Part shown: in pieces, positions 1 through 64,000 of the stretch
How the letters are laid out: each line of letters opens with the position of its first letter
Numbering within the stretch: position 1 is the first letter of the stretch
Source of the DNA: a virus
Virus record (IMG/VR): IMGVR_UViG_3300019487_000001
Span: 1 to 64,000 of that record
DNA length: 64,000 bases
Reading direction: 5' to 3' (one strand)
Notes under the pieces: model-generated
The model's input: the letters and a program-made list of their open reading frames with translations, nothing else
The model's database searches: none
What the model was told of the DNA's origin: nothing
Translations under genes and position numbers: made by a program

Positions 1-78
1 GCTTCCCTTGAACTCAAGCCGCACGTAACATAAATCAGGCTTGACAGTCAGGAACGGATTCGCTTGTCTTGCCGCCAT
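1..78 (-). CDS. hypothetical protein, N-terminal fragment running off the left edge
   Basis: ATG at 78-76 preceded by GGAG. Reads MAARQANPFLTVKPDLCYVRLEFKG.. to the window edge. Too short for the ORF track. Confidence 0.3.
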   Translation of the reverse strand, partial: MAARQANPFLTVKPDLCYVRLEFKGS

Positions 79-92
79 ACGAGTCTCCGAAG

Positions 93-1055
93 TTAGAGCA
101 ACTTGATAGCTGCCGGTACTTTACATTTATCAAAATCTTTTCCCATAGTCAAGCGCAGTTTTCTATAATCACGCACTACATCGACGAACTTACGATGGGT
201 AGTGACAGACCTACCCAATTCCCCGGTAGCATAGGGGCAACCGGTCAAGGTTCCATTGGGCCATACGCTAAGTAAATTGATTCCCTCGCCGCAGGGGTTC
301 TTAACACGCCCGTTATCCCTACAGGATGTTAGACATCCATCAATAGAAACACGGTCTTGGGGCATGATACTTGTGAGCTTCTTCATGGATTCTAAGCTAC
401 TACCTTTGTACTCCCTACCTAATGGCGGCTTCTCCATAACTACATACATGTGATGAAAGAGCGGACCTCGGCCATATAACCTCTCGAGCCTCATGAACTC
501 AGAGATCCACGAGGGATCAAAGTCTTTGTTAGCTAAGACATTCAGGTTGATGAGAGGCTTAAACCCCGAAGTCCAGACGGGCAATGATTTGAGATCGTTT
601 ATAACCTGTGGTATATAATCCAGAGTCTTATAGCTGTCAATGCTCAGAGATAGAATAGTCGGATTAGCTACAATGATGTCATCGATGTAATCACGCCAGC
701 TACCAATGGATACCGTGACATTAAGATCAGTGTCTGTTCGTTCAAATTGATGTTCATTAAGACTGCGCAGGATACTTCTAGTCCTTAAGTCTCCCATCGA
801 TCCCAGCTCATTTGTATTAACCGAGATCGAGACTTGGTTACAAAGGACCTGGTCTTCGGTCAAGCACTGTTTTATCCAGTCGCGCATCCAAACGATAGAG
901 GATAGCTCCGGTGTCTGGGATTTCTTTTCAAAGGAAGTAAGATAGCAGGTGGGACAACCTACGTTACACTTAAAAGTCGGATTGAATATGACATGGTTAA
1001 CCGTCACATACTCGGAATTGTTTATGTTGATCAGATGTGTCATAAGGGTTTGCAA
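93..1055 (-). CDS. radical SAM enzyme with Cys-rich C-terminal (SPASM/twitch-like) region
   Basis: FNPTFKCNVGCPTCY carries the CX3CX2C radical-SAM cluster motif near the N-terminus. C-terminal cysteine cluster CLTSCRDNGRVKNPCGEG..GCPY. Confidence 0.8.
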   Translation of the reverse strand: MQTLMTHLININNSEYVTVNHVIFNPTFKCNVGCPTCYLTSFEKKSQTPELSSIVWMRDWIKQCLTEDQVLCNQVSISVNTNELGSMGDLRTRSILRSLNEHQFERTDTDLNVTVSIGSWRDYIDDIIVANPTILSLSIDSYKTLDYIPQVINDLKSLPVWTSGFKPLINLNVLANKDFDPSWISEFMRLERLYGRGPLFHHMYVVMEKPPLGREYKGSSLESMKKLTSIMPQDRVSIDGCLTSCRDNGRVKNPCGEGINLLSVWPNGTLTGCPYATGELGRSVTTHRKFVDVVRDYRKLRLTMGKDFDKCKVPAAIKLL

Positions 1056-1111
1056 AACTTCCTTTTAACATCCCCTATGAGAGCCAGACTATTCTTCTCT
1101 TAGGAGAAAGT

Positions 1112-1142
1112 AAAAAGAAAGGGGACAGCTTCCGCTGTCCCC
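1112..1142 (-). terminator. intrinsic terminator
   Basis: 9-bp GC stem ggggacagc/gctgtcccc (1121-1142), loop ttcc. The A-run 1112-1120 on the plus strand gives a U-run after the hairpin on the minus strand. Confidence 0.6.
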
Positions 1143-1361
1143 CTCTAAGGTCGTCTTTTAGCTAGCAGTAATAATACCGTCTAGTAAAAACACAAACTAT
1201 CTGGTACCCCTACCTAAGCAAACCCCTATCTCAGATAGGAAAAAGCAAGATAACTTAGCTTTAGCTCCCTGCCACTTAGGACAACCACAATCGTCTTGTT
1301 AGTCGCACCAAAAATTAACATCAACAAAACCAGTACTTTAAGAAGGCACAAAATGCAATAT

Positions 1362-1562
1362 TTAGTCGCCGTTCTCTAAGTGCTGGTAGTCAGGCAAGGG
1401 AAGACAGTTATCACCAGTGATTTTGGTATCAATTACATCGTTGCCACGCTGGAACACCTGCAACATCTTGTTGCATTGGCCATTGTCAGCGATGTTATGG
1501 GTCTCCCATTCAGTCTCGCCTGTCTTGGGATTAATAATGATTTCAATTTCTGCTACCGGCAT
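1362..1562 (-). CDS. DUF2997-like small protein
   Basis: 66 aa with EIEIIINPKTGETEWET..NGQC pattern typical of DUF2997. Lies in the same cluster as the DUF1257 and AAA+ genes. Confidence 0.5.
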   Translation of the reverse strand: MPVAEIEIIINPKTGETEWETHNIADNGQCNKMLQVFQRGNDVIDTKITGDNCLPLPDYQHLENGD

Positions 1563-1637
1563 GTTAGCCTCCTTGTTTTTCTATCAGAAATAATGGCAGT
1601 TTTTAATAGAATAGAACTGCCAAACTATTAGATTCGA

Positions 1638-2390
1638 CTACGGGAACGTTAACAATCTGAGGTACAGCGTAGAACCTTCAAACTGAGCGTAAGCCAATTG
1701 CTTAAGGCTCAACCAGAAAGATTCATTTGCTTCACCATCGAGGACTACGTACGTACCGTCCTGTCCATTGGTCTCACACTTATCAGCGTCACCATCGAAC
1801 GGACCGGAAAAGACCTTAGCTTCATCACTGAAACGCTTAGCGTAACGAACCGGTGAAGTTGAGATCTGCACGCAAGTCGTACCGGAAGTCGGTAGAGCAA
1901 ACGTCGTCAGAACCACACCAGCGGGACCCTGTGGTCCAGTCGGGCCTTGCGGGCCGGTTGGGCCGGTTGGGCCTTGGGGACCAGTTGCACCAGTCTCACC
2001 CTGTTCACCCTGGGGACCCTGTTCACCAGCTGGTCCTTGTTCTCCAGCCGGACCTTGTTCGCCCGGTGCACCGTTCTCACCAGCGGGGCCTTGCTCACCA
2101 GGAGCGCCCGGTTCGCCAGCAGGACCTTGAGGTCCAGGTTCACCGTCGAGGATGTCACCGGAGGTGCCATCTTCGCATTCAATGTGAACGCTGGCCGTAT
2201 AAGCCAATTCACCTTGAAGCGGGGTTACGGTACAACTAGTACCATCTTTGCCGTTTGCTCCGTCCAGACCATCCTGGGGACCAGTGGTCTGAGCGAAAAA
2301 TGGAGCGCCGAAGGGCAAGTCATCGGCACAACCTTGAGCTAGCACGCACACAGCGGCTAACACCAAGCTCAGTAAAACGTTCTTTTTCAT
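1638..2390 (-). CDS. collagen-like triple-helix repeat lipoprotein
   Basis: Signal peptide with lipobox-like LAQGC. About 26 uninterrupted G-X-Y triplets ([22 protein letters not shown]...GPQGPAG). Confidence 0.9.
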
Positions 2391-2439
2391 CTCTATTCTC
2401 CTGCTACGGGTTAAGGTTTGGGGACAACACTAAAACTTA

Positions 2440-2844
2440 TTATTCTTCGGAATACAATGCACGAGCTCTCATGCGAATCAAACCATCTGCTCCAACTTCA
2501 GCTTTCTCATTCTCGTAAATGTAGAAGCTCTGTTCTTCCACCTTGGCAAAAGCTTCAGAGACCAGATAGTTCTTAGTCAATTCCGACTTGAACTTCTCAG
2601 GCTGCTTTACCACGGCGTGCTGAGAATAGTAATGATCCCCGACGATGGAGATCGTACCATCCTCTTCTTGTCTCAGGCCAACATGACCGTCGATACTGAT
2701 ATCAACGCGACCACCTTCTGAATCATCATAGGCGCGAGAGATTTTACCACCCTCTTTATACTCAGTAATACCCATGCGTTTCAGGGCACTCTTCATATAG
2801 TCCATGTTGTTCAGCTTGGTCTTTGTTTTTGTCCAGTGTGACAT
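2440..2844 (-). CDS. DUF1257 (Ycf35-like) protein
   Basis: N-terminus MSHWTKTKTKLNNMDYMKSALKRMGI matches the characteristic MSHF..IKT...L..AL..LG start of DUF1257. Confidence 0.65.
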   Translation of the reverse strand: MSHWTKTKTKLNNMDYMKSALKRMGITEYKEGGKISRAYDDSEGGRVDISIDGHVGLRQEEDGTISIVGDHYYSQHAVVKQPEKFKSELTKNYLVSEAFAKVEEQSFYIYENEKAEVGADGLIRMRARALYSEE

Positions 2845-2856
2845 GTTATTCTCCTC

Positions 2857-4662
2857 TTAATGAGACGACTTTTTATTTGTCTCTTTTGGTTTCAACTCAA
2901 TTGAACCTAAATCTTTTTCAATATCTTCAAGACTCATTGTAGCTCCTGAGTCTGTCTTGATAATTTGCTTACCCAAACCGGCTTCAGCTGCCGCTGAGCT
3001 AGAAGCATATACGAACCTACCTCGTGCAGAAGTTCTGAGCTCCTGAACTTTTTCACCCATAACCTTATAGAGAGGCTTTGTTTCCGCGATAGCATTCTCT
3101 AAATGCTGCTGTGTAAGTTCTTTCGCTCCTCCTGCAAAGGCTGCCACAAGCGCTGCCTTAACACACTTCTCGATCTCTGCACCGGTATAATACTGAGACC
3201 TCAGAGTTAATTTGTCAAGATCATATTTCTTAGGATCACGACCAGGGTGACCTTCTCTAGGCTTAGAGATATGGATTCTCCATATTTCATGTCGTTCCCC
3301 TTCTGTGGGAATATCCATGAAGAATGTTTCCGAGAACCTACGAATAAACTCCGGAGGTAACAACGAGAAATCATTAGCTGTTGCAATAACCGGAACTTCG
3401 GTTTGCTTTTCCTGCATCCAGGTTAAAAGGGTACCAAAGACTCTGGCCAAGGTACCTGAGTCTGATTGGTGGGAAGACTTAACGCCACCCACGGCTTTCT
3501 CGACTTCATCAATCCAGAGGATTGCAGGGCTCATGGCTTCGGCTGACTGGATGGCTCGTCTCATACCTTCTTCGGATCCACCAACGAGGCCAGTCATGAC
3601 CTTACCAATGTCCAGACGCAGAAGCGGCAACTTCCAGAGGCTAGCTAGCGCCTTAGCAAAAAGCGATTTACCGACACCTGGAACACCGGTAAGCAGGAAG
3701 CCAGTTGGAGCTTCAACACCAAACTTCTTAGCTTCATCACTGAACGCCTTAGAATATCTAAGGAAATAATCCTTGGCGATATCCATACCGCCAATGTCTT
3801 CGAGTTTGACACCAGCCTGAACACACTCGAGGATCGCAGTCTTTTTAACGAGCTGTTCTTTCTCTTTACGAATGTAGTCAGGGAGCACCCGGGTATTACG
3901 TATGAATGATGTTGCCAAGGCGTTATTCAGTTCCGGTACGGTCAACCCTTGAGCTGCGCGAGTGATCTCGTAGATCTCGTCTTCAGTGTAAAGAGTGTTG
4001 ATCTTAGAGAACGCTGAATCCTTGCCTTCTTCTTCAATCTTTTCTCGGATACTACAGGCAATGATCTCTGTTTGTTCCAACGTGATCTGTCTTAGGGTCG
4101 CACGATCCGGAAGATTATAATGTACGAGAACGATATCTTTTTCCAGTTCTTCCGGTAGCCCAGCGCCCTTGGCACCAATCGTTGGTGCAGTAATGATGAT
4201 GGTCTTAAGTGAGTTACAAAGATCATCGATCATATCCCTAATCTGTCGGACAACGGGCGGGACAAAGAGCTGATGGAAGTCCTGCAGAATGAAGGCAACA
4301 CCATTCTGATTCTTTTCTTTAGCAGCACGGACCGCCTTAATAGCGTTCAGAGCCTTGTCGGGTCTCGCGGTACCAGCCATCGGGTCATCCCCGCTATCAG
4401 GAACGCGGACTGCCTTCTTGCGGTTCTCGAAGGTCATAAGACCGAGGTTACTGGTCCAGCAAAAGACACCATAGGAAACACCTGGGTCGTCGGCTACACT
4501 AGACTTAAACTCGTTAATGAACCGGGTCTCTTCGTGGGTTACCACGTAAATGATAGGAGTACGGGCTTTAACCAGTGCTCGAATTTCTTCCATCGATTTA
4601 GACATATGCGCGGTTGGTAATACTGGAGCTGTCTGTTCTTTAACCTCGGACTTGCTGGCCAT
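2857..4662 (-). CDS. AAA+ ATPase (Ycf46-like architecture)
   Basis: Walker A GVPGVGKS, Walker B ILWIDEVEK, C-terminal AAA lid. Long N-terminal domain, 601 aa. Confidence 0.85.
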   Translation of the reverse strand: MASKSEVKEQTAPVLPTAHMSKSMEEIRALVKARTPIIYVVTHEETRFINEFKSSVADDPGVSYGVFCWTSNLGLMTFENRKKAVRVPDSGDDPMAGTARPDKALNAIKAVRAAKEKNQNGVAFILQDFHQLFVPPVVRQIRDMIDDLCNSLKTIIITAPTIGAKGAGLPEELEKDIVLVHYNLPDRATLRQITLEQTEIIACSIREKIEEEGKDSAFSKINTLYTEDEIYEITRAAQGLTVPELNNALATSFIRNTRVLPDYIRKEKEQLVKKTAILECVQAGVKLEDIGGMDIAKDYFLRYSKAFSDEAKKFGVEAPTGFLLTGVPGVGKSLFAKALASLWKLPLLRLDIGKVMTGLVGGSEEGMRRAIQSAEAMSPAILWIDEVEKAVGGVKSSHQSDSGTLARVFGTLLTWMQEKQTEVPVIATANDFSLLPPEFIRRFSETFFMDIPTEGERHEIWRIHISKPREGHPGRDPKKYDLDKLTLRSQYYTGAEIEKCVKAALVAAFAGGAKELTQQHLENAIAETKPLYKVMGEKVQELRTSARGRFVYASSSAAAEAGLGKQIIKTDSGATMSLEDIEKDLGSIELKPKETNKKSSH

Positions 4663-4682
4663 AACGCGTTCTCCTTAAAGGG

Positions 4683-5261
4683 TTACTTGATCTCTTTTTT
4701 AACAATCCTGGCTTCTTCAGCGCCTAACAAAACCATTGCACCTAGGACAGCCATAATTTCTTCAAACGTATATTCATTAGGATTCGTGCCGGGCTTGTCT
4801 CCGGCATATACGTGATAGGTTTCATTCCGACCTTTCAACTTCAAATACTTCCCATCACCATCCCAGGATTCCCGCAACTTAACTAGCTCATTAATTTTGA
4901 GCAGATCCTTTAACTGTTCTCTTTGAAACTGGTCTTTACATTCCTCAACATAAGCTAGAAAGGCAGCCCTGAAATCTTTGATGGCCTCAATTGCTTTGAA
5001 CTTCTCTTCAATGTCCATCTTAGATGGAAGCTTAAGTTCTAGCAGGCGTTTGTTAACACCCTGGAGATTCGATTTGAAACTGTAGATCTTCTCGTTCGCA
5101 GATTCTCCTACTACAATCATGAACGGGTGGATCTCAATACGATAAGACCCTATGTCTCTAATGGAATAATCCTTACGACTAAAGCCAGACATCTCGAGAG
5201 CCTTATCTATTGCCTCGCTATCTGATTTAGATAAGTGATTACCATAAACATAAACAAACAT
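4683..5261 (-). CDS. hypothetical protein
   Basis: 192-aa ORF, stop/start-coupled with neighbours. No family recognised. Confidence 0.6.
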   Translation of the reverse strand: MFVYVYGNHLSKSDSEAIDKALEMSGFSRKDYSIRDIGSYRIEIHPFMIVVGESANEKIYSFKSNLQGVNKRLLELKLPSKMDIEEKFKAIEAIKDFRAAFLAYVEECKDQFQREQLKDLLKINELVKLRESWDGDGKYLKLKGRNETYHVYAGDKPGTNPNEYTFEEIMAVLGAMVLLGAEEARIVKKEIK

Positions 5262-5827
5262 TAGTTCAAATCTTCCTTTTTGCCAGTGGGCTTGTCACCC
5301 TTAGAGGCATCGTGTTCACTCCAAGCTTTACGGAGCGTGTCTTCGGGTATGCCAGTCAAGGTAGAGATAGCTTTGATGTCATTTTCTTTTGACTGAGCTA
5401 CCGCAAGATCCACTTCTACATCAGTCATCGGAATCTCCGTAACCTCAATAGAGAGATTATGCTTACGCATAAACTGATTAAGAGTATACGCTGTTGCCAT
5501 CATGAATGTCGAGTGTGTTCTTAACATTGCTTGATGTAGCAAGAAGTATGCCATGTGTGGGCCTACCAACTGAACGGAGGCGCTTGCCATAACAGAACTC
5601 ATGAGCGGAACGATCTTGCGACGGATATTATTATCAGCGTTCTGCAGCTTCTCTTCCGTCATTTGATCACCGATGTACTCGGCCACCTTGGTAGCGATCT
5701 CGTCCGCTTCGATCTCTTCCTTCTCCTGAGTCTGTTCATTGACGCGGAAGAACTTAACAATGACATTCACTTTGCGCTGAACGTCGACAGTTCCAAGCTT
5801 AGCTATATTCTCTTTGGTCGGTTCCAT
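5261..5827 (-). CDS. hypothetical protein
   Basis: 188-aa ORF, start abuts the downstream gene. No family recognised. Confidence 0.6.
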   Translation of the reverse strand: MEPTKENIAKLGTVDVQRKVNVIVKFFRVNEQTQEKEEIEADEIATKVAEYIGDQMTEEKLQNADNNIRRKIVPLMSSVMASASVQLVGPHMAYFLLHQAMLRTHSTFMMATAYTLNQFMRKHNLSIEVTEIPMTDVEVDLAVAQSKENDIKAISTLTGIPEDTLRKAWSEHDASKGDKPTGKKEDLN

Positions 5828-5847
5828 GCGAGGTCTCCTACTCTGGG

Positions 5848-6357
5848 TTATAATTTAGACAATGCTTTCGCAAGAATTTGTTTAACAACTTTGCGAAGCT
5901 TTCTTTGTTCTCTATATATAGAGGGCAAAGCTACGATGTACACAGGTCGATCGTGCGTATTGAAAGAGTTCAGTGTATCCCATAACGACGCCCTCTCTCT
6001 TGAGAACTCTTTGTCATTAAGGATCATATGAAGCTTAAGATTAGCCATGAAGTCATCTATGTAAATAAAGATAGGTCTCTGATGTGCAGACAGGAAACTA
6101 GCGAAATAAGACAGGACCTTATAGAGAACATGATAGGTGATCAGACCTCGACGGGTATGGAAGGTCTCCTCCATGACAAATGGTTCATCGAACGTTGGGT
6201 CATCTATCGTTGCAACAAATGCTCCGAGTCTGCTCTTCTGATCAAGGGCGGTAGCCAGACGTACCACTATACATCCATTCTTTTTAGCTTTACTGGGAGA
6301 CAGTGCTACCGGGGACCACACCGCCAGGCGTAGTCTTTGCAACAACATATTAACCAT
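5848..6357 (-). CDS. hypothetical protein
   Basis: 169-aa co-directional ORF. No family recognised. Confidence 0.5.
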   Translation of the reverse strand: MVNMLLQRLRLAVWSPVALSPSKAKKNGCIVVRLATALDQKSRLGAFVATIDDPTFDEPFVMEETFHTRRGLITYHVLYKVLSYFASFLSAHQRPIFIYIDDFMANLKLHMILNDKEFSRERASLWDTLNSFNTHDRPVYIVALPSIYREQRKLRKVVKQILAKALSKL

Positions 6358-6364
6358 GGGCCTA

Positions 6365-6844
6365 TTACCAACCTAGAAGTTTACTGATAGATGCTTCAAA
6401 AAGATTATTGATAACCCGAGTCTCAGCGAGATCTGTGAAGAGCGAGACATGCGTATTTTTCTCAGGCTCGGATTGGTTCTTGATTGTGAAAGACCAGAGG
6501 TACGATTTACCATCCTGGCCCAATGCAAGCTTAAGTGAAGAGTAGTGTTCCTTGGCTCTCTCCGTCCCCGCGAACTTCGCGTGAAGCAAATTGGCTTCGC
6601 CGTCTTTGAATCCCTGGAGGAGCTTCCCAATGTCGTTCACATTGAGAGCGATCGTAGCCTTCTTGCTCCAGTCATACTGACGCGCACCTGTAGCATTGGC
6701 TGCCTCGATAAAGATCTTTCCCTCTTCCATCACCGGGATCTTACCTTCGGCGACTTCACGAGGAAGCTGAGCGGGCTTAAGGTTAAACTGCATTGCACCT
6801 TTACCCTTATAGACTGCGTATGTTGCTGGACGAAACTTATTCAT
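6365..6844 (-). CDS. Whirly-family single-stranded DNA-binding protein
   Basis: Aligns by eye along its length with plant Whirly/p24. VYKGKGAMQFNLKP matches IYKGKAALTVEPR. ARQYDWSKKATIALNVNDIGKLL matches VRQYDWSRKQVFSLSVTEIGSII. C-terminal ..LLGW is as in Whirly. Confidence 0.8.
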   Translation of the reverse strand: MNKFRPATYAVYKGKGAMQFNLKPAQLPREVAEGKIPVMEEGKIFIEAANATGARQYDWSKKATIALNVNDIGKLLQGFKDGEANLLHAKFAGTERAKEHYSSLKLALGQDGKSYLWSFTIKNQSEPEKNTHVSLFTDLAETRVINNLFEASISKLLGW

Positions 6845-7134
6845 TATCTGGTCTCCTTATTCGTAGTGTTATCCAGATCGGCTAGTGCAATCTGGGTTTG
6901 CAAACCATTCAAAATCATGGTGTCCCCAAAGGCCACCGTTTCCTTATTGAGATAATACTTCTGAGTTAAATCGTCTATGGACGGAAGCTGTGTGTAGCCT
7001 TGAATAGACATACCGATATCGATGAAGAGCTGGGCAAGAATATACACAGACTCAAAGCGAGTCATGTGTGCTCCATTGATAGTCTCAAGCATCTGGTCTC
7101 GGACCTTGATGCATTTCTTTTTATCTATTGGCAT
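6844..7134 (-). CDS. hypothetical protein
   Basis: 96-aa ORF, start overlaps the downstream gene boundary. Confidence 0.55.
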   Translation of the reverse strand: MPIDKKKCIKVRDQMLETINGAHMTRFESVYILAQLFIDIGMSIQGYTQLPSIDDLTQKYYLNKETVAFGDTMILNGLQTQIALADLDNTTNKETR

Positions 7135-7148
7135 TATAATATCTCCTA

Positions 7149-7472
7149 CTAATCAGTTAATGCTTTGAATCTACCTCGGGGCCAGTTGAAGTCTTTAAAC
7201 TTCACACCTTCCCAAATCCTAACTTCTTTAAAGGGTTCAAATCCGTACTCGTTCAATACATATAAGTGGTCGACTAAACTATTCTTAGCAGGAAGCTCGT
7301 CAGTAGTAGTGAAGACTTGCGGGCGCAACTGTTTCGGATCAGCAAAGTGTTCAGGATACCACTTCCCTTCGTCCTTGTGCCACCAGTATACAGTCTTATG
7401 TTTACGGGGACCCGCTCCAGAAGACGATCTACCGTAAGCATCATGCGTGGTATCGGCCATACTGAAAATCAC
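7149..7472 (-). CDS. hypothetical protein with C-terminal RFxxL motif
   Basis: 107-aa ORF ending ..PRGRFKALTD. Confidence 0.55.
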   Translation of the reverse strand: MIFSMADTTHDAYGRSSSGAGPRKHKTVYWWHKDEGKWYPEHFADPKQLRPQVFTTTDELPAKNSLVDHLYVLNEYGFEPFKEVRIWEGVKFKDFNWPRGRFKALTD

Positions 7473-7509
7473 ATACGTCAGTACAACAAAACCTCAACCT
7501 TCTCTGTAC

Positions 7510-8037
7510 TCACGCTCGTAAAACGCGCCCATCATCTCCATCTACTCTCCACTTATAGATGCCCGTATCTGTGATCACTACATCTACCGGTCCGTACCAT
7601 ATGTAATTCATTGTTGCAGATGAGATCATCTGACACGAGAAGCCGATCGCTATTTTTGTTGCCTGAGGATTAGCATTGAATAGAGCAGAGTAGAATGGAC
7701 CCACCTTCCGAAAATTCTCGATGTCGGGATAAGCTATGTAACCATTCGGTGTGAACGCTGCTGCAGAGACCAAGATAACATCGAGTTTACCTTGGGGCTT
7801 AGTTGCTCTTCGATTGTTTTGTGGTACCCAGAGCTTCTCCGGCCAGAGGGCCTTAGAGAAGGCAAGAGATGGCTTGCGTATTGGTGGGTTGCATTCGTCA
7901 GTATAATAGGATACTACGTCTGCGGATTGGAACTCATGATTTCTACAAAGAAAGTCATTGATGTGGTGGCTCTGTTGTGCTACGTAACTGTCGGTTAAAC
8001 GCTGGGCCGCTTCTACTTCAACGCTTATTGACTGCAT
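7510..8037 (-). CDS. hypothetical protein
   Basis: 175-aa ORF. No family recognised. Confidence 0.55.
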   Translation of the reverse strand: MQSISVEVEAAQRLTDSYVAQQSHHINDFLCRNHEFQSADVVSYYTDECNPPIRKPSLAFSKALWPEKLWVPQNNRRATKPQGKLDVILVSAAAFTPNGYIAYPDIENFRKVGPFYSALFNANPQATKIAIGFSCQMISSATMNYIWYGPVDVVITDTGIYKWRVDGDDGRVLRA

Positions 8038-8112
8038 GACACGATCTCCTAATGGTTAGAGTGTCAAGGTAACAAGACGATCATAACCACTAGAGTGTCA
8101 TAGTGTCAAGTT

Positions 8113-8811
8113 TCAAATAAGACTATTAAAACGAGACTTAGGTCTACTTCTAACCTGAGCATCGTCAACCCGGAACCACCTATATATCTGCACCACCGCC
8201 GCCTCACCCAGTATCTCTACCACCTGGGCAGTGGTGAGAAAGCGGAACTTCTTTTCAGTAACCAGTTCCTGAATTTTGAGAGTTGGAGTACCAGCTACAC
8301 CCCACTTACCCTTAGCCAGATTTTGACTACTGTCGGAGTGCCACTTCATATAGTCTGAGAGTATAGGATTAGCTAGAGCAAACCCATTGGTATCAACTTT
8401 CTTGTATCCATCTACAAACGCAGCTGGAATAGGGAAAGCATATAGGTAGGCTTGAATACCCTTACTTTGGGTCTTGCTTTCGTTGTATATGAATCCGAGA
8501 GTCTTAGACTCGGAGGCTTCTTGGTTTAACCTGTCCATGTAGTTCTCGAAACTGATAACGAACTCTCTAGCAGAGAGTAACTCGTCATTAGCAAAGAACT
8601 TTTCATAGGTCACAGGTCCGAAGATATTTTTACCCATGAAGTTAGAAGCGAACTTATTAAGATCAAACTTCCAGCCTTGGGGACTACCCACGTAATGACC
8701 ATCACCATGGACCGGTTCGGGTCCAACAACGTAAGCGATCTGTTTGTTTGGATCTATGTAGTACTGAGCCTGCTTGGGATCAATCCATCTGGCTAGGGGG
8801 TCAATGAACAT
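8113..8811 (-). CDS. hypothetical protein with C-terminal RFxxL motif
   Basis: 232-aa ORF ending ..RPKSRFNSLI. Confidence 0.6.
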   Translation of the reverse strand: MFIDPLARWIDPKQAQYYIDPNKQIAYVVGPEPVHGDGHYVGSPQGWKFDLNKFASNFMGKNIFGPVTYEKFFANDELLSAREFVISFENYMDRLNQEASESKTLGFIYNESKTQSKGIQAYLYAFPIPAAFVDGYKKVDTNGFALANPILSDYMKWHSDSSQNLAKGKWGVAGTPTLKIQELVTEKKFRFLTTAQVVEILGEAAVVQIYRWFRVDDAQVRSRPKSRFNSLI

Positions 8812-8816
8812 ACTAT

Positions 8817-9332
8817 TTACCTTTGATTGGGGTTTTGTTTTGGCAAATTTTGTTTGACATTATTCGGAAACACATCTTTCAGTGTGGACTTATTATGTCC
8901 GCCAAACGGTCTATTGCCTTTGTAGTTCGGAGAGGGCTTACGATCTTTCCATTTAGGCTTAGGATAATAGGTGGGCTTACGATCTTCAGGAGCTACGTAT
9001 TCGTACCGTTGTCTTTGGACAACTGGTTTAACTTCTACTTGAATCTTATCGAGACCAAGCTTCTTAGCACAGAGCGGGCAGACTCGAATCTCTTTGGCAA
9101 TCTCCCAACCATTAGATATCTTCTTCATCATCTTAGCATTCTTGCCTCTGTTCTTAACTTCCTTCTTAATGATCTTGGTTTTGCCACCGCCGATGAAGAT
9201 CTTCTTGGTTATAATACGAGGCCGCTTGACCATATTCTCATAGGTCTTCTCCCTCTTCTCAGCGATCATAGTGATCATAGAGGTACCGGGCTTCGTAATA
9301 TATTTACAACCTACATTCTGGCACTGGTACAT
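8817..9332 (-). CDS. highly basic zinc-ribbon-like protein
   Basis: CQNVGC near the N-terminus and CPLC further on. Lys/Arg-rich throughout. The antisense plus-strand ORF 8823..9338 is judged spurious. Confidence 0.5.
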   Translation of the reverse strand: MYQCQNVGCKYITKPGTSMITMIAEKREKTYENMVKRPRIITKKIFIGGGKTKIIKKEVKNRGKNAKMMKKISNGWEIAKEIRVCPLCAKKLGLDKIQVEVKPVVQRQRYEYVAPEDRKPTYYPKPKWKDRKPSPNYKGNRPFGGHNKSTLKDVFPNNVKQNLPKQNPNQR

Positions 9333-9334
9333 GT

Positions 9335-9982
9335 TTAGAACTCGTCATCCTCCGAATCTTCTGAATCAATAGGAGGCTCAGGATGCTCCTCCTCATCTTC
9401 GTCTACGCTAACTTGCTTAGGACTTCTGACACTGACAAGATAGTCTACCAGTTCTTGTGCTGTAAATAAAGGGTCAAGTTCAATACCAGCTGCTTTTAAT
9501 GCTTCGGCTGACTGGCCCTTGCTACCATCAACGATGGCCAAGATTTTGACAATCTTAAAGTTATTACGGCGTTGCTCATTGATGAAGTTATTCTCTTGGT
9601 TACCCAGGCCAGTGAAAATGGTTGTCAGCATGGCCGCTTCGGTACCCTCGGCGCTGCCCTCACTAAAGTGAGGACACTCAAGCTCGGTACCCATCGCATG
9701 AGCAACGGTCAATAGAGAAGAAGCGAGCCAAGTGGAAGTCGGATTCTCCGGCACATCTAGCACCGTGGATGGATAGCACCTGACAGATTTTTGAAGCTTC
9801 TTATGCAAGAGCAAAGAGGTGTACCACAGGACTTCCTGTTGGTCAATGGCTTGGTCCAGAAGCTCCGGGTCTAGTTCATAGGTATCTGGAGCGTCCACCT
9901 TGGCACGAAAGATCTCTCGAGCTAGGAGGGACCTAAGAAAATTAGATAAGATTACTGCTTCATCTTTAATAACTTCGGTCAT
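9335..9982 (-). CDS. hypothetical protein with acidic C-terminal tail
   Basis: 215-aa ORF ending DSEDSEDDEF, overlapping the upstream DHH gene stop by 4 nt. Confidence 0.6.
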   Translation of the reverse strand: MTEVIKDEAVILSNFLRSLLAREIFRAKVDAPDTYELDPELLDQAIDQQEVLWYTSLLLHKKLQKSVRCYPSTVLDVPENPTSTWLASSLLTVAHAMGTELECPHFSEGSAEGTEAAMLTTIFTGLGNQENNFINEQRRNNFKIVKILAIVDGSKGQSAEALKAAGIELDPLFTAQELVDYLVSVRSPKQVSVDEDEEEHPEPPIDSEDSEDDEF

Positions 9983-10902
9983 TGGGAATCGCCTTTCTTC
10001 TTGCGGGGTTTCTTGGCTTTCTTTTCCTCTACACCAGTCTGTAGCTGTACGGTAGGCAACTCTACAGGTTTAGATGTGTCCAAAATTTTATTGGTTTGGA
10101 ACCCTGCAGCGTTCTTATGGCCACCACCCGAGCTAGCCAGGCCAGCGGCGACTAACTGTTTAGCAATGATACCTACATGCACCGCGTTAGGGTCTGTATT
10201 AAGAGACCGTAAGGACCAGATGTACTCTCCATCTTTATTGACATAGTACGTGGCACTAAACGGGTGGTGCTTAGCGAAGTGATTACCCATCTCTGACTGA
10301 TAGATCTGGGTATTAACTATAGGTATCTTGTGGGTGCCTATAAAGCCCATTACCGCACTCTTCTCCATGCGGTGGACCTGCTGCTCAACATAGCGCAATA
10401 GGATCTTCCCATCCTCTATTAGGCGCTCACAATCGATTTTATCCCACACATGGAAGTCATTAGCATATGAGTTCAGGGCATAGCCTACCTCCTCACTGAA
10501 GGGTAGTGAGAACTTCCAGAGATCTCTGTCTTGAACGTATAGGAGTAGGGGTGGAGGGGGTTCGGTAGGATGGAAATGGTTCCAGGCCAGGACGGCGCCG
10601 GACTTAGACATGTCAAAGGTGGCAAAATCTAGACCTGCCAGTTCCTTTTGAGCTGTATCATGATGATCTAATACCAGGAGGCTCTTAGCCTTCTTGTGCA
10701 TAGCTATTAGATCTTTGCGTGAATAGGAAAAGTCTACGATGTAGACTTCACGACCGGTAACATCGGGGGGAGGACTGCCGAACTTGACAGGAATGTAGTC
10801 GGCCTGATCGCCTAGCTTACGCCAGGCAGCATAAGCTGCGCCGAATCCATCGGAACACCCAGCATGGTAAAGAATCATTGGCCGTAGTGCTAATTCGGAC
10901 AT
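9979..10902 (-). CDS. DHH/DHHA1 family phosphoesterase
   Basis: DHH motif VLDHHDT, DHHA1 motif GGGHKNAAGF, N-terminal HAGCSDGFGAA. Confidence 0.8.
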   Translation of the reverse strand: MSELALRPMILYHAGCSDGFGAAYAAWRKLGDQADYIPVKFGSPPPDVTGREVYIVDFSYSRKDLIAMHKKAKSLLVLDHHDTAQKELAGLDFATFDMSKSGAVLAWNHFHPTEPPPPLLLYVQDRDLWKFSLPFSEEVGYALNSYANDFHVWDKIDCERLIEDGKILLRYVEQQVHRMEKSAVMGFIGTHKIPIVNTQIYQSEMGNHFAKHHPFSATYYVNKDGEYIWSLRSLNTDPNAVHVGIIAKQLVAAGLASSGGGHKNAAGFQTNKILDTSKPVELPTVQLQTGVEEKKAKKPRKKKGDSQ

Positions 10903-10986
10903 CCATGGAATCCTTCAACAAAATTCATCTGACAATACCAGTAAGTGACACCAGTGTCATTTCGAAGCATTGTATATCAAAACGTG

Positions 10987-11694
10987 TTACGCTGTCAAGC
11001 TTCCGAACCGGCCACCTTTTCTATCAATGTTAACCTGTTCTTTCACTTCTTCGTGTAATCTTAAGGCCTGCTCTCTAAGCGCGATGGCCTGGGCTTTGAA
11101 ATGGCTATTGATGATGACGTCTTTGCCAATCATTAGGCTGGCACTAAGTTCTTTAGCAATTTGAGTGTCAATGTCCTTGAGTAGTCTCTCTCTCGTCAAG
11201 GCATTCTCTTTCAGTTTGGCTGCTTCCAGCTGCTCAAAACTGATCTCGAGATGGCGAGCCAGTCTGTCACGGAGACCAACCACATTCTGAATGACATCGT
11301 TAACCGCAGCCGAGTTCTCGGTCACAATGTGGAAGTAGAACACTTGGACTGTAACAGAACACACCATAAGATTACGGCGACGGATCTCTTCTAGCTGACT
11401 TTCAACGAGGTCCTCGATATACTTCTTTCTGTCCCCGCTAACGACCAGACCAAAGCCTGCGTTGATACATGAGTTCTTAATAGCACGGTAGCTCCGGCTA
11501 TAGAACCGCTCGATCCACTTAGTCTCATCACGGTCCCGGAAGTGTTTAGTCTCCCGCACCACCTCGCGCTCTGGCGCAAGCTCGATCGTCTCACGTTCGA
11601 TACGCTTGGCTCTGTCAAGCTTGAAAACGGGTAACACAACGTAACAATCACTTGCTACTTTGTACTGCTGCTCTGTCGATATGGTAGTTGGCAT
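10987..11694 (-). CDS. hypothetical protein with C-terminal RFxxL motif
   Basis: 235-aa ORF ending ..RKGGRFGSLTA. Confidence 0.6.
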   Translation of the reverse strand: MPTTISTEQQYKVASDCYVVLPVFKLDRAKRIERETIELAPEREVVRETKHFRDRDETKWIERFYSRSYRAIKNSCINAGFGLVVSGDRKKYIEDLVESQLEEIRRRNLMVCSVTVQVFYFHIVTENSAAVNDVIQNVVGLRDRLARHLEISFEQLEAAKLKENALTRERLLKDIDTQIAKELSASLMIGKDVIINSHFKAQAIALREQALRLHEEVKEQVNIDRKGGRFGSLTA

Positions 11695-11702
11695 AGAACC
11701 TC

Positions 11703-12059
11703 TTATGATTTAAAGTCAATTACTTTTATACGTTCCCTTGAAAAACCTCCGGCCATCCAAGCCTCAGACTTGGTAGAACGCAAAGCTTCCTGGAGTGAAG
11801 GGATGGTACCGAGATCTTCTATGACGTGCTGCTCGGCAACATCTCTAACTGAAATAACCTTGCCATCACTATTAGTAATGGTTGTCCCGAAGGCTTGTTC
11901 ACACAGAAAGATACCGAATGAATTATGCAGTATCAATCGGTGTCTCACATCCGGCACATGAGCCTTCGTTTGATCCATCCAGTTATGGATTGGGAGATAA
12001 TCTTCCGGTTTACCTCCCAACTTTCGGGCGCTATTCTCAGCGTGATTGTAGGGCTTCAT
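11703..12059 (-). CDS. hypothetical protein
   Basis: 118-aa ORF, abuts the upstream gene. Confidence 0.55.
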   Translation of the reverse strand: MKPYNHAENSARKLGGKPEDYLPIHNWMDQTKAHVPDVRHRLILHNSFGIFLCEQAFGTTITNSDGKVISVRDVAEQHVIEDLGTIPSLQEALRSTKSEAWMAGGFSRERIKVIDFKS

Positions 12060-12551
12060 TTAGTCATGCTCACAATCTTCCGTTGATACACCATCACGAT
12101 CAACGGTTACTGCTTTATGGTCACCAAATTGCTCGTACACTACATCCTGAAGGACTTGTAATGTATTCTGAAGCTGGAGCAGTTCTTTACACATTTCCGG
12201 ATGAGACTCGATTATCTGTTCTGGAGTGAGCTTCTTACCGAACTCCTCTTCTGAGAGATTGTCATTCTCATACTCATCAGCGTGCAGTAGGGGTTCATTA
12301 TTGGGATGATCACTAACACTATAATTAATACCGTGAATTTTAACGTAGAGATATCCTACACTGAATGTGCAGGGGGATCCGTCATTAAAGTGCGGAGTAT
12401 ACTGGGTCCAATGGATATTTTGTATGAGAGGATAGCGTCTTATCAGCGTAAGAAGGGAGCGCTCGAAGATTTCCATTCCTTCGGTTATGAGCTGGTCTCT
12501 TTTGATGTTGAGCTCAGTTAAGCGCTCAACTAAACGTTCAAGCATTGACAT
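12060..12551 (-). CDS. hypothetical protein
   Basis: 163-aa ORF, stop/start-coupled on both sides. Confidence 0.6.
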   Translation of the reverse strand: MSMLERLVERLTELNIKRDQLITEGMEIFERSLLTLIRRYPLIQNIHWTQYTPHFNDGSPCTFSVGYLYVKIHGINYSVSDHPNNEPLLHADEYENDNLSEEEFGKKLTPEQIIESHPEMCKELLQLQNTLQVLQDVVYEQFGDHKAVTVDRDGVSTEDCEHD

Positions 12552-12772
12552 TAGGCTATAGTCTCATCTGCAAGGACTTCTCTTAAAGCATTAGCCAGAG
12601 TTTGTAGGCGCCACATAGAACGCTGCTTCTCGGTAAGCTTATCGTTTTCAGCTTCGAGCTCTTGACAACGATCGACTAAGTAAACAATAAACTTCTCGTC
12701 TTCACTAAGTCTTTTGTGCTGATTTTGTTTCCCCTGTAACTCTAGGACTCTCGCTATTAACTTTGGTTTCAT
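12551..12772 (-). CDS. hypothetical coiled-coil protein
   Basis: 73-aa ORF. Confidence 0.5.
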   Translation of the reverse strand: MKPKLIARVLELQGKQNQHKRLSEDEKFIVYLVDRCQELEAENDKLTEKQRSMWRLQTLANALREVLADETIA

Positions 12773-13027
12773 CTTCTATCTCCACAAATTCAATATTGTC
12801 AATTTTAATACGCGGATGCTCGTAAGTGTGCTCGCAGATGCTTCCCCCTTTGCTGGCAGGCTTCATCGCGCCACACACCTTGCACTTAGCGTAGGTTCTT
12901 TTCAGAGTATACCACGTTCCTTATAAAAGATTCCGAAAGCGATTTTTGTCAGGAAGAATCTCGGAATCAACTTCCTCTAACTCGCCGCAGAATTTTTTTC
13001 TCCATTTTGGATGCCTATAGGCTAAAC

Positions 13028-13474
13028 CTATCGCAATACTGATCTCACCCTCATTAATATGTGTCCTAACATATTTTTGCCACTACCATCGCCATTGTCG
13101 CCCCAGTAAGAATCGTTCCTGGTGTGCTCGATTAGGAATGCGTCGCCAGTTGAAAGAAGTTGTAATTGAAGTTCTGGGTGTTGCATAAACTTAGCTAAAA
13201 CAGCTCGGTACATAATACCATTCTTTACTTCTTCCCAATCCTGGCGTAAACCTCTCGTGGGGTCACGTCCCATTTGTGCCGCCATTTTCGGAGAGTTAAC
13301 GGCACGAATCAATTCCTTATAACTCTCATCCTTGAACTTTTGTGCCTGAAAGTAGTGCTCGCTGGTTGGCCAAACAACACCGTCTATTGTAACTGGATAA
13401 GAAGCAAAGTTAGAAAAGCATCCGAAAGGGTCTTTAACTCGATAGAATTTTATGCTTTTCATATAATACCACAC
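13028..13474 (-). CDS. NADAR (YbiA/DUF1768) family ADP-ribose-processing enzyme
   Basis: FYRVKDPFGCFSNF, WPTSEHYFQAQKF and NDSYWGDNGDGSGKNMLG match the NADAR signature. GTG at 13474 abuts the upstream stop; an alternative ATG lies at 13462. Confidence 0.8.
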   Translation of the reverse strand: MWYYMKSIKFYRVKDPFGCFSNFASYPVTIDGVVWPTSEHYFQAQKFKDESYKELIRAVNSPKMAAQMGRDPTRGLRQDWEEVKNGIMYRAVLAKFMQHPELQLQLLSTGDAFLIEHTRNDSYWGDNGDGSGKNMLGHILMRVRSVLR

Positions 13475-14578
13475 TCAAGCCGGTAAAACCAGTTCGTCAA
13501 TGACGGGTGTTCCGTGCCATAGTCTTAGCTGGCCGTGCCATACTGCACCGGGTTCATCTTTTTTTCGCATCAATATATAATTCAACTGACGCCTCGTGCC
13601 AATACTCTCCGTATATAAGGATACTATACTACACCACGTACCGGAGTTAAAGTATTCACCCAGGTCCGGGATCCTCTTATAGCCAGCCTTATGGTTATGC
13701 GCCAGAACTACCAGGCCCTCGCTCTTGGCCTCTATAGCCTCACTCATCTCACGGAGAATCATTTCGGCCCTACCCTCGAGGGTGGACTGTCCTACGCTCT
13801 TTCTGAGAATGGAGTACGTCGGACGAAACTTTGACTTGACCGACATGTTCTTATTGAAGAGAGCGTTGTAGATTACAAACCATGAGATCTTTAAGCCTAG
13901 ACCGGTAAGCCAGATGGGCTTAGAGAAGAGAGTTCGGAAGATCCAGGCAGGTATAGGGCGAACGACATCTAAGTAGGGACAGTCTTGTTTGACGGGATTT
14001 AATAGGTGAGTGATCCAGTAGTATCCCCATGGTGCATCTATAATCTGGGCTGCATTTTCTTCATCCACATGCCAGAGCGATTCACCCTGTTGCCCGTGTT
14101 CTATGTGAAAGTTATCTCCGATGTAGCGAAACTTGTTATACTCAGTATACCGTTCAGGATCTATCTCCAGGAGCTTGGTAAAGAAATACCTATGTGCTTC
14201 TGCGAGAGCGAGACCCATGTCATGGTTGCCCACGATGTAACGGAACTTATGCTTTGGATTCTTAAGCCACTTAGCGATAAACTTGAAAAGTCCCAAGTGG
14301 CCACGATATACTTTGTCGAGCTGGGCAATGACGAAGGCTGCCTCGAGCTTATCAGGGAAGCCACCATCGACTGGGACCTGGAGTAGATCTAGGAAGTCAC
14401 CGTTAGCTACAAACTCAACCTCATCAGCACCAATCTTATCGGCATCATATGTAGTTAGGAGTTCGACGAGTTTGCCGTCTCGAGTGAAGTTCTCTAGAGA
14501 ATTGAGTTGGCCATTCTCGAGATAGACACCCTCCCCGATGTGGGTGTCAGAGATAACAACCTTAAAGCTTTCTCCCAT
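13475..14578 (-). CDS. calcineurin-like metallophosphoesterase
   Basis: Motifs ISDTHIG (DxH), ANGDFLD (GD), GNHDMG (GNHD), and later EHGQ and AHNH histidines. Start overlaps the RT stop by 17 nt. Confidence 0.8.
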   Translation of the reverse strand: MGESFKVVISDTHIGEGVYLENGQLNSLENFTRDGKLVELLTTYDADKIGADEVEFVANGDFLDLLQVPVDGGFPDKLEAAFVIAQLDKVYRGHLGLFKFIAKWLKNPKHKFRYIVGNHDMGLALAEAHRYFFTKLLEIDPERYTEYNKFRYIGDNFHIEHGQQGESLWHVDEENAAQIIDAPWGYYWITHLLNPVKQDCPYLDVVRPIPAWIFRTLFSKPIWLTGLGLKISWFVIYNALFNKNMSVKSKFRPTYSILRKSVGQSTLEGRAEMILREMSEAIEAKSEGLVVLAHNHKAGYKRIPDLGEYFNSGTWCSIVSLYTESIGTRRQLNYILMRKKDEPGAVWHGQLRLWHGTPVIDELVLPA

Positions 14579-15551
14579 AGTCTTTATCCACCAAAGAGTT
14601 ATAGCTCTTAATCAATTTAACATACTGAGCCATATTTATATGTCGAACCCAAGACAACTTCCCTAGGATATGCTCATCGAGATGCTTCCTATCTTTGGCG
14701 AAGTGAAACAGCTGGCCCTCTATGTGCTCACAATACCTCTTAGTGAGAGCGAGAGTCCCATCATTATAGACTATAAACTTATTGGAAATCAGTAAACGAT
14801 TCTCATTACGGACAACAAGCTGAGACTTTTTATAATTAAGTTGCATGTAACCTAGAGTGTTCAGGATCTCTTCGACATGCTCCAGGATGTTTACAAAGAA
14901 TTCTTTGGCATGGATTCTATCTCCACGACCAGAGAAAAGGATGTCATCTGCGTACCGTGTATATGAATTACTTTTGATCGAGCTTAGTGGACCGGTCCTA
15001 TTCATCATTAGGGCTTGGCCTAGGTGTTGCATCGCCGTATCAAAGCTTTTTAATACAAGGTTAGACAAGAGCGGTGAACTGGGGGCGCCTTGCGGTAAGC
15101 CGCCTTCAAAGGTACACAGCTCTGCTATGTCACGCAGGAATTTATTGTGGTATCCAGGCGAACGCGGAATGCGGCGGTCGACTTCTTCTTTCAAGTTAAC
15201 TCTGAGTGCCTCTGTTATCAATAGAGGATGACAGGAGGGAAAGAAGTCCTTGATATCAAGGGCTACAACAAAGTCCGCTTTAGCATGGGCTTGGAGATGA
15301 GATTTAAGACCACGCCCGGGAATATAGGCACAGGCACCAGGTGGATACTCAATATATCTACCATTTAGATTGGTAACTATGAACTCTTGAAGTTCACGTA
15401 GAGCTCCCAGCGGTTCACAGATCATGCGCTTCTTGCCATTGGGCTTGGGAATATATCGTATATGATACATCCCACGCTTGTTTGCTATGATATCGGGTAT
15501 GGCAAAGCCCATCGAGTTAGAAAACTCGTAAAACTTAGAGGCATAAAGCAT
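14562..15551 (-). CDS. reverse transcriptase, stand-alone retron/Abi-like
   Basis: RT motifs IPKPNGKKRMICEP, LDIKDFFPS, LPQGAPSSPLLSN, YTRYADDILFSG (YADD codons 14943-14954). 329 aa with no fused domain. Confidence 0.9.
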   Translation of the reverse strand: MLYASKFYEFSNSMGFAIPDIIANKRGMYHIRYIPKPNGKKRMICEPLGALRELQEFIVTNLNGRYIEYPPGACAYIPGRGLKSHLQAHAKADFVVALDIKDFFPSCHPLLITEALRVNLKEEVDRRIPRSPGYHNKFLRDIAELCTFEGGLPQGAPSSPLLSNLVLKSFDTAMQHLGQALMMNRTGPLSSIKSNSYTRYADDILFSGRGDRIHAKEFFVNILEHVEEILNTLGYMQLNYKKSQLVVRNENRLLISNKFIVYNDGTLALTKRYCEHIEGQLFHFAKDRKHLDEHILGKLSWVRHINMAQYVKLIKSYNSLVDKDYGRKL

Positions 15552-15569
15552 CCAGGAGATCCCTTATAA

Positions 15570-15815
15570 TTACTTAGCGGGTCGAGGGGAAGGCTTCTGA
15601 GAGCGCTGAACGTTCTTGGCTTGGGGCTTTGTGTTACCATTAACGGTGGCCTCAACCAATTCGAATTCAACTTCCTCGTTCATCTTCAGAGTCTTGAACT
15701 CATTCTCTTCACTTTGAATCTCGGCGAAGTGGACAAAAATATCAGCTTCCACTCCCTCAGCTAGAATAAATCCAAAACCCTTCTTCGCATCAAACCATTT
15801 AACTTTACCCTTCAT
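15570..15815 (-). CDS. cold-shock domain protein (CspA family)
   Basis: [16 protein letters not shown] (RNP1-like) and DIFVHF (RNP2-like). Ends 18 nt upstream of the RT start. Confidence 0.9.
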
Positions 15816-15868
15816 AAAAATTAAACTCTCCTTTAATTCTTCCTCCCCGATCTGAAGTTCCCCTCTAG

Positions 15869-16198
15869 TTAGAAGGGCTCTTTGCCAAACTCGGCTGCTG
15901 CGGAAGTAGTCTTTTTGGCCACCGGGGCCGGAGAGGATCCCTGCTCTTTCCAGGCCGCGAAGCTCTGGATCACACGATCGTTGATATTAGCGAGCAAGTC
16001 TTTGTCAGTGACGAACACCTGGTTGTACCACTTGGTATCCTTGCCCTGGCTCCGTGGGAACGAGAGGAAAGGACCGTTGGTACCGTCATTGACGGTGCAA
16101 TGGACTTCTAACACATCATTAAAGGTAACAGTAACACCTGCGAGAATCTTGCCTGCGGTAACAGAACGAAACTTAAGATTAGTAACTTCGATCGACAT
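15869..16198 (-). CDS. spoVG: SpoVG-family nucleic-acid-binding protein
   Basis: [43 protein letters not shown] parallels B. subtilis SpoVG [40 protein letters not shown]. Confidence 0.7.
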
Positions 16199-16231
16199 AA
16201 AACCTCCGTGTTTAATTTGTTCCTAATAGGA

Positions 16232-16276
16232 TATACGAATAAGCGTATAAAACCATTTTATACGATCTTGCGTATA
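16232..16276. promoter_or_regulatory. two identical palindromic operator-like sites TATACG-N6-CGTATA
   Basis: Sites at 16232-16249 and 16259-16276, centres 27 bp apart. One overlaps the spacer/-10 of the predicted promoter; the other covers the expected transcription start. Confidence 0.45.
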
Positions 16277-16283
16277 TTTTCAA
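16255..16283 (-). promoter_or_regulatory. sigma70-like promoter for the spoVG-csp-RT operon
   Basis: Minus strand reads TTGAAA-17 nt-TAAAAT. An RBS GGAGG precedes the spoVG ATG about 50 nt downstream. Confidence 0.45.
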
Positions 16284-16540
16284 TCTAAATTCTCCGGTAA
16301 CCAAGCGCTCCTAGGGGTCCGTTTACTCTGGAAACTCTTTCTCGCGGGCCTCTTATGCCAAATAGCTAGGATGACTCCCACGAGCGATATCACGTTCGCC
16401 AATACCTGCAACGTCCTTATGATTCTGCCCATGCTCGATTCTCATTTTTCTTTTTCGCTTAAGTGTGGTGTTATCTATTTTATACTTTCTTTTATAACTT
16501 CAATCTACAACTCTTGCGGAGCAAGGGGCGTAGACCGGGG

Positions 16541-16957
16541 CTACAAATCTAGGTTACTAAACCTTCCCTTGGCTTTGTTCTTTCTGGTCTTCCTAAACGG
16601 TTTGGGCTTATGTTTATTAAGCCTTACTTCGTAGCGTTCTGTGTGAGCCCTAACCGTAGCCTTGATCATCTGATCTCTCTCTTTGCCAGTAAGGTTCTTG
16701 ACATCAGCTCTATTGGTAACGTGGAGGATAGCTTTCCAATCTATGCAACGATGAACCCTATTAGCAGTAGAAGGGTTATACTCATGAAACTTCCTGCACG
16801 CTAACATTTCCTGATGAACAAGTTGCTGTATCTTGGGGCAAAACCAAGCCACGTCCTCGTCACTATAGACCAAAGCTTGTGGCCTAAAGATACAGTTACC
16901 ACAGAGTCTGGGGATACGTATGATCTTATTGTTCGACTCGGTTTTACTATTAGACAC
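16541..16957 (-). CDS. Cys-containing hypothetical protein with C-terminal RFxxL motif
   Basis: 138-aa ORF ending ..KAKGRFSNLDL. Confidence 0.55.
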   Translation of the reverse strand: MSNSKTESNNKIIRIPRLCGNCIFRPQALVYSDEDVAWFCPKIQQLVHQEMLACRKFHEYNPSTANRVHRCIDWKAILHVTNRADVKNLTGKERDQMIKATVRAHTERYEVRLNKHKPKPFRKTRKNKAKGRFSNLDL

Positions 16958-16965
16958 AGCTCACC

Positions 16966-17196
16966 CTATACAGGAGAAATTTTATAGCTTAGACTAAGCC
17001 CGACCAAATCCTCAAGCTCTAAAAATATAGCTCCAACTTCTTCTGGCGATTCCGTGTTAATCTCTGCTGTGCATTTCTCTGAGTTGACAACCGCATTCAA
17101 CCTGTTGCCTAGGTAATAGCACAACTCACCGTGTAGTCCCTCACCTATGGCTCTGCCGCCTCTGCGCTTCCAGGACAAAACAACCTTGTAACTCAT
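16966..17196 (-). CDS. hypothetical protein
   Basis: 76-aa ORF preceded by GGAGGA. Confidence 0.45.
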   Translation of the reverse strand: MSYKVVLSWKRRGGRAIGEGLHGELCYYLGNRLNAVVNSEKCTAEINTESPEEVGAIFLELEDLVGLSLSYKISPV

Positions 17197-17282
17197 CGGT
17201 TCCTCCTAAATAACTACACGACGGTCACACATCGGTGACCACCGGTAGGAAACTTATTCAGTTGTAAAACCGATAATTTCGT

Positions 17283-17358
17283 CCTGGCAGGGATTCGAAC
17301 CCCACTCCTCCCTCAAGCACATAGCTCAGAAGCTATGCCTCTTTGGGGACTGCACCAT
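17283..17358 (-). ncRNA. tRNA-like element (T-arm plus one hairpin), not a canonical tRNA
   Basis: Minus strand has UGGGG-UUCGAAU-CCCUG, whose G.U pairs would be C.A mismatches on the plus strand. A 6-bp hairpin catagc/gctatg lies upstream. No acceptor stem can be closed, and the hairpin loop is 6 nt. Confidence 0.25.
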
Positions 17359-17466
17359 ACAACACAGGTCGTTGTTATATTGCTCTATCCAAGGCAGTAT
17401 AACCTAAAACAATTCCAAATACAAGCTTATCTAGTAGCTTTGCCACAATGCAGTACCAAGCGCTTC

Positions 17467-17529
17467 CTAGTAGTTCCAGGTCGGTTTCGGTTTGGGCTTC
17501 GGCTTGGTCTTCTTTTTCTTCTTGGCCAT
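17467..17529 (-). CDS. 20-aa highly basic peptide MAKKKKKTKPKPKPKPTWNY
   Basis: AGGAGG lies 5 nt upstream of the ATG. The peptide sits between the UDG gene and the tRNA-like element. Confidence 0.3.
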   Translation of the reverse strand: MAKKKKKTKPKPKPKPTWNY

Positions 17530-17564
17530 TGGATCCTCCTAGTTCTATATATATTTAATATATA

Positions 17565-18128
17565 TTAAGAATGCTTAAGGAATTCAAGTACTTGCTTAAG
17601 ATCTTTCCACACAAGCTTCTTGGCATCGGGATTCCTTAAAAGGTAAGCCGGGTGATACGTGTATGTAACAGGCCACGTAGCATAATAACTGAGGCTGCCA
17701 CGTTGCTTAGAGATTTTGAAGTCGTTAGGTTCATTGAACCGGCGCCCCGCCGTGGCGCCAAGGGCGATAATAATCTTCGGGTTGACCAGCTGAATCTGTT
17801 CATCCAAATAGCGACGACAAGCTGCAATCTCTATAGGATCTGGCACCCTATTCTCAGGGGGTCGACATTTAACTACGTTGGTGATATAAACCTGATCACG
17901 TTGATAACCCATGGCTTCGATCATCTTGGTTAATAGATCACCGGCCCGACCTACGAATGGCAGACCTTGTTGATCTTCATTGTAACCGGGACCCTCACCA
18001 ACAAACATGATGTCAGGATTTATAGGACCAGTTCCAAAGACAGTATTCCTGCGCGTCTCGCATAGTATACAGTTGCGACACTTGCTTACAGTGCGGGCTA
18101 GCTCGATTAGCGATTGTTCCGCGTTCAT
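17565..18128 (-). CDS. udg: uracil-DNA glycosylase, family 4
   Basis: CRNCILC Fe-S cysteines, GEGPG, FVGRAG, VKCRPPENR, HPAYLLRNP. Confidence 0.9.
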   Translation of the reverse strand: MNAEQSLIELARTVSKCRNCILCETRRNTVFGTGPINPDIMFVGEGPGYNEDQQGLPFVGRAGDLLTKMIEAMGYQRDQVYITNVVKCRPPENRVPDPIEIAACRRYLDEQIQLVNPKIIIALGATAGRRFNEPNDFKISKQRGSLSYYATWPVTYTYHPAYLLRNPDAKKLVWKDLKQVLEFLKHS

Positions 18129-18604
18129 TACGGTACTAACTTATCGAAGCGACTGACCGCTTCTTCTTCCTTAGGACTAGTTGCTTTTGTAACCATATCA
18201 TGAACCATATTTGCATCGAGTCTATGCCCACAGCGGGCACAGTTAAAGAGAGAGAAAATTCTGGTAAAAACTGACACTTGTTTTAAGAATTCATTCAGAG
18301 TATCTAGATGTTTACGGGCATCAGATTCATTCAGATTGTTTTGCTTAATACCTTCTGTAGTACATCGAATCATTTCGTGCACCTGTGAAATTCGTGGATT
18401 GGTATTAAGTTTCTCTTGTAAAGTATCCAGTACAATCATTAGGTTAACATAATGACTTATGCGACCTGCAGTACTAGCATTAACCTCTTTTTGGGCACGA
18501 GCCATGTGTGATCCAATGAACCTGCGAGCTTCGGCAAGCTGGTAAAGACTATTCTTTATATAACTCTCCCAATCAAAGAGAGGCATATTAGGATCTACAG
18601 CCAT
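18128..18604 (-). CDS. hypothetical protein with C-terminal RFxxL motif
   Basis: 158-aa ORF ending ..AVSRFDKLVP. Confidence 0.55.
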   Translation of the reverse strand: MAVDPNMPLFDWESYIKNSLYQLAEARRFIGSHMARAQKEVNASTAGRISHYVNLMIVLDTLQEKLNTNPRISQVHEMIRCTTEGIKQNNLNESDARKHLDTLNEFLKQVSVFTRIFSLFNCARCGHRLDANMVHDMVTKATSPKEEEAVSRFDKLVP

Positions 18605-18610
18605 AATTAA

Positions 18611-19108
18611 TTACCTCGCCTTAGGACCCCAAATATCTACTGGTGGATTAGAATCAAAAAGTTGCTCACCAACTCCCACAATCTGGATCTCGTCAGAAAC
18701 ACCTGGCTCAAACTCGATTTCAACTATGCCAGGCGTTAACTCCTCGATCTGCTGCAAGCTCACCGCCTTGCGAGGTGCCACAGGCGCATTAGGAGGAAGC
18801 TGAGGTCGCATGAACAGACGTAGACGGTGGATCTCTTCTAGATGTTGTCGCATCTTGAAGAGCTCTTGAGATAAGACCTTACACATCTGCAAGATCAGCT
18901 CTCTGCCTCGGATATCCCCAGCCGGGACGTGATTCTTCTTGCCTTTGAGAAGGCCGAACATCTTCCGGGGAGGTTCTTGCTGAGTATGAGCGTCCAGGAT
19001 GGTAGTGACTCGTTCCATTGAATACTCGAGGAACTTCAAGTCGCTCAAGTTATTGTCGTCAATGAACGAGAGGTTAAGTTTTACTTCGGACAGGGGGTTT
19101 GTAAACAT
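18611..19108 (-). CDS. hypothetical protein
   Basis: 165-aa ORF. Confidence 0.55.
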   Translation of the reverse strand: MFTNPLSEVKLNLSFIDDNNLSDLKFLEYSMERVTTILDAHTQQEPPRKMFGLLKGKKNHVPAGDIRGRELILQMCKVLSQELFKMRQHLEEIHRLRLFMRPQLPPNAPVAPRKAVSLQQIEELTPGIVEIEFEPGVSDEIQIVGVGEQLFDSNPPVDIWGPKAR

Positions 19109-19114
19109 GTCTTC

Positions 19115-19483
19115 TTACTCCGTGAGGGTTAACGTAAAATAATCCCAATTAAGATCTGATTCTTTATATTTAACTACGTGCTTTTTGTAGAACTTTGGAA
19201 TGAACGGTATGGGAACGGGGATCTCAATCCAACCAGAGAGTTCTACTCCCGGCTGCATGAACTTGCTATCAATGCTGTTACGTTTGAGACGCACTATGTA
19301 TTGATTGCCATCGTTAACGGCGCGATACATAGCTATTGTATCTTCAAGCTTGCCCTCTTCCCCGCGAATATCCAGTCTACCTACTAATCTGAATCCTAGC
19401 GGTGCAGAGTTATCAAGACTCCAAGCTTGCCCGATGGCAAAGCCGAGAACAAAGATGCAGACAATAGATAAAAATTTCTTCAT
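19115..19483 (-). CDS. secreted hypothetical protein
   Basis: N-terminal signal peptide MKKFLSIVCIFVLGFAIGQA. Confidence 0.55.
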   Translation of the reverse strand: MKKFLSIVCIFVLGFAIGQAWSLDNSAPLGFRLVGRLDIRGEEGKLEDTIAMYRAVNDGNQYIVRLKRNSIDSKFMQPGVELSGWIEIPVPIPFIPKFYKKHVVKYKESDLNWDYFTLTLTE

Positions 19484-19686
19484 GATTTTATTCTGTTTTT
19501 AATTTCTGTGTCAACAATGTCTTTTTGTTTTCCCACTGAAGTCAACTCATTATACGTATCCCAGTCCATCTTTTTATCTAGTTCGTCCATCCGTCTACCT
19601 AGTGAGGCTCCTGAGTCACGGAGCTCGGAGTCATTCATGCTTTCCGCTGACGTCTTGGTTATCTCTTTCGTTATGTTCCCGCTCAT
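19480..19686 (-). CDS. hypothetical protein
   Basis: 68-aa ORF. The 5' end overlaps the upstream gene, so the start is uncertain. Confidence 0.4.
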   Translation of the reverse strand: MSGNITKEITKTSAESMNDSELRDSGASLGRRMDELDKKMDWDTYNELTSVGKQKDIVDTEIKNRIKS

Positions 19687-20533
19687 AAGTCTGCCACTCC
19701 TCTATGATTGTATGGTAATGTGATGTACCTAAAACTGCTGCACCGGCCTGTAACATCTCCTGGGCAATTGCAAAAGATGATATACCTCCTGCAGCTTTGA
19801 CAATTACTCGACCTTGACTTTCTTGAAAAGCTAAGTTAGCAATGAACTCAACGTCAACTGGCCTAGTCTTACCATTGACTCCCGTTGCAGTCTTGATTGT
19901 CAATATCTCCGGTATGCTAGCTAGACCAGTAACGAGCTCATGGAAATATGGATCACTATCTCTATCAAAGTGGGCAACCTCTATGATGGGAGTAACAACT
20001 CCGATCTTATTGGACCACTCAAGGCGAGACAGGATTTTAGAGAGTTCTATGACTGTACCGGTTCTAGTAAATTTATCTGCTGGATTCACAACGACATCGC
20101 AAATGTCTGCGCCCTGCTCGAGGGCGGTCTGAATTGCAATAGTCTTGGCATCAATAGAGTCCCAGCCATTTGGAAAGCTAACTACTGTTTTAATTAGAAA
20201 TCGAGCTTCATACGGCAGATTATCTCTCGGAAACTTTAAGCGTAGAGTTCTCATGTCTTCTCTGTACTTAAAGGCGCGTCTTACCATGTGAGGTGGTATA
20301 ACAACTGAGTTGAAGTCATGCAGATAAGCTGCATCACACAGGAACGTGACTTCTTCTAGGATCATATCGTGCTTCAAATTCGTAGCATCAATGCGCCTAT
20401 TGAACGGTGCGTTCATAAAGCCACGGACATGTCCCTCGGGCCATGTGGGATCAGATTTATACGGCTCTTGTGATTCGTTTTCACGAAGATGACCAAGTAG
20501 AAAGGCTTCGGGGCTTAATCGAGCATCATTCAT
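19631..20533 (-). CDS. DeoC/class-I aldolase family protein
   Basis: IKTATGVNG (compare KTSTGF) and VKAAGGISSFAIAQEMLQAGAAVLGTS (compare VKASGGIR..A..M..AGA.RIGTS). Confidence 0.6.
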   Translation of the reverse strand: MNDARLSPEAFLLGHLRENESQEPYKSDPTWPEGHVRGFMNAPFNRRIDATNLKHDMILEEVTFLCDAAYLHDFNSVVIPPHMVRRAFKYREDMRTLRLKFPRDNLPYEARFLIKTVVSFPNGWDSIDAKTIAIQTALEQGADICDVVVNPADKFTRTGTVIELSKILSRLEWSNKIGVVTPIIEVAHFDRDSDPYFHELVTGLASIPEILTIKTATGVNGKTRPVDVEFIANLAFQESQGRVIVKAAGGISSFAIAQEMLQAGAAVLGTSHYHTIIEEWQTYEREHNERDNQDVSGKHE

Positions 20534-20587
20534 ACTAACCTCGCAATAATCCTCTTACCCGCCCCTTGTCTAAACCACAAGGGCGAT

Positions 20588-21631
20588 CTAAGAATTAGCG
20601 CAAACATTAGGATTTTGAATCGCAAAACGATTCCAGACAGTTTGGTATTTATCGTCCTTTTTAGCATACTCGCCTATCTCCTCAAGAGTAACACTCGCCG
20701 TCCCGTGCTTCTTACAGACGAGACCTGCGGCAATATTGGATAACATAAAAGCTTCTTTATCCTGCATTCCTCGACATAAAAAGTATGCAAAGGCAGCGGT
20801 GACTGTGTCACCGGCACCCGTAACGTCAACTACTTCATTAAAGATAGCTGATAAACCCATCTCTGCACAAATGCGTGGTCTTACTTCCGGATCAGGTTCG
20901 CCTTGCATATTTTTGCGTTCAAATATACAAAACTTCATTCCAGCTTCGGACTCAGTACGAAGTATACCACGCTCAGGTCTGAAGCCAGACTCTTCTATGG
21001 CGAGGAACTCTTTGAGGTTGGGAGTTATATAATCGATGCCCGAGAAGATCCAAGGATCTTTAACACGACGTGTGTCAGCGATGGTTAAAATACCACGCTC
21101 TCTGGCCTCTTCAATCAAGGGTTGGATGTTATCACAATTGAGAGTTTTCTTGTTGTAATCAGAGAAGATAATCGCATCTAGCACAAGGGAGCCATCGGCA
21201 AACTGTTCGAGCATATTGGCAATATCGTAGGGTTGTTTGTCTTGCAATGACAAGTGCTCATTGTCTATGCGAATCATCTGTTGCTGGTAGGTAGAATCTA
21301 TATAGCGAAGCTTGATATTATTGCGTTTGGACGGAGGATCAACTATGAATTCTCTACGGACGATATCAGAATGACCAAGCACCTGTTTCATTTCGACGGT
21401 ACCATAACCAGCCAAGATAACCTGAGCACCTAATGCAACAAGATTTGTTGCAACATTAGCGGCGCCGCCAGCTACATCTCTAGTGGAATGGATCTCAAAG
21501 ACAGGGACCGGCGCCTCGGGAGAAATCTTGGTTACTTTCCCGTAAATATACCGATCGATCATAAGATCGCCGATGACAAGTACTACCGGTTTATTGTTTT
21601 CCATCCTAATTAAATCCCTAAAAATCTCCAC
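20588..21631 (-). CDS. hldA: PfkB-family sugar kinase resembling HldE/RfaE domain I (heptose-7-phosphate kinase)
   Basis: VLVIGDLMIDRYIYGKVTKISPEAPVPVF, AGGAANVATNLVALG, DVTGAGDTVTAAF. Confidence 0.8.
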   Translation of the reverse strand: MEIFRDLIRMENNKPVVLVIGDLMIDRYIYGKVTKISPEAPVPVFEIHSTRDVAGGAANVATNLVALGAQVILAGYGTVEMKQVLGHSDIVRREFIVDPPSKRNNIKLRYIDSTYQQQMIRIDNEHLSLQDKQPYDIANMLEQFADGSLVLDAIIFSDYNKKTLNCDNIQPLIEEARERGILTIADTRRVKDPWIFSGIDYITPNLKEFLAIEESGFRPERGILRTESEAGMKFCIFERKNMQGEPDPEVRPRICAEMGLSAIFNEVVDVTGAGDTVTAAFAYFLCRGMQDKEAFMLSNIAAGLVCKKHGTASVTLEEIGEYAKKDDKYQTVWNRFAIQNPNVCANS

Positions 21632-21812
21632 ATAATTCGGTCCACCAGTATGCGTATTTACCTCTGGTAATACAACCGCTCTTGTCTACACGGTGCTGAT
21701 CTAGGAAAAGTTTTTCAGCTTCTTGGTAAGAGGCCGCTTCGACTATCAATCTAAGCTGCATTGAGCCCGGATTATCGGGATATTCGTATATCTTGAATAT
21801 AAAAGAACTCAT
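21618..21812 (-). CDS. hypothetical protein
   Basis: 64-aa ORF. Confidence 0.45.
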   Translation of the reverse strand: MSSFIFKIYEYPDNPGSMQLRLIVEAASYQEAEKLFLDQHRVDKSGCITRGKYAYWWTELCGDF

Positions 21813-21830
21813 AAAGCCTTAGCTATACGG

Positions 21831-22037
21831 CTATTGGTTACGCTTGATTTGGTCTTTTAGGATTTTGATTGTATGAAGCTGAACTCGGATCTCCGTGACA
21901 GCCGAGAAGATGGCAAGTACAAACGCAGCGAGGAAGGAGCCTACTGCAGTATATGCTAGGGCGGGAATAGGAAATATGAAAAAGAGTTGTGCAGTTGCCC
22001 AGACAATCAGTGTAAGAACTACGACTAGAGATAACAT
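21831..22037 (-). CDS. small membrane protein (2 TM)
   Basis: Hydrophobic 68-aa ORF. Confidence 0.5.
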   Translation of the reverse strand: MLSLVVVLTLIVWATAQLFFIFPIPALAYTAVGSFLAAFVLAIFSAVTEIRVQLHTIKILKDQIKRNQ

Positions 22038-22039
22038 AT

Positions 22040-22450
22040 TTAGTTATCCTCCTTCTCTGGTTTTGGCTTAGAGGCGGCAACGCCCGCCTCGTATCCTTTA
22101 TTATATTCAGACTGTTCTTTGGTATCGGGCTCAGTGTGCTTCCCGCGTTTAAGAAGCCACCGTTTGGCCTTCAATTCCTTAATTTCATTCTTTAACTTCT
22201 TACGATCGGTGTCGAGGCCTTGTAACTCCTGCTCAGAATAACCAATATCAGAATAAAAGTAAAGAGCCGATTCCATTCGGCTATACATATCTTGGAGGGT
22301 CTCAATGTCAGCGGCAAGACCAGAGTAATTCTGGGTCTTTACCATGGTTCTCATATGATCGAGAACACTGCAGGCTGTTTGATCTGTAGAGTTGATTGGG
22401 ACCATCTTGACCCCAGAGGATTCTAGATATCGTCGGTATCGTCGGGACAT
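22040..22450 (-). CDS. hypothetical protein
   Basis: 136-aa ORF. Confidence 0.55.
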   Translation of the reverse strand: MSRRYRRYLESSGVKMVPINSTDQTACSVLDHMRTMVKTQNYSGLAADIETLQDMYSRMESALYFYSDIGYSEQELQGLDTDRKKLKNEIKELKAKRWLLKRGKHTEPDTKEQSEYNKGYEAGVAASKPKPEKEDN

Positions 22451-22680
22451 TCACTATCATCTCTCTTTTTCTTTGTTTTACGTACAGGATCTTCGCCATA
22501 CGTAACTTTTTTGTAATTTATGAACTCTATCATCTTCCGGAGATATTCATCCGGAGTGATAAAGCTAGATTTCATGATTTCGAGTTTTTGCAGACGCTCT
22601 ACCAGGTCGAACCGCTGCTTTTGAATGGCGTCTTCACATTCTTTGAAAAGAAAAAGCTTCTTAGCAGGAGCCTTCGTCAT
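22423..22680 (-). CDS. hypothetical protein
   Basis: 85-aa ORF. Confidence 0.5.
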   Translation of the reverse strand: MTKAPAKKLFLFKECEDAIQKQRFDLVERLQKLEIMKSSFITPDEYLRKMIEFINYKKVTYGEDPVRKTKKKRDDSECPDDTDDI

Positions 22681-22689
22681 TTCATAGGT

Positions 22690-23187
22690 TCATAGCCCTG
22701 AGCTACCGAATCCCTTCTCGCCACGCTCAGTTTCACTGAGTCGTGAGACTTCTTCAATTATAACACCAAAATCGTTTTTAAGCAATACGATTTGGCCTAT
22801 GCGGTCGCCTTTTTTGATAACGAAATTTTTTTCTGAATTTGCCGCAGGCCGGGGGTCTAAAGCAAAGCCGATCTCACCCCTATAATCCGTGTCTATGACG
22901 CCATGATGGCCGCAGCTGATCGCATTCTTCATAGCTAACCCGCTACGTCCAAACAGGATACCAAAGTAGCCTGGGGGGAATTCTATAGCGATACCGGTGC
23001 CTATAAAGATACGGTCTCCCAGATGCAGAGAATCTATCTTTACCGCATCACGTTGACCGCCCCTAACGCCGTTGGCGTAGTGAATCTCTATGCTATGGGC
23101 ATAGAGGTCAAATCCAGCAGATCCCTCGGTAGCCTTGGTTGGTAACTTGGAATCTTCGAAAAATCTAAAAACTTTCAGGTTCATCAT
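22690..23187 (-). CDS. dut: dUTP diphosphatase
   Basis: GSAGFDLYA, GDRIGQIVL, C-terminal ERGEKGFGSSG motif V. Confidence 0.9.
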   Translation of the reverse strand: MMNLKVFRFFEDSKLPTKATEGSAGFDLYAHSIEIHYANGVRGGQRDAVKIDSLHLGDRIFIGTGIAIEFPPGYFGILFGRSGLAMKNAISCGHHGVIDTDYRGEIGFALDPRPAANSEKNFVIKKGDRIGQIVLLKNDFGVIIEEVSRLSETERGEKGFGSSGL

Positions 23188-23627
23188 ATAATTAATGTCC
23201 CAAATCTGGTTAAGGTTTTAGGATCTTTAGCTAGGCCTCTTATAACAAAATCTTCTTGTGTGGCTACGTGCAACAAGGACAACGGACATTTCTCTGAATT
23301 TGCCAAGTTTCTAGGGAAAAAACGTATAAAACCAAAGCTAGGATCGCTGTAACTAAATTCTATCAAAATGCCGAGTTCGAAAGATGATGGGATCGTGTCA
23401 CCTCTTGCGCCAGGTGGATGGTATACTACGGCCTGACCAAGCTTAAACGGTCCTGATTCTTTTATGCTAGCGTTTTCCTTCTCAATAACTTCAAGACACA
23501 AATTGCGGAAAAGAAACCAATCTTCTCGATCTGTCTTTGACCGTATATCCATTACCTTGGCCCTTACAGATTTACGCCATAATTCTTCGGTGGTTTGTGT
23601 CATTGCCCAACTTTCGGACGCCACCAT
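23184..23627 (-). CDS. hypothetical protein with C-terminal RFxxL motif
   Basis: 147-aa ORF ending ..KTLTRFGTLII. Confidence 0.55.
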   Translation of the reverse strand: MVASESWAMTQTTEELWRKSVRAKVMDIRSKTDREDWFLFRNLCLEVIEKENASIKESGPFKLGQAVVYHPPGARGDTIPSSFELGILIEFSYSDPSFGFIRFFPRNLANSEKCPLSLLHVATQEDFVIRGLAKDPKTLTRFGTLII

Positions 23628-24037
23628 CTACCCAGCTGCAACATTTGACAGAAATTAGAATGCCCTGCAGTCCAATTGTGTTTTAAGAATCCGCATTCAC
23701 ATTCTTTTTCAATAACCGGCGTAGGAGGTGGCGGTGGAGGAGGTAGGTAAGTCAGGATACGAGCTAAGCTATGATAGATTTCTACTTGGCCCCCATCTAA
23801 GAGTAGTAAAACTTGTCCAGGTTTTACACACCTAGCATGGCTCAAGTAGAAGGTACCGCTTGGACCTGTCAAATGTAATGGCATTGCATTAGTAGCACCA
23901 CATGGGGCCTTGACTGGATTGTAATCCTTATGTCCAAGCGCCATCGTGTCCCAATCGTCTTCGGCTACAAAACAGGTCTTAATTTTCCCGGGAGAACTAC
24001 GCTGAGCAACGTAGTTTTCTACAGCTGTCCAGTTCAT
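23600..24037 (-). CDS. hypothetical protein with poly-Pro tract
   Basis: 145-aa ORF containing PPPPPPPTP. Confidence 0.5.
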   Translation of the reverse strand: MNWTAVENYVAQRSSPGKIKTCFVAEDDWDTMALGHKDYNPVKAPCGATNAMPLHLTGPSGTFYLSHARCVKPGQVLLLLDGGQVEIYHSLARILTYLPPPPPPPTPVIEKECECGFLKHNWTAGHSNFCQMLQLGRWWRPKVGQ

Positions 24038-24468
24038 CTGATTAGCTCCTCGCTGCGCTCGGAGCTGGTCTGGCTATCTCCCTTTTCGACTCTATAAGAG
24101 TCTTCCGGGAAATCTTGAGTGGAGAATTCTATAAACGTACACCCGTTGTCAGTGGTTCCCGTGAACCGATGAGGATTCATTGGTGGTAACACTAGGACCT
24201 GACCGATGGTCATATGAATGATTTGTTTTTCTGCATTGGTAGGATTAATGAGCTCGACATCCATCTCGCCATCAATCACGGTAAATGTTTCGTGCTTCAG
24301 GCGGTGCATGTGCATTGAACAGGATTTGCCTTTTTCGACATGGAGAATCTTACCGCAGTAAAGATCTGAATTGCAGAGCCACCTTTCCCACCCCCATCCT
24401 TTGCGTTCCATATGAACAGCATCGGAAACAATATGGGTAGGTCTAGCTGAGTCAACAAGTCTAGTCAT
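24034..24468 (-). CDS. cupin-fold protein, phosphomannose-isomerase-type
   Basis: KGWGWERW..YCGKILHVEKGKSCSMHMHRLKHETFTVIDGEMDV resembles the type II PMI cupin core (WG.E..K.L.V..G..LS.Q.H..R.E.W.V..G). Confidence 0.55.
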   Translation of the reverse strand: MTRLVDSARPTHIVSDAVHMERKGWGWERWLCNSDLYCGKILHVEKGKSCSMHMHRLKHETFTVIDGEMDVELINPTNAEKQIIHMTIGQVLVLPPMNPHRFTGTTDNGCTFIEFSTQDFPEDSYRVEKGDSQTSSERSEELIR

Positions 24469-24785
24469 GGCAACTTTCTCCTGTACTCCCTAAAGAACTT
24501 AACGAGCTTACCAGCGGTAGCCCTCGGGATGGGCAGACACCACATAACTTCGTGACGTTCGCCGTCCTCCTGTTTACACATGATGACGGATTTATCAGAC
24601 TTACAATAGTCTATCCAAAACTCAGTCTTGATGCCCTCGTCTCGCCAAAGGACCTGTTTCAAGGTCAGACGTTTAACTCTGGGTCTCGTCTTCTTCTTTG
24701 ACCGAAAAATCCGGCTAGTACTGCGATGCGTCAACCGCATCGTTCTCGAACGCCTAACTAATTTTTTCGGCATGGGAATTCCCAC
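24465..24785 (-). CDS. hypothetical basic protein
   Basis: 106-aa ORF. Confidence 0.5.
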   Translation of the reverse strand: MGIPMPKKLVRRSRTMRLTHRSTSRIFRSKKKTRPRVKRLTLKQVLWRDEGIKTEFWIDYCKSDKSVIMCKQEDGERHEVMWCLPIPRATAGKLVKFFREYRRKLP

Positions 24786-24866
24786 CGAGCTCTTTGATTC
24801 CTCTCCGAGCCTCTGCCTTGGTTAAGTTGCCTTTAGTAAACTCTAGACACGCAAGACACATACTAT

Positions 24867-25055
24867 CTACTCTTCTTTCTTAGCTTCATCTTTAGAAGCG
24901 TGTATCCACTGGCTGAGACCAGTGCCCACAGCGGAAAAGAAAAGAACGAAAGCAAAACTGATCTGCATCTGCGGGACGAGCAGATCAAGCAAGAAATAAG
25001 ACAACGCTGAAGACATCAGCGTGCTAATTGCCATATGTAAAAGTTTACCGCCCAT
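24867..25055 (-). CDS. small membrane protein
   Basis: Internal ATG (MGGKLLHM..) lies directly after the upstream stop at 25057. The longer track ORF 24867..25160 overlaps the neighbouring gene. Confidence 0.4.
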   Translation of the reverse strand: MGGKLLHMAISTLMSSALSYFLLDLLVPQMQISFAFVLFFSAVGTGLSQWIHASKDEAKKEE

Positions 25056-25056
25056 G

Positions 25057-25266
25057 TTAGTCTGTCGGTGTTCCATCTGGATTGGTACTGAAAATGAAAT
25101 TTTGTCTGTCAATGGTGCGAGCTTCCATGGCTTGGTAAATAGCTTCCATGGCATAGACATCGTGGCCCGGCCCCCAGGCGTCGTCGCCGTAAGTTACCAT
25201 CAAGTAATCATACAACTCCTGATCACCAATTGTGCCAGCTTGATGTTCTACACACTTACTACACAT
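25057..25266 (-). CDS. hypothetical protein
   Basis: 69-aa ORF. Confidence 0.45.
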   Translation of the reverse strand: MCSKCVEHQAGTIGDQELYDYLMVTYGDDAWGPGHDVYAMEAIYQAMEARTIDRQNFIFSTNPDGTPTD

Positions 25267-25272
25267 TAGACT

Positions 25273-26031
25273 TTATCCGTCTCTTTCATACTCAAATTCC
25301 TCTGCTTTTGCAATTCTTCGTTTCTCAGCAACATCCATCTGGATAGCCTTAGAGGCAATATCGTAGATATGCCTATCAGGACGGGATAATTCTTTAATAG
25401 AGGCTAAACATTCTCTAAGATATCTGTTTTCGGCATAAACGTCAACAGTTTCCACAGTGACCAGACGCCTGACTCTTATCAGCTTAGCAAGGATCTTAGC
25501 CGTATTCCAGGCATCATCATCGCCGCGATGGTGAGTGCCTTCCATAGGAACGTCTATAATGGCACTTAGCTTCTTTAGGCCCGGGGCCTTCTTTAAGCCT
25601 AACAAAACTGTTGCCATGAGCTTAATGTCAATGTGACGGCCACCGAAGGGGGATTTAATCCCAAAGTCCAGGCAGTTTTTATCGAATTGATGTAAGTCGT
25701 AGGTGCCAAAGCTACTCCACGAGCGTTTCTTGGTTTTTAATTGATCTCTGAGTATTTGGCAGGCATCTTGGAATAAGATCCCTTCTCGGTCGAGTCTCTC
25801 TTGGGTGAGAGTGGTGAGCTCAGTGCAGTACTGGCTTACAGTTGATATTTGGGGTCTACATAGGAGACTAATTTTATCTGCGACTTCGAGGGTTTGTAAA
25901 TCCACAGTACAACCGCCGATTTCGATGATTTCCATCTTCTCACCGCTGGGGAACTCGTTATTCGGATAACACGTCGCTTCAACGTCGATAACAACGATCT
26001 TGTCAAATGTTCTACCGCTTTCCTTGCCCAT
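25273..26031 (-). CDS. DEDDh 3'-5' exonuclease (KapD/ERI-1-like)
   Basis: VVIDVEAT (Exo I), FGTYDLHQF (Exo II), THHRGDDDAWN (Exo III with His). Confidence 0.8.
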   Translation of the reverse strand: MGKESGRTFDKIVVIDVEATCYPNNEFPSGEKMEIIEIGGCTVDLQTLEVADKISLLCRPQISTVSQYCTELTTLTQERLDREGILFQDACQILRDQLKTKKRSWSSFGTYDLHQFDKNCLDFGIKSPFGGRHIDIKLMATVLLGLKKAPGLKKLSAIIDVPMEGTHHRGDDDAWNTAKILAKLIRVRRLVTVETVDVYAENRYLRECLASIKELSRPDRHIYDIASKAIQMDVAEKRRIAKAEEFEYERDG

Positions 26032-26536
26032 CGGTAAATCCTTCTTCTATCAGCTGGGATGTAGATATGTCTGGAGTCCTAGGGAATAGTAAAATCCCAC
26101 CGACCTTATCAAGACCACCTATCAGTTCTATAAACTTATCTGGATCGTTAGAAAAGTCCTCGTTGCCTTTGACCATAAGGTCTGGTTTCAAACGATCAAT
26201 CAACCACTTGAGATGCTCTAGATCACGTAAATAGTAGACTGCTTCTACCAAGTTCGTGGCCTTTACATTAACACAACGCTTCGTCCAGGAGTCAACCGGT
26301 CTATCGGGACCTTTAGCCGACCGGATAAGAGCATCCGAGTCTATGGCAACATGCACACGCCCATACTTGGCAGCTCGCTCAAGTAAAATCCTATGTCCGT
26401 GATGGAAGACATCAAAACAACCAGTTAAGAAAACTAATGCCCTATCTTGACGGCGTTGGATTGCTGGTTGCATTTTGCGCAGGTGTCTCTGTTCTCTCCA
26501 GCCCAGTAGCTTCTTTTCGTATAGCTTCTGATTCAT
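26012..26536 (-). CDS. hldC: cytidylyltransferase-fold enzyme resembling HldE/RfaE domain II (heptose-1-phosphate adenylyltransferase)
   Basis: VFLTGCFDVFHHGHRILL, AIDSDALIRSAKGPDRPV, KPDLMVKG, ..ISTSQLI. The 5' end overlaps the protease gene, so the real start may be the internal MQPAIQ. Confidence 0.8.
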   Translation of the reverse strand: MNQKLYEKKLLGWREQRHLRKMQPAIQRRQDRALVFLTGCFDVFHHGHRILLERAAKYGRVHVAIDSDALIRSAKGPDRPVDSWTKRCVNVKATNLVEAVYYLRDLEHLKWLIDRLKPDLMVKGNEDFSNDPDKFIELIGGLDKVGGILLFPRTPDISTSQLIEEGFTDGQGKR

Positions 26537-27305
26537 AAGCAGTCAATTTTTCCTGTAAATATTTAAGATTGGGATCTTTTTTAAGTAAGCGCCACACTTC
26601 CTGCGTAGAAATAGCCCAACCCCGTGAAGGTCCTGGAGGAGTGGGCTTACCAAAGAACGACGGTTCTACGAATCCACCAACAATTAAAACGGCAACTCCT
26701 CGTATCTTCATATCATTATCAACGACGGGGCCACCCGAATTGCCGAAGTAAGTATAGGCGTCAATTACAAAGGCTCTAGCGTAGTATTTAGTACCTTCAT
26801 GAATTTGTTTGATCATGGAGACGATGCCATAGTTAATTTGGAAATCGTCTGACATGGGAGCCGGGAATCCAGCTATATAAATAGGCTGTCCGGGGTAAGG
26901 CAGCTCTTTGGACATTCTTAAGAATGTCAGCTGCTGATCGAAACGAGAAATGGTCTTAAGAATTGCAAGATCCGTGTCTTTGTCTTGGGATAGGATTGTG
27001 ACAGCGAAATAGGTCTTACCTATTCCATCTGGTCGCCCGAATGGGCTTCTTGTCGTAGAGGTTGCACGAGCATAGAGTTTACCGCCCTTTTCGTCACAAT
27101 CATCTACAACATGTCGAGCGGTTAATATATAGGCATTATCACCGGGCTCGTGATATATGACAGCTCCGCTGCCGGACCCGAAGCCGGTCTTCATATCAGG
27201 CTTCATGCAAACAATTCTTGGAGTAGCTGAGGCTAGATATTCAAAGTCTTCACGTGAGGGTTCTTGGGCCTTTAGGGATGGGTCACTTAAGAGGAGAACC
27301 GTCAT
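26442..27305 (-). CDS. secreted trypsin-like (S1) serine protease
   Basis: Catalytic triad contexts TARHVV, DLAILK, GNSGGPVV. The signal-peptide-like sequence KIKRYLFLAALMTVLLLSDPSLKA continues in frame upstream of the first ATG, where only ATA (27335) or CTG (27353) are available as starts. Confidence 0.75.
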   Translation of the reverse strand: MTVLLLSDPSLKAQEPSREDFEYLASATPRIVCMKPDMKTGFGSGSGAVIYHEPGDNAYILTARHVVDDCDEKGGKLYARATSTTRSPFGRPDGIGKTYFAVTILSQDKDTDLAILKTISRFDQQLTFLRMSKELPYPGQPIYIAGFPAPMSDDFQINYGIVSMIKQIHEGTKYYARAFVIDAYTYFGNSGGPVVDNDMKIRGVAVLIVGGFVEPSFFGKPTPPGPSRGWAISTQEVWRLLKKDPNLKYLQEKLTAYESEAIRKEATGLERTETPAQNATSNPTPSR

Positions 27306-27871
27306 TAGTGCGGCGAGAAATAAATACCTCTTTATTTTAGGTAACGTTTCCAGATGGTATCCGTCTCCTTGGCGCCTGGCACACGCCAGGGATGTTCATT
27401 CCAAACATTGAGTAGATTACCGTTCAGGCCATCTAAGAAAAGCTACATTAAGATACTGAACAGTTTATCGGTAGGATTCAACCGCCTCTTCAGCAAGTTG
27501 AAACGACAGACTACTTGACAGGTCCGACCGTGGAGTAGAAGATTTCACTTCTGAGTCCAATCGCCGTAAACCGGCTGCCATCTTCACTGTATTAGTCTAT
27601 TGCAGGACCTCGTACCTCGCGCTTTTCCAATTATTGGGTATCTACTCAATGCTTGAAATCTTTTATACAGAACTTCTTTTCTTTCAGCCAGTGTTATCTT
27701 TTCATTTCCAGGAATATCTACAAGGATCTTACTATAGAGAGCCACTCTTTCATAAAACCCTCGTCTGAGACCGGCTAAGTCTCAAAGCGACATGGACCTG
27801 GATGTTATACGTTATAAGTTAATAAAGCTAATCTTATACATCATAGGAGGTGTGTTAAGATATGCCTCCTT

Positions 27872-27947
27872 AGGTTTTGTAATTCTCAAGGCAACGCCTT
27901 GAGAATTACAAAACCTCGATACGTGGATACCCGTTGGTTACCAACGG
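27872..27947 (-). terminator. tandem hairpins downstream of ORF 27956..28375 (putative terminator/processing site)
   Basis: Perfect 20-bp stem 27872-27891/27895-27914 with a 3-nt loop, and an 8-bp stem 27929-27947. No clear U-tract follows. Confidence 0.4.
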
Positions 27948-27955
27948 GATCGACT

Positions 27956-28375
27956 CTACTTGGCTCTGGTTTCTTCCTCCATGTTAGTAATGCCTCGACC
28001 AAACGGTTGTATACTTTTGATAAACGGATTCGAGAGAATCCGTTGTCTTAGTGTTTCAACAAGTTCAAAGTCTTGACTGAACTTGAAGAGAAAGTTGTCG
28101 GGTGTAATACCCGTTGAATTGCTTGTTGCGTTGGGATCACCGGCAGATCTTCGATTAGCGAGGTAGGATGATAGGTCAGCTATCGCACGCATGGTAAGAC
28201 CCATCTGAATAGCTTTGCCTTTCATTGGGTCCTTGACGACAGATACCGAGCATTCATGTAGAATGTTGTTGAGAGCGATACCTTCTTCAACGGTGAGCCC
28301 CTCGGGGAAATTATCGATGAGAATTTTTACCAGTTTGTCACTGACGGTGCCCTGGATAGGAAACTTATTTAACAC
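27956..28375 (-). CDS. hypothetical protein
   Basis: 139-aa ORF. Confidence 0.55.
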   Translation of the reverse strand: MLNKFPIQGTVSDKLVKILIDNFPEGLTVEEGIALNNILHECSVSVVKDPMKGKAIQMGLTMRAIADLSSYLANRRSAGDPNATSNSTGITPDNFLFKFSQDFELVETLRQRILSNPFIKSIQPFGRGITNMEEETRAK

Positions 28376-28490
28376 GGTATCCTCCTAAAAATATCATAAG
28401 TTTATGACTATTATAGCAAGCTCAATATCTATGTGTCAACAAGGTTATCGATATATCGATATAAGATAGGTTAACTGCTTGTAGTTACAG

Positions 28491-28952
28491 CTAATTACGG
28501 TATTTAATGTTCTTCTCGAGAATTGTCGGGTAGGCCTTAGCAAAGTATTCGTTGGATACCCGAGTGAACGTGTTCTTGCGGCTGACGTAGGTGTCAAAGT
28601 CCTTAGATTGAACACCGGTTAACAAATGCTTAGGATAATGATCCTTTAACCAGGCTAAAAATTGTTCACCAGTTACTTCCGTAAGACTCAATGTTACAGT
28701 ACCTTCGGGTGTAGTGACAGGAAGAAAAATGGGATTTTCAGCTTCGATCTTAGCGGGCAATAACGCGATAGCTTGATCTTCTTTTGGCTTGAGAAAGGTC
28801 TCGAGCGAAAGATCTTCCTGTTTAGTTTGCTCTGTCTTGGTTGGCAATACCGTGGGCGCTTCGGTTGAAATTGATGGCTTGTCTCCGAGAATAGGATCAT
28901 TCTCGAATAGATCGTTGAAGAGTTCTTTGTCTTTCGAGTCTTTACCCATCAT
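28491..28952 (-). CDS. hypothetical protein
   Basis: 153-aa ORF. Confidence 0.55.
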   Translation of the reverse strand: MMGKDSKDKELFNDLFENDPILGDKPSISTEAPTVLPTKTEQTKQEDLSLETFLKPKEDQAIALLPAKIEAENPIFLPVTTPEGTVTLSLTEVTGEQFLAWLKDHYPKHLLTGVQSKDFDTYVSRKNTFTRVSNEYFAKAYPTILEKNIKYRN

Positions 28953-28970
28953 ATCTTCTTCTCCCTTCGG

Positions 28971-29876
28971 CTAAACACCAATAACCTCGCAGTAGTCCTT
29001 ATGGATGATAACCATGATCTCTTGATGAGCGCAAATGCCGCTCTCGTCTTCTAACAACACGGTCCACCCATCTTTTGGATCAACTTTGAGCTTATCACTG
29101 TCAGCCTTAATGAACATAGGCTCAATACATAGCACCATACCAGACTTTAATTTCTCATTTGCCCACCCGGTTGCCCATGTACACGGCACATGGGGATCCA
29201 TATGAAGCTCACGGCCAATGCCGTGACCACCGTATTGGGTGGGAACCGTAAAATTATTTCTACGAGCGAAATCTCTTATGAATATCCCTATATCCATAAG
29301 AGTCCAGCTTGCATTGAGTTTTGCTGTCAGCTGCAGGAGACAGTCTCTCATAGCTGTTACCATTCTAAAACCCTCAGAATTAGTAACGATCATATCGAGA
29401 GCAGAATTCGCTCCTTCGATCAAACAAGAACTATCTACCGGCAAATACGACCTGGCTAAATCAGCGCACCACCCAGCCTTAGTTCTTAGGGCAATGTCGA
29501 TGGTAAACGGTGGCAGAGGAGGCATCATCGTTGTAGCGTAAAGAGGCCTTCTACCTGGTATGTCAGCAGTGGTTAAAAAGTCTATGTTGCCAACTGGTAC
29601 ACCGTGGACCAAGGCAGAGTTTTGCGAGATACAGCATGTATAGTTAAAGGTCTTTTCAGGATCCTGGAAGTCAGGATAACCAAATAATACCGGATCCGCT
29701 TTATGCAATGATATGAAACTGGCAACAGCTTTATCGATATCACTTAGATCTATAGATTTGACACCATCTCGAAGAAGCTCTTTGATATACATGTAGGTAG
29801 CATCATGGACCTGGGACAGCGTCGCCGCTGCCTCTTTAATGTGCCCCAACTCTTCTTCGTTATACGTCGTACTCAT
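28971..29876 (-). CDS. M24 metallopeptidase, methionine-aminopeptidase-like
   Basis: YGGHGIGRELHMDPHVP matches the MetAP GHGIG..FHE.P.V motif. CIEPMF and the later HQE supply further metal ligands. Confidence 0.7.
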   Translation of the reverse strand: MSTTYNEEELGHIKEAAATLSQVHDATYMYIKELLRDGVKSIDLSDIDKAVASFISLHKADPVLFGYPDFQDPEKTFNYTCCISQNSALVHGVPVGNIDFLTTADIPGRRPLYATTMMPPLPPFTIDIALRTKAGWCADLARSYLPVDSSCLIEGANSALDMIVTNSEGFRMVTAMRDCLLQLTAKLNASWTLMDIGIFIRDFARRNNFTVPTQYGGHGIGRELHMDPHVPCTWATGWANEKLKSGMVLCIEPMFIKADSDKLKVDPKDGWTVLLEDESGICAHQEIMVIIHKDYCEVIGV

Positions 29877-30405
29877 GAAAGATTCTTTCCAATTCCTGTG
29901 AAAGTTCTACGAGTTCTTCATGGTCCAGTTTTTTAATAATGTTCGCAAGAGCGCTCTTTTGGACAAAAGCAAAAACACCTGTTGCATAAGACAGAAGAGA
30001 ACTCTTCTTGACATCATGGAATGACAGTAGGCTAATCCCGTGATCCGTGGCGAGCTTTTGTGCCCGAAGCCAAGTCGCACACTCGAGGTTGTAGATCTCA
30101 ATCACGGTCTTGTTACACAGGGGAACTCCTACGAATTCGTTCTCCCTATTCCATACCACGTGAGCGAGCTCATGAAGTAATACGACAGCGGTGTAATCTT
30201 CTTGTTCGTCTTGCCAAAAATCCTCGAACGACAGTAAAACTGCCGGATTGTTTTTGGTAACATGTGCGGCGCTTGTATCCACTCCGCCTACATAAACCGG
30301 CACTTCGTTTAATTCACATAGGGCCAAGACAGCATGGAACGACAGAGATTTCTTCATCTTCCGTTTCAGTAAAAAAGGCGATATGGCTCTGTAGATAAAA
30401 TCCAT
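29860..30405 (-). CDS. putative HExxH metallopeptidase-like protein
   Basis: LLHELAHVVW motif. 181 aa. Confidence 0.45.
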   Translation of the reverse strand: MDFIYRAISPFLLKRKMKKSLSFHAVLALCELNEVPVYVGGVDTSAAHVTKNNPAVLLSFEDFWQDEQEDYTAVVLLHELAHVVWNRENEFVGVPLCNKTVIEIYNLECATWLRAQKLATDHGISLLSFHDVKKSSLLSYATGVFAFVQKSALANIIKKLDHEELVELSQELERIFHEYDV

Positions 30406-30408
30406 AGC

Positions 30409-31764
30409 TTAAGTCTTTTTATACCGTCCTCGTATAAACCCTCTAAAATAATCTATTTGATTGTTCTTAGGATCTTCAAGAGCGAGCCCTAGGCAATCAC
30501 TAAGAATCTTCTTAAATTTAGGACCAGGCTTAAATCCCATCTTAACAAGATCTTCGCCGGAGATAGCAAGATCCTTGACTGTCATTGGCACCGAAGTTTT
30601 CTCAAATTGAATGAGTTTACGAAGCAAGCACTTCATTGGCCATGTTATGGCAGGCTTACCTTCTTTAGCTCGGTTGCCTTTGCGATCAGCCATGCGCAGC
30701 CTTAACAAGTCTCTAGTGTGGGGTGCCACAGTTACGGCCCATCGTTTTATAGTTGAGTCTTTCGTGTCTTCGGCAAAGCGCCACATGTGGTGGCGAACTA
30801 GCAAGACAACCTGAGCAGTCCAATCACCGGGAAACTTTAACCGAGTCATAATAGCGTCGGCCTTGTTAGCTCCGACGACTTCGTGTTTGTGAAAACTCGC
30901 GTAACCCCTGACAACTCTTTTAGTGTCAGGTTTGCCTATATCGTGAAAAAGCGCAGCAAACCGGAGGATTGTTCTTTTCGGTGAAACCGCGTCAACAACT
31001 TTAAGTATGTGTGTGTAAACATCGTCTTTGTGGTACTTGTTTTGCTCAACGCCGTGACACTGCTGGAGTTCAGGGATGATGAACGGCAAAAGACCCGTGT
31101 TACGCATGGCGTTAAAAGCTTTGGACGGGAGAGGATACTTCATGGCCTTAACGAGCTCGCCCTGGATCCTCTCGGCAGAGAGCCCATCAATATCCCAGGC
31201 ATTCTCTTTGATAGCTCTAAAGAGATCCTGGGAGATAATCATCCCGGTGCCATAGGCAGCAAACCTACAGGCTCTCAGCATACGGAGCCGGTCTTCTCTT
31301 AAACGCTCTTCTGGATCGCCTACAGCCCTCAGGCTGCGTTGCTTGAGATCAGCTTGACCTCCGAACGGGTCTATGAGGTTTCCGTTCAAATCTAGGGCCA
31401 TAGCGTTAATAGTGAAGTCACGCCTGGCTAGGTCGGTTTCAAGATCGCTAGTGAATTCCACCTCTGCGTGACGCCCGTCACAACTAACATCCTTACGGAA
31501 CGTAGTGATTTGACACGAGAATTTGGACGGCTCATGGAAAACAGAGATGGTTCCATGCTTAATGCCTAGAGGAATTACCTTATAGGTACCCTCAAACAAT
31601 GTGGTGAGAAGCTCCGGTGTCGCTGGAGTAGAGAGGTCCCAATCCATGGGTACCTGCCCCGCGACCAAGTCGCGGACTGCGCCTCCTACGATGTAGGATT
31701 TCACACCACGCTTATCAAGAAAGACCATGAGGTCTTTCAATACAGTCGGAACTTTTTCGAGCAT
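30409..31764 (-). CDS. cca: CCA-adding tRNA nucleotidyltransferase with HD domain
   Basis: GGAVRDLVAG, DWDLST, ARRDFTINAMA, HD motif LFHDIGKP. Confidence 0.9.
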   Translation of the reverse strand: MLEKVPTVLKDLMVFLDKRGVKSYIVGGAVRDLVAGQVPMDWDLSTPATPELLTTLFEGTYKVIPLGIKHGTISVFHEPSKFSCQITTFRKDVSCDGRHAEVEFTSDLETDLARRDFTINAMALDLNGNLIDPFGGQADLKQRSLRAVGDPEERLREDRLRMLRACRFAAYGTGMIISQDLFRAIKENAWDIDGLSAERIQGELVKAMKYPLPSKAFNAMRNTGLLPFIIPELQQCHGVEQNKYHKDDVYTHILKVVDAVSPKRTILRFAALFHDIGKPDTKRVVRGYASFHKHEVVGANKADAIMTRLKFPGDWTAQVVLLVRHHMWRFAEDTKDSTIKRWAVTVAPHTRDLLRLRMADRKGNRAKEGKPAITWPMKCLLRKLIQFEKTSVPMTVKDLAISGEDLVKMGFKPGPKFKKILSDCLGLALEDPKNNQIDYFRGFIRGRYKKT

Positions 31765-31776
31765 GTTAGCTCTTTC

Positions 31777-32040
31777 TTAATTGAACGATGGACCAGAGTC
31801 GCCCGAGGGATTATTGCGCTTCTTCATGAAGTTCATAACCCTTGGATCGACGGGCTGGAAATCGTTCTCTGTGCTTTCCACAAATTCTGTTGGAACAGTT
31901 ACTAGAGTAAAGGCACCATCAGTATTGGCTATAACCCCATGCCTGATTGGCACCCTGCCCTCACTAAACATTATATTGAGAGCTTCTTCCAGCTTTTGTG
32001 CATTTGCGCACTGAGAGACTTTAAACGGACCTTTAGACAT
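31777..32040 (-). CDS. hypothetical protein
   Basis: 87-aa ORF. Confidence 0.5.
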   Translation of the reverse strand: MSKGPFKVSQCANAQKLEEALNIMFSEGRVPIRHGVIANTDGAFTLVTVPTEFVESTENDFQPVDPRVMNFMKKRNNPSGDSGPSFN

Positions 32041-32094
32041 ATAATAGACTCCTCATATTCGCTCCTCGCTGCCCTCGTCGCTGGGCGCGAGAAA

Positions 32095-32376
32095 TTACTT
32101 TCTCTTTCTGTAATCTTCTAAATTGATAACCTTACCATTAGTACCAGTACCTTTGACAACGGACAGAGACGACAGTGGTGGCTTACACTCTGGTTCTCTG
32201 CGAACAACCTTCACGAGCTCGATAAACTTGATACAAAACTTGACAGTATAGAAGACTGTGAAGACCGCCAAGGCGGTAAGTAAAATAGATATTAGTCCCA
32301 TGAGCACAAACGTCATGATCACTATTCTACCACCTGTATACCACAAAGATTCCCGTTGTAAGGCCATAATTCCCAT
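32095..32376 (-). CDS. small membrane protein
   Basis: One long TM segment IVIMTFVLMGLISILLTALAVFTVFYTV. Confidence 0.5.
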   Translation of the reverse strand: MGIMALQRESLWYTGGRIVIMTFVLMGLISILLTALAVFTVFYTVKFCIKFIELVKVVRREPECKPPLSSLSVVKGTGTNGKVINLEDYRKRK

Positions 32377-32962
32377 CCAGCGTTATCAACTGGGGCGCTA
32401 TTGGTTCATCATATAAACTGTTTGTTTCTCTCATTCCACTAAACCTCGTATAGAATCCCATGATATTAGGGGCAGATTGCCAGTACGGCTTCACGAACCC
32501 CTCTATAGTGATACTATCACAAGGTCTATATTGAAGTCCAGTGCCAATTGCAGTTCCAAGCACTGGTGCACCTGGGTATGCGAATGACTGTTCAATATCA
32601 ATGAACGGATAGACCGGCATATCCCCTACCGGGATCAACCGAGTCGTAACATCTATGACAGGGAAGCGTTTGTTGAAATCTAAGGTGAATGGAACATAGT
32701 AGTCTCCTCCGGTCGACTTATCGTCTGGAGGAAGTACCTTGGGAATGTTTTGCTGTGGTGTCGTCGGATTAGGATCACGCCTAAAATTATTGGGCTGATC
32801 CAAGTGACCACCGAATGTCAAACCTTCATCGTGTTTGGTATAACGGAAGTCGTACCCAAAGAGCTGATAGTGATGGAAGTTAGGTTCACTTCGAACGGAA
32901 GAAGGTGAAATAAGCAAAAAGAAAGCTAGCAACGACAAGAATAGCCATAAACGTGTTGTCAT
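32327..32962 (-). CDS. secreted protein, possible small outer-membrane beta-barrel
   Basis: Signal peptide MTTRLWLFLSLLAFFLLISPSSVRS. C-terminus GIFVVYRW resembles an OMP beta-signal (alternating hydrophobics, terminal aromatic). Confidence 0.45.
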   Translation of the reverse strand: MTTRLWLFLSLLAFFLLISPSSVRSEPNFHHYQLFGYDFRYTKHDEGLTFGGHLDQPNNFRRDPNPTTPQQNIPKVLPPDDKSTGGDYYVPFTLDFNKRFPVIDVTTRLIPVGDMPVYPFIDIEQSFAYPGAPVLGTAIGTGLQYRPCDSITIEGFVKPYWQSAPNIMGFYTRFSGMRETNSLYDEPIAPQLITLDGNYGLTTGIFVVYRW

Positions 32963-32994
32963 CCATATACACCTCTAATTTAAGCCGTGCCGTT

Positions 32995-33120
32995 CTACTT
33001 CTTTATAAAGATACGGATAGCAGCTAATATAATACCACCTGGAAGCAAGGAAATCAAGGTCAACTTAATGACTTCTCCCCATAAGATACGGCGTTTACGG
33101 GGCGGTTTCTGTAAAGCCAC
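32995..33120 (-). CDS. 41-aa tail-anchored membrane peptide
   Basis: GTG start 7 nt after AGGAG. Reads ALQKPPRKRRILWGEVIKLTLISLLPGGIILAAIRIFIKK. Preferred over the antisense track ORF 32987..33196. Confidence 0.3.
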   Translation of the reverse strand: MALQKPPRKRRILWGEVIKLTLISLLPGGIILAAIRIFIKK

Positions 33121-33150
33121 TGTGATTCTCCTAGGTTACGCGTTATCCGC

Positions 33151-33182
33151 AAAGAAAAAGCCCCCGGCTTTCACCGGGGGCC
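33151..33182 (-). terminator. intrinsic terminator after the RRM gene
   Basis: Minus strand reads gcccccgg-tgaaa-gccgggggc followed by tttttcttt. Confidence 0.75.
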
Positions 33183-33197
33183 TATCTCACGCTTGAT

Positions 33198-33506
33198 TTA
33201 GTAGCGCTTACCGTAGCCACCACGATTCTCACGTGGCGCCATTTCGCGGGCTTCATTCACAGTAATCTCACGGCCATCAAAGTCCGTGCCATTCAACTGA
33301 GAAATCGCTGAAGCAGCTTCTTCTTCCGAAGAGTACTCCACGAAGCCGAACCCACGGCTCCGACCCGACTCTTTGTCTTTGATGACACGAGCCGAGGTGA
33401 CTTCACCGAGAGCCGCAAAATGCGCACTCAGTGTTTGGTCGCTTACCGAGAACGGCAAGTTTCCAATATATAACTTCTTACCCACAGTGACCTCCTTATA
33501 CCGCAA
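33198..33506 (-). CDS. RRM-type RNA-binding protein
   Basis: RNP-2 KLYIGNL, RNP-1 RGFGFVEY, Gly/Arg-rich tail. Confidence 0.9.
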   Translation of the reverse strand: MRYKEVTVGKKLYIGNLPFSVSDQTLSAHFAALGEVTSARVIKDKESGRSRGFGFVEYSSEEEAASAISQLNGTDFDGREITVNEAREMAPRENRGGYGKRY

Positions 33507-33613
33507 ACCTGATGCACTGTAATACTCAGGCTGCTCTTACGAAGAGTGCCGATACAAGACACTCACGGTACTATACCGAAGGTCTTTTCTCTGAAAAGCT
33601 ACTCTTACTTGTT

Positions 33614-33778
33614 TTACTTCTTATGATAGTCTCCATGCTTATACGCTTCGTATATAGCATCGGCTTCACCACTACCAATATACCCTTCATCTCTACAAAA
33701 GTCACATAAATCTTGCTCTAGAGACTCAGAATTTTCTTCATCTAGTTCAACATCGCATCGCTCACATACGGGATTCAC
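33614..33778 (-). CDS. 54-aa zinc-ribbon-like peptide
   Basis: GTG after GGAGAT. Reads VNPVCERCDV..LCDFCRDEG.. (two CxxC pairs). Below the track cutoff. Confidence 0.4.
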   Translation of the reverse strand: MNPVCERCDVELDEENSESLEQDLCDFCRDEGYIGSGEADAIYEAYKHGDYHKK

Positions 33779-33794
33779 GTTAGTATCTCCAAGA

Positions 33795-34157
33795 CTACTT
33801 GTTGTAATAAAGATCTTCTCGTTGGTGATTGTCTAAAAGCATAATAAGCTTAGCCAATTCCACCCCACGAGTATCTTCGAGAGATTCAGCTTCTTTCATA
33901 CAGACTGAGATCGTAATATCGTCTAACAATCCTTGATGCAGCACGGCATTGAGATTTCCACCCTTTTCGTTACCACGCGATTGGTAGTAAGATGCAGCCA
34001 AGTCTCCGACATGCTCGACTTGTTTTTGTCGACTTAGGTTCTTAAAAGCCGCTATCTCTTTGCTATACAGTGGCATCTTAGTATCTCCAGTGATGGAACC
34101 CGCCGCCCCAATAACCACCACCGTACTGGTAACCGTCATTGTGGTAGTGAGGACCAA
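33795..34157 (-). CDS. hypothetical protein
   Basis: 120-aa ORF. The 5' end overlaps the upstream ORF, so the start is uncertain. Confidence 0.45.
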   Translation of the reverse strand: MVLTTTMTVTSTVVVIGAAGSITGDTKMPLYSKEIAAFKNLSRQKQVEHVGDLAASYYQSRGNEKGGNLNAVLHQGLLDDITISVCMKEAESLEDTRGVELAKLIMLLDNHQREDLYYNK

Positions 34158-34461
34158 TAACTTGGCAGCTATTGAGATAAGGCTGCTGGACGTAGAGATC
34201 CCAGTCTCGAGGACGAGCCGAGGTCTTATAGTCCGGTCTTTGAGGATCTGAGTAATTCAGGTCTCGGGGGAGATCTGAATAACGAAGACCGACCAGGTCT
34301 CTATTCATGGCTGTAATCGTACAGCCAGACGAGCATAGTATAAACAACGCAAGCACTACGAATGCTACAATGCCAGCTATAAGCGTATCTCTTTGCATGA
34401 GCAAGTCAGGCCGTAGAACTTTTTTCTTAGACCTATTCTTTTTTCGTTTCATCTTTCTCAT
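34078..34461 (-). CDS. membrane-anchored/lipoprotein-like hypothetical protein
   Basis: Basic N-terminus, TM segment, then CSSGC. Confidence 0.45.
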   Translation of the reverse strand: MRKMKRKKNRSKKKVLRPDLLMQRDTLIAGIVAFVVLALFILCSSGCTITAMNRDLVGLRYSDLPRDLNYSDPQRPDYKTSARPRDWDLYVQQPYLNSCQVIGPHYHNDGYQYGGGYWGGGFHHWRY

Positions 34462-34663
34462 TGGTAACCTCCGGGGTATATGGGATCCTTACTAAATAAC
34501 GGATCTCGATATATCCCTTTTCTTTGTTTCCTGCATCCAGCTTGTTATCCATCTGAACGACGCGGTGTTCAATAGTATCCCACTGAACACCATAAGCATT
34601 CAAGAATTCTTTAAGTTTTTCTAGGAATGCACCGATCATGATACTATCTAAACCTTCTAGCAT
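34433..34663 (-). CDS. hypothetical protein
   Basis: 76-aa ORF. Confidence 0.45.
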   Translation of the reverse strand: MLEGLDSIMIGAFLEKLKEFLNAYGVQWDTIEHRVVQMDNKLDAGNKEKGYIEIRYLVRIPYTPEVTNEKDETKKE

Positions 34664-35147
34664 CTAATTCCCGCTTGAGCCTTTGTGCTTCTCGCTTCCA
34701 TTGTTCCTTGGCATCTCTTTGTTTACTTGCGTATTCAGAAAGATATGCCTTGATCTCAAAATCACATCGTGCACGTTCTTCGGCTGTAACCACCATCTTA
34801 AAATCAAAGAAGTGCTGGTACTCATGTAGAAGCGCTTCGGGATCATCTTTGAGATAACCCGCCTCGTTCTTAACTGGATTGTAATATCCTGAAGCTAGAT
34901 CATCTGCAGCGCTACGATGTTCTTTCATCTGTTCCATCGTAAGTGCCGTGGTCTTAGGCCGTTCAAGCATTAGGTTGTAACCACAGCGACGCCTAAGAGT
35001 CTCAGGAACTGCTTCTTCGATTGTCTCAACGGTACTAAAGAATGCAGCCTTCTCGTCTTGGACGTCTTGCCAGGTCTGTATACGATTGATCGTTATACAC
35101 CCAGAGGAGAGAACTAACATTAAACTAATTAAAACTAACTTTTTCAT
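34644..35147 (-). CDS. lipoprotein with HExxH motif (paralog A)
   Basis: Start taken at MKKLVLISLMLVLSSGC (lipobox). Contains LLHEYQHFFDF. Confidence 0.55.
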   Translation of the reverse strand: MKKLVLISLMLVLSSGCITINRIQTWQDVQDEKAAFFSTVETIEEAVPETLRRRCGYNLMLERPKTTALTMEQMKEHRSAADDLASGYYNPVKNEAGYLKDDPEALLHEYQHFFDFKMVVTAEERARCDFEIKAYLSEYASKQRDAKEQWKREAQRLKRELDARRFR

Positions 35148-35157
35148 GACTCTATCC

Positions 35158-35658
35158 TTATAGGCTGAACCTGTAAAATATAATAGACTCTGTACCTGCC
35201 CAGGTGCCATAACGAGAAACAAGCTCGCTAGAGCATTGTGGGCTTAACTTATTTGCTAGCACATAGAAGTGCAGGTATTCATGTACCAGGGTTTTAAACT
35301 GTGATCTTAACACGTTCTCGTGTCCCGGACCCCAGCTCCAACCGTCTTTAACATAGATACGATTACCTACTTCGTCATAGCAACCGTTAATAGGGTCTAC
35401 GTTGAGCTCATCGCTCTCTTCGACTTTACAAGCCTCAACTAGAGTTTTGGTGGGAAGATACTCCACAATGGGTGGCATAAGATTATAGTTGACGTTACAA
35501 CGCGATTTCCACGGCTCTTTGCCAAGAGCACGGTGAATTACATGCTTTGCTGTTTCACGTGCCTGGAACTCTTTATCAGCCATATTGGCTAGCTGAGTTC
35601 TTACACTTACGCAACTTAAGGTTGCGCATAGAAACATTATTGCGCATAGTTTTTTCAT
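35158..35658 (-). CDS. lipoprotein with HExxH motif (paralog B)
   Basis: Start taken at MKKLCAIMFLCATLSC. Contains LVHEYLHFYVL. Confidence 0.55.
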   Translation of the reverse strand: MKKLCAIMFLCATLSCVSVRTQLANMADKEFQARETAKHVIHRALGKEPWKSRCNVNYNLMPPIVEYLPTKTLVEACKVEESDELNVDPINGCYDEVGNRIYVKDGWSWGPGHENVLRSQFKTLVHEYLHFYVLANKLSPQCSSELVSRYGTWAGTESIIFYRFSL

Positions 35659-37520
35659 AAGATTTTTCCCGTCAATAGATAACTTTTCAAGGCATAGACG
35701 CAAATATCATTTGCCTTGGCCTTATCAGCCTCCCAAGGAAGCTTCGTTCGAGCAACTGCCACATCAGCAGCCTCGAATAATTTCTTAGCCTCATCTTTCA
35801 CTTTTTCAAGTGACCACTTGCCCTGCTTGATCTCTAAGAGTTCAGACGCATCGTTACGCCAGACGTTTAAGACACCGGTTTCTAAGAATTCGATACCCAT
35901 TCTTAGCAAGCGTATGCAGTGTGCCGCGTTCTTGCAATTTCCATGTATTGATACCTTACCGTCTTGTCTGGTAATTAACGTCCCTGTCGGGACCTCGAAG
36001 CACACAACCCTCTGATTCTTGACTTTTCTTTTAATAACGTTAAAACCTTCTCTTTTTCCGCTACGATATGAGGGTTTTTTGTTGTAGCTTCTTATTTTCT
36101 TAAAGTTAATACAGCTGATTGGTTGATCGTTTTTAGATCTATATATTTGATACGTAGTGAGTTTTTTGCCGGTAAAACTAGATGGGCTACTATATGGCCC
36201 ATTGGCCGCAACCGGTATTCCTGCAAGGATCATCACAGACTGTATATCGTCGATTAAATTCTTATTAGTACTATAATATACAAAATGACCTTTTTTATTT
36301 TTTGATCCATCTCCCGATAGAAGGGCTTTCCACAATATTTCTACTTGTCGCGTAGAAAGATTAAAAGCCCATTTAGGTAATCTTTTATTTTTTGATCCAT
36401 GCCCACAATCCTTGTAGATTTGATGCGCAATTGGACCATGCAATATATAGACGGTTTCTTTTTTATATTGGTATTGTTTGATTGGGTAATTGAGCTTATT
36501 GATAATATCCCTAAAATCACCCATTTTTACTTGTGATAATCTAATAGCCTTGCATTTTTTAATGTTGGTTTTTCTGCTACGATAAAATTGTGCAGTGCCT
36601 TCAGAAAGAAAAAGCCCCATCAATGATAGATAATCATCCGATACGCCTTCGAGTTCTTTAGGTCGCTCATTGGGACATCTGCGTATATGATAATGCGATC
36701 TTCTTTGATTTAATATCTCATCAACAGATTTTAATTCCCATTCATTATTAGGAATATATTTATGAGAATAATTGTTCTTAGGATTTCTATGAGCAGTAGA
36801 AACTAAAAGATTATGGTTATGCGTAACGGTGCATTTAGATAAATTGCCTCTTATTGTATACAAATAACCAGAATATTTTTTATCGATTTTGTCGATATAC
36901 TTGCAAAAAATTAAATCACCAGTTTTAATATCCACCGTTGCCAAAGAATCATTTGCATGAATATCGTCAAACTTCTTCCATCCGGAATCTGTTAAAAATT
37001 CTGTATCTTTCAAATAACAATCATAGCCGAACTGCTTCACCAGCTTCTTTCGCTTATCACCCATGTAGCCCTCAAAGGCTAGGTGAGTCATTTTGTGCAT
37101 CTGAGCGTAAGCATAGCCAGTGAATGAGTGATAGAGGGCTTGACTCGAGAATATATCACGATTCTCGATCAGAGCCCGACCAGTAGGAGTGATCTTCTTA
37201 TAAAGCTCCGGCTTTAACCAGAGCATACCAATGACGTTGGGATTGCTCTTGATCAGAAGAGACATGAACTTACGAAGCTCATGGAACTCGTAGTCCCATT
37301 GCTCATGCTGTATATGCTTAGACTTCTCAGCTTCTTTTTCGCTGTGACCGTGGATGCCAATATACTTGGACTCAGGAGCTAGGTAGACTCCCATCATATC
37401 CACATCGTCAATAGAGGTAGGATCCGTAGGCGGAACATACATACCGTGGGCATGTGAGCCACGATAAGCGTATAGGATACACCGATCCAGGTAATCCTGG
37501 ATCTGGGTTTCGATATTCAC
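35655..37520 (-). CDS. RlaP-like (pol-beta superfamily) nucleotidyltransferase interrupted by an intein
   Basis: The N-extein has YRGSHAHGMY..DDVDMMGVY, a GS/DxD nucleotidyltransferase core. The C-extein of 93 aa resumes at CKNAAHCIRLL. Confidence 0.7.
   Translation of the reverse strand: MNIETQIQDYLDRCILYAYRGSHAHGMYVPPTDPTSIDDVDMMGVYLAPESKYIGIHGHSEKEAEKSKHIQHEQWDYEFHELRKFMSLLIKSNPNVIGMLWLKPELYKKITPTGRALIENRDIFSSQALYHSFTGYAYAQMHKMTHLAFEGYMGDKRKKLVKQFGYDCYLKDTEFLTDSGWKKFDDIHANDSLATVDIKTGDLIFCKYIDKIDKKYSGYLYTIRGNLSKCTVTHNHNLLVSTAHRNPKNNYSHKYIPNNEWELKSVDEILNQRRSHYHIRRCPNERPKELEGVSDDYLSLMGLFLSEGTAQFYRSRKTNIKKCKAIRLSQVKMGDFRDIINKLNYPIKQYQYKKETVYILHGPIAHQIYKDCGHGSKNKRLPKWAFNLSTRQVEILWKALLSGDGSKNKKGHFVYYSTNKNLIDDIQSVMILAGIPVAANGPYSSPSSFTGKKLTTYQIYRSKNDQPISCINFKKIRSYNKKPSYRSGKREGFNVIKRKVKNQRVVCFEVPTGTLITRQDGKVSIHGNCKNAAHCIRLLRMGIEFLETGVLNVWRNDASELLEIKQGKWSLEKVKDEAKKLFEAADVAVARTKLPWEADKAKANDICVYALKSYLLTGKIL
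35937..37019 (-). mobile_element. intein with LAGLIDADG homing-endonuclease domain (361 aa)
   Basis: Begins with Cys (CYLKDTEFLTDSGW, block A). LAGLIDADG motifs YLSLMGLFLSEGTA and ILWKALLSGDGSK. Ends ..VSIHGN followed by a +1 Cys. The insert is markedly AT-rich versus the flanks. Confidence 0.75.
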
Positions 37521-37768
37521 TAGCAGGGCCTCATATTGCCAAAGCTTTGAATCGGGCCTTCGATATAAATACTCGATTGCTCGATTCGGGCTTCAGTCCA
37601 ATTATGAATATATCTTAGGTTTTGCCGAGCAAAATCCAAGATACCATCGATATTCTCTTGAGTGTCAGCCTTATGAGCTGAGACTATGCTAAGCACTGTG
37701 GGCTTAGCATTCTGCGGATCGATAACTTTAACTCTGTAACCGTATGACTCGCTCATTTTTTTCTCCAA
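37520..37768 (-). CDS. hypothetical protein
   Basis: 82-aa ORF. Confidence 0.5.
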   Translation of the reverse strand: MEKKMSESYGYRVKVIDPQNAKPTVLSIVSAHKADTQENIDGILDFARQNLRYIHNWTEARIEQSSIYIEGPIQSFGNMRPC

Positions 37769-37771
37769 AAT

Positions 37772-38326
37772 CTATCCTAAACTCCATTTACACTTTGGAC
37801 AGGAGAACCCTCCACCGGGCTGGGAAAGTGGCACAGTGCCATCTTTACACATGGGACACTGACCTAGTTGTTTCCAATAGTAATCGAAGTCAGGGATCAT
37901 ATGCCAATTAGGATCTGACGGAGGAGTCTCAGTCGGCATAAGTAAATCCCTAGGATCTACATTATGCAAATTAAGATCGATCGTAATCTCGTTAGGATCT
38001 ACCGGATCACCGGGTGGAATAATCACAGGCCCTGATGCACAGGACGCGCACAGGGACTTGGGATAAATACCAACGATTGCCTGGTGAGAGTAGCAACTAG
38101 AACAGATATCATAGATATCGTAGTATTTCATATTGACAAGAACTTTCACGTCATCAGGACAGATCTCGTGATCGTAGTCGACGGTATCATTCTCGTAGAA
38201 AGAAACACTACCTGAATCAACCAGGTCATTGGCTTCTTCGATTGCACCATCTAAATTGTCAGCCTCAACTTCTATGTCTTTAGCATAGTGTTGAGCCATT
38301 CTGACTTTTACTTTATACTTAGGCAT
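37772..38326 (-). CDS. hypothetical protein with C-terminal zinc ribbon (paralog of 49865..50422)
   Basis: C-terminus YYWKQLGQCPMCKDG..SCPKCKW. Confidence 0.55.
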   Translation of the reverse strand: MPKYKVKVRMAQHYAKDIEVEADNLDGAIEEANDLVDSGSVSFYENDTVDYDHEICPDDVKVLVNMKYYDIYDICSSCYSHQAIVGIYPKSLCASCASGPVIIPPGDPVDPNEITIDLNLHNVDPRDLLMPTETPPSDPNWHMIPDFDYYWKQLGQCPMCKDGTVPLSQPGGGFSCPKCKWSLG

Positions 38327-38327
38327 A

Positions 38328-38531
38328 TTACACCAATGAGGAGAATCGTGTTTTCTCTTTCCTTGGAACCGGCTGTTCGCCTAGCCTACGGCCTTTAGCG
38401 TGGCAGTCTAGACAAAAAACCGATTCATCTTGGTCTCTCTGTGCACCACAACCTCGACAACGTTGGTTACTCCAGAACGGACCATCATTTTCATCGTCGT
38501 CGTAGTGGTCTCTGAAATCTTGCGTTCCCAT
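38328..38531 (-). CDS. zinc-ribbon protein with C-terminal RFxxL motif
   Basis: CRGCGA..CLDCH. Ends ..KEKTRFSSLV. Confidence 0.5.
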   Translation of the reverse strand: MGTQDFRDHYDDDENDGPFWSNQRCRGCGAQRDQDESVFCLDCHAKGRRLGEQPVPRKEKTRFSSLV

Positions 38532-38692
38532 TAGAGAACTGCGATTACAAACAGTGCCAGTAGGATTGCGAAGGCCAAGACGGCCTTGGCCTTATCAACC
38601 CAATGTGCCACTCGTAACAAAACATTTAAGGTCTTAAGAACCGCCTGTTGTACGCTCGGTTCTACCAAGATCATTGGATATGCTGTTTCCAT
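38531..38692 (-). CDS. 53-aa membrane peptide
   Basis: METAYPMILVEP..AFAILLALFVIAVL. Its TAA overlaps the next ATG by 1 nt. Preferred over the plus-strand track ORF 38586..38906. Confidence 0.35.
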   Translation of the reverse strand: METAYPMILVEPSVQQAVLKTLNVLLRVAHWVDKAKAVLAFAILLALFVIAVL

Positions 38693-38704
38693 GTTTTATC
38701 CCCC

Positions 38705-38884
38705 TTATTTTTTCAATTCAGGTGGCGGTGGTACAACGTCAATGGTTAATCCATTCTGTTTGGAGAAGCCAAACTTAAGTGGGAACCAGACATCTACCTT
38801 CTTGCCGTTCAGGGTTACACCAACCCTAGAAACTAGGCACCAGGCAACCACCAATGTAACTATTAGCAAAAGCATTTTCTTCAT
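38705..38884 (-). CDS. 59-aa secreted/lipoprotein-like peptide
   Basis: MKKMLLLIVTLVVAWC.. signal-like N-terminus. Confidence 0.4.
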   Translation of the reverse strand: MKKMLLLIVTLVVAWCLVSRVGVTLNGKKVDVWFPLKFGFSKQNGLTIDVVPPPPELKK

Positions 38885-38902
38885 AACCTATCTTTTAGAG
38901 TC

Positions 38903-39913
38903 CTAGACTTTTCTTCTTCCAGATAAAATCTCTTCTATATGTTGATAACTATCTGAAGTCTTAGTGTTAAGATTTTGACACAGGTCATAGATCTTAGTAG
39001 GACGATTGCCACCGATTTTTTCAAACTTAGACCAGCTGACATGCCCTCTGGTATAACCATCAGGGTTAATCTCTCGCCTTAGAGCTGCGGCAATGAGAGT
39101 ATCAGCTACAGCAGTTGGGACGTGCTTACCTTTAGCAAGCTTGGTCCAACGGTCTAGTTCCGAGATCTTCTTCATGTAGACAACCGCTGGCTTAAGTCTG
39201 CTAGCAAGACGGTCTACTAAAGGGTTAAGGTTGGTTTTAGCTTTACCATTCATCCAAGCAAAATGCTTTGTCTCACCTTTGAGACCGGAGAGATTCTTGG
39301 CATTGTAAATGTCAAGACTACGAACGCCGATGGGACGTCCATTGGCAAGATCGTCTACATACTGAGGATGTTCTTCCAGAAGTCTACCTAGGTATTGACA
39401 GGTGCGCTGATAGGACTGTTTGCCCATCAGACTGGCAACGTCAAATCCTGAGCGTTTAAAAGCTTCATCTACAGGATTGGCAAGCTTCTTGGTGTAATCG
39501 AAGTTCTCATAGGCAGCAAGATGTTCCTTGGCCTGTCTAACGTTTGTGCCAGTGTTAGCACTGATGCGAGCCATAGCAATGCGTCTAGCATCTTTAGTTT
39601 TGCTCTGGAAAATAAAGATCTTTTCGCTGCCTTTAACCATGCCTCGCTCAATGGCCTCGATGGTAGCAACTTTGCGAGTGTGGCCACTCGTAATACGACC
39701 TAGATGATCAATCCCTAGGGGATTGCTTGCTTCGCCATTAAGGGCAAATCTCAGACCATCAGCACCGTATTCCAAGAGAGATCGAACCTTGTTCTCGTTA
39801 ACCAGGGTCTCTCCGTTTTTGCCAGCCTGGATGGGGCTGTCGGGGAAACTGATAAACTCAGCGAGTGAAACCTCGAGTACTTTCACATACTCATTCTCTG
39901 CAAGAACTCTCAT
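38903..39913 (-). CDS. ParB/Srx-fold nuclease-like protein
   Basis: LGIDHLGRITSGHTRKVATIEA resembles the ParB N-terminal GxxxDGHHRxxA box. Confidence 0.4.
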   Translation of the reverse strand: MRVLAENEYVKVLEVSLAEFISFPDSPIQAGKNGETLVNENKVRSLLEYGADGLRFALNGEASNPLGIDHLGRITSGHTRKVATIEAIERGMVKGSEKIFIFQSKTKDARRIAMARISANTGTNVRQAKEHLAAYENFDYTKKLANPVDEAFKRSGFDVASLMGKQSYQRTCQYLGRLLEEHPQYVDDLANGRPIGVRSLDIYNAKNLSGLKGETKHFAWMNGKAKTNLNPLVDRLASRLKPAVVYMKKISELDRWTKLAKGKHVPTAVADTLIAAALRREINPDGYTRGHVSWSKFEKIGGNRPTKIYDLCQNLNTKTSDSYQHIEEILSGRRKV

Positions 39914-39930
39914 GGTAATTCTCCTTGCGA

Positions 39931-40245
39931 TCAGTCTACGATCTGATCAAATATTGTTAACTTGCCTTTGTAAGAATCAAATAACACAGTACCCGGTACA
40001 CCTAGGTAATTCACGATAGCCTCTTGGACATGCGGCGTCATCCTCTTACCGGCAATAACCTTTGAGAGGTCAGCCACATTGAGTGATGCGGCCTCAGCCA
40101 AGCTCTTCGCCGTCTTGTCAGCTAAGGCGAAGATAGCCTTGATACGACTAGCTTGGGGGATACCGCGATCTTTAGATTCAACCGCAATATCCAAGAGGAA
40201 ATCTTCTTTTGATCTAAGATCTGAATCAAGAATGTCATCAAACAT
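39931..40245 (-). CDS. possible helix-turn-helix DNA-binding protein
   Basis: KSLAEAASLNVADLSKVIAGKR looks like an HTH. Confidence 0.35.
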   Translation of the reverse strand: MFDDILDSDLRSKEDFLLDIAVESKDRGIPQASRIKAIFALADKTAKSLAEAASLNVADLSKVIAGKRMTPHVQEAIVNYLGVPGTVLFDSYKGKLTIFDQIVD

Positions 40246-40582
40246 TTTTCTTTACTCCCAAATGCTTTAATTTTAAATATTTCTCGTGAATATCAAAGCC
40301 CATGGCTTCGATAAGACAGAGATCCTCGTCGCCCTCTGTAAGCTCAAATTCATCTAAGATCATGGCCTGAAACTTAGAGTAGTCTTCCTGATGAAGAGTA
40401 TAGAGCTGTTTAATCGTAAACCTATCCAGAAGGCGAGTTAATAGGAATTCCACGTTGTATTCTACTTCAGTCCAGTCTACGCCCTTGTCGGCATAGTAGC
40501 TATAAGCAAACTCAGCATATAGATTTGACATCGCTCTATGGTACTGCATCTGACTACGCATGGATGGCTTAACTGAGCTCAT
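40238..40582 (-). CDS. hypothetical protein
   Basis: 114-aa ORF. Confidence 0.5.
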   Translation of the reverse strand: MSSVKPSMRSQMQYHRAMSNLYAEFAYSYYADKGVDWTEVEYNVEFLLTRLLDRFTIKQLYTLHQEDYSKFQAMILDEFELTEGDEDLCLIEAMGFDIHEKYLKLKHLGVKKNV

Positions 40583-40827
40583 TGATCCTCCATGATGGGA
40601 GCGATGATGTATGCTACTCTTTCACTAATTCTTAGTTGGTAAAACTGCATGGGCTCGTCCCTTTTATATGTTACAAATGGACCGAGCTCAGCATTCTCCG
40701 TCTCATCATAGAAGTCCCTACGATCTCTATCCCAGGATGAGAATAATCGAGTCTTCTTATTAACACGATAGACGGACACACTACTCGGATATTTCTCGAT
40801 GTAGTATACGTATTTACTCTTTTTCAT
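40579..40827 (-). CDS. hypothetical protein
   Basis: 82-aa ORF. Confidence 0.5.
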   Translation of the reverse strand: MKKSKYVYYIEKYPSSVSVYRVNKKTRLFSSWDRDRRDFYDETENAELGPFVTYKRDEPMQFYQLRISERVAYIIAPIMEDQ

Positions 40828-40831
40828 ATTC

Positions 40832-41125
40832 CTATATCCATATCGGAGGTTTGCCTTCGGCCAGAACTACCTGGTAATACGGATTTAGTGGATCATCTAC
40901 CAAGTAATGATTAGGAATGTCCACCAGGACAAAGTCTGACGCTTTCCACACGTAGTTCTTGGAGAACACAGAATCTTTGAAAGTATAGCCTACACCATTA
41001 GCGGTCTCTACTATCCACTTGAGATTCTCAAAGTGTTTCTTGGGATAATACTTCCAGAGCTTATCCCCTGGGTAGAGCGCCTCTTGGTATATGCTTTTCC
41101 AAACCTTCATGAGACTTCTTTCCAA
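40832..41125 (-). CDS. hypothetical protein
   Basis: 97-aa ORF. Confidence 0.5.
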   Translation of the reverse strand: MERSLMKVWKSIYQEALYPGDKLWKYYPKKHFENLKWIVETANGVGYTFKDSVFSKNYVWKASDFVLVDIPNHYLVDDPLNPYYQVVLAEGKPPIWI

Positions 41126-41381
41126 CCTCCGGTTCGAAGTAGATCTTGTGTCCGACTATCAGAGCGACGGAAACCTGGATGTCTAGGATCGCTGCTGCAA
41201 GCAGAGTCGTGGTTCCACCACCGAACAAGCCATATAGCACGAAAGATCCAATACAAAACAAGATATCAAAAGTCATTGCGAACCGCAAGATGAGTTTTTG
41301 TAACCAGGGGGGCATCTTCAAGAAAATGAAGATCAAGCCAATCAAGTTGAGCGATGCTAACAGGAATGATGTCGCTAACAT
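41061..41381 (-). CDS. membrane protein
   Basis: Multiple hydrophobic segments. The 3' end overlaps the next ORF. Confidence 0.45.
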   Translation of the reverse strand: MLATSFLLASLNLIGLIFIFLKMPPWLQKLILRFAMTFDILFCIGSFVLYGLFGGGTTTLLAAAILDIQVSVALIVGHKIYFEPEVGKKSHEGLEKHIPRGALPRG

Positions 41382-41713
41382 GCTAGACCTTCTTCGATTA
41401 CTATGATTTCTGAACCACAGGTTTCATCTTTGCACTTGCAATACTTTTTCAGTGAATATTTTATGTCTTTTAACGAGAACTCCAGATGTCCCTGTCTAGC
41501 CTCGGCATTGATACCGAGGTATTGGGGACCATAGACACCACCGCTACCGGCAGATTTCACTAGAAGCATCATCCAGCCCTTAAGCTTGAGGGCATTTAGT
41601 ACAGCTATTGCTGCACAACTGAAGTGATCGGTTTGTTTTACAAACCTAACAGAAAAAGCCTGGCCCTTGACCAGTTTTCGTCTCTTGAGATTTGCAAGAG
41701 ATCTTGGAAGCAT
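41375..41713 (-). CDS. hypothetical protein
   Basis: 112-aa ORF. Confidence 0.5.
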   Translation of the reverse strand: MLPRSLANLKRRKLVKGQAFSVRFVKQTDHFSCAAIAVLNALKLKGWMMLLVKSAGSGGVYGPQYLGINAEARQGHLEFSLKDIKYSLKKYCKCKDETCGSEIIVIEEGLAC

Positions 41714-41717
41714 AAGA

Positions 41718-41969
41718 CTAGATCCCCAATAGGGACATCATCTTGTCCAATTGTTGATTAAGTACGGCTTGGGTCGATGACGATTTCGACATCGGCTCCT
41801 GTAGGGCGAATGATCGGATCACCGAGAGGTTCTCCTGGATTCGCTGCTGGAAACGTTCCACCTGTGTTACGTTGCCCTCGTGTGCCGAGAACGGAATCAC
41901 TTCCGCTATCGACTTTACTGATTCCAGGGCTGACAGGAATTGGTCTTTTGTCGCTATTTCGTTTGGCAT
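41718..41969 (-). CDS. hypothetical protein
   Basis: 83-aa ORF with its own GGAGGT about 11 nt upstream of the ATG. Confidence 0.45.
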   Translation of the reverse strand: MPNEIATKDQFLSALESVKSIAEVIPFSAHEGNVTQVERFQQRIQENLSVIRSFALQEPMSKSSSTQAVLNQQLDKMMSLLGI

Positions 41970-42195
41970 TGGCTTTTTTACCTCCAGCTATACGATTCTG
42001 TTTCTTCACTAATTCTTGGAAATCAACTTCAGAAACGTATTTCAGGTCTCTCTCCAGGAATCCACCCTCGAGGATCCTATCCTCTACATGAACATGGCCA
42101 AGGATATAACCTCCGGCCATGCGTCTACCAACTTTAAGTGGCAGGCCAGACCCATCGCGGGCTGTACCTGACACTGCGTATTTATTTCCGTCCAC
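41758..42195 (-). CDS. hypothetical protein (3' third overlaps the next gene out of frame)
   Basis: The N-terminal ~75 aa fill the gap 41970-42195. The low-complexity tail overlaps 41718..41969. Confidence 0.4.
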   Translation of the reverse strand: MDGNKYAVSGTARDGSGLPLKVGRRMAGGYILGHVHVEDRILEGGFLERDLKYVSEVDFQELVKKQNRIAGGKKANAKRNSDKRPIPVSPGISKVDSGSDSVLGTRGQRNTGGTFPAANPGEPLGDPIIRPTGADVEIVIDPSRT

Positions 42196-42571
42196 GTAAA
42201 GGATCCTTTGCAGCGTAACCCTGCATCTTCTCTAAGATACCTAGGCGTTCGTATATACGCTCAATGCGCTTAAAGTGCCAAGGCTTACGTTGTTTCTCGA
42301 AGCTTTCAGAATAGATACTGAATACTAGATCAAACGTAGCATCATAGACTTCTTGAGCTTCATTCTTACGCGTGATGCGTTCTTCTGGTTGCAAGATAAA
42401 TTTGCCATTGTCCCAGTCGCCCCCGGTGTAGCCGCCCGTAATACCGCAGGTAGCTACGGGACCAACTGATGGATCACTAAGCCTCACCACAACGTCATTG
42501 TCAGAGCGACGCGATGCGCCGGGCAGTGCTGCCATCTTATCCAGTAGGGCTTTTAGTTCGGAAACTTTCAT
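42182..42571 (-). CDS. hypothetical protein
   Basis: 129-aa ORF. Confidence 0.55.
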   Translation of the reverse strand: MKVSELKALLDKMAALPGASRRSDNDVVVRLSDPSVGPVATCGITGGYTGGDWDNGKFILQPEERITRKNEAQEVYDATFDLVFSIYSESFEKQRKPWHFKRIERIYERLGILEKMQGYAAKDPLRGRK

Positions 42572-42698
42572 GCGTACTCGGGATCTTCAAAGTCACAGAT
42601 TAAAATGGACTGAACAGTCCCGTCCTTATCAACGTAATAATCTATGTAACAGTCTTCAACTGCTAGAAGCAGTAGAAGAAGGATCAGTGTCTTCTTCA

Positions 42699-43124
42699 CT
42701 ATAGGTTCTCTTCATTACCCTCGCGTATGCTTGCTCCAGGGTTTTCTCCCAGGCCTTGAACAACTTGCCTTGGGAAAAATAACCCAACAGTCGTGCCACT
42801 GCGGTGAATAATATCAAAATGCCTAGCTCCATCGAGGAAAAATCCTTCACTCTTTAAGTATGTAACACCATTTCTCTCTTCACAGGACCACTCCATCGTG
42901 TCCCTAAGAAGTTCAGGATAAGCTTTGGCTATCCCCTCCATGATGTCCACTAACTTGCGACTACCAGTGAATGCCACTTCGAAGGCATAGTTGTCACGTA
43001 TCTCATCATAAGTTTCACCATCGAGAAACCTAGGATTAGAATGTTTATCATGAGGGCTGACCGAGTTAAAACAGTTAAACTGATTTGTAAACGGTCGCCT
43101 TCTAGAGATTACAAACGTAGGCAT
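42699..43124 (-). CDS. hypothetical protein
   Basis: 141-aa ORF. Confidence 0.55.
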   Translation of the reverse strand: MPTFVISRRRPFTNQFNCFNSVSPHDKHSNPRFLDGETYDEIRDNYAFEVAFTGSRKLVDIMEGIAKAYPELLRDTMEWSCEERNGVTYLKSEGFFLDGARHFDIIHRSGTTVGLFFPRQVVQGLGENPGASIREGNEENL

Positions 43125-43236
43125 TAGAATAACTTCCCGGTTGTTACCAATTGGTACAATGCTATAAGACCAATGGATCCATACATAATTACAAACAGTA
43201 TTATGATGACAGCCATGGGGTTTTGAGGTTCGGACT

Positions 43237-43653
43237 TCATAACACGCCTTCTTGAATTAAATATATCACATAGTACGTCATGGCACCACCTATGACATAA
43301 AATAATATGTCTAGGAATGAGTTAACCGGGTTAATGTAGGAGGCATCAGCTCGTATGAACTGAATGACTTCCACTATGAATGGTATAATGACAAGCAATG
43401 CCCAGGTAGTCCACCGTGGTATTCCAAACCAGGCGCATATGAGCAGCCACACGGTGGTGCCCATTGACGCCCACGGTATGTGCTTCAACCAGCCAAAGGC
43501 TTCAGCTTCCATGTCAGGGCGGTTAACACCGTTGACGTAAAAGCTTGGACACAACTCGAAGAGTAGCCACTGGGCTAGACCCATGGTTTTAATGTTGTTC
43601 ACCATGATCTTGAAAGCCAGGCCTGATTTAAGATTTGTTAACAGTAGACTCAT
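43237..43653 (-). CDS. multi-pass membrane protein
   Basis: About 4 hydrophobic segments. Confidence 0.55.
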   Translation of the reverse strand: MSLLLTNLKSGLAFKIMVNNIKTMGLAQWLLFELCPSFYVNGVNRPDMEAEAFGWLKHIPWASMGTTVWLLICAWFGIPRWTTWALLVIIPFIVEVIQFIRADASYINPVNSFLDILFYVIGGAMTYYVIYLIQEGVL

Positions 43654-43678
43654 ATAGGTTATTTGTCCTCGCTAGTAC

Positions 43679-43939
43679 CTATCGCGGCGATGGAACATCG
43701 GCGTATCCCGCATGTCCAAAGAAACTTCTGATATGCAGGTCCGCGCATTCCTCGCAAAAGGGTCCTATGATCGGGGTTTCACCCAGTAGTACATCTTCTG
43801 GGTAGGGTAATTTAGCATTCTTAGCTTCGGTCCTGTCAAAGACAAGACCGTTAAGTATATTGATATAAAATCTAGAAGATTTTATCACCTGTCCGCAGGG
43901 TTTTCGTTGACAGACCGGGAGGTCGATAATTGTGCCCAC
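43679..43939 (-). CDS. hypothetical Cys-containing protein
   Basis: 86-aa ORF. Confidence 0.45.
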   Translation of the reverse strand: MGTIIDLPVCQRKPCGQVIKSSRFYINILNGLVFDRTEAKNAKLPYPEDVLLGETPIIGPFCEECADLHIRSFFGHAGYADVPSPR

Positions 43940-44214
43940 GAGATAATCTCCTTTAATTCATTCTTCAATGAATTTCTATAAGTTATCTCAAGGCCGAGAT
44001 CTCCGGATGATTTGGCTTGCACTATCTTCTCTGCCGTATCAGCGAGCACCTTCAAGCGCTCGGTAGATACAGTAGGCAGCCAGTCGGGGAGGCTCTTAAC
44101 AGAGATCTCCAGCGACTTAAGAGACGACATGAAAACTTTCCTATTCTCCTCGTTCTGTATCAGACGAGCGATTGGATCGTTTCCAAAAATTCTTTTCAAG
44201 AAGTCCAATATCAT
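43885..44214 (-). CDS. hypothetical protein
   Basis: 109-aa ORF. Confidence 0.5.
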   Translation of the reverse strand: MILDFLKRIFGNDPIARLIQNEENRKVFMSSLKSLEISVKSLPDWLPTVSTERLKVLADTAEKIVQAKSSGDLGLEITYRNSLKNELKEIISWAQLSTSRSVNENPADR

Positions 44215-44371
44215 CTTCGAATACTCCTACCCAGCACATACAGCGGTAGAACCACTTGAAAAGTATCATCGCGAGTATGGACTGCAGGAACCAGGTTACA
44301 AATTTCATACCGGCTATGACATGGTCTAAGCCGAATGTGTCAACTAGGTGCCTAAGATTTATTTGTATCAC
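44141..44371 (-). CDS. hypothetical small protein
   Basis: 76-aa ORF overlapping both neighbours. Weak call. Confidence 0.3.
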   Translation of the reverse strand: MIQINLRHLVDTFGLDHVIAGMKFVTWFLQSILAMILFKWFYRCMCWVGVFEDDIGLLEKNFWKRSNRSSDTERGE

Positions 44372-45014
44372 ACACGTCCTTCAAGAACTTCTCCACACCA
44401 GCACTGGTTAGTGGATCGTCAGCGAGCTGAACGAGTACCTTGAAGGGAGCGGTGAGTGCATCGGCACCGAGCATGACCGCTCCGAGAAAATGGTCTACAG
44501 ACCTAATGCTGGAGGCCAGTATCTCGGAGTCTTTGTAAATCTTATGAGCTCGCACAGCACTTATGATCTGTGCGAGCGTATTCATGCTGTTGCGGCCAAC
44601 ATCATCCAGTCGGCCCATGAATGGGCTTATGTAGGATGCGCCTGATTTAGCGGCCAGGATGGCCTGGCCGGGATTGAAGCACAGCGTTAGATTTGTAAAC
44701 ACACGCTGAGATAATTCAGTGGATACTCTATATCCAGCAATGGTGCAGGGGAGCTTAATAACCAGACGGTTATGAGGATTGTTTACCATGCCAAGAACAT
44801 TATGCGCTTCACGCATAAAGTCTGAGTAGGTAGGACCGAGTAGCTGGAATGACACAGGGCCGTAGGATACTGCCATGATGTCATGCAATCGGTTTATTCT
44901 TGAATGGAAATCACCAGTAAGACTGGTGGGATTAGTGGTGACACCATCGACGAAGCCAAGAGCGAATGCTCTCTCTACTTCCCTAGGGTCACCTGAATCT
45001 ACAAATATCTTCAT
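44352..45014 (-). CDS. tal: transaldolase / fructose-6-phosphate aldolase family (TalC/FsaA type)
   Basis: MKIFVDSGD..GFVDGVTTNPTS. Schiff-base Lys context LVIKLP. ISPFMGRLDD. Confidence 0.9.
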   Translation of the reverse strand: MKIFVDSGDPREVERAFALGFVDGVTTNPTSLTGDFHSRINRLHDIMAVSYGPVSFQLLGPTYSDFMREAHNVLGMVNNPHNRLVIKLPCTIAGYRVSTELSQRVFTNLTLCFNPGQAILAAKSGASYISPFMGRLDDVGRNSMNTLAQIISAVRAHKIYKDSEILASSIRSVDHFLGAVMLGADALTAPFKVLVQLADDPLTSAGVEKFLKDVCDTNKS

Positions 45015-45385
45015 TTGATTTCTTCTATCTTGCCAGTTTTATCGAAGTTGAGGCCAGAGCTTGGCGTCTTCAACTTTTTCCTGGGGAGAACTATACCTAC
45101 CCAGAACTTAAAACGATCAGGATAATGAAAATCAGCGGAGTCATCGATAGCTACATCTATATCCCAGATATCACATTCCTGATCTTTCTGGCCAGTCATG
45201 TGCAATTCGTCGTACTGAATACCGTATAACGCAAGCTCATCAACGGTACACTCATGGTGGTACACCGGATGTCTATATGTAATGATATGGATCTCATGCC
45301 CCGCAGCTTTAAGAGCAGAGATGATCGTAGCCATCACCTCAGGAGCTGGGGTTATCGTTTCATCTAGATCAAATGCAAACTTCAT
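45011..45385 (-). CDS. HAD-superfamily phosphatase-like protein
   Basis: Motif I FDLDETI at the N-terminus and a late acidic motif AIDDSAD. 124 aa. Confidence 0.55.
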   Translation of the reverse strand: MKFAFDLDETITPAPEVMATIISALKAAGHEIHIITYRHPVYHHECTVDELALYGIQYDELHMTGQKDQECDIWDIDVAIDDSADFHYPDRFKFWVGIVLPRKKLKTPSSGLNFDKTGKIEEIK

Positions 45386-45404
45386 AGAGTTAAGCCCCTT
45401 AGAG

Positions 45405-45650
45405 TTATTTCGATTTACCTACCATAACACGCTTGATCTCTACGGAATCAGCGTGAGTTCTAATGGCATCGGCAATTTCCATTGCCCGGTCCTTACTGAC
45501 GACACTAACCACGTTACTAGGATTATAGTCCAGTTCTATTGTAAGATCAATCTTGAATTGATCTTTTAGTATGGCACGGACAGCGTCCTTCGCCTTGACG
45601 TTATTAGCAATAACGTTCCAACGTTTACGTAAGCCTTTTCGGTTTACCAT
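45405..45650 (-). CDS. hypothetical protein
   Basis: 81-aa ORF. Confidence 0.5.
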   Translation of the reverse strand: MVNRKGLRKRWNVIANNVKAKDAVRAILKDQFKIDLTIELDYNPSNVVSVVSKDRAMEIADAIRTHADSVEIKRVMVGKSK

Positions 45651-45661
45651 GTCTGCACCTT

Positions 45662-46291
45662 TTATTTACGATTACAATGCCAAACTTCTTGAATCATGTT
45701 CACATGGCGCTTGCCGTTGGCGCTACCAATATATCCTTCCTGCCTAATACACTTGATACTCCAGCCGTACATGCGACAGTCCATACGTAAATTGTTCAGA
45801 GCTGCAATGACGCTAACCGGAATTCTTAGTCCTGCTCTTTGGTAGTATATCTTCAATCTATTAGTATTCCTGTGTGTTATAGCAAGCAGGAACTGGTCAG
45901 CAGCCAAAGACTTAGAACTGAAAATAGATCTAATACAGTCATCTACAGATGGACATTGATTACCGCAAAAATCCATGTTAAACAGATTGTGCGGTCCGCA
46001 CAAAGTTTCTATTTGGTCACAGATATCACCCTGTACCAAATTGATACCAGGGAGACCGAAGTTATTCTTGCGTTTTAGAGCAGCCACCATAGCATTGAAG
46101 ACAGGTCTCTTTCTTTCGACTACAAAAGTTTTACCGGGTACAAATGGAACCCGCCTGTGTAGAACACGAAGACTCATAAACTCAGGAGTTTCTAAACTGA
46201 TTGCAGAGATCGGCTGCTTAAGTATCATAGCACAATCCTTAGCTAGAAGCAGTCTTAACGCTCGCTTGTCATCACCATTGAAATGGTCCAT
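45662..46291 (-). CDS. hypothetical protein
   Basis: 209-aa ORF. No family recognised with confidence. Confidence 0.55.
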   Translation of the reverse strand: MDHFNGDDKRALRLLLAKDCAMILKQPISAISLETPEFMSLRVLHRRVPFVPGKTFVVERKRPVFNAMVAALKRKNNFGLPGINLVQGDICDQIETLCGPHNLFNMDFCGNQCPSVDDCIRSIFSSKSLAADQFLLAITHRNTNRLKIYYQRAGLRIPVSVIAALNNLRMDCRMYGWSIKCIRQEGYIGSANGKRHVNMIQEVWHCNRK

Positions 46292-46315
46292 AGTAGGGTC
46301 TCCTTAACCTTGGGT

Positions 46316-46765
46316 TTACAATAACGAATTAAATCTTTCGGTTATGCGTTCGGAAACCTCTTCGCCCATACCTATGGTATCCAACTTGACACACCCTAGA
46401 CAGCCATTCTGTTCGAAGAAGCTCATGAGCTTAAGAGCATCCTCCTCGCTCATATTCCGCCATTCTTCTATGACAGGCCGATTTTGGGATTCCACAAAAC
46501 TCTTACATTCCTTGAGTGCACTTAGGAATTGAGCTGCCAATCTAGCGTTGCTAGCCTGACGCAGGGACTTAATAACACCAATGATGTGACCATCTGTACG
46601 AATATCTTCGTACAACTTGAGCTTAAATATAAAGCGTCTAGTCTTTTGAGTTTCTTCGATCTCTTTCATGAGAGCGGTGGCAACCTGGGTGTCAACAACA
46701 CACGCAGCCACGTCTTTACACAGAGTGAGTAGCCGTTCTAATTGACCAGGTGTTACGTATGCCAC
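46316..46765 (-). CDS. hypothetical protein with C-terminal RFxxL motif
   Basis: 149-aa ORF ending ..RITERFNSLL. Confidence 0.55.
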   Translation of the reverse strand: MAYVTPGQLERLLTLCKDVAACVVDTQVATALMKEIEETQKTRRFIFKLKLYEDIRTDGHIIGVIKSLRQASNARLAAQFLSALKECKSFVESQNRPVIEEWRNMSEEDALKLMSFFEQNGCLGCVKLDTIGMGEEVSERITERFNSLL

Positions 46766-46773
46766 GATGATTC

Positions 46774-47160
46774 CTATTCTAGCGTAGGCGCTATATAATA
46801 GAACTCATCCCCTGTGGGGCTATCGTGGTGCCAGTTCTGTATCTTGATAACATATCCCTTCTCTGGATATGTAAGCACCCAGATCTTGAAAGTATTATCA
46901 GTCTTGGGAAGTACCTCGTTCAAGAAGTCTTGAGCGTCATTAGCATAGAATCGCTTAGTGCCATTTAACTTCCGCCAGCCAAAGTTCTCTACTCGAGCTG
47001 CCCATTCCCTACGCTTAGGGTTGACAGCATCGAGAAGACTTTGTATGTCTTCCAGTAAAAACTCCCAGGCAGTTTCAGCCCAGTCGTGGTCGTGCTCATT
47101 CTGAGCATCCCACTGAAGAAACGCTTCTTCTTTATCTACGATAGATGCTAGATCTAGCAT
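46774..47160 (-). CDS. hypothetical protein
   Basis: 128-aa ORF. Confidence 0.55.
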   Translation of the reverse strand: MLDLASIVDKEEAFLQWDAQNEHDHDWAETAWEFLLEDIQSLLDAVNPKRREWAARVENFGWRKLNGTKRFYANDAQDFLNEVLPKTDNTFKIWVLTYPEKGYVIKIQNWHHDSPTGDEFYYIAPTLE

Positions 47161-47245
47161 ATCAAAATCCTCCTACTATCAGCATTCCTATCAGGAATCC
47201 GATAATAATAATCCCAGCACGCTTAACATACTCTAACATAGTTTA

Positions 47246-47608
47246 TCACTTCTGTACGAGTGAACGGAATCGTTTGGTTTCAGGTAGCAATCCGGCTGCA
47301 CTTAATACATCTTCAGAGCTAATTAAGAACGCTTTACCCTTGGGGAGTTTAGAGACAAGCTTATCTTTGACCTGCTGATAAAGTTCAACGGCAAGCTTAT
47401 CGCTCTCGGTGGCATCTGCTACTAAGGCTAGTGCCAGCTGCGCTGGCCCTGAGCCACCATAGCCCCATTCAAAACCATCCGGAGAATGATTTCTTAAATC
47501 TAATCTCCATGGTAATACGTCTTGAAGGCTATGCCTGAAATCTTTTACGGTAACGATCCGTGAAGATGGATCGCTCTCATAGACTTTATGTAGATTATAG
47601 ATAGACAT
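47246..47608 (-). CDS. hypothetical protein (DUF6166-like core) with C-terminal RFxxL motif
   Basis: HSPDGFEWGYGGSGPAQLALAL core. Ends ..ETKRFRSLVQK. Confidence 0.5.
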   Translation of the reverse strand: MSIYNLHKVYESDPSSRIVTVKDFRHSLQDVLPWRLDLRNHSPDGFEWGYGGSGPAQLALALVADATESDKLAVELYQQVKDKLVSKLPKGKAFLISSEDVLSAAGLLPETKRFRSLVQK

Positions 47609-47730
47609 ATATTAATTTATCCTGACTTATCCGGACAATTTAATTACCCCATTGTGTCCGGGTAGACACCTAGTCTAAATCCAGTTTGGGTTTATACTTC
47701 TGCTTGCGGGGGATAATCTTACTCTTGTCT

Positions 47731-47994
47731 TTATGACGCCGAGTTGCTTTCCCTAGCACAAATGCGAGCGGAAGTCGCGGCAATAGCACGCCTAATGAAG
47801 GCTTCTTTACGCGCTTTTTCTTGCTCATACTGAATGTTATCCAAGATAAGATCAATCTCTACAGCGAGATAGATCGGGTCCATAGGGCTATACTCTAATC
47901 TATCGACGACAGCAAGCTGCTCTTCCATCGAGACATTGAGTCTATCCATGCGGTTGATCAAGTCAACTATAAGTTCTGCTCTAGGAAAGTTCAT
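47731..47994 (-). CDS. hypothetical protein
   Basis: 87-aa ORF. Confidence 0.45.
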   Translation of the reverse strand: MNFPRAELIVDLINRMDRLNVSMEEQLAVVDRLEYSPMDPIYLAVEIDLILDNIQYEQEKARKEAFIRRAIAATSARICARESNSAS

Positions 47995-48025
47995 TGCTCT
48001 TCTCCTTGTGTTTTCTTTTCTGTCT

Positions 48026-48544
48026 CTATTCGTGATACGGTATAGATAACTCTACCATGTCATCTACCATGTCAGCTAAAAGACTGAATCTAGTAGGTTC
48101 ATAGAGAACACTTTGTAAACCCAACAGTTTCTCACGATCCTGTTGTTGAATACTACACCAATTTTTTACTATAGAACGTGAGCCATGAACACAGGCGGGC
48201 ATATACCAATGCATCCACTTGATCCAATCCGTAAGACACTTACCGTTGATCCAGTCAGCCTGGTAGGCAGTGTCGATCAGGTCGTGAGAGAACAGGGCTG
48301 TCTGAAATCCTCCGCCAGGTATACCACATAAAAAATATAGGAGAATACCATGGCGCATCTCCTGGTTAGGCATCTCGGTTACATGTAGTAGATCGAGGAG
48401 TTTTTGATGAACTAGAATCTTAGCGCCTGGGGCCAGATCCTTTCTTGATACATATATGGCAGCAACCTGGCTCTGCAAAATGGATTTCTTGGATTCCACG
48501 TTCTCCACAGTAGAGACAGGTGTCTCGGGTTCCGTGTTTTTCAT
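48026..48544 (-). CDS. hypothetical protein
   Basis: 172-aa ORF. Confidence 0.55.
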   Translation of the reverse strand: MKNTEPETPVSTVENVESKKSILQSQVAAIYVSRKDLAPGAKILVHQKLLDLLHVTEMPNQEMRHGILLYFLCGIPGGGFQTALFSHDLIDTAYQADWINGKCLTDWIKWMHWYMPACVHGSRSIVKNWCSIQQQDREKLLGLQSVLYEPTRFSLLADMVDDMVELSIPYHE

Positions 48545-48647
48545 AATGCTTTTCCTCGGCTATTCTTGCCTGACCGGCAAGCATCTCTTCGTACGCATCA
48601 GCGTCAGCGAAGTTCTTATCTATCTTGGCTTCTTTTTCATAGTTCAT
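48420..48647 (-). CDS. hypothetical small protein (3' half overlaps the next gene)
   Basis: 75-aa ORF. The N-terminal half looks protein-like. Confidence 0.35.
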   Translation of the reverse strand: MNYEKEAKIDKNFADADAYEEMLAGQARIAEEKHYEKHGTRDTCLYCGERGIQEIHFAEPGCCHICIKKGSGPRR

Positions 48648-48868
48648 AAGAATTCCTTTGGAATCTTATTTCCATATACTTAGAATATGGCGACCGCACC
48701 AGTGCGCGACTCTGGATCTTTCCCTATTCAGGGAACGATTGCTTTCTCTATACGGTCTTTAATATATATATTCACTAATCCACTAATGTATATAGATCAC
48801 TGCGTTCATAAAATACGCACGATCCCTACCTCTTTTAGATCTTTTCTTCGTAAAGTTTCTCCTTCGAG

Positions 48869-49213
48869 TTACGGCAGTGGATCTTTGACTTGCGCAGCAG
48901 GTGATCTCTTATCATATAAGAATTCACCAGTGCCCCATCCTAGAGTTTGCCAACGTTTGATACGCTGTTCGCATGACTCACAACACTTAGCATCAGCACC
49001 TGGCAGACTATGAATACGTTTGTATTCTCTGCTAATTATTCGAAGTATGTCTTGGCTTGTTCTTGCTGCAGCCAAAGCAGCAGCCATATGAACATCTTGG
49101 TTAATATGTGAAGGCAATGGACCACTGGCCATCATAGCGCCTTCCAGGTCTGCTCCAGCTTCGAAGAGTACATTCTCTAGGAAGTTAATAAACTCTTCAT
49201 GTTTCTTATCCAT
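48869..49213 (-). CDS. hypothetical protein
   Basis: 114-aa ORF. Confidence 0.5.
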   Translation of the reverse strand: MDKKHEEFINFLENVLFEAGADLEGAMMASGPLPSHINQDVHMAAALAAARTSQDILRIISREYKRIHSLPGADAKCCESCEQRIKRWQTLGWGTGEFLYDKRSPAAQVKDPLP

Positions 49214-49219
49214 GATAAA

Positions 49220-49861
49220 CTACCCCCTAAAGTTGAGTTGCATCTGCTTACTATTTATAGCAGTTCTGTACAGCACACCCTTATATGGTACCAGTAGAGC
49301 CTGAAGTTCTGTGGGGTTAGCATTAGGATCTAACCATCGCTTTGCATCTTCTAGATCTAGGACAACCGGCATCCTGTGATGCGCAGGTCTTACAATAGCA
49401 CTAGGTTCGCATGTTATGACAGTACAGCCTTGTTGTGGCGTGATGAACTTATTAGTATCCCACAGTCCAGCCAGCCACATAGTGCCATGATCTGGTCTCT
49501 CGAATCTACATTCCATTTCACCATGACCTTCATATAAGGCATCAACTGGAACTATGCATCTCTTATGAGATACCAATTCTTTGAATGATGGCTTATCCAG
49601 TAAACTCTCAGCACGGGCGTTATAGAAACTCATGCTCTGAGCTCTTTGCTCGTTGGCCCATGACGGAGTCAAGCCCCATCGCATAGTAATTACTTGATAG
49701 TCTGTAGATGTAGACTGAATCACCGGGATCGTATTGCCAGGCACCTGATCGCCGGATTTGCTTTGTCCCAGTGTATAACCAATACTGGCTATGGCGCATC
49801 CAAAATCCTGTTGCATCTTTCTGATACTCCAGGACTTATAGAATGTAGACTTACCACACAT
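49220..49861 (-). CDS. SRAP (YedK/HMCES-like) abasic-site processing protein
   Basis: N-terminal MCG (catalytic Cys2), RWGLTPSW, YNARAES, RCIVPVDALYE, HHRMPVVL. Confidence 0.85.
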   Translation of the reverse strand: MCGKSTFYKSWSIRKMQQDFGCAIASIGYTLGQSKSGDQVPGNTIPVIQSTSTDYQVITMRWGLTPSWANEQRAQSMSFYNARAESLLDKPSFKELVSHKRCIVPVDALYEGHGEMECRFERPDHGTMWLAGLWDTNKFITPQQGCTVITCEPSAIVRPAHHRMPVVLDLEDAKRWLDPNANPTELQALLVPYKGVLYRTAINSKQMQLNFRG

Positions 49862-49864
49862 GTT

Positions 49865-50422
49865 CTACTTCTCCCAGTTACACTTATTGCAAGTAAACTT
49901 GCCTTTAACCATTGATACGGTATTACCCAGCCTACAGCTAGGACAATCACCGTGTTGTAGCCAGTAATCCTTATCTGATAGATCAGGTGACTTACGCGGA
50001 TCAACTAATTCTAGTGGTGAAGACTGGTATCTTAGCAGCGTGCGATCATAACGTTCGTTTGTGTTTTCCAGTAGCATGATAGTCTGAGAGTTTTCATAAC
50101 CCATAGCTATCACTTCATAGATACCTGAAAGTTCAGGATCTTTGGCATATTTAACCAGCGAACCTTTCACAATAGGCTTAGCGTTACGGTCGAGAAACAA
50201 TGATGCGAACTTTTCTTCTTCATCGGAAGGAAGATCTATTTCTTCAACGATCTGTGTGTCATCTTGTTCTGAGTCATTGGTATTATACTCGAGATCACAC
50301 TCTAATTGATCAATTGCCTCGGCGAGTATATATGCATCATCTAGAGAGTCTGCAATGACATTAACACGAGCAGAGGAATACTCTCTGCGACAAAGATCTA
50401 CTGTGTAAGTTTTCTTACCCAT
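49865..50422 (-). CDS. hypothetical protein with C-terminal zinc ribbon (paralog of 37772..38326)
   Basis: C-terminus DYWLQHGDCPSCRLG..TCNKCNW. Confidence 0.55.
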   Translation of the reverse strand: MGKKTYTVDLCRREYSSARVNVIADSLDDAYILAEAIDQLECDLEYNTNDSEQDDTQIVEEIDLPSDEEEKFASLFLDRNAKPIVKGSLVKYAKDPELSGIYEVIAMGYENSQTIMLLENTNERYDRTLLRYQSSPLELVDPRKSPDLSDKDYWLQHGDCPSCRLGNTVSMVKGKFTCNKCNWEK

Positions 50423-50433
50423 GATGCAATCTC

Positions 50434-50703
50434 CTAATACTTAAGGTTCTCTGAATCTTGATCTTTCTCTGGTGTACATTGTACCCAGAAGCTAGGAACA
50501 TCTTCGCTATAGTTATCATATACGATAACCAGATCGGTATACCTACCGCTCTCGCTTCGAGACTCTTCGTTGATCTCAAAATTCTCGCCATACTCGGATT
50601 TGAGATGAGCGATTAATTGCTCATTGTTATGAGCTAGGAATACGTGATGTCCGACAAGATCATTCTCGTCCATTTCTGCCACTGTATAATTAACGGGTCT
50701 CAT
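50434..50703 (-). CDS. hypothetical protein
   Basis: 89-aa ORF. Confidence 0.5.
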   Translation of the reverse strand: MRPVNYTVAEMDENDLVGHHVFLAHNNEQLIAHLKSEYGENFEINEESRSESGRYTDLVIVYDNYSEDVPSFWVQCTPEKDQDSENLKY

Positions 50704-50705
50704 AT

Positions 50706-51179
50706 CTAGCCTCCTGGACTTATAATATAGAATCTATCATCAAGTAATGGTTCGATTGCTGGCTTCACTATTTTTTGCCAATCAAGTCTACCATTTCCAC
50801 AGCCAGGCCTAGGTATAACTATTTTTTGTAGTTCTGTGATCGAAGCAATCCTAGAGATTTGACGACATGAATCTAGAATAAGATCTAAGTCAGCGTCATC
50901 TCCCCAGTGGTATTTAACAGGAAAACTAAGGACAGCAGTTGTGAATGGCTTTTCGGAAGTTGGTCGTATTGTGTGGAATCCTAAGAAGTGAACTATGTTA
51001 CCAGCCTTCTTGATACGCTGCCCAAGGGTTAAGTCAATACCAGGGAATAGCTTAGTCGCTTCCAGAGCACAGCCTCTACCCATGACACAAGCACCATCCT
51101 TACGGACGATACCATTAGTTGTTATACAGATAGCGTCAGCCATAGGCTGGTAAAATAGATTACCGGTTATCTCGATCAT
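50706..51179 (-). CDS. macro-domain (ADP-ribose binding/hydrolase) protein
   Basis: Start taken at MIEITGNLF. DAICITTNG..GACVMGRGCA and RPGCGNG are macro-like motifs. Confidence 0.6.
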   Translation of the reverse strand: MIEITGNLFYQPMADAICITTNGIVRKDGACVMGRGCALEATKLFPGIDLTLGQRIKKAGNIVHFLGFHTIRPTSEKPFTTAVLSFPVKYHWGDDADLDLILDSCRQISRIASITELQKIVIPRPGCGNGRLDWQKIVKPAIEPLLDDRFYIISPGG

Positions 51180-51516
51180 AAAAGATCTCCACTGGTTTAC
51201 CGAGCTCTCGAGCAAACTCTAGGGCACTTAGAGTTCCACGACTCTTACCGTCCCAAAATGCTACGACTTTATCAGCCGCAGCAACAATATCTCTATTACG
51301 TGCTATGGGGGCATAGCGGCCAGGATATTTATTATAATCAGGTTTATAAATCTCGCATGTGATGCCAAGCGCACGGGCTTGCTCTTCACCAGCTGAGTCA
51401 ACTCCACGTGCACTACCGGATACTAAGATATCACCATCACAAAAGTTATCGTGTACATAGGTATGAACACGACTAAGGTCACTGAAATCTCTAGAGCCAA
51501 TAATCGCAATCTTCAT
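51160..51516 (-). CDS. SLOG-fold DUF2493/YspA-like protein
   Basis: ATG at 51516 follows GAGGAG. Motifs KIAIIGSRDF, VSGSARGVDS, APIARNRDIV, VAFWDGKSRGT. Confidence 0.7.
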   Translation of the reverse strand: MKIAIIGSRDFSDLSRVHTYVHDNFCDGDILVSGSARGVDSAGEEQARALGITCEIYKPDYNKYPGRYAPIARNRDIVAAADKVVAFWDGKSRGTLSALEFARELGKPVEIFYDRDNR

Positions 51517-51530
51517 AGTATTTCTCCTCA

Positions 51531-52013
51531 CTATCCTTGCCCCTCACTGCGTTCGGAGCAGGGCGTTCGGAGTATTTCTCCAGAGAATAATTCTATAACG
51601 CTGTCAGCGTTCTTTTCTGTTAAACCTATACGAGATTCGGTTTTAACTAGACGGGATATAAGATCACCCATGTCACTGTCGTCATCTAGGATAACGAACT
51701 CAGTGACTTCAGGATGTTCATTGAGCCATACACATATCTCTGCACCCCTTGTACTTGAGTATTGCAAGTCTGGAGTGACATCGATCATGCTTGTAGCATA
51801 ACTGAATCCCTCGTTCTCAAAGTGATCCTGTAACCAGCCCAGAGATTTACCTATTCTCCAAGTACTGGAGATAACAATCTTTAGGTCTGGCACATAACGA
51901 AAGATTCTATTGAGCTGAGTGACAGGTCCACGCGCAAATGTATTGATGTTGCCAGGGGTGATGTTCTAACCCGTCCAAAGGACGCCGTCTATATCTAGGA
52001 AGATGACTTTCAT
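51531..52013 (-). pseudogene. HAD-like phosphatase gene interrupted by one in-frame TAG
   Basis: The ATG at 52013 gives MKVIFLDIDGVLWTG, then TAG (51966-51968). The same frame continues NITPG..VPDLKIVISSTWR.. into track ORF 51531..51893. The catalytic DxDG motif lies upstream of the stop. Confidence 0.6.
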
Positions 52014-52025
52014 ATTTCCCTGGTC

Positions 52026-52628
52026 TCACTTAGTGAGAGGTTTCTGATCAACCAGATCTAATTTGCTTAGATGCTTCTTCACAAGTGATTGATAGATAAG
52101 GGCCTTTTCATAGGTAAAACTATGATAACAGGTCCATGGCTCTAGTTTTGTTTTAGGATCACGCTTGACTGCTGAACATTCACGAATGTACTGAGCAGCG
52201 AGTATGGAATTAAGCTTCCAATCAACCGTGATTTCTTGAATGGTATATGGCCTATTTTTACCAGTAATCTGGTGACCAAAATTCAATTGGAATAAGCCGA
52301 GATCGTTATTGTTGACAGCATCAGTCTTAAAAGAACTTTCCTGATATGCTATTGCTATGAGGAGCTTAGAGTCAACACCGAATGTTTCGGATACGAAATG
52401 GATATGATTACCCATCTCCTCGGCATTCTTCATCTTGGGACTAAGAGCCAATATGTATTTCTCTTCTATGACAGCAGACGGGCTAGGCTGAGAGACAGCC
52501 TGATCTTGAACCTTGTTCGTATTCTGTTGTCCCAACAGAAAGCCTACCACTAATGTGAGCGTAGTAAGCCCCAGGACAAATAATCCTTTTGTCGTGGGTC
52601 GTATGGTATTAGGGATAGCGATATCCAT
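52026..52628 (-). CDS. membrane-anchored lytic transglycosylase (SLT domain)
   Basis: N-terminal TM segment. AIAYQESSF (catalytic Glu) and DLGLFQLN. Confidence 0.7.
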   Translation of the reverse strand: MDIAIPNTIRPTTKGLFVLGLTTLTLVVGFLLGQQNTNKVQDQAVSQPSPSAVIEEKYILALSPKMKNAEEMGNHIHFVSETFGVDSKLLIAIAYQESSFKTDAVNNNDLGLFQLNFGHQITGKNRPYTIQEITVDWKLNSILAAQYIRECSAVKRDPKTKLEPWTCYHSFTYEKALIYQSLVKKHLSKLDLVDQKPLTK

Positions 52629-52643
52629 AACGTATACTCCTTC

Positions 52644-52985
52644 TTACATGTCGTCGAACTTTCCTTCCAGATAGTCGTTCATCAGATTTTTAATCCTTAG
52701 AGCGCCACCTGGATTCATTGAGTGAACTAGGAACTTCTTGACAGGTATTTTGTTTTCTACAATCCACCATGCACAGTCATATCCTGTGCGTTCACGCACG
52801 CCATACACCTTGCCTTCGGCTTCGGTTGCTGCCTGCTGTAGGTCATCGAGATCATGATCAAATGATATGATCTCAGGTGTACCATTCTTCTTGATGAATT
52901 CGACGAATTCATCGTATGACCGCACGACATCCCATTCAAGGGATGGCGGCGGTCTCAAGTCATCTAAAAAGAGTTTATATGACAT
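52644..52985 (-). CDS. cyclic-phosphate-processing receiver-like (cREC) domain protein
   Basis: KLFLDDLRPPP..W.VVRSYDEFVEFI...PEIISFDHDL matches the LDD.R.P...SLDHDLG pattern of this phage-common domain, as I remember it. Confidence 0.45.
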   Translation of the reverse strand: MSYKLFLDDLRPPPSLEWDVVRSYDEFVEFIKKNGTPEIISFDHDLDDLQQAATEAEGKVYGVRERTGYDCAWWIVENKIPVKKFLVHSMNPGGALRIKNLMNDYLEGKFDDM

Positions 52986-53194
52986 GTTATTTGTCTCCTT
53001 ACGCTGCGCTTCAGTCGACGGGATCTTTTCTTTATCCTAGTCGTCTAACTCCACCGTTAAACTTCTTCTTATGCTACGCAGTTGTCAGGTCAATGTCTTG
53101 ACAGGATTTGCCTTCGGCACGAGAGAGGAGCGGAGCTCATCAAGCGTATATTGGTTTGAATTGACGATTACGTCAATTGATACCAATAATTATA

Positions 53195-53464
53195 TTAGGT
53201 AATCGGAGATTTTACAAGGCCTATCCATGATAACACAGTCCATCCGGCTGCGACTATCATGATAACCCCTCCAGCTACGAAGTAGTAGAGCAGTCCCCCG
53301 ATCACAGCCATGCCTGCGATACGGGCGACGGGGAACCATTTCTTATCTTTGTATGGAACAATCTTCTGGTTAGTGTCAATGAACTTATTGACCTTACCAG
53401 AAGCATAGAAATAAGTCGTGAACCACGCACCGATGATTGCTGCTGTTAGGAATATGGCAAGCAT
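53195..53464 (-). CDS. small membrane protein
   Basis: Three hydrophobic segments. Confidence 0.5.
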   Translation of the reverse strand: MLAIFLTAAIIGAWFTTYFYASGKVNKFIDTNQKIVPYKDKKWFPVARIAGMAVIGGLLYYFVAGGVIMIVAAGWTVLSWIGLVKSPIT

Positions 53465-53475
53465 ACTATTTCTCC

Positions 53476-53841
53476 TTATCTACCGAACTCACTATCGTCT
53501 TGTATCAAGCCCGCTTCTTTTAGAACCAGGATGGTTGCAACGAGTTGACCATTGTCGAGTTCTTCATGCGGGGATCCATTATGAAGATCGTCCTGCATAT
53601 AACCAATCTCGCTCTGCATGAGTTCCATGAGAGGCTTAAGATCGTTATCAAAGGCATTCTGGAATGTCTTACCGTGTAGCCAATGCAGCACGCGAATCAT
53701 TCCCTTAATCGTAACAAGCAGGGCTTCTTTACGATTGGTGACTTCAATGACTTTACCATAATCCAAGGCATAGTCTTTTCTGTTTTCCATGATAAGTCTC
53801 CTAGTTAATAGGGCCTTTAAGTTCCACATTGCCTTCAGCAT
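53476..53841 (-). CDS. hypothetical protein
   Basis: 121-aa ORF. Confidence 0.5.
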   Translation of the reverse strand: MLKAMWNLKALLTRRLIMENRKDYALDYGKVIEVTNRKEALLVTIKGMIRVLHWLHGKTFQNAFDNDLKPLMELMQSEIGYMQDDLHNGSPHEELDNGQLVATILVLKEAGLIQDDSEFGR

Positions 53842-54088
53842 CTACATGCGCGAAGTCAATGGGATGTTCTTTAGAGGCCTCGGTTATATAATCGGACGTT
53901 GTTTGCATATTCATTTTTACCTCACCATCTATGGTTATCACCACAGTCAGTGGGTATTTGTCCTCGCTACCACCATCAGTAATGATGTGGTGCGCGGTAT
54001 CAAACAATTTGTAGGTCTTACCATCCCTACCCAGATATGCGTGCATTCTCTCGTTAGCACGATCGTATAAGAATTTGCCTTCGCCCAT
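53801..54088 (-). CDS. hypothetical protein
   Basis: 95-aa ORF. Confidence 0.5.
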   Translation of the reverse strand: MGEGKFLYDRANERMHAYLGRDGKTYKLFDTAHHIITDGGSEDKYPLTVVITIDGEVKMNMQTTSDYITEASKEHPIDFAHVDAEGNVELKGPIN

Positions 54089-54133
54089 GTTACGATCCTC
54101 CTATGATTATTAGTTGTCCCTAATGTTAAAACA

Positions 54134-54165
54134 GGGACCCGGTAGCATGGCGCTACCAGGCCCCC
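54134..54165 (-). terminator. probable intrinsic terminator (imperfect twin of 55504..55537)
   Basis: gggacccggtagc-atggc-gctaccaggcccc. The minus strand continues tgttttaac. Confidence 0.45.
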
Positions 54166-54177
54166 GACAGGAGGCCG

Positions 54178-55173
54178 TTACTTGGCTTGCGCCTTGACTC
54201 GGCGCCAAGCGTCCCAAACTCGGTCTTTATCCGAAGGTTTGAGAGACTGCGTGGCTTGATATAAATCCTTGCCATTAATTTTATTGGCACGAATCTTTTC
54301 AATCAAGCCATACGCAGGATCCTGGCTCTTGCGTAGCGAAGCGAAGCCTTTCCAGGTCGCCCAGATGATATTCTGTTCATCTTTGGTGAAGGGCGACACT
54401 GAGCCCTTAGGATTCACCTTGAGGTGAATCATTTTGCCAAGGAAGTGGATTTGTTTATCAGAGCGAATCTGATTGAGCAAATCCAAGCAGGCTTGCGAGT
54501 ATACTCGCTTCTTGGCATTGGCTATTTTGTTATCTAGATACTTAGCCTGAGACGGTGGCTCACGCCAGTTGTCACGGTTGGTATCCACGTCGGGCAACCA
54601 GGCGTCAGAGCCACGCTCGTTGCTGTGGACTTCGGCAAAAGATTCTATTACGGGATGCTCCCCGGAATAGAACTCTTGGCCACAGAAGTCAACGATCTGG
54701 TCGTGGACCAGGCCACGAGCGACGTTGCGTACGGCTCTACGAGGACCGATAGTAACGTTGATTTTACGGGCTGTTTCCAAGGCCTCGGCTTCATCGAGTT
54801 TGCCTTGTGCCTGTAAGGCAGCCACGCCCTCAGGCGTGGCGTTCATGGTGAACTTGAACGTTCTCGCATCAGTTTCTTCAGCGAGTTCGTAGAACGACTC
54901 GAGTTCACCGAGCATGTCTTCCTGGCTAAGGCCAGGCTGCTCAAGCAGGCTATTAAACCAGCGGTTAGCAAGTTTAGTAGCACGCTCCATGGTCCACTGT
55001 TTAGGTTCTCTGCGGTTGACACGACTCATAGTCTTGTCAACGCTATCACAGGCTTCGTTATCAGCCTGTGCATCAGAGTCCGTATGGACGATGAAGCCAT
55101 GTCCATCGGCAGCGAAGTTGCCGTATAGAAATGATTCTTCTTGATCAGCGTTTTGGTTTTGGATAGTTTCCAT
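54178..55173 (-). CDS. hypothetical protein
   Basis: Start taken at METIQNQ (ATG 55173), 8 nt after AGGAGG. The track ORF extends to 55251. Confidence 0.6.
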   Translation of the reverse strand: METIQNQNADQEESFLYGNFAADGHGFIVHTDSDAQADNEACDSVDKTMSRVNRREPKQWTMERATKLANRWFNSLLEQPGLSQEDMLGELESFYELAEETDARTFKFTMNATPEGVAALQAQGKLDEAEALETARKINVTIGPRRAVRNVARGLVHDQIVDFCGQEFYSGEHPVIESFAEVHSNERGSDAWLPDVDTNRDNWREPPSQAKYLDNKIANAKKRVYSQACLDLLNQIRSDKQIHFLGKMIHLKVNPKGSVSPFTKDEQNIIWATWKGFASLRKSQDPAYGLIEKIRANKINGKDLYQATQSLKPSDKDRVWDAWRRVKAQAK

Positions 55174-55290
55174 GATACTAGACCTCCTGTTAAAAGTTAA
55201 ATGTTTCGATTTCATGTTTGCATACCCCTCACCGAAGTGTGGGGGTTGCAAACTGAAATCCTTTCTGAACCACTAAACACAGGAGGGCTT

Positions 55291-55401
55291 ATGGAAACTA
55301 CCATAATCCTACCTATCGTATTTAGTTGCCTCATTGCTTTCGGCAACGGGGTCTTAATTCTTCCTCTTTGCGAGCGAGCGGAAGCGAGCGAGCTTGTATA
55401 A
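55291..55401 (+). CDS. 36-aa hydrophobic peptide on the opposite strand
   Basis: AGGAGG lies 4 nt before the ATG. Reads METTIILPIVFSCLIAFGNGVLILPLCERAEASELV, with one TM segment. Sits in an intergenic gap between minus-strand units. Confidence 0.3.
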   Translation: METTIILPIVFSCLIAFGNGVLILPLCERAEASELV

Positions 55402-55503
55402 TAGACATTATGCACAGCTGAGTGACAAACTCGTTTTGGCACGAGGCGTGCTCACATAAATAATGCTGCCTCACTGCGCTCGGCAGCCTGTGATACGCTA
55501 GAC

Positions 55504-55537
55504 AAAAAAAGGGCCGGTAGCGTGATGCTACCGGCCC
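55504..55537 (-). terminator. intrinsic terminator after ssb
   Basis: 11-bp stem gggccggtagc/gctaccggccc. A 7-nt A-run on the plus strand gives a U-run on the minus strand. Confidence 0.75.
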
Positions 55538-55562
55538 CGACTATATACTCTCTTAGAGTGAA

Positions 55563-55982
55563 CTACTCTTGAGAGGCAGCCAAGGATTTAGCCTTCAGCG
55601 TGAAACGCGCTTCCGGATCCTTAGCAAGGCTCTGAATCTCACGAGCCACGATCTCAGTCCGGTACCCTTTGGTACCTTCCTTCGTATCGAACTCACGAGT
55701 CTTCAGTTTGCCGATCACGCGGATGAACGCGCCCTTGGCGAGTTTCTCCGTGATCTGTTCGGCAAGGCCTTCCCAAGCGGTAATGCGGTGCCACTCGGGT
55801 TCGGTCTCAACTTCCTTGCCTTCGACTGTGAAACGCTCACGCGTACACAGGCTGAAGGTAGCAAGTTTCTTACCCGATTCAGGGAATTCCCTGACTTCGG
55901 GCGCACCGCCGATATTACCCACTAACTCAACATGATTGTTGGTGCGGGCATAGTGCGCTTGTTTGTCTGTCTGTTCACTCAT
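55563..55982 (-). CDS. ssb: OB-fold single-stranded DNA-binding protein
   Basis: NHVELVGNIGGAPEVR, WHRITAWEGLAE, IRVIGKLKTREF. It lacks the usual acidic DDDIPF tip. Confidence 0.85.
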   Translation of the reverse strand: MSEQTDKQAHYARTNNHVELVGNIGGAPEVREFPESGKKLATFSLCTRERFTVEGKEVETEPEWHRITAWEGLAEQITEKLAKGAFIRVIGKLKTREFDTKEGTKGYRTEIVAREIQSLAKDPEARFTLKAKSLAASQE

Positions 55983-56184
55983 TGTTTTTCTCCTTATTGT
56001 TAGAGTGGAACACTTTCGAAACTTTCATAAAAACTGAAGTTTTGAAAGTGTGAAGCCTGTTGCCCATGGTGTCGGGCGAACCAGCACACGCTTTCTCTTT
56101 CTTCATATCCTTACGAAGTCTCTTCAATTGAACCAGACTCTCTTCGAGCCTGGCAATCAAAGTATTAAGTTCTTCTGTATTCAT
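55975..56184 (-). CDS. hypothetical protein
   Basis: 69-aa ORF. Confidence 0.45.
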   Translation of the reverse strand: MNTEELNTLIARLEESLVQLKRLRKDMKKEKACAGSPDTMGNRLHTFKTSVFMKVSKVFHSNNKEKNNE

Positions 56185-56208
56185 GTATTACTCCTACACG
56201 TAGTGCGA

Positions 56209-56646
56209 TTAGCACGCAGTGGGCCTCACTGCATTCATCGCATGAATTGCGTGATAGCCTTTTGTTCTAGAAGTGACATGAACATGGCACTGATAGAACT
56301 CTGCCAATTCTTCGGCTTTAAGCCAAGCATCGCCCATTTGTAGGTTTGATACCTCAAACATCCTCTCGACCGTTGGACTAAAAGGATCAACGGCTCGAGT
56401 GTAACTTACTGGGAGATAGCGTACGGCTTTCACCGAGAACGTATCTGTTTGTGCATCATGATCCATGATGATCTGCACATTGTTGTCTTTGGCATAAGCG
56501 CGAGCTTTATTGGTGAGGTCCAAGGACCGAACCAATCCAAAGCGAGCGCCGTACTCTCTCAAGAGTACGAAGGTCTTACGACCAAAGATCATAAGCAAGG
56601 CTATGATCGAGCCAACGGTAACGTTGAGTATAAGTAATTCTTCCAT
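56209..56646 (-). CDS. hypothetical protein with N-terminal TM segment
   Basis: 145-aa ORF. Confidence 0.5.
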   Translation of the reverse strand: MEELLILNVTVGSIIALLMIFGRKTFVLLREYGARFGLVRSLDLTNKARAYAKDNNVQIIMDHDAQTDTFSVKAVRYLPVSYTRAVDPFSPTVERMFEVSNLQMGDAWLKAEELAEFYQCHVHVTSRTKGYHAIHAMNAVRPTAC

Positions 56647-56674
56647 GATATTTCTCCTTCTTAGGTTTTAGGTA

Positions 56675-56866
56675 TTAGATCTTGGGCATGATCAACTTGG
56701 CGAGTTTCACTCGACCGTTGAGAATGCCTGTTTGAATCTTGGTCTTACCAGTTGCCAGGGCTGGACGCGATACGTTGTATAGCGATACAGCCTTAGTCTT
56801 GGTGGCCTGCATAGCAGACACCAATGACGGGACAACACGATTCTTGATCTGATTGAATTTATCCAT
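56675..56866 (-). CDS. hypothetical protein
   Basis: 63-aa ORF. Confidence 0.45.
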   Translation of the reverse strand: MDKFNQIKNRVVPSLVSAMQATKTKAVSLYNVSRPALATGKTKIQTGILNGRVKLAKLIMPKI

Positions 56867-56947
56867 GATACTTCTCCTTTATGAGTTAAGTTAATAACTC
56901 GGGTTTTAGGCGAGCCGCCCGGAACGGGCGGCGAGCCTCTATTGTTA

Positions 56948-57265
56948 CTAGAACAAATCTTCCTCATCTTCATCGAACTCTGCATCATCACCTGTCTCTG
57001 CAACAGGGGCAGGTGACTCGAGTTCAATAGTTGTGAAGAAATCGTCATCGTACTCACTATCTTCGTCTTCATCTTCAGGCTCCTGGTCAGGACCAGGAGG
57101 AAGTTCAGACAGATGTTGTTCGTACTCAGGAATCCGATATAACCCAGTTGTATCGGATTCAACGATCTCTCCTGCTTCGAGCATCATCTTGATGATGTCT
57201 TCGCGGGGATAGTTGGCCGACAGGCCACGTTCTTCAGCGAATGCCTTGATAAGTTCTTCAATCAT
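56948..57265 (-). CDS. strongly acidic hypothetical protein
   Basis: 105-aa ORF ending EFDEDEEDLF. Confidence 0.5.
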   Translation of the reverse strand: MIEELIKAFAEERGLSANYPREDIIKMMLEAGEIVESDTTGLYRIPEYEQHLSELPPGPDQEPEDEDEDSEYDDDFFTTIELESPAPVAETGDDAEFDEDEEDLF

Positions 57266-57417
57266 AATAACCTCCTAGTAAAAGTTAAATAAGTATTATT
57301 GACTTTAAGCCACACCTGGAAGCACGAAGTGCTGAACCTAGTGTAGCAAGTATCCACCCGCAGGGTGGGGAGGCGGAGGAAACTCCTCCGCCTCTGACTT
57401 CTCTTATTGTACCCGAC

Positions 57418-57690
57418 TTATCTGTTGACTCGTCGATTGTGTCTCTCAATCGACTTATGAACAGGAGTGAAGATCTTTAATCTGGTCTGTAGGACCATAT
57501 CCGAGACCTTGTAGTCATTGGCTTTGGCTATGAAGATCACGAGGCGATCTTCTGACAAAGCCATCATATCCGAGATGTGTAGCCCGACGTTCCGGAGGAA
57601 TGACTGGGCTTCTTGGATTTGGTCGGGGTGAATGATCTTATGAGCCACGACCGTGTACTGAGACTTCTTGTTTTGCATTAAATGAACCAT
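57418..57690 (-). CDS. hypothetical protein
   Basis: 90-aa ORF preceded by GGAGGA. Confidence 0.5.
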   Translation of the reverse strand: MVHLMQNKKSQYTVVAHKIIHPDQIQEAQSFLRNVGLHISDMMALSEDRLVIFIAKANDYKVSDMVLQTRLKIFTPVHKSIERHNRRVNR

Positions 57691-57699
57691 GGTTAGGTC

Positions 57700-58880
57700 C
57701 TCCTTGTTTTGCTACTCACGAAATTGTGAGGAGCGTTGTGAATAGATAGATACTAGAAACACAAGCGGTCAAAAGGGATGACAAATATGTGGCAGAGCTT
57801 GCTGGCGAAGGGGTCTTCTTGTATAGCGTAGCGAAACAAGAAGACAGCCGTGATCCGGCGGAGACACAGTATCCGCCGGAGCGAAGGCGGTCCCGAGCCA
57901 ATGCAAGTGAATGCCAAGCGGGGCTGCACCTCCTAGCGAAGCGTTGAGGTGCAGCCGAGAGCGCATATTTGGCATAGAGAGCGAGGAAATTCAAATGCGC
58001 AGCATTTAATTTCTGAGCGAATGACCTTTTGCTTAGCGCGTCACCTTGAGAACAACGCGACGAGCAGGTAGCAAAAGAAGTGAGGACTATCACATGGTCT
58101 AGGTAAACCAGCGACCACGTGAGTCTCAGCCATGGGACTTAAGAAATCCATGAGTCTTGCATTACAGGGATAATGCAAGACCGTAGGGCACGAGAGCCTG
58201 TAGGCGTCCCCGTAAGTCAGGCGCAGCCTAACTGAAGGCCCCGGAACAAAGTGCAGGGGTTGTGAGCGATGAGACAATCGCGAGCAAGGCGAGAGTAGCG
58301 CGTTAGCAGGGAGATCGACCGAGCCGTGTGTCAACCCCAGAGCAACGCAGTGGCGTTGGTTGGGGTCCAACGAATAGAAGGATCTATTCTTGCACACGGC
58401 GAATTGATCGACTTGCTAAAAGCGATACGATGCCCGGGTTTCTCAGTTAGAGCGAACGCAGTGAGCTTGTACCTAGTAGGTAGGGAGTGAGCGACAAATG
58501 GCGAGCGCCGCAAGGCCCGAGCCAGCCCGTTGCCGAAGGCAAAAGGGCCTTTAGTTTGTAGCCGAATGCACGGGTGGAGTGTTGACCAAGCAAGCGCACA
58601 CCATGGCGTAAACGCAGTGGCACGCGCAGCGACTCAACGACGGAACCGGTGCAGAGGCAGTGCTCACGAATAGGCCGCTTAGGACAAGCGACCGCAGTGA
58701 GAGCGCAGCGTAACGCTGCGGGAGTAGGACAGTTTGGTATTAGTGTCTATAAGCGAGGCTGGAAGAGCAAGCGGAGCGGCTCGTTCCAGCCAGCGCAGAC
58801 CCTGAATGTAAGCAAAGAGTCTTAGGGCTTGGGTGAGTAACAAAGCGCAGCTTTGTACGAACCTCAAGCCAGGTCGGCGA
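57700..58880. other. hairpin-dense, GC/purine-skewed non-coding block A
   Basis: Perfect stems at 57813-57845 (10 bp), 57854-57880 (9), 57922-57956 (11), 58154-58181 (11), 58334-58366 (6+5), 58372-58389 (7), 58530-58542, 58704-58720 (7), 58757-58791 (8+4), 58841-58855. The plus strand is T-poor. The only ORFs are Ser/Arg/Ala/Cys-rich artefacts. Confidence 0.6.
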
Positions 58881-58883
58881 GGA

Positions 58884-59153
58884 CTATTGTCCTCTCCTCC
58901 GTTGTAACTCTCTGGCTATAGCCAAACAGATAGCGATGTTATCAGTACACTCAGGTGAGTCACTATGGTCTTTGACCAAGGTACCAAGACCATCAACAAG
59001 GCGTCTAAAGAGCGCCTTGGTAGGGAACAGTGACGCAGCGAGTCCGAATACATCAAGTCCACCCACCACCCCAGCCGGGGCGGGCGTGGACTGGCCATCC
59101 ATATCCGAATCTTCAAACACACTAGTAGATATAACAGTAGTATTCTCTTTCAT
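58884..59153 (-). CDS. hypothetical protein
   Basis: Start taken at MKENTTV (ATG 59153). Ordinary composition, unlike the flanking blocks. Confidence 0.45.
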   Translation of the reverse strand: MKENTTVISTSVFEDSDMDGQSTPAPAGVVGGLDVFGLAASLFPTKALFRRLVDGLGTLVKDHSDSPECTDNIAICLAIARELQRRRGQ

Positions 59154-59305
59154 AAGTATAGTAACTCCATAGTAAGAGAGGATACTCAAGTACCCTCAGG
59201 TTTTAGAACCCAATGTCACCCTATGTGACACTAGGTTTATAAAGAAAATACATTAATTTTGACTGAAATCGAGTCAGAAGAGTACGCATAGCGTACGTTC
59301 ATAAG

Positions 59306-59345
59306 AAAAACCCAATGTAACCATGGTGTTACAAGGGTTTTTCTT
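59306..59345. terminator. bidirectional intrinsic terminator
   Basis: aaaaaccc-aa-tgtaac-catggt-gttaca-a-gggttttt. A-run on one side and T-run on the other. Confidence 0.55.
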
Positions 59346-59349
59346 TAGT

Positions 59350-60100
59350 AGTACTGGTGTCAACGAGACACATACACCTGGTCCGCCAACTTCTAAGCCC
59401 CCGGTTTAGACCCTACACCTACCTCAACGGACAATTCCATTGTCTCTATGTGGGTAGGGGTATAAGAGGGTCTAACAAACCACCCCACGCGGCGGGGCAG
59501 GGTAACGAGGTAGCACAGGGGGGTATGTTTCACATGGCAATCTGTAGATGACATGTGAAAGGTGAAACGAATCGTGGAGAGCGAAGCTCGAACGAGTCGT
59601 GAACCCCAGCGCAGCCGAAGGCAAGCGCAGCATACAGCACCCCCGCAGGGGGTGTATCCCCTAAGTGCGTACATAACCCAGTACGCCGCAGGGACTAGAA
59701 GGGCGAAGGCATGGTTTTGCCTGGCAAAACTAATGCCTGAGCCCAGGTAAGGTACTACGTGGAACGTAGTACATGGAGAGCATGAACGTAGTGAATGCAT
59801 ATAGTGAGCCCAGAGGGCGAACAAGGCGAAGGCATGACTTTTGCGTAAGCAAAAGGCATGACTGAGCCCATGTAGCACTCGTAGGGTGCGGAATGATGAG
59901 GCGAGCGCCGTAGGCGCGAGCCATAGAGATGAGCCCATAGGGCGAATCAATGTATATAGAGCTGCAACAGTACCACTAGAGCGAGGGAACGTAGTGACCG
60001 AGCGTATGCTACGCTATGTACTACATCCCCTCGCTTCAAGTACTATGCAGCGAGCCCCGAAGGGGCGAGCGGGGGTGGTGTTGTGTACTACATACACACC
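59350..60100. other. hairpin-dense non-coding block B
   Basis: Stems at 59531-59557, 59579-59589, 59638-59654 (7 bp), 59667-59686, 59752-59772 (9), 59838-59855 (7, GTAA loop), 59905-59917, 59980-60035 (8+5+6 nested), 60054-60066. TGAGCCCA occurs at 59738, 59805, 59863 and 59930. Confidence 0.6.
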
Positions 60101-60261
60101 TACTCACCCTTGGATAGCAGTATACACATCTCTATCTTATCCTTCTCTTCAAGAAGGTCCATCATCATGCCTACATGAGATGGTGATAGAGGTGTAACAG
60201 CTGTACGTAACACATCTAATTGACTAATGATATCAGTATAGTGATCTTGCAATGTAAACAT
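60100..60261 (-). CDS. 53-aa hypothetical peptide, first ORF of the leftward arm
   Basis: The ATG at 60261 follows AGGAG. Reads MFTLQDHYTDIISQLDVLRTAV.. Confidence 0.4.
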   Translation of the reverse strand: MFTLQDHYTDIISQLDVLRTAVTPLSPSHVGMMMDLLEEKDKIEMCILLSKGE

Positions 60262-60760
60262 AACAATCTCCTAAGTAATGCACTACACCTACCTAGATAC
60301 ACCATGTACCTAGGCGGCGGAGTGCTTGTTAAATATCAAATAACTCAAATAAAAAGATGAATATACCTATCCATCTCGTAGTATAGACCCGGGGGCTTAC
60401 ACGGTAAAACCCTAGGTCTTACTACTCAATCTCACCCTCCAGGAGGTTGTACATGTTTTTCCCCCTCCCTAGGCTTTTTCCCGTATCACCAGTTTCTGCC
60501 CGGAACGCGGGGGGAGGTGATAGCTTTTATATTTTTTCCCCCATTTACAACTCCATATGGAACTTTTCTTCTTCTCCCTTATAGCTGAGTAACTCAGTGG
60601 GTTTTTAAGCTCATCAAGGCAGGGGGCGGGCGTACCCCTAATTCTTCCCTATTAACCTGCCAGAGAGGCGTATAGAAAGCCACAGAGGGTTTTAATGGGT
60701 GTGTAGAGGGGGCGCGTAAATATCTCTTCTAGGATTGTTAATAGGGAGGAAATATTTGTC

Positions 60761-60790
60761 TTGACAAGAAATACCATAGTTAACTAAAAT
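60761..60790 (+). promoter_or_regulatory. sigma70-like promoter
   Basis: TTGACA-18 nt-TAAAAT. No ORF for about 550 nt downstream. Confidence 0.4.
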
Positions 60791-61288
60791 CTCTCTTAGG
60801 AAGTTACACCGAGTTCTTAGGAACTGACAGTCTTTATATTGAGTCTTATAAGAGAATACCGGGATCTTATTCTTTAGCTAGAGTGTAGATCTAGGATAAT
60901 AACCACTAGGGTTTTCATGTAAGTTTTTTATTCCCTCCGCCCTTTGCTAAATTGTTTCCTATGTATAAGTGTTCTTTTTTAGGGTGATTATCTCATATAA
61001 ACTAATCTAAGTGCTCTTTTTAGAGCTTTTATGTGGAGGGACTTTCAACCCATCCCCCGGCCTTTGGTTCGGAAGACTCAGTGAAACTCTGTCTTGGGTG
61101 CAAAGACGTCCAGTGAGTTAAGGTACAATATACTGGACCTTAGCTAGCTTATTGTCCAATATATGATACCTTAAAGCTTCGGGGTTTAGTGTTTACAGTT
61201 CACAGTTAACTGTAAACTTTGGTGTAAACTTTTGCCGTTAAGTGGCTTATTGGAAAGAGTATTTTCCTTTACATGGCGACAAAGGGTC

Positions 61289-61317
61289 TTGTGTTTTTGT
61301 AGGGTGTGTTCTATAAT
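61289..61317 (+). promoter_or_regulatory. sigma70-like promoter of the rightward operon
   Basis: TTGTGT-17 nt-TATAAT, 25 nt upstream of the AGGAGG-ATG at 61342. Confidence 0.5.
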
Positions 61318-61341
61318 GCGAAGAAAAGCTCTAGGAGGTTT

Positions 61342-61830
61342 ATGAGCGACTATGTTCAAATTCTAGACATCCCGTATTTCCAGAAGAGGTACAAGCTTCT
61401 CATGTTTAGTGGGGAGTATGACCCCATGGTGGGGGAGGCTAGGATAGCCTGTGACTATGGGGAAGAAGGATCCGGAAACCCGGATGAGATGGTGTTCTCA
61501 ATACAAGTCGTAAATGATCAGGAGCCCCCTTTGAAAGACAAAGAGAAGGAGCCCTACTTCATTATTGTTCCTAGGCAGTCCTATATGCCCCCGGCGGCGC
61601 AGAAGGAGCTTACGGATGTTACCTATGAGATTGAGGAGCTCTTTCGGGGATTGAATAATGATTCGAATACGAAAGACTGGATGAGTGGAAAGTATGGTGC
61701 ACGTCTTAAGAATATCGGATGGGTACCAGTAGAGTTTAGTAGGATCTTTGAAGTCCATCATGAAGAGTTGGACTTTAAGTCCGTGGGACAGTTGGAACTT
61801 GGCAAGGGGAGATTCGGTAGTCTACTTTAG
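61342..61830 (+). CDS. hypothetical protein with C-terminal RFxxL motif
   Basis: Start taken at the ATG after AGGAGG (the track starts at GTG 61306). Ends ..LGKGRFGSLL. Confidence 0.6.
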   Translation: MSDYVQILDIPYFQKRYKLLMFSGEYDPMVGEARIACDYGEEGSGNPDEMVFSIQVVNDQEPPLKDKEKEPYFIIVPRQSYMPPAAQKELTDVTYEIEELFRGLNNDSNTKDWMSGKYGARLKNIGWVPVEFSRIFEVHHEELDFKSVGQLELGKGRFGSLL

Positions 61831-61847
61831 ACACACGGAGTGATTAT

Positions 61848-62321
61848 ATGGCTGCGAAAGACTTTATGCCCTGGGATGCGCAAAATATGGACAAAGAGCT
61901 AGTCGAGTCCGATGGGTATTGGGACTTAATCAATCGTGCACGCGAGCAGCAACAAAGGCAACTCGAGAGAACCAGAAATAGTGTAGAAGCTATGGTAGCT
62001 GATTTCTTGAGTGACCGTTCAGATAGACAGAAGAATACAGAAAGTGCTGAGAATATTTGTGTTGGGGTCCACAAAATGCTACAGGACTTAAGAGATTCTG
62101 GAATGCTGCCCAAGGGTCGTTACCATGTAGAGTGTCATGACTTAGAGCCTGGTAGGCTGAATGTAAAAGTGGTTCTTAGTCCACCGATGGATGCTATCAA
62201 TTTGGACGTTATTATAGACGAGGCTCGTGGTAAGTCTAAAAGCAGGGATATTATCCTGTGTAGCACGCCGGTTGAGCCCGAAGCGAAACCCAAGAACAGA
62301 TTCAAGGAGCTGCTCTTTTAA
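61848..62321 (+). CDS. hypothetical protein with C-terminal RFxxL motif
   Basis: 157-aa ORF ending ..KPKNRFKELLF. Confidence 0.6.
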   Translation: MAAKDFMPWDAQNMDKELVESDGYWDLINRAREQQQRQLERTRNSVEAMVADFLSDRSDRQKNTESAENICVGVHKMLQDLRDSGMLPKGRYHVECHDLEPGRLNVKVVLSPPMDAINLDVIIDEARGKSKSRDIILCSTPVEPEAKPKNRFKELLF

Positions 62322-62324
62322 GAT

Positions 62325-62720
62325 ATGATGGATTTACTTTTACCAATTATAACTAGCCCGTTCGCCCCTTGGGGGTTGTGTTTTATTACCATACTGTGGG
62401 TAGGGCATCGTGCGAACTACAAGATACATCGGATGATGTTTCATAGGCGTGAGCTTGAAAGACGTATAGACACACTAAGTAGCGAAGTTGCTACCTTGAA
62501 CCAACAGGCGCGAATTATGGCTGATGCCGTGTCGGGTTACCACGAGATTGGTCGTGGCCTTAGTGAGCTTGAAAGGACTATTCCTTGGCAGGAGCTACAG
62601 GTTGCAGTAAGGACATATGTGCAGGCCGAGAGAGCAAGGATTGGGGCTGAAGCGGTGGAAAGGGACCGATCAGAAGGAAGCCCACCCTCCGGCAGGTTTG
62701 GAAATTTAGTTGACGGCTAG
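62325..62720 (+). CDS. membrane-anchored coiled-coil protein with C-terminal RFxxL motif
   Basis: N-terminal TM segment. Ends ..PPSGRFGNLVDG. Confidence 0.6.
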   Translation: MMDLLLPIITSPFAPWGLCFITILWVGHRANYKIHRMMFHRRELERRIDTLSSEVATLNQQARIMADAVSGYHEIGRGLSELERTIPWQELQVAVRTYVQAERARIGAEAVERDRSEGSPPSGRFGNLVDG

Positions 62721-62777
62721 GTTTTTGTGTGTTATAGTTTTTAGATTATTACGAATCTTGTAACACATGGAGGTTTT

Positions 62778-63134
62778 ATGTCGCAAGAAGATGTTGTCGC
62801 AGGGCACCGATTTACGATTACTGATGATGATCCGAATCCAACGATCTCAGCTCGAGAGTTTGTGGACTTTGGTTACCTGCAGGAGTTGAATCGAAATTTT
62901 TTAGCTCCGCTTGGTCTGGTTATGGAGATAGCGCCGCCGAACGATGAAGAGCGAAGTTTGGGTGAATTGAAAATTTTTGATTTTAGAAAATCTCCCGAGA
63001 GGGCGATTTTACCAGTGAGTCAGCTTGATTCACAAAAGGCCGAAAATGTGAGCTCCGCACTTGATCTTGCCGGATCGAGAAGGTTACAGCAATTAGGGTT
63101 TTTGTATCAACCGATGCCGAGCGATAAAGTTTAA
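62778..63134 (+). CDS. hypothetical protein
   Basis: 118-aa ORF after GGAGG. Confidence 0.55.
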   Translation: MSQEDVVAGHRFTITDDDPNPTISAREFVDFGYLQELNRNFLAPLGLVMEIAPPNDEERSLGELKIFDFRKSPERAILPVSQLDSQKAENVSSALDLAGSRRLQQLGFLYQPMPSDKV

Positions 63135-63171
63135 GTTCCCACCCCGATTGCTCCTTGGGGTGACAACAGCG

Positions 63172-63210
63172 GCCCGCGTTATCAGTTATAGGTAACGCGG
63201 GCTTTATTTT
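63172..63210 (+). terminator. intrinsic terminator of the rightward operon
   Basis: gcccgcgtt..aacgcgggc 9-bp stem followed by tttatttt. Confidence 0.7.
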
Positions 63211-63756
63211 CTCTGCAGGGGGTGTTACATGCTGCCTCTTGTGTTCGGGATTCGGAATTCTATAGCCTGAGGTCGCCGAATCCTAGTATACATGAACTCG
63301 GGCAATTACTTCTGTTCTCACGTCTGTTTGTGTTGTTGACCGAATCATGGAGCTCCGCGATGTAAGCGTGTATATCCTTCATGGTTTGCGAGACTGAATG
63401 GATTAGCGGCTACTTCTAGGCCAGGTATCTCGCGGTGAGACACTCGTATAGTAACGGGGAGATTCGTGATCACTTGCCTCGTTATTGTAAGTACCGTGCG
63501 ACAGGTGCTTGCGGCGATTTAGGATCACATATATTATGATGATACGCGTTTTTGCAAAAACGGGTCTCGTTTTTAGAGGCCCAAAAGAATGACCTCCAGA
63601 GGGGGATCTATCCTATCCGGAAGGCCCGTCAGGGCGACAGGGTATGAATAAAATCATCCAATCCCGGATTCTCTCTCTGTCATAAGCCCCATATAGGCTT
63701 GTCTAGTAGTTTTTCCACTCCCACGTCCCTGGGTCGGGAGTGGTGTATTTTGTGGA

Positions 63757-64000
63757 TTAGCTTATTTGACCCGAGATTTGATAGTAGGGTCTAGGTGGGT
63801 ACCAATAGCCGAAATTAGCATAGTCTTCTTCTCTGCACTCTTCATATGACAACTGTCGTTGTTCTAGTGAACGATAGTACATAGATCGATCATCGAAATC
63901 GATTTCATTAAATTCAAATCCATAATAGCACAACAAGGCTAGCCATAACAATCTACCCGAACGTCCGTTGCCGTCGCGGAACGGGTGAAGTGTCTCAAAC
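63757..64000 (-). CDS. Fic/DOC family protein, C-terminal part (5' end beyond the window)
   Basis: The frame is open to the window edge and reads ..HPFRDGNGRSGRLL, the Fic motif HxFx(D/E)GNGRxxR. Confidence 0.8.
   Translation of the reverse strand, partial: FETLHPFRDGNGRSGRLLWLALLCYYGFEFNEIDFDDRSMYYRSLEQRQLSYEECREEDYANFGYWYPPRPYYQISGQIS

Follow-up and report, generated by a model that had tools for sequence, protein, structure and literature searches.

The MIM1 motifs at the C-termini of ESCRT-III proteins recruit Vps4 and other MIT-domain proteins. Clamp-binding peptides include the bacterial beta-clamp motif QL[SD]LF and the gp45-binding C-terminal tails of T4 gp43, gp33 and gp55. HbYX tails attach PAN, Cdc48 and Mpa to the 20S proteasome, the C-terminus of HslU (EDLSRFIL) docks on HslV, and encapsulin cargo-loading peptides are C-terminal tags of the type ...GSL... 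with a consensus that includes neither R nor F. Unstructured C-terminal tails with a hydrophobic ending, such as those of ssrA and MuA, are typical degrons. For MIT-binding MIM1 peptides, a core of R-[FYIL]-x-x-L-[LV] has been defined experimentally (PMC12057046), and FxsB-type enzymes are described as forming cyclophanes (PMC10114670).

Here we describe a C-terminal tag of the form [G/T/N/S]-R-F-x-[S/K/N]-L-[V/L/I], found on about one gene in ten (counted over 83 kb) of an uncultivated phage of ~195 kb. The window, i.e. the whole stretch of 64,000 nucleotides that was analysed, belongs to a metagenomic phage contig of 194.5 kb, 83 kb of which are covered by our tag survey. Like MIM1, the tag follows a flexible linker at the very end of the protein, could form a short amphipathic helix, and occurs in a protein set linked to an AAA-ATPase system; moreover, 10 of 16 phage tails match the MIM1 core. 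However, only 1 of the 16 has the upstream [DE][LIF]x{2,3} half, no MIT domain was found in the 83 kb, the AAA ATPase of the phage clade bears the motif instead of reading it, and the tagged proteins are mutually unrelated, whereas ESCRT-III is a single polymer-forming family. The clamp peptides offer the precedent of functionally different proteins from one genome sharing a short hydrophobic, often C-terminal peptide for one hub; the phage clade replicates with a DnaE-type polymerase, and several tagged proteins resemble nucleic-acid binders (WGR, zinc ribbons, reverse transcriptase). Nonetheless, the Q-based consensus matches none of the 16 tails, the 83 kb examined revealed no clamp gene, and the DnaE C-termini of related phages (…GAFMRKL…) lack R-hydrophobic-x-x-hydrophobic.

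HbYX and HslU tails show that the C-terminus of a ring unfoldase can dock into the pockets of a self-compartmentalised peptidase, by a motif that several proteins can share, and the phage likewise has a Cdc48-like ATPase and, syntenic with it, a ClpP-family peptidase. Yet HbYX or RF.L-COOH spacing is found in none of the 16 tails, the peptidase has the ClpP rather than the Ntn fold, far more proteins are tagged in the phage, and the ATPase in the window is untagged. An earlier note on this DNA had likened the tag to encapsulin cargo peptides. What stands of this likeness is a portable C-terminal tag on unrelated proteins, a flexible linker and a Leu anchor; it is weak, with G-S-L in only 2 of 16 tails, the invariant R and F foreign to the encapsulin consensus, and implausible cargo in the tagged set: one member is probably a membrane protein, and relatives tag a hexameric ATPase. 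FxSxx-COOH precursors and triceptides are similar in having an aromatic-x-x unit near the C-terminus, here adjoining a radical-SAM/SPASM-like gene, but in the phage, proteins of full size would be the substrates, FxSxx-COOH fits only 4 of 16 tails, and the aromatic is dispensable across the clade.

Results

The earlier note had listed 12 ORFs ending in RF..L plus 1-3 residues, and translation reproduces all 12. Those on the minus strand are 7149..7472 (103-107 aa, GRFKALTD), 8113..8811 (232 aa, SRFNSLI), 10987..11694 (235 aa, GRFGSLTA), 16541..16957 (138 aa, Cys-rich with a very basic linker, GRFSNLDL), 18128..18604 (158 aa with a CxxC, SRFDKLVP), 23184..23627 (139-147 aa, TRFGTLII), 38328..38531 (67 aa, zinc-ribbon-like, TRFSSLV), 46316..46765 (149 aa, ERFNSLL) and 47246..47608 (120 aa, with a DUF6166 domain at residues 1-104 and an unstructured tail ...PETKRFRSLVQK). 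Those on the plus strand are 61342..61830 (162 aa, GRFGSLL), 61848..62321 (157 aa, NRFKELLF) and 62325..62720 (131 aa, GRFGNLVDG). Public gene calls include 11 of the 12, placing the start of 7149..7472 at 7460 (103 aa) and that of 23184..23627 further in (139 aa); the missing ORF, 38328..38531, fits exactly into the gap between two called genes.

An extra instance on the minus strand, 48026..48544 (172 aa), has a longer tail, ...PTRFSLLADMVDDMVELSIPYHE, in which RFSLL is followed by 16 further residues, an arrangement conserved in its orthologue. Five more instances lie just beyond the window edges on the same contig, giving 18 tags in the 83 kb (window, flanks and the one longer tail). A tagged WGR protein (GNRFFHLV) crosses the left edge of the window (-311 to 78) and adjoins the radical-SAM gene described below, and a possible variant, DDRFYIISPGG, terminates a 169-aa product on the minus strand (50706..51215), with DDRFYIITWG in its orthologue. 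Tagged genes occur both in the leftward block and in a rightward operon that opens with 61342..61830, has tags on its first three genes and extends into the large terminase. The product of 62325..62720 has an N-terminal hydrophobic segment (residues 8-26; Kyte-Doolittle 19-residue mean 1.69) followed by a coiled coil, and is therefore a probable membrane protein.

The tag is real, and stronger than first reported. Among 591 six-frame ORFs of at least 30 aa, RF..L occurs within 5 residues of the stop in only 13, namely the 12 noted ORFs and one 34-aa shadow ORF (20369-20473). Greedy calling of ORFs from 50 aa upwards in the window gave 126 (19,021 residues), with 15 RF..L matches in total, 12 of which stand 1-3 residues before the C-terminus. 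Per-protein residue shuffling gave a mean of 0.17 such tails and a maximum of 3 over 5000 trials; the earlier note had estimated well under one. Enrichment over shuffled sequence holds in the 83 kb as well: 15 of 163 ORFs have RF..L within the last 15 residues (0.49 expected; 0 of 1000 shuffles as high), compared with 1 match at control residues -45 to -30 and 0 at residues 10-25. R and F never vary among the 17 copies; K, W or L replaces neither of them. Codon usage differs between copies, as had been claimed, with all six Arg (AGA, AGG, CGT, CGC, CGA, CGG), both Phe (TTC, TTT) and all six Leu codons (TTA, TTG, CTT, CTC, CTA, CTG) in use, and the DNA downstream of the tags is unrelated from copy to copy; it is therefore the peptide that is conserved, not a DNA repeat. 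An explanation by chance, by faulty ORF calling or by a DNA or RNA signal close to stop codons has only the shortness of the motif in its favour. Given shuffles that never reach the observed counts, a single shadow ORF among 591, scrambled synonymous codons, unrelated downstream DNA and conservation in orthologues, this explanation is effectively refuted.

P, G, K, S, T and N abound in the residues preceding the tag, and AlphaFold models place the tag on a predicted unstructured tail, with low-confidence coil at residues 105-120 of the DUF6166 protein and 564-600 of an AAA ATPase homologue (mean pLDDT of the models, 84-85). The distance from tag to free carboxylate ranges from 0 to 16 residues, and the tails of the window phage are mostly net basic (+1 to +4), with three hydrophobic residues each.

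Every orthologue found retains the tag, down to about 30% identity. Orthologues of the 8113 ORF at 57% (P0241) and about 30% identity (P0242) have the tails NRFNNLL and NRFRNLI, and P224, R227, F228 and L231 are invariant in the alignment while other C-terminal residues drift. A 77% orthologue of the 10987 ORF, in L009, terminates in GRFKNLDSMI, a 65% orthologue of the DUF6166 ORF at 47246 (P0002) retains TRFRSL, and the 48026 ORF shares R, F, L and ADM with a 35% orthologue in L004 (KRFDRLADM). The tag is missing from 118 of 120 DUF6166 homologues, the 118 being those outside the lineage, and is therefore a portable add-on. Together with a tagged gene of L009 (56-580, KRFWNLL) that has no counterpart in the window phage, these sequence comparisons show modular gain of the tag.

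Of 31 related loci, 10 show C-terminal enrichment of a looser motif, R-[FWYIL]-x-x-[LIMV] (p<0.05), and all 10 are within the syntenic clade. In L013, L016, L017 and L039, respectively, 8 of 41, 6 of 38, 6 of 31 and 4 of 20 ORFs have R[FWY]..[LIMV] in their last 15 residues, with about 0.3-0.4 expected in each case. Enrichment was not seen in the syntenic relatives L007, L014, L024, L025 and L034, so the tag system is not universal in the clade. The form of the tag across the clade is R-hydrophobic-x-x-hydrophobic(-hydrophobic), and conserved tagged families comprise the AAA ATPase and clusters 15, 30/34, 32 and 36/43; replication-module neighbours and a reverse transcriptase also bear the tag in relatives. 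In cluster 15 the residue after Arg is F, I, L, M or A, and the hydrophobics at i+3 and i+4 are retained. This dispensability of the aromatic fits a binding helix better than a site of chemical modification.

The AAA ATPase of the window (2857..4662, minus strand, 601 aa) is a tandem D1-D2 enzyme by structural match to p97/Cdc48 (TM 0.55-0.59, E about 1e-22), has no separate peptide-binding N domain, and ends, untagged, in DLGSIELKPKETNKKSSH. The C-terminus of 61 of its 120 closest homologues consists of a K-rich linker and [DN]RF[S][D][LI]. That the ATPase is tagged in relatives does not suggest that it is the receptor; the earlier note had named it among the candidate partners, but it rather has the look of another client or of an unfoldase that docks. 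In 16 loci and in the window phage, a ClpP-family gene lies within about 5 kb of the ATPase gene; its Ser-His-Asp triad is invariant, and it has an INSPGG motif. It is located in the replication block, not beside head genes, and the gene directly after it is tagged in several genomes (clusters 30/34). NCBIfam scores its product at 87 and 81 bits as a ClpP-related head-maturation protease and at 76 bits as ClpP, all three below the cut-offs. The phage also encodes a trypsin-like protease.

Twenty of 31 loci contain a clade-conserved radical-SAM gene (93..1055 in the window, minus strand) that encodes CxxxCxxCY and a SPASM/twitch-like Cys hairpin; tagged genes flank it directly in at least 8 genomes, the window phage included. 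Its best NCBIfam votes are weak (cyclophane-forming AmcB, for 5 of 20 members, and other peptide maturases; E about 1e-3), and a sequence search of the PDB gave no match. The Fe-S motif begins at residue 30, and there is no N-terminal leader-recognition domain.

Discussion

We propose, with moderate confidence, that the tag is a portable, tethered C-terminal docking peptide for one common receptor, which is probably encoded by the phage itself and conserved in this clade of ~200-kb phages. The earlier argument that a shared C-terminal motif implies a common partner gains support from retention in orthologues, absence from the 118 DUF6166 homologues, the disordered tail and recurrence in relatives. 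Of the roles that had been suggested (docking peptide, capsid cargo peptide, degron, membrane tail), the cargo peptide has a weak encapsulin likeness, the membrane tail is a poor fit and the degron is still live. Of the candidate receptor domains, MIT, PDZ, TPR and clamp domains were found neither in the 83 kb examined nor in the Pfam calls on record, and searches with the conserved neighbouring families c1, c4 and c10 detected no homology. The untagged ATPase of the window phage counts against docking, and the frequent G, S or N at the x-x positions, poor helix formers, count against a helical mode of binding, in favour of which stands the match of 10 of 16 tails to the core of MIM1, a known helical motif.

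The receptor could be the ClpP-family peptidase, on which the tail would dock in the manner of HbYX tails on 20S or of the HslU C-terminus (…SRFIL) on HslV. By this tail the Cdc48-like ATPase would sit on the peptidase, whose pockets would also take up the other tagged proteins, acting as regulators, adaptors or self-delivering substrates. The p97/Cdc48-like architecture of the ATPase, the tag that follows a K-rich disordered linker at its very end in relatives, the nearby ClpP-family gene and the tagged gene right after it speak for this candidate, although it is an unlikely one: none of the 18 tags of the window phage is on its own ATPase, NCBIfam slightly favours a head-maturation protease, and some relatives have both genes without tag enrichment. 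To our knowledge, a Cdc48-type/ClpP pairing is not known, and eighteen or more caps per peptidase have no precedent. Rather unlikely, too, is a C-terminal degron by which an AAA+ protease (the phage Cdc48-like ATPase or host ClpXP, Lon or FtsH) clears certain phage proteins at a set stage of infection. Unstructured, hydrophobic-ended tails, the phage-encoded unfoldase, peptidase and trypsin-like protease, and the many small, accessory genes in the tagged set all suit such a role, but in relatives the tag is found on several conserved core proteins and on the unfoldase itself, its spacing from the free carboxylate is variable, no tail resembles LAA-COOH, and genes in the leftward block and the terminase operon do not form one temporal class.

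Packaging is quite improbable as the function of the tag. A peptide that attaches its bearers to the procapsid interior (capsid protein, scaffold or ClpP-like prohead protease), for packaging and injection, would account for a C-terminal tag on a flexible linker of small unrelated proteins, the F-G-S-L of some tails, the head-maturation score of the ClpP-family gene and the three tagged genes at the start of the terminase-bound operon; it sits badly with the rarity of GSL, the probable membrane protein, the ~600-aa hexameric ATPase, reverse transcriptase and replication-module neighbours tagged in relatives, and a ClpP-family gene in the replication block instead of next to head genes. We give still less credence to a site of recognition or covalent modification by the radical-SAM/SPASM-like enzyme, e.g. 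to a three-residue aromatic-to-C-beta cyclophane as in Xye/Grr/Fxs. The occurrence of the enzyme gene, its peptide-maturase votes, its tagged neighbours, the four tails that fit F-x-S-x-x-COOH and the cyclophane chemistry of FxsB-type enzymes (PMC10114670) are consistent with it. Conversely, the E-values are poor, the PDB search found no match, the enzyme lacks a leader-recognition domain, its substrates would be folded proteins of 67-600 aa, and some relatives have the enzyme without tag enrichment; the chemistry is ruled out in cluster 15 members with I, L, M or A for the aromatic and in tails with Gly as the third residue. A short amphipathic membrane-targeting tail of the MinD/FtsA type is unlikely, indeed highly so. 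Basic tails with three hydrophobic residues would suit it, but three are few, a lipid surface would not enforce an invariant R and F, homologous tails in relatives are acidic (DNRFSDL, RFTDLEL, RWEQLEL), and one tagged protein already has a membrane anchor.

Returning to the docking peptide, we infer a helical mode of binding to a single receptor of phage origin. A flexible linker tethers the tag to globular domains that are otherwise unrelated, and the Arg and the hydrophobics at i, i+3 and i+4 would form about one turn of an amphipathic helix that inserts into one common receptor pocket. Many phage proteins may thereby be recruited to one place or machine, and in related phages the Cdc48-like unfoldase may be recruited as well.

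Enrichment of a C-terminal tag

All 12 of the open reading frames (ORFs) that the earlier note had described as sharing a C-terminal R-F-x-x-L tag translate with the tails listed there. Of the 591 six-frame ORFs in the window, only 13 place RF..L no more than five residues from the stop codon, namely these 12 and a 34-aa shadow ORF; of the 15 RF..L occurrences in the 126 called ORFs, 12 are terminal. The rough estimate that chance would produce fewer than one such occurrence was borne out by shuffling, which gives 0.17 expected occurrences against the 12 observed, with a maximum of three in 5000 trials. Conservation is indeed at the protein level rather than that of a DNA repeat, as had been proposed: all six Arg, both Phe and all six Leu codons are used, and the downstream DNA is unrelated between copies.

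Exact protein matches place the window within ENA metagenome contig ERZ27251177:k141_1470228 (194,511 bp), with window position equal to record position minus 53,659. We read ~10 kb on each side of the window, such that 83 kb of the 194.5 kb were covered in all. The flanks encode proteins with the tags TPRFKKLV, NNRFRSLIWE, GNRFFHLV (a WGR-domain protein), ETRFKKLL, and QRFMEL followed by 11 further residues, and an extra tagged ORF with a longer tail (TRFSLLADM…) lies inside the window at 48026-48544. Across the 83 kb, RF..L occurs in the last 15 residues of 15 of 163 ORFs, against 0.49 expected; control positions give counts of 1 and 0. The 17 copies that we aligned have the consensus [G/T/N/S]-R-F-x-[S/K/N]-L-[V/L/I/T], with R, F and L invariant in 17 of 17, and the linker ahead of the tag is rich in P, G and K. 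These counts confirm and considerably extend the original observation. In a limited search of the literature, we came across no account of this tag in phages.

Retention in orthologues and modularity

The tagged proteins are nearly orphans. A search of 1.84 billion representative proteins gave just two relatives of the 232-aa protein encoded at 8113-8811; both are tagged (NRFNNLL, 57% identity; NRFRNLI, ~30%), and P224, R227, F228 and L231 are invariant in their alignment. Three further orthologue pairs come from short contigs of a related phage (SRR8996939): the orthologue of 10987-11694 ends in GRFKNLDSMI, that of the DUF6166 protein (47246-47608) in TRFRSLTPGVNGQ, and that of 48026-48544 (35% identity) in KRFDRLADM. 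The same contigs have an additional tagged gene (KRFWNLL) with no counterpart in the window phage. The tail is under purifying selection, with neighbouring residues drifting. Among the best 120 homologues of the DUF6166 protein, the remaining 118 lack such a tail, and the tag has been added to this widespread domain in this lineage only. In an AlphaFold model of the DUF6166 protein (102 sequences, mean pLDDT 84), residues 1-104 are folded, with no PDB match to the fold, and the tagged tail is a low-confidence coil.

Searches of GenBank phages found no DNA-level match to the window (megablast, 40 kb of the window) and, by tblastn with 16 concatenated tagged proteins, nothing beyond DUF6166 in the uncultured 595-kb phage LR756511.1. 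Scans of IMG/VR with the 10987 ORF and with the SRAP protein yielded no relatives, and a scan by TerL yielded a single distant locus.

The tag on a Cdc48-like ATPase

The 601-aa AAA ATPase encoded at 2857-4662 has thousands of homologues, and many of the best 120 (40-48% identity) are on contigs of 160-207 kb. Sixty-one of these 120 are tagged, with a disordered, K-rich linker ahead of [D/N]-R-F-[S]-[D/E/N]-[L/I] and then 0-15 residues (e.g. VDNRFSDL, TKRFSNLV, GRFKELDLN). From the window ATPase, which ends in DLGSIELK…, the motif has been lost. Modelling of a tagged homologue (mean pLDDT 85.5) gives two AAA domains in tandem, the first (D1) degenerate, with D1-D2 of p97/Cdc48/NVL as the best PDB matches in Foldseek; the model has no additional N-terminal peptide-binding domain, and its tail is unstructured. 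We considered docking of the tail in cis and rejected it, the tail being merely disordered in the model. The suggestion that this ATPase is the partner of the tag is not favoured, given that it is tagged itself in relatives and has no peptide-binding N domain; it is more likely to be a co-client or a docking unfoldase.

The ATPase gene is always followed by a DUF1257-like gene encoding 134 aa (2440-2844). The family is spread widely over uncultivated phage contigs of ~200 kb, with more distant members in Corndog-like mycobacteriophages. Corndog itself is uninformative, with R-aromatic tails in 2 of 45 cases and an untagged ATPase.

Clade-wide distribution and variation

We collected ATPase loci from six metagenomic and 26 IMG/VR contigs, 31 of which entered the locus comparison. 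Their shared gene order is ClpP, Whirly, RNase H, exonuclease, three unknown genes, ATPase, DUF1257-like, radical SAM and, further along, RNR, RecA, PHP and DnaE. The motif extends to these related phages: in several loci R[FWY]..[LIMV] is strongly enriched among the 15 C-terminal residues, occurring there in 8/41, 6/38, 6/31 and 4/20 ORFs, compared to ~0.3-0.4 expected in each case. A more relaxed pattern, R-[FWYIL]-x-x-[LIMV], reaches p<0.05 in 10 of the 31 loci, all of them inside the syntenic clade; in a phyletic comparison, the presence of no conserved cluster distinguishes tag-positive from tag-negative loci.

The ATPase is not the only conserved family with the tag; several others have it. 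The family after ClpP has the tails IRWGQLEF, NRFSGLEL and DRFTDLEL. Two families flank the radical-SAM gene: SRWHNLI and SRFSMIEI belong to the one before it, SRWWQIMNED and TRFEKIL… to the one after it, to which the tagged WGR protein corresponds by position in the window phage. Cluster 15, a family two genes upstream of the ATPase, has SRFLNMMDE, KRISDILEG, DRLASVVE and DRMAAVME. The general form of the tag, clearest in cluster 15, appears to be R-hydrophobic-x-x-hydrophobic-hydrophobic, and the cluster 15 variants indicate that the aromatic residue is a local preference. The window phage has the strictest dialect, with R-F only.

One relative (L007) has five tandem DUF8296 paralogues at 1-1729, all with a similar …F-x-[EQK]-I-A-D-x-I-E-[EK]-Q-L tail, a second, distinct shared C-terminal pattern.

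A probable docking motif with a proposed common receptor

The tag bears the signature of a short linear docking motif, and most likely is one, recognised by a single receptor: its Arg is invariant, with hydrophobic positions i, i+3 and i+4; its tether is flexible; the proteins that carry it have unrelated folds; and purifying selection is specific to the tail. The common partner that the earlier note had proposed is supported by this linear-motif signature, as well as by orthologue retention, modularity and the disordered tail. We propose that many unrelated proteins would be bound via the tethered tail to a common receptor, which would be phage-encoded and co-evolving with the tag. Such a receptor is favoured by tails that vary between genomes (F/W versus I/L; basic flanks in the window phage, acidic in relatives) yet are coherent within each.

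MIT domains are three-helix bundles classically found at the N-terminus of AAA ATPases. An MIT receptor in the N-terminus of the present ATPase was rejected, since the AlphaFold model comprises D1-D2 only and the Foldseek matches are p97/Cdc48/NVL; no scanned or precomputed gene has a Pfam match to an MIT domain. The experimentally defined core of the MIT-binding motif MIM1, R-[FYIL]-x-x-L-[LV], binds MIT domains as a short helix (PMC12057046). Ten of 16 phage tails fit this core near the C-terminus, and one of 16 fits the full MIM1, [DE][LIF]x{2,3}R[FYIL]xxL[LV]. The likeness may illustrate how the tag works, and is not proof of family membership.

None of the 16 tails fits the clamp-binding consensus Q-[LIVMF]-x(1,2)-[LIVM]-[FLI] (beta-clamp/T4 gp45). 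A search for a sliding clamp gene, which covered 83 kb of the contig and ~10 kb downstream of DnaE in relatives, found none; the 387-aa gene after DnaE encodes a metallophosphoesterase, and the DnaE tails of relatives lack the motif. No PDZ domain was found on the trypsin-like protease (26442-27305). For the radical-SAM enzyme and three conserved neighbouring families (c1, c4 and c10), Pfam, PHROG, NCBIfam and PDB searches returned nothing usable.

Alternative functions for the tag

The tail might instead dock on the ClpP-family peptidase encoded at L003 12656-13327, in the left flank (window ~-2283 to -1612). This peptidase (cluster 7, 16 loci) has an INSPGG motif and an invariant Ser-His-Asp triad and is syntenic with the Cdc48-like ATPase, their physical pairing being only putative, and a Cdc48-like unfoldase with a terminal tail would recall HbYX and HslU. 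Nonetheless, we consider docking on the peptidase unlikely: the window ATPase has no tail, none of the 16 tails has HbYX (hydrophobic-Tyr-x-COOH) or the HslU-type RF.L-COOH at its extreme end, and the score of the peptidase is slightly higher against a head-maturation protease than against ClpP. That the tag is a degron is possible, if somewhat more doubtful again. A degron fits poorly with a tag on the unfoldase itself and on conserved core proteins, and with tags in two transcription units; moreover, no tail of 16 ends in AA, as an ssrA-type LAA-COOH degron would, and the distance from tag to C-terminus varies.

We regard a capsid-loading peptide as improbable, since the tagged proteins include a probable membrane protein and relatives' ATPases, and G-S-L is rare among the tails, with an encapsulin-type G-S-L C-terminal peptide in just 2 of 16. 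Hardly better is the prospect that the tag is a modification site for the radical-SAM enzyme (93-1055), which has a clade-conserved CxxxCxxCY, a SPASM/twitch-like Cys hairpin and no PDB sequence match. The gene neighbourhood and weak NCBIfam matches (E ~1e-3) to peptide-modifying and cyclophane-forming maturases speak for such modification, but the aromatic is dispensable across the clade: triceptide substrates would all need an aromatic-x-x unit with a C-beta-bearing third residue, yet cluster 15 has I, L, M or A in the aromatic position, some tails have Gly as the third residue, and only 4 of 16 tails fit FxSxx-COOH. Least credible of all is a membrane-targeting tail, given that homologous tails are acidic in relatives and that the tolerance of K/R and hydrophobic swaps seen in the basic amphipathic helices of MinD/FtsA-type tails is absent, with R and F invariant in 17 of 17 copies.

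Implications of a probable shared docking peptide

Shared docking peptides are known for a few hubs, among them sliding clamps, MIT domains, proteasome caps and encapsulins. The tag described here is probably a shared terminal docking peptide that is unusual in scale. One tag on ~10% of phage genes, conserved in a clade of which no member has been cultured, would outline a new interaction network of otherwise unannotated proteins, and the identity of the receptor would give dozens of orphan genes a common context. A bolder reading, which we put forward as speculation with the odds against it, is that this clade of uncultivated ~200-kb phages has its own address-tag system, in which a C-terminal peptide routes a tenth of the proteome and a Cdc48-like unfoldase to one phage-built machine. 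In its striking version, this may be a virus-encoded, proteasome-like unfolding and proteolysis complex of the Cdc48-like ATPase and ClpP-family peptidase, with clients defined by the tag; alternatively, it may be a tag-addressed viral compartment or factory. If the receptor were the ATPase/peptidase pair, the phage would encode a targeted proteolysis or unfolding system. The tag is also a direct experimental handle, since the receptor should be retrievable with a single synthetic peptide, as well as a searchable marker of the phage clade and a candidate portable targeting tag.

Other features of the genome

The window (GC ~45%) is a single long leftward block, mainly of small genes, with a rightward operon from ~61.3 kb; no 12-mer, such as a promoter, is found four or more times. 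The 83 kb encode class II RNR, RecA, SSB, Whirly, dUTPase, UDG, a reverse transcriptase, the 601-aa AAA ATPase, the ClpP-family peptidase, MetAP and a trypsin-like protease, together with CCA/poly(A) polymerase, RlaP, transaldolase, PfkB, Fic and the radical-SAM enzyme. Several of these are unusual for a phage: the trypsin-like serine protease (26442-27305), MetAP with an N-terminal extension (28971-29876), CCA-adding/poly(A) polymerase with an HD domain (30409-31764) and RlaP nucleotidyltransferase (35655-37520). RRM, SpoVG and cold-shock-domain proteins are encoded in the window, yet tRNA genes are absent. The ClpP-family peptidase has a very basic C-terminal tail, and its gene is in the replication block, not beside head genes.

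The reverse transcriptase (14562-15551) is clade-conserved, with relatives at L006 1617-2988 and L013 1305-2712; in relatives an HNH endonuclease follows it, some of these reverse transcriptases have an R-aromatic C-terminal tail, and Rfam detects no retron or group II intron RNA. In the SSB (55563-55982), residues 16-118 form an OB fold; the protein is without the canonical acidic DDDIPF-type tip and ends in …KDPEARFTLKAKSLAASQE, an off-register RF-x-L.

At the strand switch, 57700-60100 (on to ~61300) is an ORF-poor stretch of ~2.5-3.5 kb that is GC-rich (~0.52) and purine-skewed, with many short hairpins, loosely repeated GAGCGAAGGC-like units and no tRNAs. Rfam finds nothing there at gathering thresholds; the sole match at E<=1, to Clostridiales-1 (59468-59606, E=0.23, 20.9 bits versus a 48-bit cut-off), is at chance level. 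This stretch may be one or more large structured RNAs, or a regulatory or origin region.

The Fic-domain gene at L002 10980-11971 (window ~63757-64748) is directly preceded on the same strand by the 94-aa ORF with the TPRFKKLV tag, a layout that recalls a Fic toxin and its small partner. The right flank also reaches a large terminase (PHROG match), indicating a tailed phage. The N-terminal half of this ~1010-aa protein (L002 17478-20357; window ~70255-73134, outside the window) also matches PHROGs for helicase and endonuclease, suggesting an insertion or fusion.

Follow-up and report, generated by a model that had tools for sequence, protein, structure and literature searches.

A retron-clade reverse transcriptase in a SpoVG-like, cold-shock, metallophosphoesterase and NADAR gene array of a large tailed phage

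Analysis of the window, i.e. the whole stretch of 64,000 nucleotides under study, revealed five genes, all on the minus strand, in the order SpoVG-like, cold-shock-domain protein (Csp), reverse transcriptase (RT), metallophosphoesterase (MPE) and NADAR, so that the ORFs and gene identities given in a preliminary description were recovered. PHROG matches and the contig, of at least 194.6 kb, indicated that the genome carrying the array is that of a large tailed phage. The array starts with the SpoVG-like gene (15869-16198; 109 aa), followed by the genes for Csp (15570-15815; 81 aa, basic in its C-terminal tail), the RT (14562-15551; 329 aa), the MPE (13475-14578; 367 aa) and the NADAR protein (13028-13474). 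The spacings were as previously claimed: the Csp stop and the RT ATG are separated by 18 nt, the RT and MPE genes overlap by 17 nt, and the longest NADAR ORF, of 148 aa from a GTG, abuts the MPE stop. A likelier start for the latter is the ATG 12 nt further on, at 13462, which would give a protein of probably 144 aa, as in the gene call of L002. The single upstream promoter that had been proposed corresponds to a predicted sequence TTGAAA-17 nt-TAAAAT (16255-16283, minus strand) ahead of the SpoVG-like gene, which is promoter-like only, such sites not being enriched in this region (10 found versus 8.8 expected from shuffles); it is overlapped by an inverted repeat with 22-nt arms (16231-16277).

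Conservation of the neighbourhood was checked in the sole known relative, a second phage lineage (L001), and the comparison of the array thus rests on two lineages. The SpoVG-CSD-RT-MPE order is the same as far as the L001 contig reaches, and the 17-nt overlap, the 18-nt spacer and the position of the promoter-like sequence (TTGATT-17-TATAGT in L001) are all kept. Since the two lineages are syntenic across the whole region, all neighbouring genes included, co-conservation of the array is uninformative on function.

The RT ORF matched Pfam RVT_1 (E=4.9e-19) and contains the motifs IPKPNGKKRMICEP, LDIKDFFPS, LPQGAPSSPLLSN and YTRYADDILFSG. The RTs of the window and L001 are 64% identical; YADD, QGAPSSP and DIKDFFPS are intact in both, and dN/dS is about 0.10 with dS saturated. 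As judged from these sequences, the RT is catalytically intact and under purifying selection. All its PDB sequence matches were retron RTs, the best being Ec86/Eco1, Ec78/Eco7, Ec83 and Kva2 (E 1e-16 to 1e-14), and the 12 top Foldseek matches of the AF2 model (pLDDT 86) were likewise retron RTs, these same four giving the best fold match over the full length including the thumb (TM 0.6-0.69), while a DGR RT ranked 49th. The phage RT shares with retron RTs a size of about 310-330 aa without a fused domain, the YADD and QGxPxSP motifs and the H of NAxxH.

Against curated models, however, the RT scored 150 bits on the retron family model (cut-off 235), and its best PADLOC match was RT_III-A with 152.6 bits. 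Bona fide retron RTs reach about 400 bits with the model of their own type and 170-290 bits with those of other types; on every retron-type model the phage RT falls below what ordinary retron RTs obtain on non-cognate types. No other 50% cluster of this kind exists among 1.84 billion representatives. HMM scores, PDB sequence matches and the predicted fold place the RT in the retron clade, yet as an extreme outlier within it. The preliminary view of the enzyme as retron-like rather than DGR-like, without a fused domain or adjacent room for an msr/msd, held, and the RT could indeed be assigned to no retron, DRT or Abi type. The labels 'group-II-like' and 'Abi-like' did not stand: the group II model gave only 60 bits (Drt2 and Drt3a 33 bits each), all far below cut-offs, no group II intron RNA, maturase domain or endonuclease domain was found with the RT, and every leading match, by sequence or by fold, was to a retron RT. 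Repeats of the DGR TR/VR type were not found within 9 kb on either side, even with 8-nt seeds.

Alignment confirmed that the retron VTG position, described earlier as LISNKF, is occupied by ISN followed by a two-residue insertion (KF). All the nearest homologs of the RT keep the G of this motif and nearly all read (V/I)TG; according to the literature, VTG contributes to the placement of the priming G and to recognition of the msr. The NAxxH motif reads HLQAH, with the H kept and the N and A lost. The RT is preceded by just 18 nt, whereas the nearest homologs have 190-600 nt, which is room for an msr/msd. No conserved structure was found at the Csp/RT junction when the window was compared with L001, nor was a contiguous ncRNA or a conserved a1/a2 repeat for the RT; a conserved a1/a2 closing duplex of the retron type was absent from all candidate RNAs, and an Rfam search was negative even at E<=5. 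In contrast to the retron RTs named above, this RT sits in a large, apparently virulent-type phage genome and not in a bacterial defence island or prophage. Retron-type RTs are also annotated in the very large lytic genomes of the Staphylococcus jumbo phages PALS_2, S6 and vB_StaM_SA1 and are about 28% identical to the phage RT over about two thirds of the protein, but they are about 500 aa long, are preceded by a gap of roughly 1.2 kb and have different neighbours, with no CSD, SpoVG, MPE or NADAR gene.

The Csp matched Pfam CSD (E=1.9e-23), with RNP1 (KGFGFI) and RNP2 (IFVHF) intact and a pN of 0.10 versus L001. Its best NCBIfam match was CspE-type (67.7 bits), while it reached 31.3 bits on the effector model of retron Se72 (cut-off 82) and 34.3 bits on PADLOC CSD_V; from its sequence it looks like a generic CspE/CspD type rather than a Se72-type effector. 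Type V retrons (Retron-Sen1/Se72) consist of an RT and a cold-shock-domain protein of 67-86 aa, and the phage locus, with a retron-clade RT directly beside a small CSD protein, has this gene architecture, so that this part of the five-gene combination, which the earlier description could place in no known type, has a precedent. Both the RT and the CSD protein nevertheless fail the tests for type V membership, and the 25 best PADLOC matches of the RT include no type V RT model. The phage order also differs: CSD precedes RT without an intervening ncRNA, and SpoVG, MPE and NADAR genes are added. The precedent of type V retrons for pairing an RT with a small CSD protein, together with the intact RNP1 and RNP2, was counted in favour of the reading proposed below. 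The SpoVG-like protein matched Pfam SpoVG (E=4.2e-8; 33.7 bits, cut-off 29.6) and is 80% identical to that of L001 (dN/dS 0.10). SpoVG-like genes are very rare in phages (1/50,697 phage records), and the position of this one next to RT and Csp is thus unlikely to be routine.

The 367-aa ORF had no Pfam match of its own; its homologs carry PF00149, and the motifs D11xH13, G60D61, G117NHD120, H161 and H294xH296 are all invariant. The AF2 model (pLDDT 76.8, pTM 0.83) matched PolD-DP1, purple acid phosphatase, LpxH and Mre11 with a Foldseek probability of 1.0, although TM was only 0.3-0.5. Catalytic motifs and predicted fold together indicate that this protein, which is 85% identical to its L001 counterpart, is a metallophosphoesterase. 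A hydrophobic helical insertion (about aa 184-281) lies between the catalytic motifs, as in LpxH-type calcineurin-like pyrophosphatases, and several homologs are named 'LpxH' by JGI; the phage protein is nevertheless longer (367 versus about 240 aa), its TM to LpxH is only about 0.3-0.5, and no sequence-level match to a solved LpxH was found. Homologs of about 30% identity occur in bacteria, where they are chromosomal neighbours of PGI and have no RT in their vicinity.

The NADAR protein matched Pfam NADAR (E=3.6e-39), phrog_1017 and, weakly, Pfam Phage_30_3, its best-scoring model being the YbiA-like NCBIfam TIGR02464 (142.8 bits, cut-off 73.7). It resembles gp30.3/AdfN of the lytic phage T4, a stand-alone anti-DarT1 NADAR of about 145 aa. 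AdfN is an orphan, necessary and sufficient against DarTG1, and has no RT association. By this analogy the NADAR gene is most simply taken as an independent counter-defence gene of the anti-DarT type. Given this known stand-alone role and MPE homologs without an RT neighbour, a functional unity of all five genes can be put forward only as a hypothesis.

Of the three non-coding candidates named previously, two failed: the stretch 16290-16540 is not empty, as it contains a conserved hairpin and part of a conserved 50-aa membrane-type ORF (16280-16432), and 12773-13027 showed no significant fold (z = -0.8). The tRNA-like element placed at 17283-17358 is real and conserved, but it is no tRNA by default ARAGORN or Rfam; ARAGORN reports it only once the threshold is relaxed. 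It is a candidate anticodon-less cloverleaf (17280-17371, minus strand) with an acceptor stem CGACCUG/CAGGACG, a small arm at the D position, a tetraloop-capped long arm and a canonical T-arm GGGGUUCGAAUCCC; the closing stem is followed by a G, and CCA is not encoded. A 102-nt block (17355-17254), which spans the larger part of the cloverleaf and runs into a downstream hairpin, is 87% identical to L001 against a background of saturated synonymous sites. When folded without constraints, the sequences of both lineages gave the same four-way junction, with one covarying pair (G:C to C:G) at the base of the T-arm. The conserved candidate hairpin (17198-17273, minus strand) follows directly; its outer stem is invariant, its inner stem differs between lineages yet still pairs and scores as terminator-like (17244-17219), and the ribosome-binding site of a 76-aa gene lies in its 3' arm. 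Upstream of the tRNA-like RNA is a predicted promoter-like sequence TTGTAT-17 nt-TATACT (17396-17424, minus strand), whose -35 is invariant; the window and L014 have TATACT as the -10, and L001 has TATCCT. In both lineages this RNA forms a separate transcription unit 1.7 kb upstream of the RT, and a search of the window found no complementary site elsewhere and nothing tying it to the RT. The presence at this distance of a structured RNA that is under strong constraint and has a promoter of its own was counted as favourable to the proposal that follows.

We tentatively propose that the large phage has kept a retron-derived RT which makes cDNA or ssDNA in a noncanonical manner with Csp and SpoVG and acts in conflict, a reading to which we give somewhat less than even weight. 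One promoter would drive the RT together with two small single-strand nucleic-acid binders, SpoVG-like and Csp; the RT gene would be translationally coupled to the LpxH-like MPE, with the orphan NADAR next. A structured phage RNA, not contiguous with the RT gene, would be copied into short cDNA or ssDNA, and Csp and/or SpoVG would bind either this template or the resulting ssDNA, a part presumed to be played in type V retrons by the CSD partner. Priming is probably altered, because VTG, which helps to position the 2'-OH priming guanosine in retrons, has been replaced. The module would serve in conflicts of the phage with its host or with other phages, and the MPE may be a coupled effector, a processing enzyme or a mere neighbour.

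Somewhat unlikely, in our estimation, is that the five are separate accessory or counter-defence genes, packed as tightly as everywhere else in this phage, the RT acting alone, NADAR reversing DNA ADP-ribosylation, Csp and SpoVG modulating phage RNA generally, and the MPE hydrolysing some substrate that is a nucleotide or is linked to lipid. The entire window is indeed a dense, co-oriented array, and the unspecific synteny, the bacterial MPE homologs beside PGI, the self-sufficient AdfN and the CspE/CspD-type Csp all fit; but the kept overlap and spacer imply coupled expression, RT plus CSD recurs as a bona fide retron architecture, and the rare SpoVG-like gene stands beside RT and Csp.

We regard as improbable a canonical tripartite retron for superinfection exclusion, in which branched msDNA from a missed msr/msd would restrain a toxic effector, either the MPE or, as in type V, Csp, until perturbed by a competing phage. 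In some retrons, such as Retron-Sen2, the effector can lie between ncRNA and RT. The retron-clade RT, its translational coupling to an effector-like MPE with an intact active site and hydrophobic insertion, and the cloverleaf closing stem followed by G, which recalls the a1/a2 plus priming G topology, are consistent with such a system. Against it, the RT has lost the glycine of VTG, which is the residue most conserved in that motif, the RNA searches were negative, the RT scores fall below the family cut-off and cross-type values, and an MPE effector occurs in no known retron type.

It is very unlikely that the anticodon-less RNA, once matured and supplied with CCA by the CCA-adding enzyme of the phage, provides the RT with a primer or initiation site, even though a phage tRNA nucleotidyltransferase is encoded at 30409-31764 (phrog_2244, E=7.9e-69), the cloverleaf has a conserved canonical T-loop and acceptor stem, and VTG loss suggests changed priming. 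The window has no primer-binding-site-like complement of the cloverleaf 3' end, a single complementary stretch nearby lacks conservation in L001, the cloverleaf belongs to a different transcription unit, 1.7 kb from the RT, and phage tRNA-like elements can be plain processing or decoy elements.

Assignment to another RT class (DGR, group II intron, Abi/DRT), for which the RVT_1 domain common to all classes could speak, or to a decaying, inactive RT gene is effectively refuted by the repeat, RNA, score and fold tests above and by selection, as the catalytic motifs are intact at a dN/dS of about 0.1.

The preliminary description, made from the sequence alone, had claimed five closely packed genes. 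All five are present where it had placed them, and all lie on the minus strand: a SpoVG-like gene (15869-16198; Pfam SpoVG 33.7 bits, cut-off 29.6), a gene for an 81-aa cold-shock-domain (CSD) protein, Csp (15570-15815; CSD E=1.9e-23), the gene for a 329-aa reverse transcriptase, RT (14562-15551; RVT_1 E=4.9e-19), a 367-aa ORF for a metallophosphoesterase, MPE (13475-14578; identified from homologs with PF00149, motifs and fold) and a NADAR gene (13028-13474; E=3.6e-39; PF08719 135.1 bits, cut-off 35.1; NCBIfam TIGR02464 142.8 bits, cut-off 73.7). The spacings were also right, the Csp stop lying 18 nt before the RT start and the RT and MPE genes overlapping by 17 nt. Abutment of the MPE stop on the NADAR gene holds for the longest NADAR ORF; an ATG 12 nt farther into it is the more probable start, and is the one called in another retrieved sequence (L002). 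As to the promoter placed upstream of the array, a promoter-like TTGAAA-17-TAAAAT does occur at 16283-16255, such matches are not enriched over shuffled sequences, and this one is supported only by a comparable site at the corresponding position of L001, the sole other lineage retrieved. An inverted repeat with 22-nt arms (16231-16277, minus strand) overlaps the SpoVG promoter at its -10 box and, since the inverted repeat at the equivalent position of L001 is a different and shorter one, may be an operator.

Comparison of the RT with PADLOC models indicated that the best 25 of 69 matches were all retron RT models, with III-A and II-A at the top, and the ten best PDB sequence matches were all retron or retron-family RTs, including Kva2 (a type IX retron), Ec86, Ec78 and Ec83. 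Foldseek with the confident predicted model (pLDDT 86.3) gave retron RTs as its best 12 matches, full length and with TM 0.6-0.69, and ranked group II intron, DRT2, DRT9 and DGR RTs below them. By sequence and by predicted fold the RT belongs to the retron clade. The earlier label "retron/Abi-like" thus keeps its first half, on HMM, PDB and fold comparisons, and loses its second; an Abi/DRT class was rejected, as the RT scored 33.2 bits on Drt2 (cut-off 390) and 32.7 bits on Drt3a (cut-off 200). The motifs YADD, QGAPSSP and DIKDFFPS are intact in the RTs of the window and of L001, and dN/dS between the two is about 0.10 with synonymous sites saturated; from these sequences the RT looks active and is under purifying selection.

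Within the retron clade the RT is an outlier. In an exhaustive HMMER search of 1.84 billion cluster representatives only the RT's own cluster (651 bits) fell below 1e-30, the next-best protein reaching 116 bits, and a word-indexed search of 5.8 billion sequences returned the window's protein and one 60%-identical relative only. The best retron-type PADLOC score was 152.6 bits for the RT and 163.5 bits for the L001 RT, to be read against the approximately 400 bits that ordinary retron RTs reach on their own type and the 170-290 bits that they reach on non-cognate types; on NCBIfam retron_St85_RT the RT scored 150.1 bits, under the curated cut-off of 235. Classification against prokaryotic RT models agreed with the preliminary description, which could place an RT with such partners in no retron, DRT or Abi type: the protein falls in the retron clade with no type assignable, its scores lying below curated and cross-type levels.

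VTG (region Y) and NAXXH (region X) are the defining retron RT motifs of the literature, the G in VTG and the H in NAXXH being the most conserved residues, and VTG helps to place the priming guanosine and to recognise the msr. Alignment revealed that the VTG position reads L-I-S-N-K-F in both the window and L001, that is, ISN followed by a two-residue insertion, whereas the nearest homologs all retain the VTG glycine and nearly all have (V/I)TG. The NAXXH position reads S-H-L-Q-A-H in the window and E-H-L-K-A-H in L001, the H being kept and the N and A lost. The nearest homologs have 190-600 nt of non-coding sequence upstream of the RT, compared with the 18 nt found here, and with the overlapping MPE gene downstream there is no space beside the RT for an msr/msd, as had been pointed out. 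The RT is a retron-clade enzyme that genuinely defies classification.

The data show the gene identities, an intact active site, purifying selection, the loss of VTG and the lack of an ncRNA beside the RT. Product, template, partners and role of the RT module are what we infer from these data, and the reading that we put first, still tentatively, is a retron-derived cDNA-making module repurposed by the phage, with a non-contiguous template, altered priming and a role in conflict. The RT would copy a structured RNA not contiguous with its gene, its priming being altered, Csp and/or SpoVG would bind the template or the product, and the module would act in phage-host or phage-phage conflict. Retrons are bacterial anti-phage systems as well as genome-engineering tools, and they are defined by an RT with VTG and NAxxH, by an msr/msd RNA contiguous with it and by an effector. 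In this large phage purifying selection maintains a retron-clade RT that departs from two of these traits, in an array with partners that none of the 13 retron types has; that a phage of this size should keep a VTG-less retron RT lacking a contiguous RNA would surprise a specialist. If the RT makes a product, it would be an example of retron RT rewiring, with another template location and probably another priming, and of a lytic-type phage using reverse transcription against its hosts or rival phages. With two sequences to be found in about 15 billion proteins this lineage is extremely rare, and computational progress on the mechanism is limited because no more than these two exist.

The five genes might instead be independent neighbours in a densely packed accessory region, which we regard as possible if rather doubtful. 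L001 shares the SpoVG-CSD-RT-MPE order, the overlap of 17 nt and the position of the promoter, so that the neighbourhood is conserved where it could be compared. Since the window and L001 are syntenic across the whole compared stretch and the searches found no third lineage, this conservation is not specifically informative, and the five genes are not established as a single system. T4 gp30.3/AdfN, an orphan NADAR of a lytic phage, strips DarT1 ADP-ribosylation, for which it is necessary and sufficient, and works alone; the best model for the window's NADAR is YbiA-like, so that an activity of this sort is putative for it. Homologs of the MPE, about 30% identical, lie on bacterial chromosomes beside PGI and with no RT nearby, and phage records contained no detectable homolog. 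In favour of a single system are the pairing of an RT with a small CSD protein, which type V retrons also have, and the great rarity of SpoVG-like genes in phages (one of 50,697 records).

The 367-aa protein itself gave no Pfam, PHROG, PADLOC or NCBIfam match and no sequence relative in the PDB. Its homologs have PF00149, the calcineurin-type motifs are all invariant in a 13-sequence alignment (D11, H13, G60, D61, G117-N-H-D120, H161, H294 and H296), and its AlphaFold model (pLDDT 76.8, pTM 0.83) matched many MPEs in Foldseek, with metallophosphoesterase folds at probability 1.0; its earlier naming as a calcineurin-like phosphoesterase is supported on all three counts. The MPE fits no subfamily well (TM 0.3-0.5) and, like LpxH, has its catalytic motifs separated by a helical insertion. 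The idea of a Dbr1-like enzyme that debranches the 2'-5' linkages of msDNA was also considered and rejected, there being no Dbr1 among the 50 Foldseek matches listed and no specific subfamily supported.

A canonical tripartite retron in which the MPE or Csp would be the effector, and which would serve superinfection exclusion, is unlikely. The architecture that defines type V retrons (Se72) is an RT with a small CSD protein of 67-86 aa alongside, and the earlier view that the locus had no known counterpart needs correcting to this extent, the RT-CSD pair having a precedent. The locus is type V-like in its 81-aa CSD protein encoded just upstream of the RT, but Csp scored only 31.3 bits on the Se72 effector model NF038236 (cut-off 82), it did better on the CspE (67.7 bits) and CspD (64.6 bits) models, and no type V RT model was among the best 25 of 69 PADLOC matches of the RT; by model scores the locus fails type V membership. 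A literature search returned no paper joining retrons with a metallophosphoesterase, SpoVG or NADAR partner. The tripartite reading is weakened by the VTG loss and by the missing msr/msd. An ncRNA contiguous with the RT, bearing a priming G and a terminal inverted repeat (a1/a2), was not found, and Rfam searches were negative for the whole window at the gathering threshold and for 12500-17700 at E<=5. The Csp/RT junction has no conserved structure, an 8-bp pairing there being absent from L001, and synonymous-site conservation in the RT rises only weakly, at codons 5-25.

Three stretches had been proposed as candidate non-coding RNA, and one of them, the tRNA-like element (17371-17280), is real and conserved in L001. 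The stretch 12773-13027 folds no better than shuffled sequences (z = -0.8), and 16290-16540 consists mostly of a conserved hydrophobic ORF of 50 aa, with a conserved hairpin before it and the promoter-like site of the array after it. This small ORF (16280-16432, minus strand; MGRIIRTLQVLANVISLVGVILAIWHK...), located in an apparent intergenic gap, encodes a protein 60% identical to that of L001 with dN/dS of about 0.09, and judged by this conservation is probably a real small membrane protein gene. The nested hairpin TCTAC..CTTGC-tcc-GCAAG..GTAGA (16504-16534, minus strand) is conserved, follows the gene for a 138-aa protein and is terminator-like. The Staphylococcus jumbo phages vB_StaM_SA1 and PALS_2 have an unannotated gap of about 1.2 kb before each RT of about 500 aa and retron type (L007 2178-3376 and L008 2205-3481 in our retrieved sequences), and these gaps might hold the RNA partner of those RTs. 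As analogues of the present locus the jumbo-phage loci were rejected, their architecture being different.

The block 17355-17254, between the gene for a family-4 uracil-DNA glycosylase (UDG) and the gene for a 76-aa protein, has 87% identity with its counterpart in L001. Since every flanking gene is saturated at synonymous sites (pS 0.62-0.87), the nucleotide sequence of the block is itself constrained. The element delimited there (17280-17371, minus strand) is an anticodon-less tRNA-like cloverleaf that is conserved and folds alike in the two lineages, unconstrained folding giving one and the same four-way junction in both. Its acceptor-type stem, CGACCUG/CAGG(A/G)CG, has 6/7 pairs, its small D-position arm is the exact place of a 65-nt extra hairpin in L001, and its T-arm carries the canonical loop GGUUCGAAUCC and one covarying pair at the arm base. 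The long arm ends in a 4-nt loop (tetraloop), so that there is no anticodon, and no CCA is encoded. ARAGORN called no tRNA at 17371-17280 with default settings and 'tRNA-?(ct)' at the relaxed 70% threshold. A conserved promoter-like site (17396-17424, minus strand) belongs to the cloverleaf, which is followed by a conserved 76-nt hairpin with a terminator-like score (17198-17273, minus strand) that includes, and sequesters, the ribosome-binding site of the next gene. An anticodon-less tRNA mimic is of interest in its own right for phage RNA biology.

Nothing ties this cloverleaf to the RT. The two are 1.7 kb apart and belong to different transcription units, a duplex search around the cloverleaf gave no conserved closing duplex of the a1/a2 type, and the window has no complement of the cloverleaf's 3' end resembling a retrovirus-style primer-binding site. 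The sole nearby complement, inverted repeat I6, is not conserved in L001. The cloverleaf may serve as a processing signal, may act as a decoy for tRNA-targeting defences or may be a partner of the RT. The window encodes a tRNA nucleotidyltransferase, that is, a CCA-adding enzyme (30409-31764, minus strand; phrog_2244 E=7.9e-69), and ARAGORN found no tRNA genes in the 64 kb; the CCA-less mimic is possibly a substrate of this enzyme. A fuller version of the phage-borne retron derivative, in which a tRNA-mimic-based RT, Csp/SpoVG chaperones and the MPE form a counter-defence or exclusion device that has no described equivalent, is very unlikely. There the VTG-less RT would no longer prime from the 2'-OH of a contiguous msr; the separately transcribed mimic, first matured and CCA-tailed by the phage's own CCA-adding enzyme, would serve as primer or template, Csp and SpoVG would be ssDNA/RNA chaperones, and the translationally coupled MPE would be a processing enzyme or effector. 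Reverse transcription dependent on the tRNA mimic, taken by itself as an alternative, is highly improbable.

Directly after the UDG gene lies a conserved micro-ORF of 20 aa, rich in lysine and proline and provided with a good ribosome-binding site (17467-17529, minus strand; MAKKKKKTKPKPKPKPTWNY in the window and MAKKKKKKNKPKPKPKPTWNY in L001), and just past it the window has a 36-nt insertion duplicating CTACTAG. Two conserved genes, 16541-16957 and 16966-17196 (both minus strand), separate the tRNA-like RNA from the RT operon and encode proteins of 138 aa and 76 aa, respectively, with no family match; the 138-aa protein has a CxxC...C...C spacing and a very basic C-terminus, by which it is possibly a zinc-binding nucleic-acid binder.

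That the RT is of another class or a dead gene is scarcely credible, being rejected by the Rfam, NCBIfam, repeat-search, dN/dS and Foldseek results. For a DGR, no direct repeats of at least 40 nt occur in 6000-24000 (8-nt seeds) and none relevant in the whole window, and a DGR RT came 49th in the Foldseek ranking. For a group II intron, there was no Rfam match, TIGR04416 gave 60 bits against a cut-off of 300, and a 329-aa RT is too short for X or En domains.

The exact RT sequence was found on a contig of 194,631 bp. A megablast search of 50,697 phage records with the locus gave no match, tblastn of the RT gave only matches of at most 32% identity, and when IMG/VR, genomes and metagenomes were scanned for RT peptides or for RNA-element patterns no true relative was among the matches listed, the metagenome RNA-element pattern being too generic (it matched tRNA T-loops). 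A UDG-anchored search returned the window and L001/L014 only, L014 being L001 with 2 SNPs. The only viral match in the peptide and pattern scans was L134 (IMG/VR UViG_3300031992_000072, 80 kb), whose RT is 25% identical and has an unrelated gene context. This retron-like RT of 383 aa (in the stretch 6810-12707) is flanked by a protein of the ThiF family and by one of 976 aa that contains an RNA-dependent RNA polymerase domain of cellular type (PF05183, E=6.9e-14), a pairing of RT and RdRP that is unusual on a viral contig.

The window is a long co-oriented phage gene array in which PHROG models identified a tail-fibre-like protein, a DNA polymerase exonuclease subunit, a tRNA nucleotidyltransferase, a DHH phosphoesterase and a transaldolase. 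Nearby genes with nucleic-acid and accessory functions are numerous (17565-18128, 11703-12059, 9979-10902, 6365-6844 and 44352-45014, minus strand), namely the UDG, about 57% identical to bacterial UDGs, DUF6915, the DHH phosphoesterase, a Whirly-domain ssDNA-binding protein and the transaldolase, which is of the type carried as an auxiliary metabolic gene. A 35-nt motif with a GC-rich hairpin (GCTCC...GGAGC) is present in three copies, at 24034-24068, 32050-32084 and 51528-51562, probably as a terminator or regulatory site that the phage repeats between genes.

Follow-up and report, generated by a model that had tools for sequence, protein, structure and literature searches.

Why should a double-stranded DNA phage keep a mostly non-coding stretch crowded with short hairpins whose unusual loops appear on one strand, and is it the DNA or an RNA copy of it that acts? 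The locus lies in a large, previously unseen dsDNA phage with a genome of ~195 kb (194,631-bp contig), of which the analysis covered a 64-kb window, the whole stretch considered here. Within this window an island of ~2.8 kb (57.3-60.1 kb) is dense in short hairpins and has a G+C content of 52%, against ~44-45% elsewhere. A leftward, early-looking gene block starts at the island, and the plus strand is the template strand of this block and of the flanking minus-strand genes. The island comprises at least 25 independent short inverted repeats, and about 25 hairpins sit within two ORF-free arrays. The features are as follows.

57,700-58,880, plus strand: array 1, ~27 local hairpins in a chain over 1.2 kb, with no credible ORF.
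57,993-58,007; 58,219-58,229; 58,530-58,542; 58,623-58,631; 58,840-58,856, plus strand: C-GNA-G loops of array 1.
57,981-58,018; 58,260-58,287; 58,461-58,492; 58,500-58,525; 58,831-58,864, plus strand: GA-bracketed hairpins of array 1.
59,380-60,100, plus strand: array 2, 0.7 kb with ~19 hairpins, 14 of them triloops.
59,579-59,589 (GCGAAGC); 59,614-59,622; 59,638-59,654; 59,905-59,917; 60,054-60,066, plus strand: C-GNA-G loops of array 2.
59,838-59,855, plus strand: GTAA tetraloop of array 2.
59,701-59,744; 59,780-59,798; 59,804-59,822; 59,825-59,868; 59,900-59,922; 59,928-59,948; 60,050-60,070, plus strand: GA-bracketed hairpins of array 2; that at 59,900-59,922 reads GGC GA GCGCC GTA GGCGC GA GCC.
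59,303-59,345, both strands: terminator-like hairpin of symmetric form, AAGAAAAACCC...GGGTTTTTCTT, each strand having a T-run; it divides array 1 from array 2.
57,321-57,394, plus strand: intergenic tandem of three hairpins, upstream of the gene that starts at 57,265 on the minus strand.
57,321-57,333, plus strand: first tandem hairpin, AGCAC-GAA-GTGCT.
57,354-57,368, plus strand: second tandem hairpin, CCACCC-GCA-GGGTGG.
57,370-57,394, plus strand: third tandem hairpin, 11-bp stem and AAC loop.
56,908-56,938, plus strand: AGGC-GA-GCCGCCCG-GAA-CGGGCGGC-GA-GCCT, an 8-bp GAA hairpin (56,914-56,932, G-C closed) bracketed by tandem G.A pairs and then a 4-bp outer stem.
56,498-56,549, plus strand: hairpin of 52 nt carrying two GA brackets and located within the coding sequence of a 145-aa minus-strand gene, GCGC-GA-GCTTT..TTGGT-GA-GGTCC-AAG-GACC-GA-ACCAA..AAAGC-GA-GCGC.
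55,370-55,393, plus strand: GCGAGCGAGC-GGAA-GCGAGCGAGC hairpin, intergenic between ssb and a 357-aa gene, its stem combining G:C pairs with two tandem G.A blocks ('CGAG blocks').
55,563-55,982, minus strand: gene for a phage single-stranded-DNA-binding protein (ssb), in the same leftward block as array 1 and 1.7 kb downstream of it; its proximity is context only.

A sequence-only reading of this DNA had listed ten hairpins, and all of them were found. The one at 58,841-58,855 gains a pair (58,840-58,856), and the GAA loop at 56,914-56,932 is indeed closed by G-C rather than C-G. Further hairpins lie at 57,993-58,007 (GCA), 58,219-58,229 (GCA) and, within a coding sequence, 57,590-57,600 (GGA), together with ~16 shorter C-GNA-G units with stems of 2-3 bp. 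Between 56.9 and 60.1 kb there are 31 triloop hairpins with a stem of at least 4 bp, compared with 11.9 ± 3.5 expected from 1000 dinucleotide shuffles. Eleven of these are c-GNA-g hairpins, all on the plus strand with stems of 4-7 bp and a 3-nt loop, where 0.30 ± 0.56 are expected, a number reached in 0 of 1000 shuffles. The reverse-complement class, c-TNC-g with a stem of at least 4 bp, is absent from the same interval. Across 57.3-60.1 kb CGNAG occurs 38 times (16.0 expected) and CTNCG five times (8.0 expected), and CGNAG with an extra flanking pair 27 times (3.9 expected; 0 of 2000 shuffles). GCGNAGC is found 11 times on the plus strand and once on the minus strand (1.3 expected), the island heptamers including seven GCGCAGC and two GCGAAGC.

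The plus strand is purine-rich at 58-60 kb (GC skew +0.10, AT skew +0.19), as are sense strands elsewhere in the window. This skew alone predicts a bias of ~2:1, from which the observed 38:5 departs (binomial p = 0.002), and the strand polarity put forward earlier also survives the dinucleotide shuffles. When the proposed strand count was run over the 64-kb window, the polarity was located in the island; in the 56 kb outside it short hairpins number 10 versus 5, not a real bias. Polarity extends further than first noted: GCGA[AG] occurs 40 times on the plus strand and 4 times on the minus strand over 54-60 kb, and hairpins of the same class occur outside 56.9-60.1 kb at 55,370-55,393 and 56,498-56,549. 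The observation is confirmed as real and a composition artefact is ruled out.

The motif grammar is equally specific. GNA loops in the island are closed by C-G in 13 cases, T-A in one, and G-C or A-T in none, compared with 16/15/19/17 over the four closing pairs in the remaining window. Among 2x2 internal loops on the plus strand 13 of 19 are GA/GA, 12 of them in Y-GA-R context; on the minus strand the figure is 0 of 10, and control regions give 0-3. In the minimum-free-energy (MFE) fold of the plus strand, triloops account for 24 of 46 hairpin loops, and 14 of these triloops are GNA; GNRA tetraloops number two there, and of 49 tetraloop hairpins 4 are GNRA. G.U pairs are equal by strand (24 and 25; 12 and 12). 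The fold consists of one local hairpin after another and shows no long-range architecture; perfect inverted-repeat arms reach at most 11 bp, and the outer spans are ~20-70 nt. Self-BLAST returned just two direct paralogous pairs, all other matches being a hairpin against itself, and repeat families of the REP/BIME, MITE-like or CRISPR type were rejected as no consensus is common to the copies. Since the stems are unrelated in sequence, what they share is an architecture rather than repeat-family descent, and the fold itself appears to be what is selected.

This grammar is known from DNA. The island matches exactly that of the d(GCGNAGC) mini-hairpins and 'CGAG blocks' of Hirao and co-workers and of Novotny, Plavec and Kocman, with its 11 GCGNAGC copies, C-G closure, sheared G.A in the loop, Y-GA-R tandem G.A and GCGAGCGAGC self-pairing. 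The sequence-only reading was correct in crediting GNA mini-hairpins with exceptional stability in DNA form: the melting temperature is 76.5 °C for both d(GCGAAGC) and d(GCGAAAGC), but 39 °C for r(GCGAAAGC), an RNA (PMC13037366). Closure by C:G is ~3 kcal/mol better than by G:C for d(GCA) (PMC3201870), and 'CGAG blocks', in which G:C pairs combine with sheared G:A pairs, have been described in DNA (PMC10085684). Folded as DNA, 59,690-59,950 reaches -61.4 kcal/mol on the plus strand (z = -8.8) and -51.3 kcal/mol on the minus strand (z = -7.5). The C-G-only closure, the dominance of triloops and the lack of a G.U strand preference point to a grammar of single-stranded DNA (ssDNA) mini-hairpins rather than of typical RNA.

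The sequence-only reading had proposed plus-strand RNA, antisense to the genes, or plus-strand ssDNA. The DNA half of that proposal is favoured by the C-G closure, the preference for triloops over GNRA and the absence of G.U asymmetry. 'Antisense to the genes' does not hold, because most hairpins lie in the two ORF-free arrays, and plus-strand RNA from them would not be antisense to genes. Plus-sense RNA itself is a serious rival, though on balance an unlikely one. The arrays would then be genes for long structured non-coding RNAs of ~1.2 and 0.7-1.2 kb, acting as scaffold, sponge or nuclease-resistant RNA, in which GNA triloops and tandem G.A would bind proteins or make helices more stable. 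No tandem mismatch in RNA is known to be more stable than G.A in 5'-C-GA-G-3' context, which is a classic RNA motif too, so the brackets do not tell DNA from RNA. The purine-rich plus strand, like sense strands elsewhere in the window, suits such a transcript, as do folding z-scores of -4 to -7, RNA folds 3-7% better on the plus strand (-459.1 vs -429.3 and -290.4 vs -280.1 kcal/mol), terminator-like sites usable on the plus strand at 59,303-59,345 and 60,584-60,598, and a G-C to C-G inner-stem swap between the paralogues 59,702-59,749 and 59,825-59,874. However, no convincing plus-strand promoter lies left of either array, no Rfam family was matched in a search extending to E ≤ 10, GNRA and UNCG tetraloops are not enriched, and G.U is no commoner on the plus strand. 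Many units also have stems of 2-3 bp, weak as RNA, and a local hairpin string is not the long-range architecture of a structured RNA.

The hairpins might instead work in minus-sense mRNA, as intercistronic or untranslated-region stem-loops slowing decay or guiding processing, with the loop polarity incidental. The arrays do lie within the leftward transcription unit, with a plausible promoter (60,408-60,380) and terminator (59,345-59,303), and stems pair equally well on either strand. A neighbouring 5'-UTR hairpin (55,208-55,260) carries cUUCGg on the mRNA strand (55,230-55,239) and four compensatory pairs in a relative, and two or three hairpins whose stems contain C/G runs allow an alternative reading as C(UNCG)G tetraloops on that strand. 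In this sense, however, the loops become C-UNC-G and the brackets U.C/C.U, neither stabilising, yet those very positions are conserved and enriched; UNCG tetraloops on the minus strand number three in 57.3-60.1 kb, all ambiguous, and the minus strand folds less stably. We consider a function in minus-sense mRNA highly improbable.

Our best reading, held tentatively, is that these are strand-specific DNA hairpins acting in initiation; the analysis shows the hairpin grammar, with its polarity and its excess over random expectation, and the conservation of one member, while we infer both that the active species is DNA and that initiation is its role. The inverted repeats would be selected so that the plus-strand version folds as an unusually stable ssDNA hairpin, namely a C-G-closed GNA triloop (d(GCGNAGC)) often lengthened by tandem sheared G.A in Y-GA-R context. 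Negative supercoiling, transcription or unwinding would open the duplex; the plus arms would then extrude and persist, whereas SSB would melt the pyrimidine-looped minus arms. The result would be a structured, SSB-refractory single-stranded platform on the template strand for starting synthesis. The two or three hairpins closest to genes, which lie ~60 nt ahead of start codons, may act as N4-type hairpin promoters, and the two ORF-free arrays as a polymerase/primase loading zone or origin-type zone.

The N4 comparison is the closest. That 3-nt-loop hairpin promoters are used by the N4 polymerase, as the sequence-only reading stated, agrees with the literature: the promoters of the N4 virion polymerase are hairpins on the template strand in which both a C:G pair closing the loop and a loop with 5'G and 3'A are essential (PMC4496689). 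These features are required there for supercoil-driven extrusion and SSB resistance, and SSB is a cofactor of these promoters. As a positive control, the same scan on the first 12 kb of N4 returned exactly three hairpins, all c-GNA-g on the template strand and 21-58 nt upstream of gp1, gp2 and gp15. The island shares the 3-nt loop on the template strand, stems of 4-7 bp (N4, 5-7 bp; LUZ7, at least 4 bp), the C:G closing pair, the 5'G and 3'A of the loop and a nearby ssb gene. Loop centres 57 nt (56,914-56,932, before the minus-strand gene starting at 56,866) and 62 nt (first tandem hairpin) upstream of two genes parallel the 20-60 nt of N4 early genes; that of the second tandem hairpin is 96 nt from the start codon. 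The centres of tandem hairpins 1 and 2 (57,327 and 57,361) are 34 nt apart, and of the nine early hairpin promoters of N4-like LUZ7, two form a tandem pair with a spacing of 33 nt (PMC9163698). If the N4 model applies, the plus strand is the template, and transcription would yield ordinary minus-sense mRNA instead of antisense RNA.

The differences are as marked. N4 has three sites and LUZ7 nine, with a -11 purine, -8G and +1C, whereas the island has ~27-38 without a conserved flank: over 38 sites -8G (offset -1) is present in 18 and +1C (offset -9) in 12, no column exceeds 0.35 bits, and the loop centre is A 10, G 5, C 16 and T 7 (pyrimidine in 23, purine in 15). Island loops are mostly GCA or GTA, and many hairpins carry tandem G.A brackets, a feature not reported for N4 promoters in the literature consulted. 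An N4-like position fits three hairpins, whereas ~25 sit in ORF-free arrays with no RBS-preceded small ORF or gene downstream. The check for an N4-like virion RNA polymerase (vRNAP), a primase or a rolling-circle initiator suggested earlier came back negative for the 64-kb window: Pfam/PHROGs searches of its larger ORFs and of small ORFs around the island gave no vRNAP, RNAPII, gp2-like protein, primase or HUH initiator, the largest ORF being 621 aa. The ~195-kb phage is unrelated to N4 by sequence, with neither DNA similarity nor a match to the 357-aa protein in a 50,697-genome phage collection that includes N4-like phages. Several of these points also count against our best reading, and they weigh against all hairpins being true N4-family promoters read by a vRNAP encoded elsewhere in the 195-kb genome. 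That explanation would account for the shared geometry, the recovery of N4's own promoters and the LUZ7-like spacing, and a DUF4326 gene is present both in the N4 early region and beside this locus in a relative; we nonetheless regard it as highly unlikely. Near-consensus sigma-70-type promoters in the divergent region at 60.4-60.8 kb indicate that host polymerase may suffice for early transcription, and a promoter scan of the arrays stayed at chance level (8 matches vs 7.4 expected).

Hairpins of the d(GCGNAGC) type have been described at phage G4 oric, RSF1010 ssiA and N4 promoters. Like G4-type oric and RSF1010 ssiA/ssiB, which use strand-specific DNA hairpins with GNA or GNNA mini-hairpins that bind SSB poorly and direct priming on their own strand, the island presents such hairpins on one strand. 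Unlike these 40-140-nt elements of 1-3 defined hairpins, found in single-stranded or unwound replicons with a cognate primase, it comprises dozens, and no primase was identified in the 64-kb window; no DnaA-box or iteron cluster was found either, nor an opposite-strand partner hairpin cluster to the right of the island. The mini-hairpin motifs are known from biophysics and described singly or in pairs at initiation sites, whereas here they form a kilobase-scale array, and no such one-strand array in a dsDNA phage was found in the literature searched.

Other systems fit less well. Phage T4 reportedly carries C(UUCG)G hairpins in its intercistronic regions (Tuerk et al. 1988), and similarly seeds intergenic DNA with one-polarity hairpins capped by an extra-stable loop, but those are RNA tetraloops on the mRNA-sense strand, whereas the stable loop here is a triloop on the antisense (template) strand. 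This type was rejected: the three UNCG in 57.3-60.1 kb are all ambiguous re-readings of plus-strand GNA hairpins or sequence, and the only clear mRNA-strand cUUCGg nearby, that at 55,230-55,239, lies outside the island. The phage T5 injection stop signal (iss) is likewise a ~1-kb ORF-free stretch, rich in repeats and palindromes, beside the first-entering genes; in the same scan it (9,140-10,149) gave no c-GNA-g excess or polarity (1 vs 1; 2-5 pentamers per kb per strand). Frpo-type ssDNA promoters of plasmid leading regions consist of a ~300-nt hairpin whose stem rebuilds the -35/-10 hexamers, and were rejected given local hairpins only, the chance-level promoter scan and no plasmid similarity. 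Known RNA families were rejected too, with no gathering-score match in the window (Rfam 15, 4227 models); the best match over 56.5-61.4 kb scored 20.9 bits (E = 0.28), below the cut-off of 48. The window holds no tRNA.

Could the hairpins have no dedicated function, being small palindromic insertions (template-switch or selfish mini-element) in dispensable spacer, made polar by strand-biased mutation or repair? They are diverse in sequence, and no relative carrying the arrays or their two embedded small genes was found in the databases searched; a search of 1.84 billion representatives gave no homologue of the 185-aa minus-strand ORF spanning array 2. Two extra hairpin-sized segments (~23 and ~32 nt) in the ssb/357-aa intergenic region distinguish the window from two relatives, one of the segments building its stem partly from pre-existing flank. 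In both segments, which lie in the 55.3-55.5 kb spacer, the GA bracket is on the opposite strand; insertion as such therefore lacks polarity. A neutral process would also leave unexplained the C-G-only GNA closure, the Y-GA-R brackets and the one-strand 7-fold excess over shuffles; the G+C raised to 52% counts against it too. Moreover, the 55,370 hairpin is conserved in the two relatives, with loops GGAA/AGA/GGA and one compensatory pair (G:C to A:T); its presence in two independent samples with this change rules out an assembly artefact. We consider an origin without function distinctly unlikely. The conservation is that of the 55,370 member, the comparisons covering the region next to the arrays. 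In the neighbouring 2.2 kb single substitutions giving G.T number 60 on the plus strand and 63 on the minus strand, and double substitutions kept pairing in 37 cases and broke it in 18; this is the behaviour of Watson-Crick palindromes, not of one-strand RNA helices.

It is possible, if doubtful, that a large dsDNA phage unrelated to N4 evolved a kilobase-scale, one-strand array of extrudable mini-hairpins as a new cis-element launching early transcription and/or DNA synthesis. If true, hairpin-form DNA signals would be a general phage strategy and not a peculiarity of N4.

All ten hairpins described in the sequence-only reading were found where it had placed them, in the hairpin-dense and mostly non-coding island of about 2.8 kb at 57.3-60.1 kb (56.9-60.1 kb in the hairpin scans). 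A scan of 56.9-60.1 kb gives 31 perfect triloop hairpins whose stems have 4 bp or more; 1000 dinucleotide-preserving shuffles give 11.9 ± 3.5. Of the 31, eleven are of the c-GNA-g type (a GNA triloop closed by C-G, read on the plus strand), where 0.30 would be expected; none of the 1000 shuffles reached 11, and the reverse-complement class, c-TNC-g, is absent from the triloops of this interval. The bare CGNAG pentamer occurs 38 times on the plus strand and 5 times on the minus strand of 57.3-60.1 kb. The purine skew of the same interval predicts 16 and 8, and composition therefore accounts for a 2:1 ratio but not for 38:5 (p = 0.002 against the skew-adjusted ratio). The strand bias, which the earlier reading was prepared to give up if base composition explained it, thus persists after composition is modelled. 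At least one extra flanking pair is present at 27 of the 38 CGNAG sites (3.9 expected; 0 of 2000 shuffles), and the GCGNAGC heptamer occurs 11 times against an expected 1.3. Per-kb counts place the signal in 57-60.1 kb only, flanked by a weaker shoulder that begins at 54 kb; the remaining 54 kb are unbiased. The island feature is real, statistically robust and unusual.

The GNA triloops of the island (stem of at least 3 bp) are closed by C-G in 13 cases, by T-A in one and by G-C or A-T in none; in the rest of the window closure is spread evenly over the four pairs (16, 15, 19 and 17). Many hairpins have a common layout, outer stem-GA-inner stem-GNA-inner stem-GA-outer stem, in which tandem G.A pairs bracket the inner stem, as in two examples:

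59,900-59,922, plus strand: GA-bracketed hairpin GGC GA GCGCC GTA GGCGC GA GCC
59,928-59,948, plus strand: GA-bracketed hairpin GAT GA GCCC ATA GGGC GA ATC

A GA-ACGYAGT-GA unit is present in four or five copies. GA/GA makes up 13 of the 19 2x2 internal loops in the plus-strand minimum free energy (MFE) structures, 12 of them in Y-GA-R context, against 0 of 10 on the minus strand and 0-3 of about 10 in two control regions; these MFE counts were used because a loose scan for GA brackets was too permissive (112 on plus vs 136 on minus). Self-BLAST returned two direct paralogous pairs only, all other matches being a hairpin against itself, and alignment of the 38 sites revealed no conserved position beyond CGNAG. 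What the hairpins share is an architecture, not a sequence family. Across 54.4-60.2 kb, 200-nt segments fold abnormally well, with z-scores that on either strand fall mainly between -2 and -7 (means elsewhere, -0.8 and -1.35), and G+C content in this zone is 50-52% vs about 44-45% elsewhere.

The window represents one third of a 194,631-bp contig, and DNA searches of 50,697 phage genomes, in near and distant modes, found nothing similar. Genes from 1 to 60,261 are nearly all on the minus strand and the first plus-strand genes lie at 61,306, which places the island at the upstream end of a leftward block of at least 60 kb. It adjoins a divergent non-coding region (60.3-61.3 kb) with sigma-70-like promoters in both directions, which suggest that both gene blocks could be started by the host polymerase. 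The promoters and, in leftward order, the features of the locus are:

60,761-60,790, plus strand (rightward): near-consensus sigma-70-type promoter, TTGACA-18-TAAAAT, 11/12
60,408-60,380, minus strand (leftward): weaker sigma-70-type promoter, 9/12
60,261-60,100, minus strand: 53-aa ORF
60,100-59,380: array 2, a chain of hairpins
59,345-59,303: symmetric terminator-like hairpin between the arrays, with T-runs on both strands
59,153-58,887, minus strand: 89-aa orphan gene
58,880-57,700: array 1, a second chain of hairpins
next: 90-aa orphan gene, then three hairpins
56,948-57,265, minus strand: very acidic 105-aa gene, then one hairpin
next: 63-, 145- and 69-aa genes, then ssb

The hairpin at 59,303-59,345 is a candidate bidirectional terminator. 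The motif AACCCAATGT(C/A)ACC occurs twice, 102 nt apart, 5' of the 89-aa gene (59,207-59,220 and 59,309-59,322). The C-terminal half of the 105-aa protein (56,948-57,265, minus strand) is extremely acidic (EDEDEDSEYDDD...DDAEFDEDEEDLF) and the protein is without a family match; it may be an early protein of the DNA-mimic type.

Several known identities were ruled out for the arrays: a tRNA array by tRNA search, Rfam families (including a hammerhead-like reading of the UGA-stem-GAA units) by Rfam searches, and a repeat family or CRISPR by self-BLAST. An origin defined by DnaA boxes or iterons was likewise rejected, and cyanobacterial HIP1 palindromes are absent. Hidden coding sequence was dismissed, as there are stops in every frame, translations are non-protein-like and no small ORF is preceded by a ribosome-binding site (RBS). 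A 185-aa ORF across array 2 matched only itself among 1.84 billion representatives, and public protein collections list a 181-aa 'protein' called across the array (59,396-59,950, minus strand); lacking a homologue and being non-protein-like, this probably reflects an erroneous gene call.

The early promoters of phage N4 are template-strand hairpins in which the C:G closing pair and a loop with 5'G and 3'A are needed for extrusion at physiological supercoiling; the non-template hairpin is melted by SSB, leaving the template hairpin, and the polymerase also reads -11 A/G, -10G, -8G and +1C (PMC4496689). A control scan of the first 12 kb of N4 returned exactly three hairpins (90-102, 557-573 and 4,546-4,562), all c-GNA-g on the template strand, with centres 58, 21 and 49 nt 5' of gp1, gp2 and gp15. 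As in N4, the hairpins of the window lie on the template (plus) strand, and the centres at 56,923 and 57,327 are followed by start codons at distances of 57 and 62 nt. From the polarity the sequence-only reading had argued for plus-strand RNA, antisense to the genes, or for extruded or single-stranded plus-strand DNA; the polarity stands, but since the plus strand is the template, as in N4, it predicts ordinary minus-sense transcripts and no antisense RNA. Unlike in N4, only 18 of the 38 sites have -8G and 12 have +1C, a pyrimidine occupies the loop centre at 23, and about 25 hairpins have neither a downstream gene nor an RBS-preceded small ORF. The earlier reading had suggested looking in the full genome for an N4-like virion RNA polymerase; within the 64-kb window there is no single-subunit polymerase. 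The hairpins therefore lack a defining character of the N4 family. That they are true N4-family promoters throughout is very unlikely in our estimation, and as a special case of the DNA-hairpin explanation its probability is not to be added to that of the latter. The injection-stop region of T5 is likewise ORF-free, palindrome-rich and beside early genes; at the level of motifs the analogy was rejected, as the T5 region has no c-GNA-g excess or polarity.

The motif grammar matches that of stable single-stranded DNA. Melting temperatures are 76.5 °C for the DNA hairpins d(GCGAAGC) and d(GCGAAAGC) and 39 °C for the RNA r(GCGAAAGC), and SSB binds such mini-hairpins poorly, with sites in G4 oric, RSF1010 ssiA (CCGAAGG) and the N4 promoter (GCGGAGC) (PMC13037366). 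C:G closure of d(GCA) loops is about 3 kcal/mol more stable than G:C closure, exactly the closing-pair asymmetry of the island (PMC3201870), and the literature also describes DNA hairpins composed of 'CGAG blocks', with G:C and sheared G:A pairs (PMC10085684). DNA folding of 59,690-59,950, with a parameter set that holds no special GNA bonus, gave -61.4 kcal/mol for the plus strand (z = -8.8) and -51.3 for the minus strand (z = -7.5). A rival reading, to which we give a lower though appreciable probability, is that the island encodes plus-sense structured non-coding RNAs. The plus strand is purine-rich, as a sense strand would be, and the G.A brackets would suit RNA as well, tandem G.A in C-GA-G context being a classic stable RNA mismatch too. 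Against it, the caps typical of RNA show no enrichment: the fold has 2 GNRA tetraloops and the set of 49 tetraloop hairpins has 4, while UNCG tetraloops number one on the plus strand and three, ambiguous, on the minus strand. The two strands also have G.U pairs at equal frequency. Taken together, melting behaviour, closure asymmetry, CGAG blocks, loop types, G.U parity and DNA folding favour DNA over RNA.

No relative carrying the arrays was recovered by DNA, protein, profile or k-mer searches. Plasmid DNA similarity searches, IMG/VR searches with the small proteins flanking the arrays, profile-based locus searches (IMG/VR, JGI metagenomes and GTDB genomes) and a conserved 23-mer searched in IMG/VR returned nothing, and no exact-protein matches to the window genes are on record. 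A 15-mer, too short a query, gave 120 chance loci in metagenomes, none related by BLAST, and an SSB-based search found one unrelated GC-rich phage without any island. Three large protein searches yielded relatives for the 357-aa gene only, in two short contigs from Logan (L001, 2.8 kb; L002, 1.2 kb) at 74% and 82% nucleotide identity, which span 54,129-56,346 and both end about 1 kb before the arrays. Phages with 74-82% identity are present in samples SRR8996939 and SRR24200879. Thin as this comparative material is, it covers one intergenic member of the class:

55,370-55,393, plus strand: hairpin GCGAGCGAGC-GGAA-GCGAGCGAGC, with G:C pairs and two tandem G.A blocks

This hairpin is kept in both relatives, with an AGA loop in L001 and, in L002, as GCGAGCGAAC-GGA-GTGAGCGAGC, where a compensatory change from G:C to A:T yields GA-AC-GNA-GT-GA, a unit also found in the arrays. 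Selection therefore acts on at least one hairpin of this class, whose recurrence in two other samples argues that it did not arise in assembly.

In the 2.2 kb compared, predicted pairs with double substitutions kept Watson-Crick pairing in 37 cases and lost it in 18 (about 25% paired in slid controls), and single substitutions gave G.T on the plus strand 60 times and on the minus strand 63 times. Pairing thus appears to be maintained without preference for either RNA strand. Abnormal foldability extends to the coding DNA of ssb and the 357-aa gene (z as low as -6), and the hairpins within these early genes seem to have been preserved. The polarity has exceptions. A 5'-UTR hairpin at 55,208-55,260 presents cUUCGg on the mRNA strand, with four compensatory pairs in L001, and two hairpin-sized segments (55,331-55,362, about 32 nt; about 55,459-55,481, about 23 nt) have their GA bracket on the minus strand, as in GCTGCC-GA-GCGCAGT-GA-GGCAGC. 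Minus-sense mRNA stem-loops with an incidental loop polarity would accommodate the 5'-UTR hairpin, and this explanation of the island has little probability in our view. Both segments are missing from L001 and L002, which suggests that such hairpins are gained and lost quickly. Small palindromes accumulated neutrally or selfishly could turn over in this way; with a compensatory change at 55,370-55,393, we regard that origin as improbable, if somewhat less so than the mRNA stem-loops.

The 5'-UTR hairpin is followed by a conserved leader, ATTTAACTTTTA..AGGAGG (55,182-55,202; 57,270-57,290), common to two genes and both relatives, which we take to resemble the T7 gene 10 'epsilon' translational enhancer TTAACTTTA. 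Terminator hairpins 3' of consecutive genes (54,141-54,158 and 55,511-55,538) have a common core, CCGGTAGC...GCTACC(G/A)GG, and the second is kept in L001.

Elsewhere in the window, a collagen-like tail fibre and an AAA ATPase are among the annotated gene products, as are dUTPase, a TalC-like transaldolase (38% identity to the cyanophage enzyme) and the following:

30,409-31,764: CCA-adding enzyme gene
14,562-15,551, minus strand: reverse transcriptase, 329 aa (RVT_1, E = 5e-19)
6,365-6,844, minus strand: Whirly-family single-stranded-DNA-binding protein (PF08536, E = 2.5e-19)

Genes for handling single-stranded DNA are numerous (Whirly, SSB, SRAP, UDG and an RNase T-like exonuclease), the Whirly-family protein being unusual in a phage. 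No template/variable repeat pair of at least 40 nt was found within 9-22 kb, so the reverse transcriptase is not an obvious diversity-generating retroelement, and a link of the island to such an element was rejected; the adjoining 367-aa protein is without a family match. A tRNA-like T-arm and acceptor mini-helix (GGGGTTCGAATCCC...) lies at 17,281-17,320 on the minus strand, in the intergenic interval 17,230-17,480; it received no ARAGORN call and only a weak Rfam match (16 bits, E = 2.8), to the model of mascRNA, which is tRNA-like.

Our leading, if tentative, explanation is that the island consists of strand-specific DNA hairpins that would fold when the duplex opens and thereby label the template strand where the early block begins. 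The grammar, polarity and excess of the motif and the conservation of one hairpin are demonstrated; we infer that the active species is DNA and that its role is in initiation. The gene-proximal hairpins could plausibly serve as N4-type promoters of different specificity, and the arrays as an SSB-refractory loading or priming zone; no partner enzyme was found in the window. C-GNA-G DNA hairpin signals are known, but in the literature searched hairpin-form DNA promoters are described in N4-like phages only, stable GNA mini-hairpins only as isolated sites at a few origins, and nothing comparable at this density or in this phage lineage was found. If it acts as DNA, an island of about 27 such units, each of them on the template strand where an early gene block begins, would be a novelty in a 195-kb phage unrelated to N4. 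Single-strand DNA structure would then be far more widespread as a signal than thought, and C-G-closed GNA triloops with Y-GA-R brackets, counted per strand, would provide a signature for metagenome searches. Should the island act as RNA, it would represent a new large structured phage RNA with an unusual vocabulary of triloops and G.A pairs.
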